DNA of 54,310 nucleotides, filler included, from Malassezia furfur (lineage: Eukaryota), in the NCBI GenBank assembly GCA_052055015.1. It is 2 parts of 2 records of this genome, joined end to end, with 100 filler letters (N's around TTAATTAATTAA, not from the genome) between each part and the next. Parts side by side here need not be neighbours in the genome. Positions count along the whole stretch, not along the records: positions 1 to 27,233 come from JBQJIT010000118.1; positions 27,334 to 54,310 come from JBQJIT010000119.1. One strand, written 5' to 3'. Each line of letters begins with the position of its first letter. Positions within the stretch are counted from its first letter, which is position 1. The position numbers and the translations under genes are program-made. Positions 1 through 54,310 of this stretch are shown in pieces. Below the pieces are notes generated by a model. It made no database searches. It was not told the origin of the DNA and saw only the letters and a program-made list of their open reading frames with translations.

Positions 1-3000
1 GCAGGCACCGCCTCGTCGGGCAGCGGCGGGAGCGGCGCCTCGGTCGCGAGCGGCGTGTCGCCCAGCCCGCGGGGGCCACGGGGGCCTTTGGGCGCCTCGC
101 GCGCGGCCGCCGACGCGAGCGGCACCGTGCCACCGTTCTTGGCGTTCATCGCGTTGGCACGACTCAGCTGCTCGCGCAGCGTGGCAATCTCTTGGCGCAG
201 CGAGTGCACCATCGAGTCGGCGCCCGGCTCGGGCTCCTCGAGGGCGCGCGCGTTGAGCTGCGTCTGCAGCGCGCTGATCTGCTGCTCGAGCTCGGCGATG
301 CGCCGCTGGGCCTGCTCGAGCTGCGCCACGAGCGAGGCACGCTCCTCGCGCATCTGCTCGTGCTGGTCCGCGGGCACCGATGGGCGCTGCACCTCCTCCT
401 GCAGCCCCTTGGCCCGTGCGTCGAGCTCCTCGTGCCGGTTCTGCCACGTGCTCAACTGGCGCTCGAGGTCCTGCAGCGTGGCGCGCAGCTCGCGGTTCTC
501 GCGCGTGCGGTCGTGCAGGCTCTGCGTGAGGTCCACCACCTTGTTCTCGAGGCGGTACGACACCTCGCGCAGGTGCGTCGCGCTCCGCGCGTCCACGCGG
601 CGCTGCTCCAGCGCCCGGTACGCCACGCGCCGGCGGTACAGCGACTGCACCACCACAATCTGGCGCTGGCGCCGCGCGACTTCGCGGCGCACAAGCGCGC
701 CACGCACCAGGCGCTGCAGGCCAATGGCGTCGCGCGCCTGCTGCGCGGCCACGCGCTGCTTGCGCGCCTGGTACGCCCGGATCTGCGTCTGGAGCGCCAC
801 GGCCGCACGACGCTGCGCCAGGAAGCGCTGCCGCTCGCGCGCCGCACGCAGCGCCGTCTGCAGCACGATGGCCGCGCGCGTCTGCCGCGCATAGGCAAAG
901 CGCATCCGCGCTGCGCGGCCGCGCGCAGCGGCCTGCAGCGCCAGCACGCCGGCCTGCAGCGCGGCGTAGCGCGACTGGGCGCTGTGCCTACGCCACGCGG
1001 TCTGAATGGTGCGCGTGCGCTGGTGCAGCACGTTGCGGCGCATCTGCTCAAACGACGCCAAGACGCCCGCGCGGAAGAAGATCTTGGTCAGGCCGATGTG
1101 GTACATCGACGGCTCGAGCGTCGTCTGCAGGATGTGCTTCGCGAGTTCGGCCACGTGGTCGAGCGAGGACATGTCCCAGTACTTGGAGTGCGTCACGAGG
1201 TAGTAGCGCTCGACAAAGTCGGCAAACGTCCAGCGCGACGGGTAGCCCGCACAGCTGATGCGGATCGTCTCGAGCACACCGCACGCACGCAGCTGGCCGA
1301 GCACGTTCTGCGGCTCGACCTCCCACGCCTGCTTTGCGTCGTTGGGCTTGATGCAACGGATGTAGTGCACCTCGGTGCTGTTGATCGTGTCCATCAAGCT
1401 CCCGAGCGACGCCTTGAACTGCGAGCCGAGCGTGGGCTTCTTCGCGGGCGCCGCCTTGCGCCCGGGCGTGGGCGTCGGCGGCGCCGCAGGCGCCTCCTCC
1501 GCACGGCTCGCGAGCACCTCCTTCAGGAACGGGTTCGTGGTGGCCGAGAGCAGCGCGAGCGTCTCGTCGGGGACCGTGTCCTTGTTCTTCTCCATGAAGC
1601 CCTCGACGCTGTACGTAACGTCCAGCGCATAGTGGCGCACCGTAAACGCCGACTCGCTCCCAAAGCGCGGCTTGCTCAGGAACGGCTGGAAGTCGGCGCG
1701 CGGCAGCAGCTGGTTGTACACCTTCTGCAGGAACGCCTGGTCCGTGCCCGAGGGCAGGCGCGACTCCTCGTCGAGGAGCGCCAGCACACCAAACTTGCTC
1801 TGGATCATGTCGATGCACGGCTGGTTGTCCGAGAAGGAGATAAACTCCCACGGGATCTGCTCCGCGACGTACTCCTCCTGCTCCAGCTTGAACACGTGCC
1901 GGTTGAACTCGTGCTGCAGGCGCTCGTTGGCGTAGTTGATGCAGAACTGCTCGTACGAGTTCACGTTGAAGCACTCGAACCCGTAAATGTCGAGCACGCC
2001 GATCATCGACGACGACGCCAGCGCCTCGGCGGGCGCGAGCGACTTGTTCATTTGCGCCACGAGCCAGTCAAACAGGCACGTGTACACATACTTGGCCACC
2101 GAGTCGCGCACGGCCACCGCCTGCGCCTGCGACAGGTTCGACACAATCTTCTCGCCCCGCATCTGGATCTGGCGCTTGAGCGTCCACTTGCGCAGCTCCG
2201 CGGCATCCACCCCCAGGAACTCGGAGGCGAGCAGCAGGTTCGCGTCGTCGGGCGCCACGTTGGCGTCGTTGCGCGTCGCCGCAATCACCACATTGCCGAG
2301 GTGCAGCAGCGCCGCAAGCACCTGGAAAATGTGCGCCTGCGCCGCCGCGTCGATGCCCACCGTCTCGAGCGCACGCTGCGTCGCAGAAAACTCCGCCGCA
2401 TCGTTGACGCCGGCAATCGCCAGGTGCGCCTCGCCGCCCTGCTTCAGGTAGTGGTACGACGCAGCGGGGCCCAGCTGCAGCGCCGCCTTGAGCTCCTCCG
2501 AGGCACCCGCACACAGCTGGTAGAAGATGTGGTAGTTGCGCTCCACCTCGGGCTGGTACACCAGACGCGAGCGCTCCAGCAGGTAGGTGCGCATCTTGGC
2601 GCCCGCAATCTCGTACCGCTCGTCAAAGATGATCTCGAGGTACTTGCCGAAGCGCGACGAGTTGTCGTTGCGCGTCGTCTTGGCATTGCCGAACGCCTCC
2701 ATGATGGGGTTCGTCGCCAAAATCGCACGCTCCGTCTCGCTCATCCCGCCCGCGTCCTTGGCCGCCGCCCGCCGCGCTTGGGGACGGTCGGGGTCCTCGA
2801 CCGTGGCGAAGTAGCGCATGATGTACTTGGCCGACATGGTCTTGCCGGCACCGCTCTCACCGCTCACCACGATCGTCTGGTTCTTCTTGTCGCGGATCAT
2901 GCACCGGTACGCGTCCTCGGCCACCGCAAACAGATGCGGCTCCAGCTCGCCCTTCCGGCGCCCGGCGTATGCCTGGATGATCTCGGGGCTGTACAGGTTC

Positions 3001-3395
3001 AGGTTGAAAAAGGGGTTCACCGCAATCAGCACAATACCCGAGTAGGTGTAGATCGTGCGCTGCTGGTAGCGGTTCAGGATCGTGTGCAGCACCGACGCCT
3101 CGTTCAGGTGGCTCAAGCTCGTCAGGTCGTCGGCGGCCTCCAGCAGCGGGGGGTTACGCAGCGGCGGCAGCACACTCTCTTCCCCCGACTTTTCCTGCTG
3201 CGCAGCCGTGACTCGCACAATGTGCTCCACGCCCGAGTCGTCCATCAGGAAGGTGAGCACGACGTCGCCCGAAGCCTCGTCGACCTCGGCATCCTTCGTC
3301 TGCGTCGCACTCACCCAGCCGGCAGTCGCATCGGGGAACCATGCCTTGGTGCCTGACACGTACGCATCAAGCGGCTTCGAAGTAGGCACTGCCAT
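1..3395 (-). CDS. MYO2: Class V myosin heavy chain (3' end runs off the window)
   Basis: ATG at 3395 (MAVPTSKPLDAY...KAWF). Minus-strand translation gives GESGAGKT P-loop, LEAFGNAKT-like and NSSRFGKY motifs, LDIYGFE, LRACGVLETIRIS, then IQ repeats and coiled coil. Absent from the ORF track because no stop lies in the window. Confidence 0.95.
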   Translation of the reverse strand, partial: MAVPTSKPLDAYVSGTKAWFPDATAGWVSATQTKDAEVDEASGDVVLTFLMDDSGVEHIVRVTAAQQEKSGEESVLPPLRNPPLLEAADDLTSLSHLNEASVLHTILNRYQQRTIYTYSGIVLIAVNPFFNLNLYSPEIIQAYAGRRKGELEPHLFAVAEDAYRCMIRDKKNQTIVVSGESGAGKTMSAKYIMRYFATVEDPDRPQARRAAAKDAGGMSETERAILATNPIMEAFGNAKTTRNDNSSRFGKYLEIIFDERYEIAGAKMRTYLLERSRLVYQPEVERNYHIFYQLCAGASEELKAALQLGPAASYHYLKQGGEAHLAIAGVNDAAEFSATQRALETVGIDAAAQAHIFQVLAALLHLGNVVIAATRNDANVAPDDANLLLASEFLGVDAAELRKWTLKRQIQMRGEKIVSNLSQAQAVAVRDSVAKYVYTCLFDWLVAQMNKSLAPAEALASSSMIGVLDIYGFECFNVNSYEQFCINYANERLQHEFNRHVFKLEQEEYVAEQIPWEFISFSDNQPCIDMIQSKFGVLALLDEESRLPSGTDQAFLQKVYNQLLPRADFQPFLSKPRFGSESAFTVRHYALDVTYSVEGFMEKNKDTVPDETLALLSATTNPFLKEVLASRAEEAPAAPPTPTPGRKAAPAKKPTLGSQFKASLGSLMDTINSTEVHYIRCIKPNDAKQAWEVEPQNVLGQLRACGVLETIRISCAGYPSRWTFADFVERYYLVTHSKYWDMSSLDHVAELAKHILQTTLEPSMYHIGLTKIFFRAGVLASFEQMRRNVLHQRTRTIQTAWRRHSAQSRYAALQAGVLALQAAARGRAARMRFAYARQTRAAIVLQTALRAARERQRFLAQRRAAVALQTQIRAYQARKQRVAAQQARDAIGLQRLVRGALVRREVARRQRQIVVVQSLYRRRVAYRALEQRRVDARSATHLREVSYRLENKVVDLTQSLHDRTRENRELRATLQDLERQLSTWQNRHEELDARAKGLQEEVQRPSVPADQHEQMREERASLVAQLEQAQRRIAELEQQISALQTQLNARALEEPEPGADSMVHSLRQEIATLREQLSRANAMNAKNGGTVPLASAAAREAPKGPRGPRGLGDTPLATEAPLPPLPDEAVP

Positions 3396-3595
3396 CCCGG
3401 GCAGCTTGTCCGAACAACCTGTGGTCCAGCCCAGGCCCGCCTTGGTGCAAGTCCGAAACACGGACGCGCAGGGACCGCCGTGGGGGCGTCGCCCCTCGCA
3501 GATGCACGTGATGAGCACGTGACACGCGTCCGCAGTGGAGGGCGGCCCTGAGCCCCGCAGTGGCCCACCGCGCCTAGGGCCGCTGCACCACGCCG

Positions 3596-4207
3596 ATGGC
3601 GCCCGACACGCCGCACGCGGGGCGCTCCAAACGCCAGGCCCACGCCGAACGGCAGCGTGCACTTCAGCTGCTCAGCGCCTTTTCCACGCGTCTGCAGTAT
3701 GCCATGTTCAAAATCGAAAATGGGTGGACGCGGCAGTCGCTCTCCGAGGTCGAGAACCTCTACTACCGCCGCCAGCTCAACGCGCCCAAGCGCGCACCCG
3801 ATACCCGATCCACGCCAAGCACATCGCTAAAGACTGGGCCTTTGCATACCGAGGCAAGCACCCCGGCGCCGCGCGACAGCGCCATGGACACGTCGACGTA
3901 CGCCGACTTCTGGAGCCGCCTGGGCGCCTCGCGCACCAGTCCAGATCCCGCTCGCGGGCCAACCGAACCCCGCAGCGACACGCGCGAAAAGCGCAAGGCG
4001 GACGACGTGCTGCCCACTACGCCGCCGCCACAGCCGGCGCCACCGACGCCGGCCACACCGTCCAACCAGCCAGCACCAGCGCCGCACGCGCCGGAGCCGG
4101 CCGAAAGTGCGCGGAAGCACGCGCCTGATACCAGCCCTGCGAGGACCCCCCATGCCACGGACGAGGCACATACTATGAAACGCGCACGAATCGATGCGCC
4201 ATCGTAG
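3596..4207 (+). CDS. Whi5/Nrm1-family G1/S transcriptional repressor-like protein
   Basis: STRLQYAMFKIENGWTRQSLSEVE matches the Whi5 (GTB) motif; many SP/TP sites. Confidence 0.75.
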   Translation: MAPDTPHAGRSKRQAHAERQRALQLLSAFSTRLQYAMFKIENGWTRQSLSEVENLYYRRQLNAPKRAPDTRSTPSTSLKTGPLHTEASTPAPRDSAMDTSTYADFWSRLGASRTSPDPARGPTEPRSDTREKRKADDVLPTTPPPQPAPPTPATPSNQPAPAPHAPEPAESARKHAPDTSPARTPHATDEAHTMKRARIDAPS

Positions 4208-4276
4208 CTACCGTAGCATGCATCGATACCAACGACGCCATACGCGTCGAGGAAATAAGCCAGTCCTTGCGCTCGC

Positions 4277-5447
4277 ATGACCACCGACGCACGGCCAGGG
4301 CCGTGGGCCGACGACGCTTTGCGCGCACTGCAGCGCCCCGAACTGCTGGGGGACCTGCCTAGCGTACGTCGACACACTGACGCAGACCGACGCGCTCCTG
4401 AAACTGCTCGCGCGACACGCGCCTCAATACCCGCATACCCCGAGCGACCAGCAGCCGGCCGCGTCCGACGCGCCCACCGACGACGTGAGCCACGCCGTAC
4501 TCGCGAACCACTGGCGGAGCATCGCACAACGCACCGCGCATGCTATCGTCACCGAGGTCTCGCCGTCCGTGCAAGCCAGCGACATAACCCACGTGCTCCA
4601 GTGGTGGCATCTGCGCCTTGTTGCGCTCTGGAAACTGCGCCTCTTTGCGCAGGCACACACCGAGCTGACCAACGTATGGAGCGTGCTTGACCACATCCTG
4701 GTGCAGCCCGGGTCTCGGCCGCTGCGCACCACGACGCTCGTCCCGTTTGCCCTGCATCTATTGCGTGCCCAAGACTTGCTTGTGCACGGCCAAAAACGCG
4801 CCGGCGTCGCGGCGCTGTGGCAACACTTGTCGTACTGTGAAGCACAGGAACGCACTGCAAACGATGCAGATGTCTGGCGTTTGCGCGGGCTCCGCATTCG
4901 GCTGCTCCTGGCCTCGGCCCTCGTCGAAATGGAGGCGCTCGACGCAGCAGCGGCCATTGTCGATCCGTTGGCGGAACCACTGCTCCACGGGCACCTCGAT
5001 GAATCGAATGCGCTCCTTGCGCTTGCTCTCGTCCGCATCTATGCCGTGATGGGCTCCCTCGCGCGCGCCGAGGCGCTCGCCGAGGCGGCACAGGCGGCGC
5101 AGCCGTCGCTGGGCGGTGCATACGCAGCGCTGGTGCGGCTGATCCGCGATCCCCATACTGTGCCATCGGAATCGCTGTCCACTGAGCCACTGAACCAAGT
5201 CAATTTAAATACGGCCGCGGTCGATGCGTTTTACCGGGGCGATTTGGATACGGGGGTGCAACTGCTCGAAGCGCTCATGCACGAGCAGCCGACATGGTTC
5301 GCCACGGCGCCCGGCCTGGCAGGCAACCTATTTACACTACATACGATGGGCTACGGCGGCGGCATCCCCGCGCGGCGGCAGATTGTCGAGCGCGTCGCGG
5401 ACGCGGCCGGCGACGACCCCGCGTGCATCGATAGCCGGATGGGGTAG
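4277..5447 (+). CDS. TRAPPC12-like TPR protein; 2 exons
   Basis: WWHLRLVALWKLRLF...VPFALHLLRA resembles TRAPPC12. A 22-nt intron 4364-4385 (GTACGT..CTGAC GCAG) joins ORF 4277 in frame to ORF 4485-5447. Confidence 0.65.
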
Positions 5448-5508
5448 CGCGTGGGGTAGTTTGCATAAGGTGGAGGTTGCGCGCCACACAAGTCGCGCGT
5501 GGCCGGCC

Positions 5509-5968
5509 ATGCTATACGCCTACTCGTTGGGGGGGTCGCTGTTGGTGCTCGTGTTGGTGCTGGGTAAGTTGTGCTGCTTATACAGTGGTGTATTGGAAGC
5601 GCGTTTGGATCCTCGCACAACTCTCCGAGCCCATGCGGCACCGCATACAAACCGTGCTGGGGGCGCGGTATAGTCCCCTGTCACGCTTTGACTGGAACAC
5701 GGCGGCGGACGTCGGACTGACCAGCTCGCTGTTCGACATCGAGGCCAACATACGGGATGGGGATGCGCGTGAAGGACTGGACGAGCGCGGCACCCAGGAA
5801 GTGCACCGCTTGATGCAGGAGCACAACATCGTACGTACCGGCGCCCCCTACTGACCCCAGAGCTTTGACGAGGCGCGGCTGCGGCGGCACCGCGCGATGC
5901 TCAGTCGCAACAACATCGACCCACTCACAGGAATGCCGCTCGATGCCAAGGCTGTGACACGCTTGTAG
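5509..5968 (+). CDS. DUF2015/UPF0357-like small fungal membrane protein; 3 exons
   Basis: N-terminal hydrophobic segment; GLTSSLFDIEANIRDGDAREGLD and FDEARL..H..ML..NNIDP.TGMPLD.KA. Introns 5564-5585 (22 nt) and 5831-5860 (30 nt) restore the frame. Confidence 0.75.
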
Positions 5969-6003
5969 AGATTCGGTGGTACTACGGAGAATGTATTTCT
6001 AGA

Positions 6004-6654
6004 TTACCCGAGGCGGAGACCGAGCACCAGACCGGCAACGAAGGTGGCGCGCTGCTGGAAGTCGGCTGTAAGGAAGTTGACGGCGCGGCGCCAGATGCGC
6101 ACAAGCGGGTACTGGCGCGCACCGGCGCCCTCGGCGGGGCCAGCGAGGCCGTTGACCGACGAGTTGTACACCGACTCGATGCTCGACCAGTTCACCTTGA
6201 TGAAGCTGCGCGAGGCCAGGTACTGGAGCAGCACGTAGGTACCGCCCATCAGGATAGCCACGAGCTTCAGACCCTTTTTGATGAAGATACCGGCACACAG
6301 ACCACAGATGGTGCCGAACGACAGCTCGTACAAGTTGACGATGCTCTTGGCCTCCTCCTTGGTGCGCGGCTCGGGCATCGGCGGGTCCGCCACACGGACC
6401 GCCTCACACGCCACGGGCTGCATGCTCCACGTGTACGCGCCCGCGAGCAGGGCCGAGGTGCCGGCCATGAGTCCGGCGGACGCCATGAGACGGCCGCTGG
6501 GAGCGGGGACCGCCGCAGCCTGCGTGCGGAATGCACGCACCGACGGACGCACACTCAGGCGGGTCTGCGGAGCAGCATTGCGGGCCATGCACCGCATCGC
6601 GGCGGCGGGGCCCGCGGCAAGGCGGGTGCGGGGGAAAAGCAAAGACATGGTCAT
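6004..6654 (-). CDS. FUN14: FUN14-domain mitochondrial outer membrane protein
   Basis: LSFGTICGLCAGIFIKK...LLQYLASRSFIKVNW...FVAGLVLG; Arg-rich N-terminal targeting-like peptide. Confidence 0.85.
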   Translation of the reverse strand: MTMSLLFPRTRLAAGPAAAMRCMARNAAPQTRLSVRPSVRAFRTQAAAVPAPSGRLMASAGLMAGTSALLAGAYTWSMQPVACEAVRVADPPMPEPRTKEEAKSIVNLYELSFGTICGLCAGIFIKKGLKLVAILMGGTYVLLQYLASRSFIKVNWSSIESVYNSSVNGLAGPAEGAGARQYPLVRIWRRAVNFLTADFQQRATFVAGLVLGLRLG

Positions 6655-6727
6655 GGTTGAGGACGTGGCCCGCGCCTAGGTCTGTGCGAGGTGACCCACG
6701 CCCACGTGCCTCCACATCTGCAGCACC

Positions 6728-7606
6728 ATGCCGGCGTCTGACGCAGCGCCGCCGCCGGACGAGGCGTCGGACGCGGCGCGCAGTACAACTCTGCCCCCGA
6801 CGCCTGAGCCGGAAGAGGCGTCGGGGCAAAAACGCGCAGCATCGACATCCGAGGCGCGCTCGTCCGAGACACCGTCGAAGCGCGCCAAGCAAGCCGTGTC
6901 TCTGAGTACGTGGCTGACGTCGTCCGGGGCGAGCGCCGATCCAGAGGGACTCCCCGAGCCATACACGTGTCCTGCAGCGCGCATTGAAGACCGCAACTCG
7001 GTGTTTGTGGGCTACGTGTACCCCCTGTCGACCGCCTCACCGACGCGGATCCAGGCGCTGCTCGACAACCTGACGCACGTGGTGCACCCTGCGATCCCCC
7101 TGTCGCAGCTGCCGCCTCAGTTTCAGCACGCCTCGGCGAAGCACCGGCGAAGCACGCACGACATGTATGCGTACCGTGTGCTGCAGCTCAAGCCGGGGCG
7201 CACCGGGCTCCAAGGCCCGAACGATTTTGGGATCGAGCAGGGGCTGGAAGACGACGGCGAGCACTGGGGCGCCGAGAAGGTCATGCGGGTGATCCGCGAG
7301 CTGGGCGCGAGCGACGTGCTGGTCGTAGTGAGCCGCTGGTACGGCGGCGAGCTGCTGGGCCCCGTGCGCTTCGACCACATCACCAACGTGGCCCGTGCTG
7401 CGCTCCTCCACTACCTGGCGCACGAAGCGGTGCAGACGCTGCGCGTGCAGCTGCAGCAGCTGGACCGCGACATTGCGCAGGCGCGGCGCCCCGACCAGCC
7501 GCCGCCGCCGCCGGACGCATACGACGACCTGACCGAGGCGCGTGCCAAACGCCTGCTCCAGGCGCGCACAAAGACGCTCGAGATGCTGCGCCGCCGTACC
7601 TCGTAA
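6728..7606 (+). CDS. IMPACT/UPF0029-domain protein, no recognisable RWD domain
   Basis: DRNSVFVG, HDMYAYR, DDGE, VVVSRWYGGELLGPVRFDHI are UPF0029 signatures. Confidence 0.85.
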   Translation: MPASDAAPPPDEASDAARSTTLPPTPEPEEASGQKRAASTSEARSSETPSKRAKQAVSLSTWLTSSGASADPEGLPEPYTCPAARIEDRNSVFVGYVYPLSTASPTRIQALLDNLTHVVHPAIPLSQLPPQFQHASAKHRRSTHDMYAYRVLQLKPGRTGLQGPNDFGIEQGLEDDGEHWGAEKVMRVIRELGASDVLVVVSRWYGGELLGPVRFDHITNVARAALLHYLAHEAVQTLRVQLQQLDRDIAQARRPDQPPPPPDAYDDLTEARAKRLLQARTKTLEMLRRRTS

Positions 7607-7632
7607 ACACATCGTCCGTGTACTGTACAAGG

Positions 7633-10123
7633 CTACCAAAGGTCTAGGAGCTGCTGCGTGTCGAGGTTCTGCTGCTGGGCGTCCATGGAGAAGAAGGGCG
7701 CATTCAACGGCGCGCCGTCCGTGTTTTGCGGCCAGACGGGCATCAGCGTCTGGGGGTTGAGCGCGACGTTGGGGGTGATCATGGGCATGCTGTAGAGCAG
7801 GTTGAGCTTGTCCAAGTCGGATGTGCTCGACGACGCAATGTTCGGGCTGTAGGGCACGTTGAGCGGTGGGAAAGCACTCGCGTCGCCTTTTCCCGCGTTC
7901 GGCCACGAAAACGAAGCCTCCGGCGCGTTGTCCACCGGGGCGCCGGGCACGACAGGCTGCTGCCGCCATGTGTGCACGTCGGCGGCGCTGTGTCCGGGCT
8001 GGGCGCGCTGCGACACCAGCTCGTCGATGGGCATGTGCGGTACGATGCCGCCGTTGTCGAGCCGCGTGCGCTTGTGGGCAGGCGACTCGTCTGGCGAGCC
8101 GCTCGATGCGACCGACGGGTGGTCCATGAGGAACTCCTCGGTGCTCGACTTGGCGCGCTCCAAAAACGCGCGCACGATCTGCATCTCCTTCTCGGACTCG
8201 GTGTGCCGCGCGCCGCGGTGCTGGGCGCGCCACGTGAGGAAGTCGTTCATGTAGGCGGTGAGCAGCGCCGCGTCCTCTTGTGACGGGCGCTTGAGCAGGA
8301 TGAAGCCCCCGACGATCACCGTGTTGAACCAGCGGAAGCCGGCCATTGTGTCGCGGTAACGCTGCGGGAGCGACTGGTCGACGAGCAGCTCGCGGCGCAG
8401 CGCGAGGTTGAGCTTGACGGCCTCGAGGCACGCGTCGTACGACGTGACGTACTTGGCGGGCCGCCGCGGGTTGTAGCGCAGCAGGAACGGGCAGTGCAGC
8501 GCGAGCATGAAAAAGTTGAAGTCGAGCCAGAGCTGGTAGCGCTGGATCTTGACAAAGTCGTAGAACGCGTCGCACTGCGTGTTCTGCAGGAGGCGATTGT
8601 CCTTCAGCCGGATCTGGAAGTAGAACGGGAGCTCGTCGACGACGCTGCGGTTGAACGCGACGTGGATCTGCAGGATGCGCGAGTAGGACACGGTCTTGTG
8701 TACGTTTTGCACCTCGAACGCGAGGTCGCCAATGTACACCGCCAGCTTGCTGCGCAGGTTGTTGATCAGCAGCAGGTTCGGCGGCGCGGTATGCGTAAAC
8801 AGCGCACGCAGCCCCTCGGGCACCTCGCTTGCGTCGCCGCGCAGCTCTGGCGCGCGTGTGTCGCACACAGCGTCGCTGATGATCATCGGCCGGCCGTACC
8901 CCAGCGAGGTGGTGCGCTCGATCGAGTACACGAGCGACCACACGATGCGGCGCAGCTGCGTCGTCTCCGGGTCCAAGCCCATCGCCTCGCCGTCGCGGTG
9001 CAGCCCGATGCCGAGTGCGACCCGCACGCAGTTCACCGTGCTGTTCCACGAGAGCTCAATTTGCCCACGCACGAAAAAGAGGCGCGAGAGGTGCGTGTAG
9101 GTGAGCACCGTATACACGTCCTCGCGGCTCATGTTTTGTGCCATGAAGCACGCGATTTGCGCCGCGTTGCACAGCCGCTTGCTCGCGTCCAGCTCGTCGT
9201 AGCTCCCGTTCTTCGACAGCTCAGGCACCCACTCGGGATGCGACACCGAGACGTACAGCGCGCCGATCGAGCACAGCGCCGCCAGCAGGCCAAACTGCGA
9301 GATGCGCTCCGCGGTCACCACGCCGCCGTCGTTGTAAAAGGTATGGAAGAGCGTAAAGATGAGGTCCTTGGGGATCGGGTGCCGGTACAGGTTGATTGTC
9401 TCGAGGTACACCTCGATCAGCCGTAACGACACCTCCTTGGGGTACATGGACGAGGACAGGCTCTCCTGCATTGCCGGCGAGATGGTGTTCATGTCCAGAT
9501 CGTCGCGCGGGTCCATGGGGCACTGCGATGGGCCGCTGTGCACCCGCTCATCCGACGCAAAGTTGCCCGCCGCCGCCATCATCGCAGGCAGCGGCTCCTC
9601 GCGCAGCTTGACGTGTTCTGCCGGCGCATTGTCGTCGCTCTCCGACTCGCTCCCCGCGGCGTGGTGCAGCGCATGCACCGTGTCCATCGGACTCACCGTC
9701 CGCCGCACGCCGGGCGCTCCGGCCGGCACACCGACGCGCTGCACACGTTCGATCTCGTGCGCGAGCATGTCGATGCGCCGCGACGTCTCGCCCAGCCCGG
9801 TCTCCAGGATTCTTTCGAGCCGCGCGAGCCGCGCGCTGACCTCGTTCGCAGGGTCGTGCTGCTGAAACGTATGGCACTGCTCGGGGATGCGGCGCGCAAT
9901 GCACTGCGTGAGTCGCACGTATACGTACATGCTGGCACGGTATTTGTCGATTGCACCGCTGCTTGCGCCGATAGCACTCGGTGCACGCAAACTGCACGCG
10001 GTTACGCCGCAGCGGCGCACGCGGCCGACTGGCTTCAGCGTCGGCGTCGACGCTGTGCTGGGGCGCTTGGGGCGCCTGCACGGGCGACGCTGCGCGCCCA
10101 TGCTCTCCAACTGCTTCTTGCAT
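7633..10123 (-). CDS. Zn(II)2Cys6 fungal transcription factor with middle homology region; 2 exons
   Basis: ACTECYRRKQRCNRQIPCQH|CIARRIPEQC after removing the 25-nt intron 9904-9928; ALGIGLHRD...RRIVWSL...LGYGRP. Start codon uncertain. Confidence 0.9.
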
Positions 10124-10327
10124 GTCCGGCCGCCCACAGCCTCGACGAGGGACCGGCACTGGGCGCCTCAGGTACGTGTGATGGCCAGTGAGCACCTGGC
10201 CTGGGCGTACGCACGACGCGGCTGACAAAAACGCGAGATCGCCGACGCACGTGGCACACCACTCGCACCTTGGGCGTGTGCGCGACCGTTTGCTTCTACG
10301 CCACTCTCGATCGCGTTTGTGAGCGAC

Positions 10328-10690
10328 ATGTCTAAGTACGTTGTTCCCGACTCACCCAGACACCACCCGGATATCCTCCTATGCCGCAAAGTGCCGGGGA
10401 TCTCGGTCGGCCGGCTGTGCGAGCGCTGTGACGGGAAATGCCCACTGTGCGACTCGTACGTGCGCCCTGCGGCGATCGTGCGTATCTGCGACGAGTGCAA
10501 CTATGGCTCGTCCGGCGGGCGCTGTGTTGTGTGTGGTGCGCCGGGCGTGTCCGATGCCTACTACTGCGCCGAGTGCGTCCGCCTCGAAAAGGACCGCGAC
10601 GGGTGTCCCAAGACGGTCAATATGGGCATCTCGCGCCTCGACAACATCTTTAACAACCGGCGGCAGCAGACCGGCTTCCAGCGCGGATAG
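10328..10690 (+). CDS. RDS3: SF3b subunit PHF5A/Rds3; 2 exons
   Basis: MSK|HHPD...[20 protein letters not shown]...EKDRDGCPK. Removing the 24-nt intron 10336-10359 restores the conserved KHHPD start. Confidence 0.96.
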
Positions 10691-10892
10691 TACGTGTACC
10701 ATAGTCGCCCCGTACTTCCCGGGGCCTGCAATAGATACCAAACGTTTCTTCCAAAAGTTTGCATGGGTATACACCTACTTTTTTTTGCATGTTCGTACAG
10801 GCACCGAACCGAGTCTATACACGTGCCCAACACAGTCCGGGGCGAAAGAGAGAAGGTAGGTAGGGTGGGTAGGTGGGGGCCGGTGACAGCCA

Positions 10893-12779
10893 TCACGCAT
10901 CGAACGGATCGTCGTGACGGCTAGACGTCATCTCCAACTTGCTCGTGTGAACGGGGGTGCCAGGCTCCGAGTCAAACGACGACGGGGGGGTCCAGTCGTA
11001 CGTGTGCATACCGAGTCCTTTATGCGTGTCCATCGTGCTCTCGCTCTGGGGACTGCCTGAACGTGTGTGGCTCGTCCACCCTTGCTTCGAAGCCGGGGAC
11101 ACCATGACCCGGGACGGGTCAGCCTGGCTTTCGGACCACGTCGAGCCGGCACTGACGCCGCGCTCGTGGTCAATGATAGCGCTCTCGCGCTCAAGCGCGT
11201 CCTTGAATTCGCTCGGCGTGCGGATCATTTCCACCTCGTCAAAGCGGTTGAACGGCTCCGGCATCTTGACCGCAAACGACGCCTCGCGGTAGCGCGCGAG
11301 CCACGGGTGCGCGAGTGCCTCGCCGGCGCTGATTCGCTTGCTCGGGTCCCAGTGGAGCAGGCGCGCCAGCAGATCCAAGGCCGGTTCCGGCGCATTGGGC
11401 AGCACACTCTTCCACGGCACCTTGCTGCACGGCGGGAGCGACTGCATGTGCTCCTTGGCCTTGGGCGACCCGATGCGCTCAATCACTTGCTCGCTCGGCG
11501 CGCCAAGCACCTGCCGGATCAGCGCCAGCTGGTCGATGTAATCCTTGCCGGGGAACAGCGGCTTGCCGTTCAGCAGCTCGGCAAAAATGCACCCGGCGCT
11601 CCACATGTCCATCGGCGGGCCGTAGCCGTTCTGGAAACACAGCATCACCTCGGGTGCGCGGTACCACCGCGTCGAGACGTACTCGGTGAGCGGACCACCG
11701 GGGAACTGGATGGGGCCCGACGTGTCGATCCGCTCGAGCCCGTCGCCTTCGTTCGTGTGCAGCTGGAAGTGGGACGAGTGGGGCCGCGACGAGTCACCGC
11801 ACGGCGACGGCGCGCGGCTGCCGCCAATGTCGAGCGTCTCCGGCGAGGACACCGCGCCGCTCTCCGGGGCCGCGTCCAGCAACGAGCTGCTGGTGCCCGC
11901 GACGCCCAGGTCGGTGTCGTCCGACCCGGTACGCTCCACAGGCGCCTTCTCTTTGCGCAGCTCGTTGTGGGCGCTGGCCGGGCACGCAAATGCACGGGCC
12001 ATGCCAAAGTCGCACACACGCAGCGAGCAGTCGGCATTCACGAGAAGGTTGCCTGGCTTCAAGTCGCGGTGCAAAATGTGGACACTGTGCATATAGTGGA
12101 TCGCACGCAACAGCTGCACCATAAAGTACTTGATGTGGGCCTCGGTGAGCGTCTGGTTCGAGCGAATGATCTGCGAGAGATCCGCATCGCTCGCTTTGAG
12201 CACGAGGTAGATCTCGGAAAACTCGATAAAACTCGTATCAAACTCGAGCAATTCCGAGACATTGTGGCAACCGCGCAGATAGTGCAAACTTGTCACTTCC
12301 CGCAGCGCACGCCGCGTCAGCAGCTCACGGCCAAACACGTTGGCGACCTTCTTGATGGCGACGTCCTGGCGCGTCTCGGCGTCGTATGCGAGCGCCACAC
12401 AGCCATATGCGCCGATTCCCAGCTCGCGCTTGAACGTATACCGCTTCTTGACGTGGAACGGCACGCGCAGGCACTGAAACGTGTGGTAGCCGCGCTTAGC
12501 GAGGTTCTGCGCCGTCAGCGGATGGTCGTCGGGCAGCGGGCGTGACCGGCCCGAGGTCGCATGCGAGCTGCGCTCGTACGCACCACGGAGGTGCACCCGC
12601 GAGCGCGTGCGTGTTCGCGAGCGTGTCGCGTGGCGCTGCCATAGCGCACGGGGTCCGGCAATATCGTCGCTGCTCGCGCGGCGCTCCTTGGGACGCGTCG
12701 CGCCGGCGGCTGGCTTTGTCTCGGGTGATGCGGGCTGTGACTGGAAAAAGTTGGCAATTTGTTGCGCTCCGAGCAACAT
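10893..12779 (-). CDS. MAP kinase, TEY type (Slt2/Mpk1/Smk1-related), with long activation-loop insertion
   Basis: GIGAYG, VAIKK, HRDLKPGN, DFG, TEYVSTRWYRAPE, DMWSAGCI. Confidence 0.92.
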   Translation of the reverse strand: MLLGAQQIANFFQSQPASPETKPAAGATRPKERRASSDDIAGPRALWQRHATRSRTRTRSRVHLRGAYERSSHATSGRSRPLPDDHPLTAQNLAKRGYHTFQCLRVPFHVKKRYTFKRELGIGAYGCVALAYDAETRQDVAIKKVANVFGRELLTRRALREVTSLHYLRGCHNVSELLEFDTSFIEFSEIYLVLKASDADLSQIIRSNQTLTEAHIKYFMVQLLRAIHYMHSVHILHRDLKPGNLLVNADCSLRVCDFGMARAFACPASAHNELRKEKAPVERTGSDDTDLGVAGTSSSLLDAAPESGAVSSPETLDIGGSRAPSPCGDSSRPHSSHFQLHTNEGDGLERIDTSGPIQFPGGPLTEYVSTRWYRAPEVMLCFQNGYGPPMDMWSAGCIFAELLNGKPLFPGKDYIDQLALIRQVLGAPSEQVIERIGSPKAKEHMQSLPPCSKVPWKSVLPNAPEPALDLLARLLHWDPSKRISAGEALAHPWLARYREASFAVKMPEPFNRFDEVEMIRTPSEFKDALERESAIIDHERGVSAGSTWSESQADPSRVMVSPASKQGWTSHTRSGSPQSESTMDTHKGLGMHTYDWTPPSSFDSEPGTPVHTSKLEMTSSRHDDPFDA

Positions 12780-13925
12780 CGGCGTGAGTGAAACGGTGGG
12801 AAGTGGTGTTGGTCCGTTGGGAAATTTAAGCGCGGTGCGGAGTGGGTATCGCTAACGCAGCTCACTCACAAAGTCCAAACGAGGTGTACGAGTCTTGCAA
12901 ACATGGACTGTGGGCGCACCACAGTACGAGCCGACGCCGAATAAGTTCAGAGGATTGTGGGGATAAGACACGTAAGGTCGAGCGAGTGCACCGCAAATTC
13001 AGATTCCTCGCCACAAGCAGTTTGAGGGGGTAGAATTTCCGACGCTGTGTAATCAAGGCGCTGTTACGGCGGAGAAAGCACCTCGTACCGCGCACGGGAT
13101 AAACTCAAAATGGCGGTGGTACTCGGTGTATTCCTCGTCTCTTCCAAACCAATGAAACCCTATATTTGTGATGTCATAGTTGTTTCGCGTTCCTGAATTT
13201 AGTAATCGATACTAACCAAAAGTCTTTTTGCTCCTATGAATCATCGGCCGATACCCCCTATCGCTTCTTCCAGCCGACAACGTGGCATCGGCATTTCCGG
13301 GTGGCCGTGCGTGGAGCGTGTGGAGCAAGTGGGGGGGGACCCTCAAATTTTGCAACGCGTGGCCCCCTTGCCCTCACTTGGCAAGAGAAAAAAAGGAAAA
13401 GTCAGCCAAGTCGGCGATCGGCGTAGCGCGCGGGCGAACTATAACAGAAGCTGCGCGCTTAAAGTGACTGCGGTTGCGCGGAGATAACGTAGTCCCTCCG
13501 CGATGGAGGCAGCGGTGGTCACGCGCGTACATGCGCAGTGATCGTTAAGTAGCGCGTACCTATGTTCGCTAAACCTGCGCGCACTGCCTATGCGGCGCGC
13601 TACCTACCACAGGGCGGCTCGTGCGTTTGGTTGGGGGAACTGGCCCTATCGCGGGGTACACGGGGTCCCAGCGCCACATAGACCTATTTGAGCCACGTCG
13701 TGTCTACATCGAGTCTGTCTACGTAATTCCAGCGAGTGCCAATCCGCCTGTGACGCGTCGCCCCATAGTTTGCCGCGTAGCGCGCGAGGCCACACCCATG
13801 TCTTCGTTTCGTTCCCTATAGTGCCACGCGTGGCCTACGTCACAGCCCGAAGTCACGTGAGTGACACGAGCCGCGGGCGCCGGGCGCGAGGCGTTCGTGA
13901 CGCTGGCAAGCAACACCTCAGCAAT

Positions 13926-14484
13926 ATGGTATGTGCGCGCGTGAGACGTTGTGAACGGTGCTAACACCCAACCAGGACCGCATTAAGGAAAAGCTGAACT
14001 CGCTGCGCCAGGAGGCCGATATGGCGCTTGAGCGCGCGGAGGCCGCCGAGCAGAAGAACAAGGAGCTCGAGCAGGACAACCTGTCGAAGGAGCAGGAGAT
14101 TACCAGCCTGCAGCACAAACTGTCCGTGCTGGAGTCGGATCTTGAGACGGCTGAGTCGAAGCTCAGCGAGGCCAAGGTCGGCAAGGAGGAGGGCGAGAGC
14201 CACAAGTCGAATGTCGATATCCTTCAGCGCCGCATCGATATGCTCGAAGAGCAGCTCGACGCCTCTGAGAAGAACCTCAAGGAAACCGTCGAGCAGTACG
14301 TCTCATTACAGCTCACACCAGGTTGCGCCAGACGGATGTGCGTGCGGAGCAGCTCGAGCGCCAGATCCAGGGCGTCGAGCAGGAGCGCGACCAGTGGGAA
14401 CAAAAGTACGAAGAGGCGCAGGAGAGGTACCAGGCCTCGAAGCGGGAGCTCGACGAGGTCGTGCAGCAGATGGAGAGCTTGTGA
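13926..14484 (+). CDS. TPM1: Tropomyosin; 3 exons, first exon is ATG only
   Basis: M|DRIKEKLNSLR...RRIDMLEEQLD...EQ|LRQTDVRAEQLER. Introns 13929-13975 (47 nt) and 14296-14321 (26 nt). Confidence 0.93.
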
Positions 14485-14677
14485 GTGCGGTTGTGCGTGT
14501 CCACGCCGAATCGCGTCCATGCACCTATGGACTGCAACATGTTTTTGCTAGTTGTCGCTCGTGTATTCCTGGAAATGTACGTGTGCGGAATCGATGAAGC
14601 TGGGCGCCCGAGGACATGCTCGTGCGGTGTGCGCAGAGGAGTCGGGGCGGCTCGCTTGCTATGCTACAAATGGATCG

Positions 14678-15315
<638 letters not shown>

Positions 15316-15452
15316 AGACGTCGATCGTGCGTTCGCAAAGCGCCACCGCGCTCGCCGTGCGGCAATCACGTGGCGCTGGCCTCCACGTTGGGGAGGGCGA
15401 GTGGGGTCGGGGGTCGTTTCCGTGGTCACTGTCCCGCTATGTAGAGTGATGC

Positions 15453-17423
15453 TTAGTAGCTACGCTTGAATGGCGGAACGGGCTTGCACTCGTTTTCGTC
15501 GAGCGTCGTGTCAATGACGTGGCGGTACTTGAGCTTCACCTGGCCATTCGCCTCGTCGAACCACGAGAGGGTGTGCTTCATCCAGTGCTGGTCGTCACGC
15601 TCAGGGTAGTCCTCGCGGGCGTGCGCACCACGCGACTCCTTGCGGGCCTCAGCCGAGTGCATCGTCTGGGCGGCGCTGCTGAGCAGGTTGCGGAGCTCGA
15701 GGGTCTCGGTGAGGTCGGTGTTCCAGATCATGCCGCGGTCCTTGACCGAGACCTTGGGGAACTCGGCAACGACCTTGTCGATCTTCTCGACACCCTCCTC
15801 GAGCGTCGACTGCGTACGGAACACAGCGGCGTCGCTCTGCATCACGCGCTGCATCTCGAGACGGATGTCGGCCGTGGAGCGCTCGCCGTCCGCGGTGCGG
15901 ATGGCCTCGAGGTCGTTGATCGCCTGCTGGCCGCCGTCGCCCTGCAGCTCCTTGTGCGGCTTGCCCGGCTCGTAGTTCTCGCGGATGTGGTTGGCGCACG
16001 CGCGGCCGAACACGACAATGTCCAGCAGCGAGTTGGCACCCAGACGGTTCGCACCGTGCACCGACACACACGCCGTCTCGCCGGCGGCGTACAGGCCGGG
16101 GACCACCTTGTCGTTGCCCTGCTCGTCGATCGTCAGCACCTCGCCGGTGTAGCGCGTGGGGATACCACCCATGGTGTAGTGCACCGTCGGCAGCACAGGG
16201 ATCGGCTCCTTGGTCACGTCCACACCCGCAAAGATGCTCGCCGTCTCCGAGATACCCGGCAGGCGCTCGTGCAGCACCGAGGCGGGCAGGTGCGAGAGCT
16301 GCAGGTAGATGTGGTCCTTCTCGGGACCCACACCGCGGCCTTCGCGGATCTCCATGGTCATCGAACGCGACACGACGTCACGCGACGCCAGGTCCTTGGC
16401 CGTGGGCGCATAGCGCTCCATGAAGCGCTCACCCTCCGAGTTGAGCAGGTAGCCACCCTCGCCACGCGAGCCCTCCGTGATCAGGCAGCCGGCACCGTAG
16501 ATACCGGTCGGGTGGAACTGCACAAACTCGAGGTCCTGCAGCGGCAGGCCGGCACGCGAGACCATCGCGAGACCGTCACCCGTGCAGGTGTGCGCACTGG
16601 TCGCACTGAAGTATGCCTTACCGTACCCACCGGTCGCCAGCACCGTGTTGTGCGCGCGGAAGCGGTGCAGGGTACCGTCCTCGAGGTTGAGCGCCAACAC
16701 ACCCACACAAGCGCCGTCCTCCATGATCAGGTCCAGCGCAAAGAACTCGATAAAGTAGTTGGTATTGTGACGCAGCGACTGGCCGTAGAGCGTGTGAAGC
16801 ATGGCGTGGCCAGTACGGTCGGCCGCGGCAGCGCAGCGGTACGCCTGACCGCCCTTGCCAAAGTCGAGCGACTGACCACCAAAGGCACGCTGGTAGATCT
16901 TGCCCTCGCTCGTGCGCGAGAAGGGCAGACCGTAGTGCTCCAGCTCCAGCACCGTGTGGGGCGCCTCACGGCACATGTAGTGGATCGCATCCTGGTCACC
17001 GAGCCAGTCCGAACCCTTGACGGTGTCGTACATGTGCCAGCGCCAGTCGTCCACGGTCATGTTGCCGAGCGCAGCGTTGATACCACCCTGCGCAGCGACC
17101 GTGTGCGAACGCGTAGGGAACAGCTTCGTGATACACGCCGTCTTCAGACCGCCCTCGGCGAGACCGAATGCGGCACGCAGACCAGCACCACCAGCACCCA
17201 CAACGATCGCATCGTACTCGTGCTCCACGATGGGGTAGCCCTTCGACAGATCGGGCACACCGCCGGGGCGTTCAGCGGCCTTGGCGTTCAGCGGCTGTGT
17301 GTTGACCACCCGGCTGGCCTTGGTCGTCGCATGGAACTGGGCGCGGAACGAGAGGGGCGTAGAAGGCACGCGGCGAGCCGACGTGCGGGACACGTTGCGC
17401 AGGAGCGCACTGCCAGCAATCAT
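15453..17423 (-). CDS. SDH1: Succinate dehydrogenase flavoprotein subunit
   Basis: [44 protein letters not shown]; mitochondrial presequence. Confidence 0.98.
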
Positions 17424-17534
17424 GGTAGGTAGCGACCAAAAAGAAGCCGTGGAACCTGACCTGGACGTGTCGTTCTAAGGGTAAAAGCCTGGCAGCCGCG
17501 TGTGGGCTATGGGGGGATTAGGAATTTCGGTCCG

Positions 17535-17565
17535 GTTTACGCCGGCCAATCAGCGTAAACGTATT
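17535..17565. promoter_or_regulatory. CCAAT box inside an 8-bp inverted repeat upstream of SDH1
   Basis: GTTTACGC-cggCCAATca-GCGTAAAC; CCAAT at 17546-17550, ~125 bp upstream of the SDH1 ATG. Confidence 0.4.
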
Positions 17566-17739
17566 AGCCTATCGCTTGCAGCTGCTTCCGGAGTCAGCCG
17601 GAGCTCCACTTAGGACCGGCCGCGCGCCCTGCACCGCGTCGCTCGTGGAGGCGCGTCGGTGGGCGCGGGGGGCAGGGGACGAGCGAGGCAGCGCGGACGA
17701 AGTCGAGTCCATCGTGTGCAGCTGCATCATATGGCACAT

Positions 17740-18265
17740 CAGCTCCAAAGTCAGAAGCGGGGCTGCAGAGAAAATACCGACGGCATACCTCCCGCATCGC
17801 TCCGGCCTTTGCTTCATCGGCGATAGCCAGGCATTCTACCCCGCGCGCACACTCCGACCCTCTCTGGGCCACTCGCTGCCTCCTCATACACCCCATCAAC
17901 ATAGAGCGCATAGATCCGGGGACGTGTACACGCCATATATCCGCACTGCACCCTCTCATGATCGCCAAAAGCGTGTGTGTTGCTCGATCACGCATCGGAA
18001 TCAGGATGATGGCTTTGTTCTGCAGCACCTATACACAACCTAGGCACCCAGAGAATGGAGAGGTGCAGGAGGATGAGGGGTGCATACCATATATACCATA
18101 CCCACGACCTCGCTAGTCCAGTCCGCTTGCATGGGCAAACAGACTCGACGCCCTCCCCACGCGCAACGCAGTGGATGCTCACACGACGTAGCCGTGTTAT
18201 GCGCAGACATGTACACAAGCTCTGTACCGTCATCGATCTTCCGACGCTCATAGATCGTCCGGTGC
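17740..18265 (-). ncRNA. Candidate structured non-coding RNA or long structured 3' UTR (unassigned family)
   Basis: At least 7 stems in ~520 nt; G-U pairs in three of them work only on the minus strand; no ORF with recognisable similarity. Confidence 0.35.
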
Positions 18266-18312
18266 ATCGCTGCATTCATGCAATTTGCAAAACGAAGGTC
18301 CTACTAGCGCCG

Positions 18313-18892
18313 TTACTTCCACGCGGCAAAGAGCTCCTTCTCCGCATCAGCGACAGCCTTGTTAAAGGCGTCAACTTCACGCCAGCAGTCGAGCGTCCGC
18401 TTCGTGTCGTTGCTGAGGTCAGAATTGGGCAGACGCACCGGTAGCACTGAATGATATCCTCGCGCGCCTTCTTCAGCGCAGGGAACGAGTCGATGCTGCG
18501 CTTGTTGAACTTTTCGATTTGCGCCTTGACGCGGTTGAGCTCCTGCTGCAGCAGCTCGCTGCTCTGCCCCTTGTCCTTGCCGAACCACGGCTTGCCCTGG
18601 CGCTCAATGTTCTCCTTCTCGAGGGCAAGCTCGATTTTCTTCTGCATATCCTGCTCCTGCTTGCGCAGCTTGCTCAGCTCAGCATGGATCTTTTCCTGGA
18701 TAGACGAGTCAATCAGCTCCTGGCGCTTCGCATCCGGGCCGGGCGCCGATGCATCAGGAGCCACTTCCTTGAGTTTCCGGGCCAGGGCGTTGCCCAGCTG
18801 GGGGTCAGCGCAAGATATGTACGTACGTCCACCTTGTCCACGGGCTCCTGCGCAGGCGACGTACTTTCGTGCTTCGAGGGAGTTGCGCCCAT
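18313..18892 (-). CDS. MIC19: MICOS subunit Mic19-like (DUF1690); 3 exons
   Basis: MG N-terminus (myristoylation-like), coiled coil, C-terminal CYRNDTKRTLDCW (CX10C). Introns 18798-18826 and 18413-18438. Confidence 0.8.
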
Positions 18893-18985
18893 ACTGGTAT
18901 CCACGTAGTCCGACGCGACAAGTCTGTGCCGACGAGCCGCGGACCGTCTCGCCCTGCTCCGTGCGGGTGGGCACGTGACTATGGA

Positions 18986-20291
18986 CTACCGCTTCTTGGA
19001 AGGCTTGCCGGTCTTGCGGCCGTGCGCACGCGCAACGCCGGCCGAAATGGCCGCGTTCTTGTTGCGCCGCTGAACGTCGGCAGAACTGCCAGGTGGGCGG
19101 GCCTGGATGAGCAAGTCCAGATCCGGCACCTCGGTGTCTACCTCCGAACAAACGGGTTCCAGCGGCGCTGCGCGCTTCTCGACCGGCACATAGGACATAG
19201 GGGGTAGCGTTGACATGGCACGATGCTGCTGAGCAGCGCGCTCGTAAAGTGCACCTGTCTCAGGATGGAGTTGACGGAAACCAATGTCCTCATAGTCGTG
19301 GACCAGAGGCGAGCCATCCTCTGCGGTCGTCGCCATTTCTGTCGAGGTGGACGGCGCAGGCGCCTTTTTGGGGGCAGCTGCCGCAGGTTTCTCTTTGCGG
19401 CGCGTCACAGTGACCTTGTGAGTCTTCATGTCAAGGTGCAGCACGCGGTTGCGTTTCGCCGCCGCCGCCGCCGGCTCGGCAGTGGCGGGCGTTCCTTGCA
19501 ATGTAGGGAATGGCGTCTCAGCGTATCGGTTGCGAGCAAGTTCGGCCTTGCGTTCGGCTTCTTGTTCTTGCTGCTCCTGTGCGAGCCGCTCACGCTTTTC
19601 GATCAGCTGGCTGAGCAGCTGTGTGCGGGTATGTGGTGGCACAATGGGCTGTGCGTTGCACGAAGGGCAAGCCGAGTAGGGCGACACAGGTACGGGGCGC
19701 AGCGCGGCGCACAGAATCAGGCCGCATGCCATACACAGCGGCATGTGCTCGGCCAGCGGGTGCTTGGCGCCCTGGCACAGACACAGCCGTCGGATCTGAG
19801 GTGCAAATGCGGTTGCGTCCGAGGACGACGGCTCCACCGAAAGCATCGAGAATGCAGTGTCTAGTTCTTTCATCTCTTGCGTCGGTGGCAAGGCGCGCGG
19901 CGCCGCCGTTTCGGTCGCGGCGAGCGCTGCAGACACATTGCTGGGGGTCAGTCGGACCGGCTTGGCGGCCGCTTTGCGTGGCGACCCGGCGTGGGTCGGT
20001 TGCGTGGGGGCAGCTGTTGGTTTCCGTGCCGGAGTCTGCTCGGGAGCAGGCGGAGCTGGCGACGGGGCCTGCGGCGGGAAACGGTCCGCAACAAATTGCT
20101 CTGTGAGGGTTTTGGCCTTGGGCGATGTTCCGATCAAATCCTGCAGATACAGCCGGAGAGCCGTAGGCGTTGTGTGCGTTGCGAGGTATGGTAGGACTTG
20201 CTCGCTAACGGTCTGCGCATCTGGCGTTAGTGGATGGCGTACCTAGCCCTAGCAACGCGCCGAGCTCTTCGTCCCATTTCTTGGACGACAT
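18986..20291 (-). CDS. RQT4: ASC-1/TRIP4/Rqt4-like C2HC5 zinc-finger protein; 2 exons
   Basis: CLCQGAKH...CMACGLILC...CPSC; 22-nt intron 20221-20242 (GTACGC..CTAAC GCCAG). Confidence 0.8.
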
Positions 20292-20327
20292 CAGTGTGGA
20301 GGAAGTCGATCTGCGAACGGTCCATTC

Positions 20328-21854
20328 ATGCACGCGCCCAGTGTGGGGCAAGAAGACGCGAAGGAGAACGTCGCGTCCGCATCTGCGGTTCCCTCTCTGC
20401 CCAAGAAAGAGGCGAGTCCTGTACCTGCGCTCGATGAAGAGGAGCGATGCCCAAAATGCACGGCCCACGACGACCTCGATAAGAGCTTGTGGGTCGCGTG
20501 CTTCCGATGCGGAACGTGGTTTCACACAGCGTGCCTGGGCCTGAACGACGTCGAAAACTATGCCAAGTGGTGCTGCGAAGCGTGCCAAGCACAAGGGTTT
20601 ACACATACCATGCGCGCGCCGCGTCGACGGTCGGCACGCGAGCGGCCGTCGACGAACTATGCGGCGATCCAGGAAGGCCGTCCCCCCGATCCACTCGGTC
20701 GCTGGGCGCAGTACATGGCACACTGCCAAACGCTGCCCAACATTGCGCGGCGTGTGCCGGCTGCGACTTGGACGAGGGACTGGCTCGTCTCGGACGAGCA
20801 CGCGCTGGACGCACCGACGTTGGTCCCTGCGTCGGACGACGGTGAGCTGTTGATCGAGGGCATGCGTGTGCCGCCCCGAACGACCACCATCCGCGATGTC
20901 GCGCGTCTCGTGGGGCCCGAGACCAATGTGGAAGTCATCGACGTACAAACGCAGATGTCTTCGTCTGCCTGGACGCTGGACGACTGGGCGACTTACTTTG
21001 AGACGCCTGCCGCCGAGCGGGAAAAGGTGCTCAACGTCATCAGTCTCGAGGTCACCGGCACGCCCATGGAGTCGATGGTCGCTGCGCCTGCGATGGTCGT
21101 CGAGAGCGACTGGGTCGAGCGCGACTGGCCGCGCGACAAGCGCCCAGCGGCCGACGACGCGAGCAAATGGCCCAAGGTGCAGCGCTACGTACTGATGGGC
21201 GTCGAGGGCGCCTTTACCGATTTCCACATCGACTTTGCCGCGAGCTACGTGTACTACCATGTGGTATGGGGCCGCAAAGTGTTCCTGTTCGCGCCCCCCA
21301 CGCCTGCCAACCTAGCCGCCTACCGCGCATGGACGTCGTCGGCGCGGCAAGAGTCGGAGTGGCTCGGTGACGCGCTGCAGCAGCTTTCGCGCGTCGAGAT
21401 TCAAACGGGCGAGACGATGCTCATCCCGGCCGGGTGGATCCATGCCGTGCACACGCCGCAGGATACGCTGGTCATTGGCGGAAATTTCTTGTCGGACTAC
21501 AACGTGCAGATGCACTGGCGCCTCGAGGAAATGGAGATCGCAACGCGCGTACCGCGGAAGTTCCGGTTCCCCCACCTGATCCGCCTCGCGTGGTATGTCG
21601 CGAAGGGCTGGGACACGCGGCTACATACCGAGCATGTCGCGCCGCGCATCCAGCAAGGGGTCGCCCAGCTCGTCAAGCGGCTCGAGCGCGAGCTCGACAC
21701 GATGCACGAGTGCGACGCCGAGGGCCAGCTGACCGCCAAGGCGAAGCGCGCGCGCGACGCTGTGCCGCACGACCGTGTGCCCGATCCAGAGGTACTACTA
21801 CAAGCTCTGCGAGATGCTTTGGAGGATACGCCGCGCAAACGGCCACGTACATAG
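20328..21854 (+). CDS. JHD1: PHD + JmjC histone demethylase
   Basis: PHD (CPKC...WVACFRCGTWFHTAC...CEAC); NVISLE, PKVQRY, TDFHIDF, IPAGWIHAV. Confidence 0.9.
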   Translation: MHAPSVGQEDAKENVASASAVPSLPKKEASPVPALDEEERCPKCTAHDDLDKSLWVACFRCGTWFHTACLGLNDVENYAKWCCEACQAQGFTHTMRAPRRRSARERPSTNYAAIQEGRPPDPLGRWAQYMAHCQTLPNIARRVPAATWTRDWLVSDEHALDAPTLVPASDDGELLIEGMRVPPRTTTIRDVARLVGPETNVEVIDVQTQMSSSAWTLDDWATYFETPAAEREKVLNVISLEVTGTPMESMVAAPAMVVESDWVERDWPRDKRPAADDASKWPKVQRYVLMGVEGAFTDFHIDFAASYVYYHVVWGRKVFLFAPPTPANLAAYRAWTSSARQESEWLGDALQQLSRVEIQTGETMLIPAGWIHAVHTPQDTLVIGGNFLSDYNVQMHWRLEEMEIATRVPRKFRFPHLIRLAWYVAKGWDTRLHTEHVAPRIQQGVAQLVKRLERELDTMHECDAEGQLTAKAKRARDAVPHDRVPDPEVLLQALRDALEDTPRKRPRT

Positions 21855-21863
21855 CCTGCTCGT

Positions 21864-24344
21864 CTAGTCGTCCGACCGCAGCGGCACCGGCGTCGACTCA
21901 CGCGATGATTCCCCACTCGACGGCCCTGCGCGCGGCGCCGTCATGAACGTCGCATCCGCATCGACGTCAGGCGTCGCATCCGCCGAGCGCTGGTCAAATT
22001 CGTCTGCGGTGTGCACGGACGAAGAGTCGGGCACATCGACCTGCATCTGCGATGGGTACCCAGCTTCGTCGTCCGTGTCATGCTCGCCATTGATACCAGG
22101 GGATGCGGTCTGCGACGGCGGCGCAGCGCCCGTATCACCCTCGTCTTTCGCCGGCTCGGCGTGCTCGGCACGCGCCTCACTAGGGGGCGCCGACGGGCTG
22201 TCGGTAGCCGAGTCGACCTGCATCTCGGCCTGCTCCGTTTGCTGCTGCTCCTTTTCGGCACGTTCGACCTCGGCCTGCTCTTGGGCTCGCTTCTCTTCGG
22301 CGCGCTTTTCCTCGGCGCGCTTTTCCTCGGCGCGCTTTTCCTCGGCGCGCTTTTCCTCGGCGCGCTTCTCCTCGGCGCGTTTCTCCTCGGCGCGCTTCTC
22401 TTCCGCGCGCTTCTCTTCGGCGCGCGCCTTGGCCTCGCGTTCTTCCTGCGCACGTTTCTCCTCCTCGAGCCGCTCCTGTTCCTTGGCCTCGGCGTCGCGC
22501 TGCGCTTTGTCCTGCTCTTCGTCGGCCTCATGCAGCGCCGGAGCCTCGAACACATCGCCCTGCTTCTCGGCCTGGATCGCCTTGAGCAGGCCAGGGATAT
22601 CGTCGATGCCCTCCATACACGCCAGCAGGCGCAGTTGGGACGCATCGATGCTCCGCAGCGCACGCCACGCCAAACTCTGCTTGGTGTTTTGGATGCGCAT
22701 CAACGTCTCGTCCTGCGCATCGTCGCCGACGGCGCTGCGCCGCTGCTTGGCGCGTTGCTCCTCCATGTGCATCGACCGGCTGAGCGACACGAGCGACGGC
22801 GGGGCCGGCGGCATCTCGAGGTCCTCGAGCCCGTCGGTTGCAAGCGTCTTGGTGTTGCCTTCCTCGTCGTGCACCTGCACTTCCGACGGCGCCGTGGGCT
22901 GGAAGCCGTCCTCCCACAGCATGCTGAGGGCGGGCGTCCCAAGCGCATAAGGGTACTGGGCAATACGCGCCTGGAATGCGGCGTGCTCCTTCTCGGCCGC
23001 CGCCTGCGCATCGAGGCGGTCGCCTGGCGTCTTTTCGAGCGTCGGCGCACTCGCCGCCTTCCACTGGATCCAGCTACTCTCGCGGCGCAGCACGGGGAGC
23101 AGCAGGGACAGATACTCGCGTCCGTCGTTGCCGGTGTCGCGCAGCTGCGTCTGCACATGCCGCCATGCACGCCGTGTCCATTTCTCGTCCGCCTCCGAGA
23201 GCGTGAATGGCGGGATGAGCAGCTTGTTCGCCCACGATGCGGTGCGCTCACGGCTCGTGTGCGAGCACCCCAGAAGGAACTGGAAGAGGATGAGGAACTG
23301 GGTGAGGATGTGCCGGCGGAATTGCGCATCGCTCAGCTCGTAGTCCAGCATGGCTTTGCCGGAGAGGTATTTTGGGAAAAACGTCGTGGCGTCTGCGTCG
23401 ATCCGCGCGCGCTTCGCGGGATGCGTATCGGCACGGTTGTACTTTTGCAGCACGGGCAGGACGCAGTCGGCCACCACTTGGAAGATGCGCATCGGCGCAT
23501 CGGTGGCCTCGCAGAGATGCATCGCGACGGCCGCCTCGGCGCCCGGCACCGTGACATGCTCGCCTTCTTCAAACAAACGCGCCGGGTTCGAAAAGAAGGC
23601 CTGCAGGCTCCAAAACAGGGTATAAAAGTGCGGGTCCGCGGCGTGGGCCTCTGCCGAGCGCGGCGCGTCGTCCGACTCGGTGTCGGGCGCGTCGACGGCT
23701 TCGATAGGCGTCTCGTTTTCGACATGGAATTCGCCTTTCAAGTTGACGCCGCTGCGCTCGTTGATGGGGAAGTGGGTAGAAAGGAACGTGAGGATCTGGC
23801 CGGCCAGCACCGCGTGCGGGCTATACGATTTGGACAGGCGGCGGAGCAGCTCGTTGCAGAGGCGCAGCACCACCAGCCCCTTGCCCGCATTCGCGACCAT
23901 GCCCTCGGTCAGTGGCTCAGCGCGCGACTGCATGTAGGCGAACAGCTCGGTGCATGCGGGAATGGTCGAGCGCTCCATCCACTCCTCCAGTGCCGCGGCC
24001 GGCAGCGATGTGTCGGTGATGCCGAGGCGCTGGAGCGCAAAGGCGACATCGAGGCGCGCTGCGACCCCCTGCACCGTGCCTTGGAGGGCAAAGGCGAGCA
24101 CCTTGGCGTGCACGGTCTGTGCGAGCACCTCTTCGTACAAGCTTGCGGCGCCGCTGTCGCGCTCCTTCGCGGCGCGGAGTGCGTCGCGCGCCGACTGGAC
24201 GATGTCGCTCAGCGGCTGCGCTTCGCGCGCGACACACGCGATTGCATCGTCCGGGTGTGCGTGTGCGACCGCCTGCAGCTGCGGCAAGTGCGTGTCGAGA
24301 GCCTGCGACACGGGCTCGACGGCCGCGCTCGGTGCGTCCGTCAT
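21864..24344 (-). CDS. HPR1: THO complex subunit 1 (THOC1/Hpr1)
   Basis: GKGLVVLRLCNELLRRLSK, FPINERSGVNLKGEF, FYTLFWSLQ, FFPKYL, WIQWK. Confidence 0.9.
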   Translation of the reverse strand: MTDAPSAAVEPVSQALDTHLPQLQAVAHAHPDDAIACVAREAQPLSDIVQSARDALRAAKERDSGAASLYEEVLAQTVHAKVLAFALQGTVQGVAARLDVAFALQRLGITDTSLPAAALEEWMERSTIPACTELFAYMQSRAEPLTEGMVANAGKGLVVLRLCNELLRRLSKSYSPHAVLAGQILTFLSTHFPINERSGVNLKGEFHVENETPIEAVDAPDTESDDAPRSAEAHAADPHFYTLFWSLQAFFSNPARLFEEGEHVTVPGAEAAVAMHLCEATDAPMRIFQVVADCVLPVLQKYNRADTHPAKRARIDADATTFFPKYLSGKAMLDYELSDAQFRRHILTQFLILFQFLLGCSHTSRERTASWANKLLIPPFTLSEADEKWTRRAWRHVQTQLRDTGNDGREYLSLLLPVLRRESSWIQWKAASAPTLEKTPGDRLDAQAAAEKEHAAFQARIAQYPYALGTPALSMLWEDGFQPTAPSEVQVHDEEGNTKTLATDGLEDLEMPPAPPSLVSLSRSMHMEEQRAKQRRSAVGDDAQDETLMRIQNTKQSLAWRALRSIDASQLRLLACMEGIDDIPGLLKAIQAEKQGDVFEAPALHEADEEQDKAQRDAEAKEQERLEEEKRAQEEREAKARAEEKRAEEKRAEEKRAEEKRAEEKRAEEKRAEEKRAEEKRAEEKRAQEQAEVERAEKEQQQTEQAEMQVDSATDSPSAPPSEARAEHAEPAKDEGDTGAAPPSQTASPGINGEHDTDDEAGYPSQMQVDVPDSSSVHTADEFDQRSADATPDVDADATFMTAPRAGPSSGESSRESTPVPLRSDD
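22284..22418 (-). repeat. 15-bp coding tandem repeat x9 encoding (EEKRA)9 in THOC1
   Basis: Nine consecutive units of plus-strand ggcgcgcttYtcYtc with synonymous variants. Confidence 0.95.
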
Positions 24345-24395
24345 GCTGGAACGACACGGACCACGTGACTTGCACCGTGACGCTTCTGGGCGACG

Positions 24396-24962
24396 ATGAG
24401 CGAGCGAGCCGAGCGGTATGCAGGCGACGGCGGCGCGGAGATGGATCTCGACGACGGTACGCACGCGCAACTCACCGTCCAGACCCCAGTGTGCGGCGGC
24501 GCGGGCGCGGCTTTGTCCCGGGCGCGTCCGAGGACCTGGATGGGGTGAAGTCGGGCGCGTTCGAGCGACTCGATACGTCGATGGACGACACCGAGGAGCG
24601 TGCGGCACGATGTACGTGACTTCGCTTACACAGCCGTCGAGGGCTGGATTGTTGTGGTGACGAATGTGCACGAAGAGGCGACCGAGGACGACGTGCTGGA
24701 CCTCTTTCTGGAATACGGCAAGGTGAAGGACCTGCACCTGAACCTCGATCGGCGCACGGGCTATGTCAAGGGCTATGCGCTGCTACAGTATGAAACACAA
24801 AACGAGGCGCACCAGGCGATTGAGGCGTGCAAGGCGGGCCTCACGCTGCTGGAGCAGCCGCTGAACGCGGATTATGCCTTCGTGCAGCCCCCGCGTGGAG
24901 CGGCGCCGCACGCTCGGCGCCGCGTCGAGCGCGCCCGCAGCCGCAGCCCGATGCGGTCCTAG
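24396..24962 (+). CDS. RBM8A: Exon junction complex subunit Y14; 3 exons
   Basis: [44 protein letters not shown]. Introns 24457-24482 (26 nt) and 24612-24633 (22 nt). Confidence 0.95.
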
Positions 24963-25090
24963 GCCCGATATGTAATGCACGTGACTTTTTTCTTTTTTTC
25001 CCACGGCGGCCCATATTAAGTGGTCGGGGGGCACCACGGCTTGTTTCCTTACTTGCTTGGCCCAGCAGTGCGTAGAGACCTCCTGTGTGA

Positions 25091-25615
<525 letters not shown>

Positions 25616-25780
25616 GCGCCTAGTCGTAGCTCGATAGCTTGTCGATTGTGCGGTCCACCCAATGTGCCAGTCTGTCTTTTGTAGGGCGAGGCAAACAAAA
25701 AAAAAGAAGTACTGGTAGAGTACATGGTATCTATGCTCCCGCCCCCCCTGGCATACGGCGTGGCGCGTTGTGCCGTGGGA

Positions 25781-27233
25781 TCAGGGCGGGATTTCGTGGG
25801 GCAGCAAATCGAAATAGGGATGGTGCAGTGCCTCTTGCATGGTGATCCGCTTGTTCGGGTCGAACTCGAGTAACCGGCGGAGCAGCGAGACGAAGCGCTG
25901 GTTGTGCTTGGCGTACGACGCATGCGGCACCACAATGTCTTGCAGCGACTTCATGTTTTGCACGTACCGCCGGCTCTGCTTGCTCGTGTCCGGCTTGGGG
26001 TAGTCGAGGTGCCCGCTGCGGAAGTACTCGGGCTTGTACGTCTCGGCCTTGCGGCGGTAGTCGTCCGGGAGCGTGCCGAGCACCCGCTCCATCATGGCGA
26101 GGTGCTCGAGGTTGTCGTGCGTCTGGAACAAAGCATCGCCCGTGAAGAACTCGACGAGGATGCACCCCAGCGACCACGCATCGCAGGGATACGACCAGCC
26201 CATCCCCAGGATGATCTCGGGCGCGCGGTAGTGTCGCGTCGAGACGACGCCCGAGTGGTACTCGTCGTTGAACGTCGCGCTGCCAAAGTCGATGAGGCGG
26301 ATATCGTCGTTGCGGAGCACGCGCTTCTTGCGCGCGTGCGCACTGCGCGACGTCGGCACGACGTCGAACGACGCGTCGACGAGCAGCACGTTCTCGGGCT
26401 TGAGGTCTGTGTGGATCAGTGTGAGCGAGTGCAGAAACGCCACACTCTTGAACAGCTGCTTGGCAAAGTGCCAGATGTTGCGGCACGGGAACGGCTCAAA
26501 GTGGTTGTCCTTGAGGAAGTCGAACACGCTGCGGTCCAGCAGGTCCGACACAATGCACACGTGGTTGCGGAAGTCGAACGTCTCGAGCAGCTGCACGCAC
26601 TGGAACTCGTTCGTCGGGTCGTTCTGCCGCAGGCACTGCAGCACGCGGATCTCGATTTGGCTCGCGTCGCGGTACTTTTGCACGGCGCGGATCACCTTGA
26701 TCGCCACAAAGCGCTGCATCTTGCGGTCGTAGCAGTTGACCACCTTGCCGAACGTGCCCTGCCCAAGCAGCCCGCGGATCTGGTAGCGCGGCGTGATTTG
26801 GTCACCCTCGCGCACGATAAAGTGGCCGTCCTTGTCGTCCACGGCCTCGGTCGGCGCGGCGTCGGGCGCGTACCACGCGGCGCCCTGCTTCTCGTAGTAC
26901 GGCCGCGGCCGGCTCGCGCTCGGCGCCGCGTACGGCGCCAGGTAGTCTTGCTTCTTGGACGCGCGCGTCATCAGCATCGCATTGTCCAGCGACGGCGGCG
27001 CACCCGGCGTCGTGGGCGCGGTCGTGGGCGCCGTCGAGGGCATGGGCGGCGCGGCATGGTGCAGCACGCTGTTCGCAAGGTTGTTGGCGTGCGCCGCCGA
27101 CGCATTCCCGGCGTACAGCGGCGAGTAGGGCGTAGGGACCCCATAGTGCGGCGTCGGTGGCACACCGACGTACCCGTACTCGGCGTCCGGCGCGGGCGCG
27201 GGCGGCGCGGCGCCGCGCCCCCCCTGCGCGTGC
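25781..27233 (-). CDS. LKH1: LAMMER/CLK dual-specificity kinase (5' end lost in gap)
   Basis: GQGTFGKV, HTDLKPEN, IDFGSAT, TRHYRAPE, EHLAMMERVLG. Confidence 0.95.
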
Positions 27234-27333
27234 NNNNNNNNNNNNNNNNNNNNNNNNNNNNNNNNNNNNNNNNNNNNTTAATTAATTAANNNNNNNNNNN
27301 NNNNNNNNNNNNNNNNNNNNNNNNNNNNNNNNN
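27234..27333. other. Assembly gap with artificial all-frame-stop linker
   Basis: 44 N + TTAATTAATTAA + 44 N, exactly 100 nt. Confidence 0.97.
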
Positions 27334-29699
27334 CCGCACACAGCGCCGCCGGCCGCGTCGGCGCCCACGCCGGTGCCTGCGCGACCCGGCGCGAGCCCGA
27401 CCCCTGACGAAGAGACCGGGCCCGGCAAACGCCACCGGCGGCCGAGCACCATGTACCGCCCGCCCGAGGCGCTGACGTCGACGGCCGACGTCAAAAAGAC
27501 GCCGTCACCCCCCGTCACCAGCACCACGCCGCGTGCGCGGCCCGCAGTGCGCCACAAGAGCCCCGCGTCCAGCACGCGTGCGCCACGGCGATCCGAAGAC
27601 CGTACAGAGACGTCGGCGTGGCCGCCGACGCCCGTCGAGCGCACAGCAGAGCATGCGCCAGTGACCGCGCCCGTCGCATACGCGGCGCTCGAGCGCGTCC
27701 CTGCGACGTTTACGCGGCACGGCGAGCGCATTGTGCCGCCGCCGCGGCGCGCGCCGACCGATGCGCCGCGCCGCAGCGACATGTCGGGCATCTTGTCGCC
27801 CAAGCCCGTGCGGACAGCAACGGGTGTGTGGCGTCCGGCGCCGACGCTGCCGCTCGCAGGGTACGACGCAGAGGATGACGACGACGACGACGATGACGAC
27901 GACGACGATGCAGTCGTCTCTCACGTGGTGCAGCGCAGCGCACACCTCGCGCACGAGGCGTGGGCCATGGCCGTGCTGGGCACTGCGCCCAAGCGGCCGG
28001 GCGATGCGCTGCCGTATGCGCCGAGCAATGCGCCGTCGAACGAGTCGGACGGCGAGGAGGATGACTTCCACAAGACGATGCTGCACGACCCCGAGCTGGA
28101 CGTGCTGGCTCGTGTGCCCTCGCCGTGGCACAGCGTGAGCGACGTGGGCGACAGCATGCTGACCGACGGGCACACGACGACCCCCTCGTCGCTCACGACC
28201 GACGCGACGCCCGGCGACGTGCCGCGCACGCGCTCGCCGTCCGCAAAGCTGCCCGGCACCGAGGCGGCGAGCGACGCCGTGTTCCAGCACGCTTTGCCGC
28301 TGCCGCGCAGCGCCGAAGCACACACGCACGCAGGGGCCCTGACGCTCTCGCTGCCGTACGAGCTGTGTGCGGTGCCGCATGCGGCCGTGACGCCGCCCGC
28401 GGCGCCCGTCGGCGAGCTCGACGCGGACGGCGACACACCGCTCACCCCCGTGCACACCGTCACGGCGCAGGAGCGCAGCGAGCGCGCCGTGGGCGAAAAC
28501 GGCGCGCGTGGTGTATCGCCCGCCGAATCGCTCGCGGCGGCGCTCGTGCCCGGCACGCTGCCGTCTGCCGACGCGGCGCCGCCCGCGCTCGCGACGGACG
28601 TGCCGAGCTCGCCGTTCAGCTGTGCGTCGCCCTTGTTTGACGACGCGTCGACGACCACCTCGGGCTCGTCGCCGGCAGACGCCACACTGCACTACTCGCT
28701 CGCGACGGCCGCCAAGGCCGACGACGACGATGCGTACTTTGCGTCGCCCGACGAAATGATCACGCTCACGGACCTCGACTCGGCGTGGGACTCGGCGCAT
28801 CTGCGCGACACCGACGCGCCTCCACGCGCGGCGCGTGCGGCCGCGGCGCCGGCCGCAACCGCACCGGCACGCCCGCCTTCGGTGTGGTCCGCACGCTTCG
28901 CGGCGGTGCGTGACGCCGTCGCCGACACGGTGCGCGATATGCCGCGTGTGTCGGTGTCGCTCGTCGTGACGACCGCCGCGTTTGTGATCTCGATTGTGAT
29001 GCCGAGCCTGCTGGCGCTGCTGCTGATCCCTGTCCTCTTCTCGTTCTGGGTGCCGCAGATCGTGCACAATGTGCGCGTGCGTGCGTCTGGCGTGCGTGCG
29101 TCGACGGCCGTCGGCATGACGCTCACGCGCTTCTACCTTCCGCTGTGTACGTTTGCGCACCTGACCCAGACCTGTTTTGGTACCGGCACAATCTGCTGTT
29201 CTTTGAGCGCACGCACATCGTGTGGCTGCTGATCGTGTGGCTCGTGGTGCAGATGCTTGTGCTCGTGGGGCAGGACACGATCGGCCCGCTCTTTTTTGTG
29301 CCGCGCGCATGGCGCGAGCGCGAGGCGCAGTGGGACTGGCACCCGACGCCCGAGGCGCTGCACCGCCTGCTGCGCGACGCCGACGACGTCGAGGTGCCGG
29401 CGGTGCGCGACGCGCGCGACATGCCGCTGGGCGACTGCCCCGTGTGCCTTGCGCCGAACTCGTGGGACGCCGAGGAGACGGACGACGCCGAGGATGCGCA
29501 CCTGCTCGGCGGCGCGTCGGCGCGCGGCACATGGTGGCCGTGGGCGCGGCGGCGTCCGGCGCGCAGCAACGTGATGGTCACGCCGTGCAAGCACATCTTC
29601 CACACGGCGTGCCTCGAGCCGTGGATGCACATCCGGCACGTGTGCCCCAGCTGCCGGCTGCCGCTGCCGCCGTACGAGGAAGGGGAGCGTCGTGGGTAG
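27334..29699 (+). CDS. 5'-partial ORF: long low-complexity region joined to the C-terminal TM + RING-H2 part of a Tul1/Dsc1-type ubiquitin ligase
   Basis: SFWVPQIVHNVR, TRFYLPL|Y, QDTIGPLFFVP, DCPVCL...VMVTPCKHIFHTACLEPWM...CPSCR; 23-nt intron 29147-29169. Confidence 0.75.
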
Positions 29700-29723
29700 T
29701 ATCCTACAGAGCACGTCGATGCG

Positions 29724-32700
29724 CTACGGACCGAGCGAGCCCATTGGCCCGTACGTGTCAAAGTTGGGCACCGTCGGAGGGGCGTTTTGCTGGTTGTTCG
29801 CGTTGGTATAGTAGGTGCTGTTAGGCATCGGCATCACGTTGGGCGGGCGCACGGCGCCGCCCGGCCCCACGCCCGAGCGGTCGCCCGTGTTGCTCGCCTG
29901 GTACTTGGGGCACGCGTTGTTGGTGGCCATGTGGCCGACCATGCCGCAGCGGCCGCAGCGGCGCTTGGTGTTGGTCTTGTTCGGCATGTTCTTGTAGCCG
30001 CCAATGAGGCCCTCGGCGGCGGCCTTGGCGTTCTTGCGCTGCAGCCGGCGCCCCTGGTTCTTGACGAGCGCCGCGATGTCGTCCTCGAGGCGCTTCTTGC
30101 GCAGCGCATCGAGCGCCGCATCGCCCGTCGGCACGAGCGACTCGGTCATGATGCTCTGCTCCTCGATCTCCTTGCGCTGCTTGACGTACGCATTGACCAC
30201 CGCGGGGTTGCGCACAATGTGCTTGTACCACACGCCGTTGATCAGGCGCTTGACGAGCAGCGGCTTCGACGACTTCTGCTCCGCGAGCTTGTGCCGCCGC
30301 TCCTCCTCGCGCCACTCATGCTCCTCGCGCGCGGTGATATCCGGCGGGACGGGGTTCGAGAGCGCGGCGAGCTGCGCCTTCCAGATGCGCGCAATCTCGG
30401 AGCGGTAGATCGCCTGCTGCTCGGCGACATTGTACCGGTGGCCCGACTTGGCGCGCGCCTCGGCCTCGGCCGCGAGGCGCTCGTCGACGTCCTCGCCGGC
30501 GCGCAAGAAGATCTCCTTCATCGACACACGCACAAAGCTGAACGCCTCGCCGCGCCCACTCGGGTCGCCGTCGCCGTGCAGCTTGAGCATCGCCTTGCCC
30601 TGCGTCGCGTGCAAGAAGTTCTTGCTCGTGATCCACGGCGCGAGCAGCTGCTCGATGTCCATCTTGGTCTCGTCGCTGTCGTCGTCGTGGCCCTCGGCGG
30701 TCTTGGTGAAGCCCGCGTCGAGCAGGTGGCGCTGGCCGACCTGCATGCCCTCGACGAGGCAGATGTGCTCGGGCGTAAGCAGTTTCTGCAGCTCGGCCTC
30801 GTCCGGGATCGGCACGTTGGGCTTGAGCCGCCAGAAGCCCTGGTGCTTGTCGCCCGACTTGCGGTGGAACACCATGAATTCCTGCGGTCAGTGGGGGGCA
30901 TACGCACATTGAGACGCTGGCGCATCTGCAGCTCGTTGTGGTCGGGGAAGTACTTCATCACGCGGTGGATCTTGATGCGGTGCGCCGCACTCTTCTCCAG
31001 CAGCTTGTACGTGATCATCCGCAGGCGGTGCTTGACGTTGTTCGTCACCAAGCGCGCATGCGGGCCGGGGATCGGCGTCGTGGGGTACGTCTGGCCCACG
31101 GTGAACAGGTAGGGGATGTCGCGGATGTAGTAGCGCACGTCGTTCTTGGTCGTGCTCCGGATAAACAGAAAGTCGTTCGACTGCGGCTTGTGCCGGAAGA
31201 GCGGCGCGCGCGTCATGTTGTTGTACAGCACCAGCTGCGTCTGCCCCGGCTCGACGCTGCCAAACTTCATGAACGGCGACTCGTCGGTGATGTCCAGCAC
31301 AAACGCCTCGCCGAGCTCCGCGCGCGGGATGTGGTCGTCCTTGCTGTCCTTCTTGCGGTAGTAGTTCACCAGCAGCGAGCCCATGCCGAGGTTCGACAGC
31401 AGCGGGGGGTACTCTTCCGAGTACTCACACAGCACAAAGTTGCTCGCGTCCTTCAGCGTCAGGTCGCGCGTGCTGTGCAGCACCTCGCTCGGGTCCTTCG
31501 ACTTGCGCTCGCCGTCCTTCTTGCGCGCCGAGTGCACCTTGGAGAAGTGGATCGGCATGTTCGACGGGAACTGGATCATGGGGCGGTGCCACGAGCGCGT
31601 CTCGTTCTTCGCGAGGCGCATCTTGTAGAACGGCAGCTGCAGCTTGATCGCTGGCCACGCATGGCGCACCACCAGCTGCCCGAGCGTCTGCCGCACGCGG
31701 TGGCGGTGCTCCTTGCTCAGCTCGTACATCCGGTCGTTCGACAGGTTGAACGGATCGAGCTCGCCCGTGTACTTGCTCGATTTGAGCAGGTTCGGCGGCG
31801 CGTCTGCGCGCAGCAGCGACACCTGCTTCTCCTCTTGCACCTGCTCGCTCTCGAGGATCATCTCCGCGTCGTTCATGTCCATGATCAGCCGGTCAAACGG
31901 ACGGAAGCGCGACACGGGGTTCCAGATGATGCTCTCGAAAAAGTACTGCCCATTCGCAAGCTCCGCATTGCGCGGGCGGCTCACGTCCTCCAGCCGCGGG
32001 ATGTGCTCGTCGACCAGCGGCGGCGCAGCGTGCGCACGCTGCGGATCGTACGGCACAATCCGCCGCTCCCAGTCGTCCACCTCGACATTGTTCACCACGC
32101 GCCCGGGGCGCTCGTGCGCGCGGTCCGTGTGGTCGTCGTCAAACTGCACCGCACACTTTTCCAGCGTCTCGCGCGCGCGGCCCGTCTCAAAGCACGAGCG
32201 CGCAAGCCGCGCGGCAAGCGGCGGCGCAGCGGGCGGCGCAGGCGCTGCGTGCCGGCTCACGAGCTGTTCGTGCCCGCTCGGCGGCGGCGCACTCAGCACG
32301 CCGGGCGCCGCCTGCACCTCGGGTAGCTTGCCGAGCAGCCGCCGCCGCTTCTGCGACGGCGTCACAAACAGCTCGGTATAGTCCAGCACCTTGCCTGGTG
32401 CAAAGTCGGGGAACAGGCGCCGCGCCTCCTCGCGCGGCGACAGCACGGGCGACTTGGGACGCGGCACCGCCTCGACGGCCTCGGGCGCGGGCGGCGCAGC
32501 GGGCGCTGCGGGCGCAGGCGCCGCCTCGTCCTCGTCCTCGTCGGCAAAGTCGTCGTCCTCGCCACGGATCTTGTGCGCCATGTGCCGCAGCGGACGCGCA
32601 CTCGGCGCCGCGGGGCGCGCGGGCTCGTCCGCGTCCGACGCCGCCTCCTCGTCCGGCGCATCGTCCGCGCCGTCGTCCTCAAAGTCGTCGCGGTAGATCT

Positions 32701-32857
32701 CGTCTTTTTTCAAGACTTGCGCACTCGCGTCTTTTTTGCCACCCAGACCGATGCGGCGCAGGTCGGATTCACCCCCTACGACACCCAGATCCTCGAGGAC
32801 CTGCCCTAGGGCAAGCCCCTCGAGGTGCGACACGGTGTCGTCGTGCTCCGCGTCCAT
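29724..32857 (-). CDS. TAF1: TFIID subunit 1; 2 exons
   Basis: FNLSND..Y, EYSEEYP, YYRKK, QMRQRLN|EFM, LAPWITSKNF, GDPSGRGEAFSF, CGRCGMVGH zinc knuckle; 26-nt intron 30882-30907. Confidence 0.95.
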
Positions 32858-32895
32858 CGCGATGGTGGCGGCGGAACGGCGTCGGTGCCACGTGG

Positions 32896-33954
32896 CTATA
32901 TACGGAACAGGCGCGCCGCGTTGCGGAGCGCGTGCTCGGCCAGCTCGGCGAGGCGCACATTGTGCACGCGCGCAACGACAGCGGCCACCTCGCCGATGCA
33001 GCACGGCTCGTTGCGCCCTTTGACGGCACTTGTAGCATTCCAGCGCTCGGGCTTCGCGCGCGGCGGCGAGTACAGCGCGGCGAGCTGCGGCTCCTCGCGC
33101 CGGAACTGCTCCAAGAGTGGCGCAGACGCGTGCGTCGCGCGCAAGTCGCACCACGGCGCGTCTGAAATAAGCCACACCACGTACCTGTTTCGAGCATGAT
33201 GCGGTGCAGCGGGATCTGCCGCACCACCTCGAGGTTCTCGGCGGTCTTGAGCGAGCACCCATTCACGCCGACAAACAGGCCGAGCGACAGCAGCTCACGC
33301 AGCTCGTCGGCCGTGCCCGTGAAGCTGTGTACTACACCCACACACCCCGGCTCCTCGGCATTCGGCTCGCCACTGACCCCGCCGTTGCGGCGCAGCGCCG
33401 CCAGGTGGGGCCACAGCACCCGCACAAAGTCGGCATGCGCCGCGCGCGAGTGCAGAAAGAGCGGCAGGCGCGTCGCCTCAGCGAGCGTGAGCTGGGCATC
33501 AAACGCAGTTTTTTGGGCATCGGCAGGTGCAAAGTGCAGGCGGTCGTAGTCTGTGTGAGCCAGCGCACCTACCGAGTCCACACTCGCCGATCGCTACGAT
33601 CCGTCCGTCGTTCGTCCCAGGACGGTGGGCATCGACGAGCGCCTGCAGCGCGGCCATGTACGCGGAGGTCCCCCCCTCATACGAGGTCATCTCAGTGCTT
33701 CGCGTCGGGTGGCACCCCGCCGTTGCGTACAGGTTCGGCCGCAGCTGCGTGAGACGCAGCACCTCGTTCGTCTCGGCAAGCGAGCCGGCCGTGATGATCT
33801 GTGCACGCACCCCGGCGCGCTCAGCACGGTCAAGGACGTGCGCAAGGTCATCTGGGTGCTTCTCTTTGTCATGGTACATGCCGCGGAACATGGGGTCGCC
33901 CAAGTTCACGGCGATCTCGACATACGCCGGCACCGGCGCTGGCGCTTCGGCCAT
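32896..33954 (-). CDS. TatD-family nuclease; 3 exons
   Basis: IAVNL.DPMFRG.Y, TAGCHPT, IGECGL|DYDR, LFLHSR, VVHSFTG, LET|DAPWC, KGRNEP. Introns 33551-33572 (22 nt) and 33162-33184 (23 nt). Confidence 0.93.
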
Positions 33955-33999
33955 CTTGGTCCAAGCGAAGGCCTCCACTTGTTGCCCCGCACCCCCACT

Positions 34000-34665
34000 A
34001 TGCCGAACCGCGTGCAGCTGTATTTTGACTGTGTGTCGCCGTGGTCGTACATTGCGTTCCATGCACTGCGGCGCTACCGCAAGGCGTGGGACATGCACAT
34101 CGAGTACTTCCCCCGCAGTCTCGCCTATATTATGAAGTTTGCCGAGAACCGCCCGCCCGTCGCCGTCGCCAACAAGGGGGCGCACATGATGCAGGAGCTG
34201 CGGGTCGCAAGCCGCATGTACAACGTGCCGGTACAGATGCCGAACAGCTTCCCGTTCGAGACGTTTGCATTGATGGGATTCCTGCACAAGGTCAAGGAGC
34301 TGTACCCCGAGAAGCTCGAACACCTCGTGGAGCAGAGCTTCGCGACCATCTGGCGCGACGGACGCCCGCTGCAGAACGCCGACCAGATCCGCGCCATGGC
34401 GGCCCAGTCATTTGCGCAAAATGAGGGGGCGCTCACGGAGCTGCTGGAGTATGCGACGTCGCGAGATGCGCGCCGCGCACTGAGTGCCGCGAGCCAGGAG
34501 CTTGTGGACGAGGGCGCGTTTGGGTTCCCGTGGATCGTTGCGTCGCGCGCGAGCGACAGCGAGGAAATGCCCGTGTTTGGCGTGGACCACCTCGAGGTAC
34601 TTGCGGCCTTTTTCCACAAGGCGTACCTGGGCCCCCAGGCCGACGGCCAGACGCCGCGCCTGTGA
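34000..34665 (+). CDS. Glutathione S-transferase kappa / DSBA-like protein
   Basis: YFDCVSPWSY, GAFGFPW, FGVDHL. Confidence 0.88.
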   Translation: MPNRVQLYFDCVSPWSYIAFHALRRYRKAWDMHIEYFPRSLAYIMKFAENRPPVAVANKGAHMMQELRVASRMYNVPVQMPNSFPFETFALMGFLHKVKELYPEKLEHLVEQSFATIWRDGRPLQNADQIRAMAAQSFAQNEGALTELLEYATSRDARRALSAASQELVDEGAFGFPWIVASRASDSEEMPVFGVDHLEVLAAFFHKAYLGPQADGQTPRL

Positions 34666-34785
34666 GCGCGGCAAGGTGGTAAAGTAAAAAAAGACTGTAT
34701 TCAAATACTATTTAGCAAAGAAGTGGGACAAAAGGGGAAGAATGCAAGAAAAGCGCAGCTCCGAACCGGTCGTGTGTTGTGTCGC

Positions 34786-37293
34786 TTAGTAGCTTGCCGA
34801 GACGCTCTGGTGGCCCTCGCGGTCGTGCATCGAGATCGAGTACTGGCCGTGCGAGTGGCGGTTGCCCGTGCTCTGCATCTGGTTGTGGTAGTACGAGTTG
34901 ATCTGGTCGTGCGACAGACCCGTACCGCCCAGCAGACCCTGCGCGAGGATCTCCTGCAGGTCGTTCGCCTCGTTGGCGAGCGTGTTGTGCGACGAGCCGC
35001 TCTGCGACGCGGTCATCACGCTGTCGAGCAGCGAGCTGTCGCCCACGCTGTTGGACACACGCGCGGCCTGCTGGCCGCGGTGGTGCGACGCACTCGACGT
35101 GGGGCGCGACTGGCCGTTGTGGCGCGAGCGCGTGAGGTGACCCATCGACGAGGTGCTCGCACGGCCGCTGCTGCTCGCGCTCGCGTTGCCGCGGTGGTGG
35201 CTGCGCGACGCCGAAGGGCTGTGGTGGCCCGACGAGCTCGAGGAGCCCGCGGCGTACGCGGCGCTCGGCGCAGACGACGAGCCGCTTGCCGAGCCCGTCG
35301 AGGACGCATCGGTCGAGGCCGAGCCGCTGTTGCTCGACGAACGGTGCTCCTGGTTGTGGTGACGCGAGTGCGACGACGACGACGAGCCGCTCGGCGCCGA
35401 GCTCGACCACGACGAGGACTCCGTCGCAGAGCTGCCGGTGGGCGCCGACGACGACGACCACGAGGCCGTCGAGGTGGCGTCCGCCGAAGACGAGCCGGTG
35501 GAGCTCGGGTCCGCCGACGACGACGACACGCTTTCCGGCGTGCCCATCTTGGGCTTGCGCGCACCCGACGACGACGACGAGGCCGCGGACGACGACGACG
35601 TCGGCGCGGACGACGACGAGCCACTGTCAGACGACGACGACGGCTCACCACTCGACGAGCTGCTCGCGCCCTCGCCAGCGGGGTTGGACAGCGCCGCAAT
35701 ACGGGCCGGGCCACCAAGGCCACCCGCACGCTTCTCAAGCGCGCGCTTCGAGGCCGCAGCCGGGTCCGAAGCGACGGTCGGCGCCGCGACGGCCGAGTCG
35801 GTCGACGACGCAGCGTCGGTGGCCGAGTCGGTGGCCGAGTCGGTGGCCGAGTCAGTTGCGCTCGTGGGCGCAGCCGCGTCCGTCGACGACGGCGTGGCCG
35901 ACGACGAGGACGAGGCGGCACCCGTCGACGACGCACTGCTCGACTTCGACTTGGAGTGCTTGCCGTGCTTCGACTTGTGGTGGCTCGCCGACGAGCTCGC
36001 ACTGGGCACCGACGAGCTGTGGTGCTTGTGGTGCTTGCTGTGCGTCGACGACGCGGCGGACGAAGCGCTGGCGTGGTGCTTGTGCGACGCAGACGACGTG
36101 CTGTGGTGCTTGTGGTGGCGCGAGGACGTCGTCAGGTTCGCATCGTCCGACATCTGCGCGAGCGCCTGGCGACCCGACTCCGCACCCGAGTACGGCGCGT
36201 ACTCGGAGCTGCCCGAGTCGCTGTTCTCGAGGAACACGTTGCCGCTCGTCGCAGCAGCGTTGCGCGAGCCCGAGTGGTGCGAGTGGTGACGCGACGTGCC
36301 GGTCGAGCCCGTCGAGCCCGACGTGGTGCCCGACGTGGTGCCCGACTGCGCCGCATCCGACTCCGACTCCGGGATGTAGTGCTGGCCGCCAATGTTGAGC
36401 ACAAAGGCGGGCGAGTTGCCGCTCGTGCCGTCGTTCTCACCCGTGCCCGAGTTGCTGTTGCTGCTGCTCAGCAACTGGTTGACGTAGTCGTCGCTCGAGC
36501 CCGACGCGGCGTCCTGGCCGTTCTGGGCGGCGGTCTGGCCGTCCGTGTAGGCCTGGCGGCTGGACGACAGGCCCGACGAGGTGTCCGTAGACGTAGCGTC
36601 GTCCGAGCCCGTGAGGCCGCTGCCGGAGTAGGCGTCCGAGTCACTGCTGTCGGTGCCGTCGGTGGTGTAGTCACTCGAGCTGGCGTTCGAGTTCCCACTG
36701 TCGTCCGACAGGCCGTTGGCGTTCGAGCCCGAGTTGCCGTTCGTCGCAGCGTTGGCGAGCGCGCCACGCGCGCCGGAGCCTTGCGCGCTCTTCGGCAGCG
36801 AGAAGCCCCACGGGCCGTCCTCGCTGACCATCTCCGTCGACGACGAGGCCGACGACGAGGAGTGGTGCGAGCGGCGGGCGTGCTGGGCCGCGGGGGTAGC
36901 CGCGTACGTGCTGTCCTTCTTCTCGATGACAAACGCAGGCGACTCCTTCTTGTGCTTCCCGTCGGAGAACACGACGACAAACTGGTTCTTGCCAGTAGAG
37001 TAGGGTGCCTTGACCGACACTCGGTTGTCGTGGGCCTTGGTGCCATCGACGTTCGAGGCGATCTTCTTCACCAGGTGCTTGCCAGAGGCGTCCACCTCGA
37101 CCAGCGAGATGTCCATCTTCTTCCAGTCGGACGAGCCAGAGAGATCCGGCTGCCATGTGATGTTCATCTCATGGCCGGGACGCGTCGCGGCCGGGGCCTC
37201 GGGCACGATGCCGGTGCTCGCCTTGGACACAGGCGCGGCGCTGGCAAGCATGCCCGTGGCCGAGATAAAAGCGGGGATGAAGCGGTACTGCAT
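34786..37293 (-). CDS. Secreted Ser/His-rich protein with an N-terminal Kre9/Knh1-like Ig-type domain
   Basis: Signal peptide MQYRFIPAFISATGMLASA; G.EMNITW...MDISL...IASNVD...SPAFVI domain; long Ser/Thr/His low-complexity tail. Confidence 0.7.
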   Translation of the reverse strand: MQYRFIPAFISATGMLASAAPVSKASTGIVPEAPAATRPGHEMNITWQPDLSGSSDWKKMDISLVEVDASGKHLVKKIASNVDGTKAHDNRVSVKAPYSTGKNQFVVVFSDGKHKKESPAFVIEKKDSTYAATPAAQHARRSHHSSSSASSSTEMVSEDGPWGFSLPKSAQGSGARGALANAATNGNSGSNANGLSDDSGNSNASSSDYTTDGTDSSDSDAYSGSGLTGSDDATSTDTSSGLSSSRQAYTDGQTAAQNGQDAASGSSDDYVNQLLSSSNSNSGTGENDGTSGNSPAFVLNIGGQHYIPESESDAAQSGTTSGTTSGSTGSTGTSRHHSHHSGSRNAAATSGNVFLENSDSGSSEYAPYSGAESGRQALAQMSDDANLTTSSRHHKHHSTSSASHKHHASASSAASSTHSKHHKHHSSSVPSASSSASHHKSKHGKHSKSKSSSASSTGAASSSSSATPSSTDAAAPTSATDSATDSATDSATDAASSTDSAVAAPTVASDPAAASKRALEKRAGGLGGPARIAALSNPAGEGASSSSSGEPSSSSDSGSSSSAPTSSSSAASSSSSGARKPKMGTPESVSSSSADPSSTGSSSADATSTASWSSSSAPTGSSATESSSWSSSAPSGSSSSSHSRHHNQEHRSSSNSGSASTDASSTGSASGSSSAPSAAYAAGSSSSSGHHSPSASRSHHRGNASASSSGRASTSSMGHLTRSRHNGQSRPTSSASHHRGQQAARVSNSVGDSSLLDSVMTASQSGSSHNTLANEANDLQEILAQGLLGGTGLSHDQINSYYHNQMQSTGNRHSHGQYSISMHDREGHQSVSASY
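35815..35862 (-). repeat. 12-bp coding tandem repeat (~4 units, SATD)
   Basis: gtcggtggccga x3 plus one degenerate unit. Confidence 0.85.
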
Positions 37294-37649
37294 TGCGAGT
37301 AGCGAAAGAGTGTAGATGAAGTAGGTGAGAGTACGCGATCAACGCTGTACCGAAGGCACTCGTGGGCGTGCGGTTACCAGAACCGCGGGAGAGAGAGGGA
37401 TAGGTGAAGGAATGGGGCCGCGCCCCCATCGCCAATATAAGCACTTTGCTCGTGGGTCATCAATGGACCGACAGATCGCAGTACGCAGCGTAGATGCTCG
37501 TCGGCACGCCGCGCCGCGTGGGTGGTGCAATTCGCGCCTGTCATGCATCACGTGGATCGGCCAATGCGGGGTACGACCCTGGATGAACATCTACCAATTC
37601 TACATCGCGCATGGCGAGCGTATCGGCGGGCGCGCATGGAGATCCCTCG

Positions 37650-39178
37650 TCACCGCCACTGGTGCTGTTTCGCGCCAATCGCAACCGCAAGGTCCTCGAG
37701 CTCACGTCCCCACGCACGGAGCACCCCAGCCTGTCGGCGGCTCACCTGCTCCGCGCGTGGCGCAAGCTCGAGCGTCTCCTCCACTTGGTCGATCCGGCCG
37801 CGGATGCGCCCGTCGAGGATGAGCATCAGCACCAACGACGTGACCCGCTCCGGCGCAAGCTGAAGCATGTCGGCGAGCGCAGAGAGCCGGATCGAGCCAT
37901 AGGGGCGCACAGCGCCAATCAGATATTGGATCCGTAGCTCGGTGAGCACGTCCGCAATAAACTCGCGGATAAAGTCGTCGTCGGTGAGCGTCGCGTGGTT
38001 TTCTGGGTAAGCGCGTCACGTACCGCGCACGATGCGCTCCGCGCCTTGCACGTCGCGCCGCTGGTACGCATCGACAAGCGAGGTCATCGCAACAATGTTG
38101 GGGTCGTCACGATACGGCTTGGTCTCCTGCGAGTCGAATGGGTTGACGTCGCTGCCCATGAGCATGTGCGCAAGCACGAGGTACTTTAGGACTTGGATGC
38201 GCAGCTGACTGCCGGCCTCGTCGTAGTTGCGGAACGCCTGGAAAAAGTCGACCTGCGCGGCCTCCCAGTTTTCTGCGTGAGCGTCGCGACGTACTCTCCG
38301 CCATGTGCATCTTGCCACCGCTCTCGCGGATCATGCCCATCGTGCGGGGGTGCGGAATCGCGTTCTTGATCCGCATTGCCGCATCGTAGGTGTCCTGCGT
38401 CAGTGTGTCGACGCACCTTGACTCTCTTCAGGTTGCCCATCTCGCGGTACATCTGGATCTCGAGCGCGAGCAGCTCGAGCATGAGCGTGCCCTTCGACTG
38501 CCCGTCGCCGGCGTCGGCCGCAAACTCGTTCGCGCGCAGCTCACGCAACGTCTCGGTGAGGCGCGCCCACTCCTTGCGCGACAGCCAGAGCCGTGCGAGT
38601 TTCAGCTTGATCTTCATATTGAGCCGGTCGCTCTGCGATGCGGCAAGCACCTCGTCGGTCGCCTGGTAGAACGCCTCGAGGATCGCGAGGGACGCGTTGG
38701 ACGCCGAGACGTAGTCAAGGATGGAGTTGACCGATTTCTCGCTGCATCAGCACGGCACGTACGTGTAGTTGCGTGTCACTGCCGACTTGGTATACTTGAG
38801 CAGCGCGCGGTAGGTCCGCAGCGCCTCTTCGTGCTGCCCCCGGTGGAAGTGGATCTTGGTCTGCTGCTTGTGCGCCTTGAACCCCCTGCGTAAGTGCGCC
38901 GACGCACCATTCCGTCATATCGGTCTCGGCATCCAGGATATCCTGGAGCTCGCGGATCGCCGCGTCGGGCTGCTCAGCCTTGATGGCTGCGTCAGCGCGC
39001 GTTGCGCACCTTTTGCGTCGTAGTACTTGTTCTCGATATACGCGTCCGCGTCCTGTTCGTCGTCGTCGTCCTCATATTCGAAGTCGTAGTCCTAAATCAG
39101 TCGCTTTTGCGCACCTCTTCGAGCGCATCGTCCATCATAAACTGCGTCAGCTGCGTGGCCTACCTCCTCGTCCGACAT
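37650..39178 (-). CDS. CSN2: COP9 signalosome subunit 2; 9 exons
   Basis: MSDEE|FMMD..|[65 protein letters not shown] domain. Introns 39142-39163, 39092-39114, 38987-39009, 38886-38907, 38742-38762, 38395-38416, 38273-38294, 38003-38023. Confidence 0.95.
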
Positions 39179-39291
39179 CCTGGCGGCGCACGGTCGTTGC
39201 GGTGCTCGCCGATCGATCGGGAAATTACACACGTGCTGTGCTCCCGGCCGTCGCGCAGCCGAACTCCGTTTCTGATCGTCGATCGCTCGCC

Positions 39292-40009
39292 ATGGTTCTG
39301 GTGCGTGTGCGGACACAGTGCGCCTTCTTACCCCCAGGAAAAGCTGTCCATCTACCCCCAGCCTGATCAGCCGGTGACGGTCGTCGAGACGTCGAACGAG
39401 CTTGAGCGCCAGGTCGGCGGCATCCGCGAAGCCGTGCAGCGAAGTACGCGCGGGGCCCTGCAGTCGGTGCGCTCGGGCGTTGACCGTGTGGTGAACACGG
39501 AGCACAAGGTCGAGAGTAAGTTTGCGATGCACTGACCCCAGACCGCTTTGACCAGCTCGTCGCCAAGGACGAGACGCTCACGCCCAACGGCCTGTACGTC
39601 GGCGTTGCGACGCTCGCAAGCATTGTGTTCACGCGCTACCGTACGTGTTGCAGCTCACCCAGGCTCCTTCCCGGTTCGCTGGCTCACGCCGCCGCTTGTG
39701 CTTGCGGCGTCGTTCAAGTACTTCCTGCCGCACACATTCGACAACACGGCGGAATACTACGACTCGGTGGAACACAAGCACTTCCCGCAGTTCAGCGAGA
39801 AGCGTCAGGACGCCTGGTCGTCGATCAAGCGCACCTACTTCACCGGTGTGTCGCACCTCGAGCGCACGGGCGAGCAGGCCAAGGACGCCTTCGCGTCGGG
39901 CGTCCACAATGTCGAGAACAGCACCGGCCTCAAGCTCGGCTCGGTACTGCCGACCGGCACGGTGCCGCAGTCGGCGCCGGAGCTGGCCGACAAGACGAAA
40001 CTCGTGTAA
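39292..40009 (+). CDS. MICOS subunit Mic26/Mic27 (ApoO family); 4 exons
   Basis: EKLSIYP, E.LTP.GLYVGVATLA, RWLTP, YFLPHTF. Introns 39301-39337, 39516-39541, 39641-39662. Confidence 0.8.
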
Positions 40010-40030
40010 TAGGGTATAGCCGGCTCGATC

Positions 40031-40951
40031 CTATCGCTTCGCATGTCCGGGTGCCAAGAGTTGTCCTGCGAGACGCCGCCCAGCGGCACTCAGTTGTGGC
40101 GCACGCCGCGTCCGCGAAAAGGCCGGCGACGCCCGTGCAGACCTGGGCCGCTCGGCGCGCGCCTCGTGGAATGCGCGCCGTACGACCGGGGTCGACAAGC
40201 CGGGGTCCGTAGACGACTCACCGACCAGCGGCAGGTCGTCGCTCCACCCGATGCGCTCACGCAGGTCGGCGTCGCGGGCCGCACGTTCCAGACGCGCCTT
40301 TTTGTCCGCACGGAACGCGCGGCGCATCTCCGCGTTGCGTGCATACGGGTCCGCCCACCGTCCTTGATTGTGTTCTTCGAGCTCCTCGATGCGCGCCTGG
40401 CGCTTCGCTCCGTCCTGCCGCTGGGTCTTTTTGCGCACGAGCTGCGAAAAGGCACCGTCTTCGCTAGGTGCATCGGGGTCTGTATGAGGGTGAAGAGCGT
40501 ACCGTAAATAGGGAATCCACCATGCTCTTCGGGGTTCCAGTCCTGGAGCTGTTCGCGAGCACCAGATTCAACCACATAGCGCGTGTGCTCGGGGTCCGTC
40601 TGGATCGCAAAATAGCTCTTGCACGACGGGCATTTGCACCGGAACAACCAAATGGGCGTCGAGTAATACTGACCAACCTGCCGCTTCTCTGCATTGAACC
40701 GCACGCCCTGACCGATCCGCTCATTGCACGAGAGGCTGTGGTCAGCATGAGCACGTACCACCAGACGTGAAAGGGTAGCTCGACTGCGTCAGCGCCACGC
40801 GTACGTACATCGCACCACTTTGCCAAACTTAGGCGGCCCTTCTCGCCGCGTCTGCCGTGGCTTGAAGGGTTTATCTCGATCGTCCTCGTCCCACGGGCGG
40901 TACCGCCCCACTACGTGTCAGTGTCGCACACCTACTATTAAACCCCTGCAT
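40031..40951 (-). CDS. YJU2/CCDC130 (Saf4)-family splicing factor; 5 exons
   Basis: MQGFNMGRY, VRFELPFHVWC..C, IGQGVRFNAEK, YYSTPIW, C..C, TDP. Introns 40911-40935, 40784-40808, 40736-40758, 40480-40502. Confidence 0.9.
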
Positions 40952-40986
40952 GGTGGACGCAGTGACCTCCACACGTGCACGGGCGA

Positions 40987-42171
40987 CTACGGCAAGGAGA
41001 GTGCACGGAAGTCCCAGTACTTGGTCCGTGCAGGGTCTGCATGGCGCAGTCGCGCAAGGATCTGGGTAAGCATGCGACGTACCGCATGGCCCTCGTTCCG
41101 GAGCGCCTCGTCCTGGGATGCCTGGTACCGCTCGACCGTCGCATCCAGTAGCCACTCCAGCGCATGCGCCGGTGTCCGACCCGCCTCATCGGTCTCGGGG
41201 TGCTCTGCGGCACGCACATGGTCGCCGTCCGGCACAAATGCAGCAACCTCGTTTGCAATATCGGCCATGGGCTTGTGTGGCTCGAGCGCCGTGCACAGTC
41301 TGGGTCAGATTCCCACATACCCGCGCAGGTAGTTCCACGGGCTCGCATTGTTGGGTGCCTTGGCAATTTTGTCAAGCGCATACGCGATTTCGGCATCGCG
41401 CGTTGTTTGTAGCGATGGAGTAAGCCGTCGTCCGTCTGCCCCTCGCCCAAAGATGCAAAACCAGCGGTGGTTGTACGCGCTGTTGTTCCGAAGGTCCTCG
41501 GCGAGCATTTCATCGACAAACGCAAGCTCGCCGTCCCACAGCTGCGGGAAGGCGCCCGCGCCCTGTGCACGTAGCTTTTTGTCGTGCTCGTGCAGTCCAC
41601 CAAAATGGGCCAGCACCCACTGCCGGTACGCCCACGTATGGTAGTTCTTGGCGTCGAGGCTCAGATTCGCGCGCGTGAAGTCGAGTTCGCGACTTGGGTC
41701 GCCCAGCACAGACACAATGATGCGGCGATGTTGCCTGCGTTAGTATGATACAAACCAAATCTGGTAGTTCTTCATATTGTGCTTCGCAAACTCGTCCAAG
41801 AAATCGAGCTCGCGGCGCAGGCGGTCCTGGTTGCCGTCGGCCTGGCTAAGCTCCATCAGCACCTCGGCACGGTACTGCCAAACACTGTAGTTGGCTGGAT
41901 TGAGGTACACAAGATGTGCGGTGAGCTGAAGTGCGCGTTCAGACGCCTCGACGCGCCCAGGATGCATCTGTTTGAGCGCACGGAAGAGGTCCATGGCCTG
42001 GGAATCTGCGTCAGCACGCGACGTACACTCGGGGTCATACAGAATAGGGCACAGTGGGTATGGCCCATCGTCCTGTGGGACCGGTACAACGTCGGCCCAC
42101 GTAGCAGACGTCGGGTCAAAGCGCATGGTGGACGGATCCTGCTCCGCGCCCACCTCGCGAATGGCAACCAT
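40987..42171 (-). CDS. RAM2: Protein farnesyl/geranylgeranyltransferase alpha subunit; 4 exons
   Basis: WADVVPVPQDDG, NPANYSVWQYR, KNYQIWQHRR, KNYHTWAYRQW, RNNSAYNHRW, NNASPWNYLRG. Three 21-nt introns: 42006-42026, 41735-41755, 41300-41320. Confidence 0.95.
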
Positions 42172-42261
42172 GCGGATGTGGAGGACAAAGGAACACAACA
42201 AAGTAACTATGGGCCTATCACCCCGCAGAAACAGAAACGGAACTCGCGCATCTTGCCAAGT

Positions 42262-43491
42262 CTAGGCACGCAGCGCACCACTAGCGACGCGCTGCAGCGC
42301 AGTGTCAGGAGCCACACTACGTGCCTCGTCGGCATCGGCCACGTCGGTGTCTGTGAGGTAATCCTCTTCAAAGAGTGTACACCAGTCGTACGATCCCAGC
42401 CGGCGCTGCAAAAGGTCGCAGACGCGCGCCTTGGTCCAGCCATCAAACTCGATCTGCAGTGCCAACGGATGACTTGGGTCGGCCTCAGACAGCAGCGTAT
42501 CGACATTGAGATGGTTCGGCCACAGGTGCTGTTCGCGGAGGAGCCATTCGAGACGCACGATGCGCCGCTTGTGTGCACAGTACGCCTCGTGGATTACGCG
42601 TAAACGTTCTCGCACTTCTGGATCGAGGATTCGTCCGGATACGTCGGCCGCTCGCCCTCCAGGTCCGTCGTACCATGGCGGTATGTCTGGCTCGAGGGGC
42701 ACATACAGAGTCGTCACGACGCGGCGGCGCATGCGCTTGCTGGGCGCGACGGGGAACAGGCGCTCAAGGTCGCGCTCCGACACCGTCAGTGTGTGCTCGG
42801 GCTCGTCCTCGTACATCGGCGCCGCTGCCAGCGCCGACGCATTGAACGCCTTGGCGTCCGACACATCGGTGCGCTTCACAGGCGCATACAGCGATCCATC
42901 CAGCTCGATACCAAAGCGGTGCACATTGAGCGAGTGCGCAAATGCCGACCAGGCGCACTGCGCCGTCCACTTGTGCGACCATTGATCTTCCACCTCGCAG
43001 CCCACGGCGCGGAGCGCCAATGGAGCGTTGGTGACCAGCGTTTCAAACAGGCGGGCACCCTGAGGGCCCGAGCTAAAGGAGCGTGCAGACTGCAGGCCCG
43101 CGCCGTGGCGCATCGACGGCACGTACGTGGGTCCGCGCGGCAGCCGCGCGCGCATCGCAGCAAAGTTGCCGAGCGGCGTCGCACGGCTCGACAGGCCAAA
43201 GTGCTCCGGCACGAACCCGGAGCGCGGCGCCAGGGGCCGCACCACGTTCTTGACTGTCGAGGGCGAAAAGACACGCAATGCGCCGTCCCAGAAGGGCGCG
43301 AGCTTCTCCAGCGTGAGACGTGCATAGCGTCCGAGGCGGTGGCGGCGGGCGCGCCGAGCCGCCACACCGGGGGTTCGAGTCGAGTATCGTGAGGCAGCCG
43401 TTCGCTGCGCACGTAGTGCTCCGGCTGGATCTAGGTTGCGACCCAGCCGGGCCATTGCTCGGAAGAGGTCCTGTTTAGGAGGACCTGCCAT
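42262..43491 (-). CDS. Hypothetical protein, possibly mitochondrial
   Basis: ~409-aa open frame; Arg-rich N-terminus; GLQSARSFSSG...LFETLVTNAPLALRA segment looks like a conserved fungal motif. Start uncertain. Confidence 0.65.
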   Translation of the reverse strand: MAGPPKQDLFRAMARLGRNLDPAGALRAQRTAASRYSTRTPGVAARRARRHRLGRYARLTLEKLAPFWDGALRVFSPSTVKNVVRPLAPRSGFVPEHFGLSSRATPLGNFAAMRARLPRGPTYVPSMRHGAGLQSARSFSSGPQGARLFETLVTNAPLALRAVGCEVEDQWSHKWTAQCAWSAFAHSLNVHRFGIELDGSLYAPVKRTDVSDAKAFNASALAAAPMYEDEPEHTLTVSERDLERLFPVAPSKRMRRRVVTTLYVPLEPDIPPWYDGPGGRAADVSGRILDPEVRERLRVIHEAYCAHKRRIVRLEWLLREQHLWPNHLNVDTLLSEADPSHPLALQIEFDGWTKARVCDLLQRRLGSYDWCTLFEEDYLTDTDVADADEARSVAPDTALQRVASGALRA

Positions 43492-43669
43492 GCCGAGCGT
43501 CTGCAGTCCAAGCTGTTCGGAGGAAAGTGTGGAGCAGTGGCGGCGTGCCCACGATGCAGGGGCCACTCCGACGCCACCGGCACGTGGCTGTGTGGGGCCG
43601 CGTCCCTGGGCGCGAGGAGCGACGCAAGACACGCGACAATGGTATCCATAGAAGTGTGCTAGTCACATA

Positions 43670-44364
43670 TTACAGAAGAAGCAGAAGCGACACACCAATG
43701 GGTGCAACAATAAAGAGAAGGACATGAATCGAGGGGCGAATGGCCGCGCTCAGGAACAGGATGGGGAAGGTGTTGGCATATTTGCCCTCGCCATTTGTGG
43801 AGCTGAGCGGCACGAAGCCAAGCATACGGTCGCGGTCATTCGAGGCGAGGTCGTCGCAGTTGGGGATCTTGCATGCCTCCTCCGCCGACACCTTGGCCTG
43901 GATACGGTACCAGCAGGTCGTCTCGGTCGCCGCGGTACAGCACGTGTTCACGATGCTGTCAGTCCAGCCAGCCTGCTGGTTCTGCGACAAAGCGTTATCC
44001 ATCGTACAGGTACCCTGCGGCGTGTCCGCCGAGAGCGTCGCCGTCGCGCCTGCCGACGCAACACCGGAATGCTCGAGCTGGTTCGACGCGGTGGGCGTAG
44101 GCACGTCCGACGACGTCGCGTTGCTGGTTGCAGAGCTGTGCGAGCTCGGCGCACTTTTGGCGGCAGACGAGGTAGTATTCGACGCGGTCGCGTTGTGTTC
44201 GGCGCGTGCGACGACCGGCGACGCAAAAACGGGCGCTGCGGGAACGGGCGCATTCAGGTCATTCTCGCTGTGTGAGCATATTCGACCTACCCCATGGCAA
44301 GCTGGGCCTGCGCCACAGACATGAGCGCGAAAATCGCAAGCAGCACCGCAGCAAAGGCCTTCAT
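43670..44364 (-). CDS. Small secreted, probably GPI-anchored, Cys-containing protein; 2 exons
   Basis: Signal peptide MKAFAAVLLAIFALMSVAQA; Ser/Thr/Pro stalk; 6 Cys; hydrophobic C-terminus; 23-nt intron 44268-44290. Confidence 0.8.
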
Positions 44365-44498
44365 CGACGTTTCCCTAACAGTGCCGTGAGCGCCGTGGGG
44401 TCGACTTGGGCGACCTCTTAAAAAGCCACGTGTAAATGCGTTGCTTACCCCAGGCTATGCGAAGAATGTGGGGTGCGTGACCGGCTTGGTCAGGCGGC

Positions 44499-45800
44499 CT
44501 ACGGGTGCTCGTTGAGCGTCTTGTACATGCCCTGCAGCAGATCGGCCTTGAGGTCCTCGACGTCCTCGATACCGGTCGAGACACGGATCAGGCTCGCGCT
44601 CTCGTCGGGCGTCGACATGATGCGCTGCTCCATAAGCGACTCGACGCCGCCCAGCGACGTCGCCGGCGTGAAGTAGGCAAGGTTGTGCGGCAAGTACTTG
44701 GCCCACTCGTCCTTTTGGAGATACATGGCAAACGTGGGCGAGGCGCCGCCGGGCATCTGCTGGCTCGGGTCGAATGTCCTGTCCTCGAGCCTGCTGTGCT
44801 CGTTCGGATCCGAGTCAGCGTCGTGCCGCGGCTGCAGCGAGGAGTGGTAGACGCGCTGGATAAACTTGCCGTCCGTCAGCTCCGCAGGGATGCCCTCCGG
44901 CGGCGTTTGGCCCTTGGTGAGCGAGAACAACCACCGGACGAGCTCGGTGGCATTCTTAGACTGCTGGCGCACACGCAGCGACATGGTGCGCAGAGACCGC
45001 AGCAGCAGATAGGATTCGAGCGAGCCGAGCACGTACCCGTACACGGTCCGATCATGCCACATGGCCTTGAATGCCTTGTAGTCCTTGGTCGCAACGACGC
45101 CCGCGAGCACGTCCGAGTGGCCGCCAAAGTATTTGGTGCCAGAGTGCATCACAAAGTCGGCGCCCTGGTGGAACGGGTTCTGCAGCGGCGGCGGCGCAAA
45201 CGTGCTGTCCACGCCGAGGTACCCCTTGGCCTCGTGAGCGCGCTTTGCATAGTGCGCAATGTCACGCGCCTCACCGGTCGGGTTGAGCGGCGACTCAACC
45301 CAGACGAGCAGGCCGCCCTGGCGCAGCCCCGTCTCGGGGTCGACCTTGCCCTCGATCGTCGGGTATGGCTCGTCGAGATCGATAAACTTGACATCGCGGC
45401 CGCGCGCATACGTCTGAGCGACGTTATGCACGCCAAAGTAGCCGCGGCGAATCGCGATCACGGTCGGGTTCACAGCGGTGATCACGGCGAGCGCTGCAGA
45501 GAGGCCCGAGCTGAAGGTGAGCGCGTGGCCTTCGAGAATGCTGCTTAGGACCTCTTCCACACGGAGGTTGGTATCCTGCGTGTAGCGACTGTACACGTTC
45601 ACCGATGGCTTCTCTGGTTTGTCGAAAGCGCCCGCGATACCCTTGCCGAGCGACGTGTCGGGATGCGGCTGGCGGAACGTTGTCGAGAGCGACATCGACG
45701 GGGCGACCGGGTGGGCCGGCTCCTTGGAGTGATCCGGCTCGTCGGCGTGCAATAGTTTCGTCTGCAGATTCGGCGTGGGGAGCTGGTTCGGGACAAACAT
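44499..45800 (-). CDS. Cys/Met metabolism PLP enzyme (cystathionine gamma-lyase/synthase family)
   Basis: YSRY, FSSGLSA, WVESPLNP, VDSTFAPP, HSGTKYFGGHSD, ATSLGGVESL, IRVSTGIED. Confidence 0.92.
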   Translation of the reverse strand: MFVPNQLPTPNLQTKLLHADEPDHSKEPAHPVAPSMSLSTTFRQPHPDTSLGKGIAGAFDKPEKPSVNVYSRYTQDTNLRVEEVLSSILEGHALTFSSGLSAALAVITAVNPTVIAIRRGYFGVHNVAQTYARGRDVKFIDLDEPYPTIEGKVDPETGLRQGGLLVWVESPLNPTGEARDIAHYAKRAHEAKGYLGVDSTFAPPPLQNPFHQGADFVMHSGTKYFGGHSDVLAGVVATKDYKAFKAMWHDRTVYGYVLGSLESYLLLRSLRTMSLRVRQQSKNATELVRWLFSLTKGQTPPEGIPAELTDGKFIQRVYHSSLQPRHDADSDPNEHSRLEDRTFDPSQQMPGGASPTFAMYLQKDEWAKYLPHNLAYFTPATSLGGVESLMEQRIMSTPDESASLIRVSTGIEDVEDLKADLLQGMYKTLNEHP

Positions 45801-45855
45801 GGTGGTAGACGGCGCCCTAATCGCTTCGCGAGAACCAAGTCCAAGCGCCGCGTGC

Positions 45856-46586
45856 ATGACTCAGAAATTAGTGTTGCTGACTGTCCTTTTCGTACTCCAC
45901 CGCGCCGGCGCTTGGCAGCGTGCACGTCCCATGCAGATCCCCATTCTCCCTGAGCCGTTCCAGAGTGTAGGTGATTCGCTGACACAGATCATTGCGTACT
46001 TTACGTCGACGCCCATCAATGCTGGGCTAACCGGCCTGCTGTTGCTGTCGCTCTTCTGGCTGTTCTATGTGCCGCACCCGCTCGGCGAAGACTTTACGCC
46101 GCCCGTGTCGCAGGCGCGCCAGCGGCTCGACACGAGCTCGGCGTACACCGCGCTGCCGCTTGACCACCCCAAGTCGATCGAATTTGTCTCGTACACGCCC
46201 AAGACGCTCGCGCTGTTCGACGGGACAGGCAGTGAGCAGTCGCCGGACGGCAGCAAGATTCTCCTGGCGATCAACGGCAAGGTGTTTGACGTGTCGTCCG
46301 GGCGCAACTTTTACGGACCGGGTGGCCCGTACGGCAACTTTGCGGGCCGCGACGCGTCGCGCGGAATGGCCAAGCAGTCGTTTGATCTGTGTACGTGGAC
46401 CGCTGACCCAGCCATGTTGACGCCCCTCGACCAGCCGATCGACCCGCTCGAGGACCTCACGGACAGTGAGCGGTACGTCTACGACCTGATGCCAGGAAAA
46501 ACATGTTTGACTGGGAGTCGCATTTCGCCGGCAAGTACGGCATCGTGGGCGAGCTGGTCAACGAGGGCCAGGCCGCGCGCAAGTAG
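45856..46586 (+). CDS. DAP1: Membrane-associated progesterone receptor / cytochrome b5-like heme protein; 4 exons
   Basis: ILLAINGKVFDVS.GRNFYGPGGPYGNFAGRDASRG, W..HF.GKY.IVG.L. Introns 45967-45987, 46391-46411, 46473-46495. Start may instead be 45931. Confidence 0.9.
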
Positions 46587-46624
46587 TCCGCCGCCCGGCA
46601 CCGCCGATCGGACGAGTTTTGTAG

Positions 46625-48061
46625 ATGTGGAGGCCTGTGTGGCGTTGCGACATGCTTCGGTGCAGCGCCGCCAGCGCCGAGCGCTGGCGCCGGGCTGCTT
46701 GGCCGCCCGCGTCCGCGCGCGGCACGCAGAGCGCCTCGGCCAAGCTGTTCCGCGACGCTGAGGCGGAGGAGGACGCTGAGCAGCGCGCACGTGCGCGATT
46801 GCGCCGCGCGCAGCGTGCGTCGGAGCCGGTGTGGACGGGCGACGAGCGCATCGAGGACACGGTGCTGCGCATGCTCGAGCACAAGTACAAGCCAATGCGT
46901 CGTGGCGAGGATGGGCGTGCGGCGGAAAAGAAGCGGCTCGAGCGCGTGCCGCGGCCCACCGTGCGGCCGCGCACGGCGCAGGACGAGGTGGGCGCCAACG
47001 GCGTGGTAATCCGGCGCACGGGCGACAATCCGTGGGACCTGTTCTACTCTGCGCAGCCCAAAAAGGAGTCGCGCGTGTACCGCGGGCGCACGGACATCGA
47101 CCTGAAGCCGCCCGGCTCCGAGATGAAGCAGCAGCTCGACAAGATGGGCATGTCGGCACAGCACCTCCCGCGCGACGACCCCAAGGCGATGGGCAAGATC
47201 CGCGACACGCTGCGCAGCTCGGCGGTGCGCGACCGGATCAAGACGGCGGTCGACAAGTCGGTTCGGTACCCCGACCGCAAGAGGCCCGCCGCAGCCGCGG
47301 CCGACGACGACGACGACGGCGACCACAAGCCGCTGCTCGGCGTCGTGAGCACGGCCAAGGGCATGGCGGGCATCGCCGAGATGAAGATCGAGGAGGCGCT
47401 GCGCAAGGGCACCTTCCAGAACAATTCGCTGCGTGGCAAGCCGATCCCGTACGACTACAATGAGGGCAATGCGCACTTGGGCCGCGAAGAGTTCCTGCTG
47501 AACCGCATGGTGCAGCGGCAGAACGCCGCACCGCCGTTTGTCGAGATGAACATGGACATGAAGAGCGAGGAGCGCGCGCTGCGGCAGCGCATCCAGGCCG
47601 CGTGGATCTGCCGCGCGCTCATCCGCTTGGAGCAGAGCGGCGCATACCAGCGCATGGAGCCCGTCGCCGTCGTCTGGGAGGAGGACGAGGCGAAGCCGAG
47701 CGAGCTGCCGGCGTACTCGTTCGACGTCTCGACCGACGGCCAGCGCGCGACCGTCGCGTGGGCGCGCGACTTCCGCGACGGGCGCTGGGTGCAGGAGCAG
47801 GCGGCGTACCATGCGGCGGCCGTCCAGCAGCTGAACCAGGTGATCCGCCGCTACAATCACATTGCGCCTTACTTTGCGCGCAGATTACTCTATACCAAGG
47901 AAAGTTTCGTGCAGGACGCGCTCGACCGCGCGTTTCCGCTGCTCGTCGAGGCCGCCAGCGCGCGCCTACGCGGCATGCGTGCGACCGGCCAGGCCGCCGC
48001 GCCGGCGGCGGAGCGCCCACGCGCGTCGTGGTGGGCGTGGATCCGCGGCGGGCCCGCATAG
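46625..48061 (+). CDS. DUF1992 (DNAJC28-like domain) protein, probably mitochondrial
   Basis: WTGDE..EDTVLRML, IAEMKIEEALRKG.F.N..LRGKP, EEFLLNRMVQRQ.AAPPFVE, IRRYN.IAP. Confidence 0.8.
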   Translation: MWRPVWRCDMLRCSAASAERWRRAAWPPASARGTQSASAKLFRDAEAEEDAEQRARARLRRAQRASEPVWTGDERIEDTVLRMLEHKYKPMRRGEDGRAAEKKRLERVPRPTVRPRTAQDEVGANGVVIRRTGDNPWDLFYSAQPKKESRVYRGRTDIDLKPPGSEMKQQLDKMGMSAQHLPRDDPKAMGKIRDTLRSSAVRDRIKTAVDKSVRYPDRKRPAAAAADDDDDGDHKPLLGVVSTAKGMAGIAEMKIEEALRKGTFQNNSLRGKPIPYDYNEGNAHLGREEFLLNRMVQRQNAAPPFVEMNMDMKSEERALRQRIQAAWICRALIRLEQSGAYQRMEPVAVVWEEDEAKPSELPAYSFDVSTDGQRATVAWARDFRDGRWVQEQAAYHAAAVQQLNQVIRRYNHIAPYFARRLLYTKESFVQDALDRAFPLLVEAASARLRGMRATGQAAAPAAERPRASWWAWIRGGPA

Positions 48062-48982
48062 TTACATTACAATACACTGCGTGAGCCACCGCACATACCT
48101 CCTGGTCGTCGCCCGTAGCGCTGCGCGCCATGTCGCGCGTAAAGTCGGCGCTGCCGCCGCCACGCGGGCCAAACAGGTTCACGACGAGCACGCCGTGGTT
48201 CTTGGGGTCGATGTGCGCCGCGATGTTGTACTTGCGCAACAGGTCCTCGACGGCGGGGCGGATCTTGGACACGTGGTCGCGCGAGTGGATGCCCTTGCCG
48301 ACGATGATGCGCAGCTCCGGCACGCCTTGCGCCTGCGCCTGCGCAACGACCTGGTCGACCTTGGCGAGCGCCTCCTTCACGTACAGGCCGTGCACATCAA
48401 TCGTGCCCGGCGGCGAGTCGGCATTGTTCGCGGCATAAATCCAGTCGACCGCCTGCGCGTTGAGCATCTCCATCTGCTGCTTGTGGTAGTTGCCCTCGTC
48501 GCTGAGCTGCTTCGCCCGCGCGTGGTCGCCGTGGCTGTACGCGGACTTGGACTGGTCAAAGCACTTGGACATCTTGTCGCCCTCCGAGCGCGCGCGGTTG
48601 CGCAGCTCCTTGTACTGCGGGTTCTGCGCATTGACGTTGTTGTCGTCGAACGCGTGGATATTGTTCGTGCCGAGAATCGCCTGCGTGTTGGGCGCGGGGC
48701 CGCCCACGACGCCCGTGCCTGGGCCCGCACCGTACGCGGTGCCCTGCGCATAGCCGCCGCCCTGTGCATAGCCGCCGCCCTGCGCGTAGCCGCCGCCCTG
48801 GCCCCAGCCGCCCTGCGCCATGCCCGCGCCCATGCCAGCGCCCATGCCCGCGCCCGCGGCCGTCTGGAACTTGCGCCGCTTCAGCGCACGCAGGAGCTGT
48901 GTGAGCGCACTGCACCTACCTTGCGCCCGATGCGCAAAAACAAACGCCGGTTCGACTTGACAAACCGCAGAATTTCGTCCAT
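48062..48982 (-). CDS. DUF1771 + Smr-domain protein ending in CaaX (CIVM); 3 exons
   Basis: LRNRA..EG..M..CF..S..AY..GD...AK.LS, IDVHGLYVKEA, IIVGKGIHS, KNHGVL. Introns 48897-48919 and 48077-48098. Confidence 0.88.
48740..48860 (-). repeat. Coding Gly-rich repeats (GAGM)n and (GGGYAQ)3
   Basis: 18-bp units gccctgYgcRtagccgcc and 12-bp GAGM units. Confidence 0.8.
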
Positions 48983-49077
48983 ACTCTCGCCAGGCGCGCC
49001 GCGCAGATCAGTGGAGAAAAAACGCGGCGCGCGGCGCGCATATGCATTCATTGTATACACGCCTCCACCTGTCTGCG

Positions 49078-51237
49078 CTACGCGCCGGCTTGGCGCGGCA
49101 GCGGCCCTACCTGGACGCCAGCAGACTGGCGTGGTTTCTGTGCCTTTTCCATGGCCCTGTTGTGCCGTTTCATAGCCCGGCGCCATTTGGATTTTCCGCC
49201 ATGCCGTAGCCGCGTAAGCACCGTGCTCACTGTGCCGAGCGACGCATTCGCCCATGGCGACTCTGTCGCGTCCTCGTCCAGCTCGCCCTTGCTTTTGAGC
49301 TTGTCCTCCAGCATCTGAATAGCCCGCGGCGACGCTGGCCGGCTCCGCCACTGCGCAGTGCGCCGGAGCCACAGAGGCGAGCGCCCCGCCGCATTCGCCA
49401 TTTTGGTCATAAACGTGTCGCAGCCCCGCAGCGCATGCTCAAAGTCCTCGGAACGGAGCACCTGTTTTTTCTGCCAGTACGGCGAGGTGGCGCTCTGGTC
49501 CACCATCCAGTCGGGGTTGCGCGGGTAGTAGGTCCCGACGTATTCCTTGCCGTCGCGCTGCAGCTTGAGGTAGCTCTGGTCCCAGCCCGCGAGCACATAC
49601 GTCTCTTCGCCACAGTCGACCCACGCGTTCGGCGACGTCTTTTGCAACTGGCGGCTCGGCGTCGTCTTCATGGCCGCATACAGCTCGGTAGGATTGTCGT
49701 AGTCGACGAACGCAAACGTCGCCGTGTCCCATGGCGAGTTGAACGAGCGGCGCGGCGCAGCTTGCGCCTCTGAGCGTGCGCGCCATGCATCGGCGCGCGC
49801 GCGGAGCGAGTCGATCGATTCGTCTGCATAAGCGTCTTCCACGCACCCTCGATCGGCTGCTCGTCATACAGCCCAAAGAGTGTCGGTGTGCACACCATAT
49901 CGTTGCTCAGATTCCCCACGAGATCGAGGATCAGGCAGTCCTGCTTGCCCGTGTCAGGGCTCAGGCGCATCCCGCGCCCGATCATTTGCGCAAACAGGTT
50001 CTGCGACTGCGTCGGCCGCGCCAGCAGGACGCAGTCGATTGGCGGGACGTCGGCGCCTTCCGTGAGGATCGCTGCATGAGCCACACACGTACCGCAGTTG
50101 ATCAGCACGGGGAATTCGCCGCGCTGGAATGCTTGGAGCAGTTCCTGGCGCTCGGCGACCGCAACGCCCGAGTGGATGCCGCGCGCATCGATGCCACGCG
50201 CCTGGAACTCGTGCGCAAGGGCATACACATGGTCAATGTTCACTGCAAACACCAGCGTCGACCGCCGTGCGCCGTACGCACGCTGCAGCCACGAGCGCAC
50301 AATCAGCTCGTTGATTGACGGCTCGTTGATCACCTTGGCGAGCGACGCAACGTTGTAGTCCGAGCCCGTGCGCGAGACGCTGGACAGGTCGAATTCGGCG
50401 TGCACGGCCGTAAACCGCAGCGGACACAGCCTGGGTCAGCGGCACAACGCACCACTTCTCGTCCATCATCGCGAGAAAGTCCTTGTGGTACACAATCTCC
50501 TCGTACACCGTGCCAAGCGCCATGCCGTCGTGCCGACTGAACGTTGCCGAGAAGCCGATGATCGGCACGGCGTGCGGCGTGTCTGCCTCGGCGTCGCCCA
50601 CGCGCACGCCGTTGTTAAAATGGGCGAGTACGGATCGGTACGATGCCGAGGTCGAGTGGTGCGCCTCGTCCACAATCACGCACTTGAACCGCGCCGGGTC
50701 GTACTTCTCGAGCCGGTTGGGGCGGCAGATGGACTGTACCGTCGCGACGGTGACGTCAGCGACGCCTGACGCCTTGTGCTTTGTGCCCTGTTCCAGCTCG
50801 AGGCTGAGGTGCGGCAGAATGCGCCGCACCGTCGCGGCCGCCTGCTCGGCCAAGGCCACGGCATTGACGAGGATGAGCACCTGTCCGGCACACCCCGGCG
50901 GCGACGGCATACGGTGTAGGAGCTCGGTAAACATGGTCGTCTTACCGCTGCCCGTCGGCGACGAGACGCCAATCCGGCTGACGCCGCGGCACAGCGCCGC
51001 GAGGCACGTCTCGACACACTCGGCTTGGTACGGCCGGAGGACGACCGCCGGCGCAGGCGGTGCGTCCGCGGCCGCTGCGGCATGCCCGCCCGGCGCGCTC
51101 GGTGCGCGCACGGCGCCCAAGGTCCATAGCATGCGTGTGTAGCAGAGTGGCGCGCACATACGCGCGCCGACGTGCGCCGCGCCGAGTCGCGCGACCGGGC
51201 GCCCCCAGCCGGCCACGACGCGTGCGGCGTGCAGCAT
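49078..51237 (-). CDS. IRC3: Mitochondrial SF2 DNA helicase Irc3; 4 exons
   Basis: LRPYQ, SPTGSGKT, VDEAHH, GFSAT..RHDG, STLVFAV, NCAILTEGAD.P.IDC..LARPT, QMIGRGMR. Introns 50431-50452, 50072-50092, 49824-49846. Confidence 0.92.
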
Positions 51238-51275
51238 ACTGACGCCTCCACATCGATCCGCCCCGCGTACTCGCC

Positions 51276-52378
51276 ATGACGACCCGCCCCGCAACGCACG
51301 CAGGGACCTGGTACTCGGCAGACCGTACGTTGCTTTGCACTCATGCAGCTGCGCAACTCGACCACATGCTTACCGACTGGCTGCGTGCGGCCCAGTCGGC
51401 GTCCGCGACCGATGCGGCGCCGGCCGACGCACAGGTGCCCCGCATTGCACAGCACTCCGTGGTGAAGGGGTGCAAAGCAGTGATCGGCCCGTACGTGGTG
51501 GATGCTGACGCAGGCATGCCGGCTACCGTTTTTCTGGCCCCTCGGCGGCATGGGCATACGGCTGCATTGATCCCGAGAAGATGTACGTCACCCGACACTA
51601 ACGCAGCCGCCGTGTCTTTGTACTGGGCCCCTCGCACCACGCGTACCTGGATGGGTGTGCGCTGAGCCCGTACAAGAAGCTCGAGACGCCGCTCGGCGAC
51701 CTGCGTGTGGACAAAGAGGTGAACGACACGCTGCGTGCCTCGAAACTCTTCCGCCTGATGTCCGACGAGGTGGATGAGGACGAACACAGCATGGAGCTAC
51801 ACTACCCCTACATCCGCAAGGTGTTTGGGGAACGCGACATTTCTGTGATCCCAATCCTCGTGGGTCAACTGTCGGCGGTGAAGGCAGCGCAGTTTGCCGA
51901 GGTGCTTGCCCCCCATGTCGCCGACCCGGCGACGCTGGTGGTCGTCTCGACCGACTTTTGTCACTGGGGCGAGCGCTTCCGCTACACTTACTACCAGGGC
52001 GAGGACGAGGGGACGCCCGTGCTCCTCTCGTCGCGCACGCCGCGCGAGCAGTACGCCAAGCGCCCCATCCACGCGTCCATTGCGGCGCTCGACGCGGCGG
52101 CGATGACCGCCATCTCGTATAGCCCTACGCCGGCGGCGCCCGTGGTGCACACGAGCGCAGCAGACGCGCGCAAGGCGTTCACGGCCTACCTGTCGCGCAC
52201 GGGCAACACGATCTGCGGCCGCAACCCGCTGATGCTGCTGCTCGCGACGCTGGCGCAGCTCGAAGCGCAGGACGGCTCGTTTGTGTGCAAGTTCACCCAC
52301 TATGCGCAGAGCGGCGCGGTGCAAGTGCCGAGCGACAGCTCTGTGTCGTATGCGGCAGGCTATGTACAGCAGGTGTAA
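51276..52378 (+). CDS. MEMO1: MEMO1/Mho1-family protein; 4 exons
   Basis: RPATHAGTWY, IGPHAGY..SG, VFVLGPSHH, DEDEHSMEL, STDFCHWG.RF, NTICGR, DSSVSYA. Introns 51325-51348, 51491-51513, 51583-51606. Confidence 0.95.
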
Positions 52379-53898
52379 TTAGTTTTTCTCTTCCATCCAC
52401 GCAGGGCGGCTGTCGTCGCGCATCGCATACACCTCCTGGAGGCGCTCGCGCAGCGCCTGCACTGCCTCCTTGCCGGCGACCAGGTTGCCGTCGCGCATGG
52501 TGTGCACGTTGGAGATGTCGCGGCCCTCGCGTTCGTCGCGCTCGACGCTCTCCACGAGACGCTCCGAGAAGAGCGCCTCGCCCATGAGCGCGATGTGCTG
52601 CCGGTTCTCTGCGACGCCCTCGTACAGCGGGCGCACGTTGGGTGCGTCCCAGCCGATCGCGCCGAGCCCTGCGGCGGCCTCGGGCGCGTCGGGCGCGGCG
52701 TGTGCCTCCTCCCACGCGAGGCAGGGCGCCCAGTCCGCCTGGTCGATGAGCTCCTCGGCGCGGTTCTCAAAGATGCTCTGCATCTGCGACTGCTGCGCCA
52801 TGAGGTCGACGATGCGCGTCTCCGACTTTTCTGCGGCGTCCTCGCCGGCGTTCGGGTCGAGCACCGACTTGGGCACGGGCACCTGCGGGTCAAAGTCGAG
52901 CATGTCGATGTCGAGCCATGCCGGCGCGCCCTTGGCGACCCAGTTCGGCTGCTCGTCGCAGTACAGTGCATATACGAGCAGGTTCGGGTCCCACGCACCT
53001 ACCGCGACGGTCGCGAGCCGGTTGGTATCGCCGTGCGCGCTGTAGCGGAAGCGGACGAGGTGGATCGGCAGCAAAATCGGGTAGCACGCGAGCATGTCGA
53101 CGTCGAGCGAGTCGCGCTCCATGCGCACGACTGCACGCGCGTCCTGGTCGGCGTGCTCGTTGACGTTGGCCACCTGGATCTCGACGCCCGGCAGCAGCTT
53201 GAAGCGCCGGCGGATGTGGAGCGGCGGCCCCTGGGCGAGGAGGTCGACCATGAGCGTGCGCAGGTCGGCGTGCTGCAGCATCGCGGGCAGACTGCACGGC
53301 GACACGTTGAACGGCAGCACGCTGATCTTCCCGTCCACGTCCACGTCCGGGTGCAGGTGCCGCGCGCTCTCAAACGCCGCATAGGGCATCGGCGCATCGG
53401 CGCCCTTGATGAGCGGCATCGGCACCTGCTCCATGGCGGGCGTGCGCAGCGGCGGCGGGCGCAGTGGGAGCGTGTCGAGCGGCTTGTACGCGTTGCCTGG
53501 GAACGCCGAGTTGGTCGAGACGACTGCGTCAGTATGCACACCTACACGTTGCCGTGGCCTGGCCGGCATCGCCGCGGCACCGCATCTTCCACACGCCGTC
53601 GACAGTCTGGGTAAGCAGGGGCGCGACGAACCCAGATCGGATAGTACAGGGCCTGTGCGGACTCGAAGCGCATCACGTCCTCCTCCGACTCGGTCATCCA
53701 GCCGAGCCCGAGCGCCTGCGACACCGCAAAGGCGATGCCGCCCCAGCGCCCCTTGATGGTGGGCAGCAGCTGCTCGAGGGCGCCGAGGCGCGCGCGGTGC
53801 ACGGCGTCCTTGGTGCCGAGCTGGAAATCGAGGGCGCTCACGCGGCTTGCGCGCGCGGCGCGCGCCGACGTGCTCAACGCACGCAACGGCACAAACAT
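52379..53898 (-). CDS. Hypothetical protein with a mitochondrial presequence-like N-terminus; 3 exons
   Basis: MFVPLRALSTSARAARASR; introns 53607-53631 (25 nt) and 53524-53545 (22 nt) join ORF 53898 to ORF 52379-53569 in frame. Confidence 0.7.
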
Positions 53899-53923
53899 GG
53901 TTCGGGGCGCAAAAAAGTGGAGG

Positions 53924-54310
53924 CTATGCGTCGTCGGCGTCGCTCGCGTCGCTCGCGTCGCTCGCGTGCGCAGCGGCGCCCGCGGTGGTCTCTACGACGA
54001 GGTTGGCGCTCCTGCCGAGGTCCGGGAGCGCCTTGAGCGGCGTCGCGAGCTGCGATACGTCCAGCGTGTGCCGCGGGTAGGTCTGCACGAGCTGGAATGC
54101 GTAGGTGTGTACGTAGCCGTCCGGCGGGGCCGGCGCGGCGTCGCCCTCGGCGTCGGCCGTGTCGACGTACGCATACACAGCCTCGAGCGGCGCGTCGCTC
54201 GCGAACCGCCGCTGCAGGTTGCGCCCGCTCGGCAGGTGCACCGACAGGCGCACCGCATCGGCGCCCGCGGGCGGCTCGGCCGGGACAAGGGCCGTGCGCG
54301 CCCAGCGGTG
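53924..54310 (-). CDS. UBX-domain protein C-terminus (Ubx2/FAF2-like; 5' end outside window)
   Basis: EP.....AVRLSVHLPSG..LQRRF...VYAYV...F.LVQTYPR...LVVE. Confidence 0.85.
   Translation of the reverse strand, partial: HRWARTALVPAEPPAGADAVRLSVHLPSGRNLQRRFASDAPLEAVYAYVDTADAEGDAAPAPPDGYVHTYAFQLVQTYPRHTLDVSQLATPLKALPDLGRSANLVVETTAGAAAHASDASDASDADDA

Follow-up and report, generated by a model that had tools for sequence, protein, structure and literature searches.

A 54,310-nt stretch of the Malassezia furfur genome (hereafter the window), which is G+C-rich at about 65%, very probably carries 54 ordinary U2-type (GT-AG) spliceosomal introns, distributed over 22 of its 37 genes and shrunk to a near-minimal, rigid layout (Table 1). 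The set was obtained from a motif scan and a gene finder that combined a codon model with an intron model, permitted introns of 18–60 nt and was followed by hand curation. Intron length ranges from 21 to 47 nt with the bulk between 21 and 26 nt (21 nt ×9, 22 ×13, 23 ×11, 24 ×3, 25 ×4, 26 ×5, 27–33 ×7, 37 ×1 and 47 ×1), giving a median of 23, a mean of 24.5 and a minimum of 21 nt. The first-pass annotation had proposed genuine ultra-short introns of spliceosomal type, 53 in number, spanning positions 4364..53631. Our independent rebuild supports this proposal from the sequence, with a sharp 21-nt floor and no pyrimidine tract; it differs by one in count, its outermost introns (4364–4385 and 53607–53631) meet both ends of that span, and the two length distributions match save for a few introns (21 nt ×8 in the earlier list, the rest as in the rebuild). 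As far as sequence can confirm it, the tiny-intron observation is real.

Table 1. The 54 introns by gene along the window. Abbreviations: frame, frame restoration; stop, in-frame stop; 3n, length a multiple of three; x:y, profile positions on either side of the junction.
Gene, intron	Length (nt)	Position	Strand	Basis and remarks
TPR-like	22	4364..4385	+	strict motif, frame; complete ORF; exons 4277-4363, 4386-5447
DUF2015, 1	22	5564..5585	+	GTAAGT...CTTAT; motif, frame
DUF2015, 2	30	5831..5860	+	Pfam DUF2015 46:47 at junction (last residue of exon 2, first of exon 3); stop
Zn2Cys6 transcription factor	25	9904..9928	-	Zn_clus 1-22 stop at exon end; exons 10123-9929, 9903-7633
RDS3/PHF5	24	10336..10359	+	after 8-nt first exon; PHF5 profile position 4
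Tropomyosin, 1	47	13929..13975	+	right after ATG; stop; complete ORF
Tropomyosin, 2	26	14296..14321	+	motif, frame
UBC9, 1	29	15264..15292	-	gapless alignments
UBC9, 2	33	15188..15220	-	gapless alignments; stop
UBC9, 3	27	15077..15103	-	gapless alignments; 9-residue insert in unspliced database ORF P0108
UBC9, 4	32	14972..15003	-	donor GTACGC; gapless alignments; UQ_con 63:65 over split codon; 8-residue insert at this site in relatives P0110 and P0120
UBC9, 5	28	14875..14902	-	gapless alignments; P0110 genomic ORF collinear, insert-free
DUF1690 (MIC19-like), 1	29	18798..18826	-	motif, ORF
DUF1690, 2	26	18413..18438	-	Pfam 118:121, split codon plus one residue between
zf-C2HC5 (TRIP4-like)	22	20221..20242	-	strict motif; outside first gene set; exons 20291-20243, 20220-18986
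RRM (Y14-like), 1	26	24457..24482	+	donor GTACGC; motif, frame
RRM, 2	22	24612..24633	+	motif, frame; stop
DUF2921/RING	23	29147..29169	+	frame; DUF2921 187:200
TAF1 (DUF3591)	26	30882..30907	-	DUF3591 270:272
TatD, 1	22	33551..33572	-	Pfam TatD_DNase 94:101, 6 residues between
TatD, 2	23	33162..33184	-	motif, frame
CSN2, 1	22	39142..39163	-	M. brasiliensis alignment
CSN2, 2	23	39092..39114	-	GTGCGC...TAG; M. brasiliensis alignment
CSN2, 3	23	38987..39009	-	M. brasiliensis alignment
CSN2, 4	22	38886..38907	-	M. brasiliensis alignment
CSN2, 5	21	38742..38762	-	M. brasiliensis alignment; stop
CSN2, 6	22	38395..38416	-	M. brasiliensis alignment; P0007, P0009 collinear, insert-free
CSN2, 7	22	38273..38294	-	M. 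brasiliensis alignment; P0009 collinear, insert-free
CSN2, 8	21	38003..38023	-	M. brasiliensis alignment; stop; P0009 collinear
ApoO/MIC26-like, 1	37	39301..39337	+	after 9-nt exon; motif, ORF
ApoO, 2	26	39516..39541	+	Pfam ApoO 52:57, 4 residues between
ApoO, 3	22	39641..39662	+	Pfam ApoO 85:88, 2 residues between
YJU2, 1	25	40911..40935	-	acceptor TAG; motif, ORF
YJU2, 2	25	40784..40808	-	frame; stop; adjoins 25-nt exon
YJU2, 3	23	40736..40758	-	M. vespertilionis P0016 collinear over junction
YJU2, 4	23	40480..40502	-	GTACGC...CTCAT; M. vespertilionis P0016 collinear over junction
RAM2, 1	21	42006..42026	-	orthologue gap; P0014 7-residue insert, P0018 none
RAM2, 2	21	41735..41755	-	GTTTGT...CTAAC; orthologue gap; relatives' ORFs; stop
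RAM2, 3	21	41300..41320	-	orthologue gap; 7-residue insert in close relative P0012
RAM2, 4	21	41062..41082	-	orthologue gap; P0012 7-residue insert, P0018 none
Signal-peptide-like N-terminus	23	44268..44290	-	motif, frame; stop; exons 44364-44291, 44267-43670
Cytochrome-b5-like (DAP1-type), 1	21	45967..45987	+	strict motif only; 3n, stop-free
DAP1-type, 2	21	46391..46411	+	strict motif; 3n, stop-free
DAP1-type, 3	23	46473..46495	+	motif, frame
DUF1771/Smr, 1	23	48897..48919	-	motif, frame
Smr, 2	22	48077..48098	-	perfect motif; before 15-nt last exon
Helicase, 1	22	50431..50452	-	gap-free within 6 residues in 8/8 full-length representatives
Helicase, 2	21	50072..50092	-	Helicase_C 71:74, 2 residues between
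Helicase, 3	23	49824..49846	-	frame
MEMO, 1	24	51325..51348	+	strict motif; 3n, stop-free
MEMO, 2	23	51491..51513	+	motif, frame
MEMO, 3	24	51583..51606	+	3bcz spacing; stop
Gene 53898-52379, 1	25	53607..53631	-	motif, frame
Gene 53898-52379, 2	22	53524..53545	-	motif, frame; stop

Homology at the level of the junction itself is available for 30 of the 54 introns, comprising eight in CSN2, five in UBC9, four in RAM2, two each in the helicase and YJU2, and nine others (two in ApoO and one each in TatD, TAF1, DUF1690, DUF2015, PHF5 and MEMO from Pfam or PDB matches, and one in the Zn2Cys6 gene), while the basis for the other 24 is motif and reading frame. Once its eight introns are removed, CSN2 encodes 450 amino acids that align without a gap to the annotated M. 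brasiliensis protein P0001 (433/450 identical), a deposited sequence that is already collinear across all eight junctions, and the genomic ORF of a relative (P0009) is exactly without the intron at three of these sites. M. brasiliensis is the nearest annotated species, at 96% and 91% amino acid identity over single exons of CSN2 and RAM2, one each. In RAM2, retention of the four 21-nt introns produces exact 7-residue gaps in the orthologues compared (M. japonica, Testicularia, Thecaphora and Pseudozyma), and the relative P0018 lacks the intron exactly at all four sites. At a given site, the genomic ORFs of relatives show either an in-frame insert of 7 or 8 residues, as in some relatives for RAM2 and UBC9, or exact absence of the intron. 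Without its five introns, UBC9 is 162 residues long, and its alignments to M. pachydermatis (158/162), M. sympodialis (157/162), M. restricta (156/162) and also Sporisorium contain no gap; a 36-nt alternative for its first intron failed in the orthologue alignments.

Profile and structure matches bear on further junctions. The six-cysteine pattern of the Zn2Cys6 gene is regained by splicing and lost on read-through; position 4 of the PHF5 profile is residue 1 of exon 2, with exon 1 and the split codon covering three residues; and in TAF1, DUF3591 position 270 is residue 649/650 and position 272 the first residue of the next exon. For MEMO intron 3, residues 1–20 of exon 3 match 3bcz 45–64 (E-value 1.6) and residue 1 of exon 4 matches position 68, so that the coordinates leave exactly two residues and the split codon, while the PDB test of MEMO intron 1 found nothing. 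The DUF2921 junction places 11 residues against 12 profile positions. Retaining helicase intron 2 adds one gap in 8/8 alignments, and the intron 3 junction lies in a variable region with gaps within six residues in 5/8. Both exons around the second tropomyosin intron match Pfam Tropomyosin, RRM_1 starts at residue 6 of the exon following RRM intron 2, and excision of the zf-C2HC5 intron links a 49-nt ATG exon with a 411-codon ORF in a gene matching Pfam zf-C2HC5. We note that the TPR-like junction showed no junction-level homology, that signal-peptide likeness in the gene at 44364–43670 was judged by eye, and that coding evidence for Smr intron 2 is weak because splicing there alters the last few codons only.

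The same segments stand out in motif scans. The loose motif (GTNNGT...CTNA[CT]...AG, both strands, with block shuffles as background) was matched 9, 11, 8, 4, 6 and 4 times at 21, 22, 23, 24, 25 and 26 nt, respectively, amounting to 42 matches against about 5.8 expected (about 0.7–1.4 per length in the shuffles); matches of 16, 17 and 19 nt lay within longer introns or outside genes. The strict motif gave 71 matches compared to 7.81 ± 3.21 in 100 shuffles (maximum 17). Curated introns account for 52 of these matches and alternative ends of curated introns for 14, while four fall outside CDS and one is antisense to CDS; no match in the sense orientation is left unused throughout 44.9 kb of CDS. 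The segments are thus almost confined to the sense strand of genes, and their excision restores both reading frames and collinearity with orthologues. All 22 intron-containing gene models from the gene finder and hand curation are complete from M to stop, with no internal stops. The earlier statement that most introns repair a frameshift or stop is in agreement with this set, where 39/54 lengths are not multiples of three and 7 of the other 15 introns contain an in-frame stop.

Each intron is composed of a 6-nt 5′ site, a spacer no shorter than 6 nt, the branch motif CTNAY, 1–3 nt (7 in the 47-nt intron) and YAG. Over the first 53 introns, the donor is GTACGT in 27, the CTNAY motif is present in all 53 with exactly 5 nt following the branch A in 36, and the acceptor is CAG in 51 and TAG in 2; across all 54, GT...AG ends, CTNAY and use of the first AG past the branch A are invariant. 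The longest intron, in tropomyosin, reads GTATGT...CTAAC...CAG. Branch points are those predicted from the motif. The spacer is G+C-rich rather than pyrimidine-rich (A.18, C.32, G.33, T.17), and these counts bear out the layout first described, with a GTACGT-type donor, spacer, branch motif, YAG and no polypyrimidine tract. Position +4 of the 5′ site is C in 41/54, which is at odds with textbook U1 pairing; a search for snRNAs returned no Rfam matches in the window.

Drawing on general knowledge of the spliceosome, we infer that every intron would be recognized as one unit (intron definition), with the 5′ site read by U1 and then U6, and CUNAY read by SF1/BBP and U2 with the A bulged out. A pyrimidine tract would have no room, so that the 3′ site would be the first AG at 5–8 nt beyond the branch A, or at 11 nt for the intron of 47 nt, and length variation would reside almost wholly in the spacer between 5′ site and branch. 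The minimal sum of these elements, 6 + 6 + 5 + 1 + 3, is 21 nt, which equals the observed floor, and no intron below 21 nt was picked by the gene finder despite a permitted minimum of 18. This floor is probably the shortest spacing of 5′ site, branch and 3′ site tolerated by the spliceosome of this lineage. The description of it as near a steric limit is unsupported as it was worded: the floor is hard here, yet Stentor splices introns of 15–16 nt (cited in PMC13644364), and because other eukaryotes splice such introns, a limit at 21 nt could hold for this lineage at most. The same Stentor lengths, which deny 21 nt any universal standing, and the fact that 21 nt is just the signals plus a 6-nt spacer, lend some weight to a different account, in which the floor is the endpoint of deletion bias and anything shorter would cost an essential signal. 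We consider this account possible but the less favored one, since the spacer, in which no signal is recognizable, is exactly 6 nt in 9/54 introns and shorter in none, as a spacing constraint predicts, and the distance from branch A to 3′ end never falls below 5 nt.

Taking the stop-free introns of 3n length into account, some of these 21- or 24-nt segments could instead be coding insertions, or often retained, yielding isoforms 7–8 residues longer. Eight of the 15 3n introns lack an in-frame stop, database ORFs of relatives run through such introns, and 45967–45987, 46391–46411 and 51325–51348 can be read through with no or weak independent support (for DAP1-type intron 2, a weak one, the PDB 4x8y alignment ends one residue short of the donor). 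We nevertheless regard this as unlikely, as none of the eight departs from the full strict motif, homology backs five of the eight, with exactly these residues missing from orthologues in 5/5 testable cases, and the strict motif never stands unused on the sense strand of the CDS. Non-spliceosomal removal (DNA elimination or ribosomal bypass), assembly errors or pseudogene lesions are highly improbable, given the U2-type splicing signature of GT...AG, CTNAY and first AG in 54/54, the strand specificity of the strict motif (52 curated sense matches vs 1 antisense), same-site introns in related species, and the RNA-seq support given in the accessible text of PMC5389616 for 99% of similarly short M. 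sympodialis introns.

Short spliceosomal introns have precedents within the genus, to which "very short introns" are already attributed in PMC7426719. For M. sympodialis, the curated annotation of Zhu et al. (2017, PMC5389616) comprises 5350 introns that average 30 bp; this is the same phenomenon in the same genus, with UBC9 collinear with our spliced model, but the mean exceeds the 24.5 nt of the window (median 23), and neither mode, floor nor splice-signal architecture was found in the accessible text or supplement text of that paper. The annotation of M. restricta KCTC 27527, for which the shortest allowed intron was set at 20 and at 15, has 2150 introns with an average of 37.2 and a median of 30 bp, compared to 23 in the window, and its signals are undescribed in the available parts of those reports (PMC6473144, PMC9241646). 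Outside the genus, the sources as available give Paramecium introns of about 25 nt (PMC8997360, PMC5014332), and the ciliates share comparable lengths, GT-AG ends and no space for a pyrimidine tract with the window, although they are an unrelated lineage and Stentor lies far below 21 nt. The window differs from them in its G+C-rich genome (about 65%) and a branch motif that is explicit in every intron. Microsporidia, which are related to fungi, also have very short introns. These are very few, in contrast to the 54 introns in 37 genes here, and poorly spliced, at a median efficiency of about 25% (cited in PMC13644364, as far as available). Myxobolid myxozoans and Dicyema, for which a 2026 report gives median introns of 22–27 bp and describes them as the shortest of any animal, have reduced splice-site motifs where those of the window are strong, and the list of lineages with introns under 30 bp in the accessible part of that paper names ciliates, Microsporidia and Dicyemida, with Malassezia unmentioned (PMC13644364). 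Novelty is unsupported as it was first worded: short Malassezia introns were already published. The 22–23-nt mode, 21-nt floor and rigid architecture were not found in any paper to the extent available. The tiny-intron finding is correct, and its newness is modest because very short introns had already been reported for the genus.

The expectation that gene finders trip over introns this small is borne out by deposited proteins. In M. globosa, the UBC9 model has 11 inserted residues at one junction, and that of M. equina has an 8-residue insert; RAM2 is fused with YJU2 in four proteins deposited for three Malassezia species; and the sole database protein 100% identical to UBC9 of the window is an unspliced read-through ORF.

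Across its 54,310 bp, the window has a G + C content of ~65% and is densely packed with eukaryotic genes. The best named protein matches for three queried genes are to Malassezia species, the nearest annotated one being M. brasiliensis (96% identity over a CSN2 exon and 91% over a RAM2 exon), with M. japonica, M. yamatoensis, M. vespertilionis and others farther off in protein searches. Genes were modeled using a dynamic-programming gene finder that combined an intron model with a codon model trained on the longest ORFs showing the coding G + C pattern, and in which introns of 18–60 nt were finally allowed, followed by hand curation. A run allowing introns of up to 300 nt fused neighboring genes (SDH1-UBC9, RAM2-YJU2, and TAF1 with antisense ORFs), and the 60 nt run was preferred. 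The curated result comprises 37 genes, 22 of which contain introns (n = 54), and all 22 spliced models are complete, running from methionine to stop with no internal stop codon.

The lengths of these introns are 21 nt (nine introns), 22 nt (13), 23 nt (11), 24 nt (three), 25 nt (four), 26 nt (five), 27–33 nt (seven), 37 nt and 47 nt, giving a median of 23 nt, a mean of 24.5 nt and a range of 21–47 nt (n = 54). The first-pass annotation had listed 53 short introns and their length distribution, and our independent rebuild reproduces both, with one 21 nt intron as the sole difference and with our first and last introns coinciding with the ends of the earlier list. The 54th intron of our set, at 20221–20242 in a zf-C2HC5 gene, was recovered by a strict-motif scan (see below) only.

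Single exons were queried against protein collections, and the matched proteins were then aligned to the spliced models. In this way, 30 of the 54 junctions are backed by orthologue, Pfam or PDB coordinates, the basis for the other 24 being the motif and the reading frame. Removing eight introns of 21–23 nt from CSN2 gives a 450-residue model that aligns without gaps to the 450-residue M. brasiliensis protein, with 433 identities. Removing four 21 nt introns from RAM2 gives an alignment free of gaps at all four junctions in M. japonica, and at three in M. brasiliensis, the model of which lacks exon 1. When these introns are kept, exact 7-residue gaps appear against M. japonica at each of these junctions, against M. 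brasiliensis at the three that its shorter model covers, and against Testicularia, Thecaphora and Pseudozyma at junctions 1 and 2, the alignments to these last three being broken farther downstream. Finally, excising introns of 29, 33, 27, 32 and 28 nt from UBC9 yields a 162-residue protein that aligns without gaps to those of M. pachydermatis (158/162), M. sympodialis (157/162) and M. restricta (156/162), and with no internal gaps to those of Sporisorium and Pneumocystis. An alternative 36 nt first intron in UBC9 was rejected, as it gave two stops and a poor alignment.

In the helicase gene, two junctions show no nearby gap in all eight full-length representatives and retention of the 21 nt intron adds one gap in all eight, while the third junction sits in a variable stretch. 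Two YJU2 junctions are collinear in an M. vespertilionis protein, and profile coordinates abut exactly across junctions in ApoO (two junctions), TatD, TAF1/DUF3591, Helicase_C, DUF1690, UQ_con, DUF2015 and PHF5. The structure coordinates of MEMO likewise abut across a junction, with a weak exon-3 match (E = 1.6) whose coordinates fit; PDB searches with MEMO exon 2 and with the unspliced MEMO 5′ end gave no matches. In the Zn2Cys6 factor, the Zn_clus profile stops where the exon does, and the six-cysteine spacing is recovered upon splicing; the domain's second half was too short for Pfam detection. An 87 nt first helicase intron and a 35 nt intron at the JmjC 3′ end were dropped, and a possible 39 nt (or 72 nt) intron of length divisible by three in the UPF0029 (IMPACT-like) gene, at 6906–6944 (+), was left out as unsupported. 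We note that this last segment has the form GTACGT...CAG, is stop-free, and lies within a continuous UPF0029 ORF, and that the gene finder removed it at a near-zero score.

Matches to the intron motif exceed the chance expectation. A loose motif (GTNNGT, then CTNA[CT] with its A 3–15 nt from the end, then AG), scanned on both strands, gave 9, 11, 8, 4, 6 and 4 matches at lengths of 21, 22, 23, 24, 25 and 26 nt, respectively, compared to 0.7–1.4 matches per length in block shuffles; 47 strong candidates have a GTACGT-like 5′ site, CTNAC with its A at position −6, and a CAG acceptor. A strict motif (GT[AGT]NG[TC], a spacer of at least 3 nt, CTNA[CT], 1–4 nt, and [CT]AG, with a total length of 18–40 nt) gave 71 matches, compared to 7.81 ± 3.21 in shuffles (n = 100; maximum 17). 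Of these 71 matches, 52 are curated introns, 14 are alternative ends overlapping curated introns, four lie outside the first CDS set (one of them now the 54th intron), and one is antisense to CDS. The two curated introns beyond the 52 are the 47 nt intron, which exceeds the scanned range, and the zf-C2HC5 intron, which was added after the scan. No unused sense-strand match to the strict motif was found in the 44.9 kb of CDS, and the strand restriction is pronounced, with 52 curated sense introns against a single antisense match. Among the 15 introns with lengths divisible by three, seven contain an in-frame stop and eight are stop-free; five of the latter are homology-verified, and the other three, at 45967–45987, 46391–46411 and 51325–51348, are probable introns.

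Three further strict-motif units were observed outside coding sequence. A 28 nt unit at 4107–4134 (+), which precedes the ATG at 4277, and a 36 nt unit at 25068–25103 (+), which precedes the ubiquitin-S27a ATG at 25139, are candidate 5′-UTR introns, and a 19 nt unit at 12842–12860 (+), in the 1 kb gap before tropomyosin, falls under the 21 nt floor and is probably a chance match.

All 54 introns have GT...AG termini. Among the first 53, the 5′ site is GTNNGT in 47 cases and GTNNGC in six, and the donor hexamers include GTACGT (27), GTGCGT (7), GTAGGT (6), GTATGT (3) and GTACGC (3, or 4 with the 54th intron). The +4 position of the 5′ site is C in 41 of the 54. A CTNAY branch-like motif, from which a putative branch point is assigned, is present in all 54, and in the first 53 it occurs as CTGAC (21), CTCAC (13), CTTAC (6), CTAAC (4) or CTNAT (9). 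We count 5 nt after the branch A in 36 of the first 53 introns, 6 nt in ten, 7 nt in five, and 8 and 11 nt in one each, such that the minimum distance from the branch A to the intron end is 5 nt. CAG serves as the acceptor in 51 of the first 53 introns, and in all 54 the acceptor is the first AG past the branch A. Between the 5′ hexamer and the branch motif lies a spacer of 6 nt in nine introns, 7 nt in 15 and 8 nt in ten, extending up to 26 nt with a minimum of 6 nt. This spacer carries almost all of the length variation; it is G + C-rich, and shows no pyrimidine enrichment. The G + C content is 0.60 in introns and 0.655 in CDS. Adding the minimum segments (6 + 6 + 5 + 1 + 3) thus gives a floor of 21 nt. 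Several exons are also tiny, with lengths of 3, 8, 9, 15, 15, 16, 23, 25 and 27 nt.

Positions of tiny exons in the curated gene models.
Gene	Exon	Length or content	Position
Tropomyosin	First	ATG alone	13926–13928
RDS3	First	8 nt	10328–10335
ApoO	First	9 nt	39292–39300
CSN2	First	15 nt	39164–39178
YJU2	First	16 nt	40936–40951
YJU2	Internal, between 25 nt and 23 nt introns	25 nt	40759–40783
Smr	Last	15 nt	48062–48076

Two introns in unrelated genes, at 4364–4385 (+) and 38395–38416 (−), share 21 of 22 positions, among them the entire 7 nt spacer. To look for an introner-like family, we compared spacer similarity among the introns to a first-order Markov null on three measures and obtained P = 0.09, 0.03 and 0.09; the similarity is not significant once the dinucleotide bias (CG being the commonest dinucleotide) is modeled. 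Minor-class (U12-type) introns, which may have AT-AC or GT-AG ends and are defined by a rigid ATCC-type 5′ site, were rejected, as none of the 54 donors is of the ATCC type.

The database proteins of several relatives are plain ORFs called on genomic contigs, an informative set for comparison. In RAM2, one such ORF (P0012, 92% exon identity) has a 7-residue in-frame insert at the exact position of each of junctions 3 and 4, a second (P0014) has inserts at junctions 1 (7 residues), 2 (7 residues) and 3 (8 residues), and a third (P0024) has a 12-residue insert at junction 2, while a fourth (P0018) is collinear and insert-free at all four sites. In UBC9, P0110 shows an insert of 8 residues at junction 4 and none at junction 5, while P0115 (a 163-residue ORF on a 582 nt contig) and P0118 are collinear and gapless, and the CSN2 protein P0009 crosses three junctions without insert. 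Thus, the same sites appear to hold introns of 21–36 nt in some relatives and to be exactly intron-free in others. Read from these ORFs, such presence and exact absence at the same sites is a classic signature of spliceosomal introns, and the comparison also shows that a putative 21 nt intron class exists in relatives.

Taking these sequence-level observations together, the introns are most likely real, and canonical U2-type splicing by intron definition fits all of their features. From general knowledge of the spliceosome, U1 and U6 would read GUACGU at the 5′ site, SF1/BBP and U2 would act at CUNAY, and the first AG would be chosen as the 3′ site without a pyrimidine tract. Published cryo-EM work is reported to show docking of the 3′-site AG onto the 5′-site G and the branch A. 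If this applies here, only three nucleotides would be looped out at the 5 nt minimum, which is a plausible reason for the limit on the branch-to-end distance. We note that Stentor introns of 15–16 nt are spliced (cited in PMC13644364), and thus any steric limit at 21 nt would be lineage-specific.

The first-pass annotation had left open whether tiny introns are new for this organism. The phenomenon is already in print at the genus level and is reflected in deposited annotations. A review describes the “very short introns” of Malassezia genes (PMC7426719), and the curated M. sympodialis annotation, with the intron range set down to 10 bp, contains 5350 introns averaging 30 bp, 99% of them RNA-seq supported (PMC5389616, with the size distribution in its Fig. 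S8). For M. restricta, where the minimum intron length was set to 20 and 15 during annotation, 2150 introns are given with an average of 37.2 and a median of 30 (PMC9241646, PMC6473144). The introns of the window are likewise tens of nucleotides long, and somewhat shorter than those of these two species. Older pipelines gave average introns of 65–79 bp (PMC5389616 Table 2; PMC4634964 Table 2), and Lim et al. 2021 regard M. sympodialis as poor in introns (PMC8476143). In 2026, a study of the shortest animal introns named ciliates, Microsporidia and Dicyemida as the lineages with introns of less than 30 bp, with no mention of Malassezia among them in its accessible text (PMC13644364). In open-access literature searches, the sole Malassezia paper among the 25 listed of 364 matches for tiny introns dealt with mitochondrial genomes, and the matches listed for minimum, median and mean intron length included, for Malassezia, only the genome papers of M. 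restricta and M. arunalokei.

The 22–23 nt mode, the 21 nt floor, the fixed architecture and the 5 nt branch-to-acceptor spacing were not found in the open-access literature searched. We tentatively consider, with somewhat more doubt than confidence, that the M. brasiliensis lineage may have a genome-wide mode of 22–23 nt, a hard 21 nt floor, the 6 + 6 + 5 + 1 + 3 layout, and a branch A 5 nt from the 3′ splice site. If true, no other free-living fungus would have introns as short and uniform as these, which would equal the record-short animal introns published in 2026 and are so far missing from the ultra-short-intron literature, and the differences in intron presence in CSN2, RAM2 and UBC9 of close relatives would mean that mini-introns are still being gained or lost.

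Default minimum intron sizes in gene finders and read aligners lead to broken or fused genes in such genomes. The earlier expectation that default gene finders miss these introns is borne out by deposited Malassezia proteins, which show 8- and 11-residue inserts, a RAM2-YJU2 fusion and missing exons. Only 35 nt separate the end of RAM2 (40987) from the start of YJU2 (40951) on the same strand (−; window 40951–42171). Four database proteins (P0016, P0017, P0019 and P0022; two M. vespertilionis entries, M. sp. CBS 17886 and M. cuniculi) carry the prenyltransferase and Yju2 Pfam domains together, and are probably false gene fusions; our first gene-finder run fused the two genes likewise.

Deposited UBC9 models of M. 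globosa, M. caprae, M. equina and M. nana (P0114, P0119, P0120 and P0125) vary at splice junctions. The 11-residue insert in M. globosa and the 8-residue insert in M. equina are likely retained introns, and the shared absence from M. caprae, M. equina and M. nana of seven near-C-terminal residues, which M. sympodialis and the window have, possibly reflects a falsely predicted 21 nt intron. The only database protein 100% identical to the window UBC9 exon (14681–15130 region, −) is P0108, a 152-residue ORF that reads through three introns, of which the 27 nt intron is in frame and the 32 and 28 nt introns together shift by 60 nt, back into frame. Unspliced calls can therefore mimic a protein. 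In the named protein collection, where three genes were queried, none of the annotated proteins was 100% identical to the window.

Agrobacterium-mediated transformation has been published for M. furfur and M. sympodialis (PMC5654937). A culturable, transformable yeast with strong splice signals within 21–26 nt would be a convenient system, of modest but real scientific value, in which to address the minimum spacing of the 5′ site, branch point and 3′ site, the choice of 3′ site without a pyrimidine tract, and the reading of C at +4 in the 5′ site.

Rfam and tRNA scans across the window gave no matches, a metagenome scan with the DNAJC28-like protein gave no relative, and one with SDH1 gave 80 loci at ≤82% identity, none of them usable for comparison. 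Two 44 nt N runs (27234–27277 and 27290–27333) lie directly upstream of the protein-kinase gene at 25781–27043 (−), at its 5′ side. The convergent DNAJC28-like and Smr genes (48061/48062), as well as MEMO and the 53898 gene (52378/52379), have touching stop codons, and further convergent ends (21854/21864, 40009/40031 and 29699/29724) are 9–24 nt apart, such that 3′ UTRs must overlap. Finally, the window contains three splicing-related genes, namely RDS3/PHF5 of SF3b at 10328–10690 (+), YJU2 at 40031–40951 (−), and an RRM protein at 24396–24962 (+) that we take to be Y14-like, and each of these is itself split by ultra-short introns.
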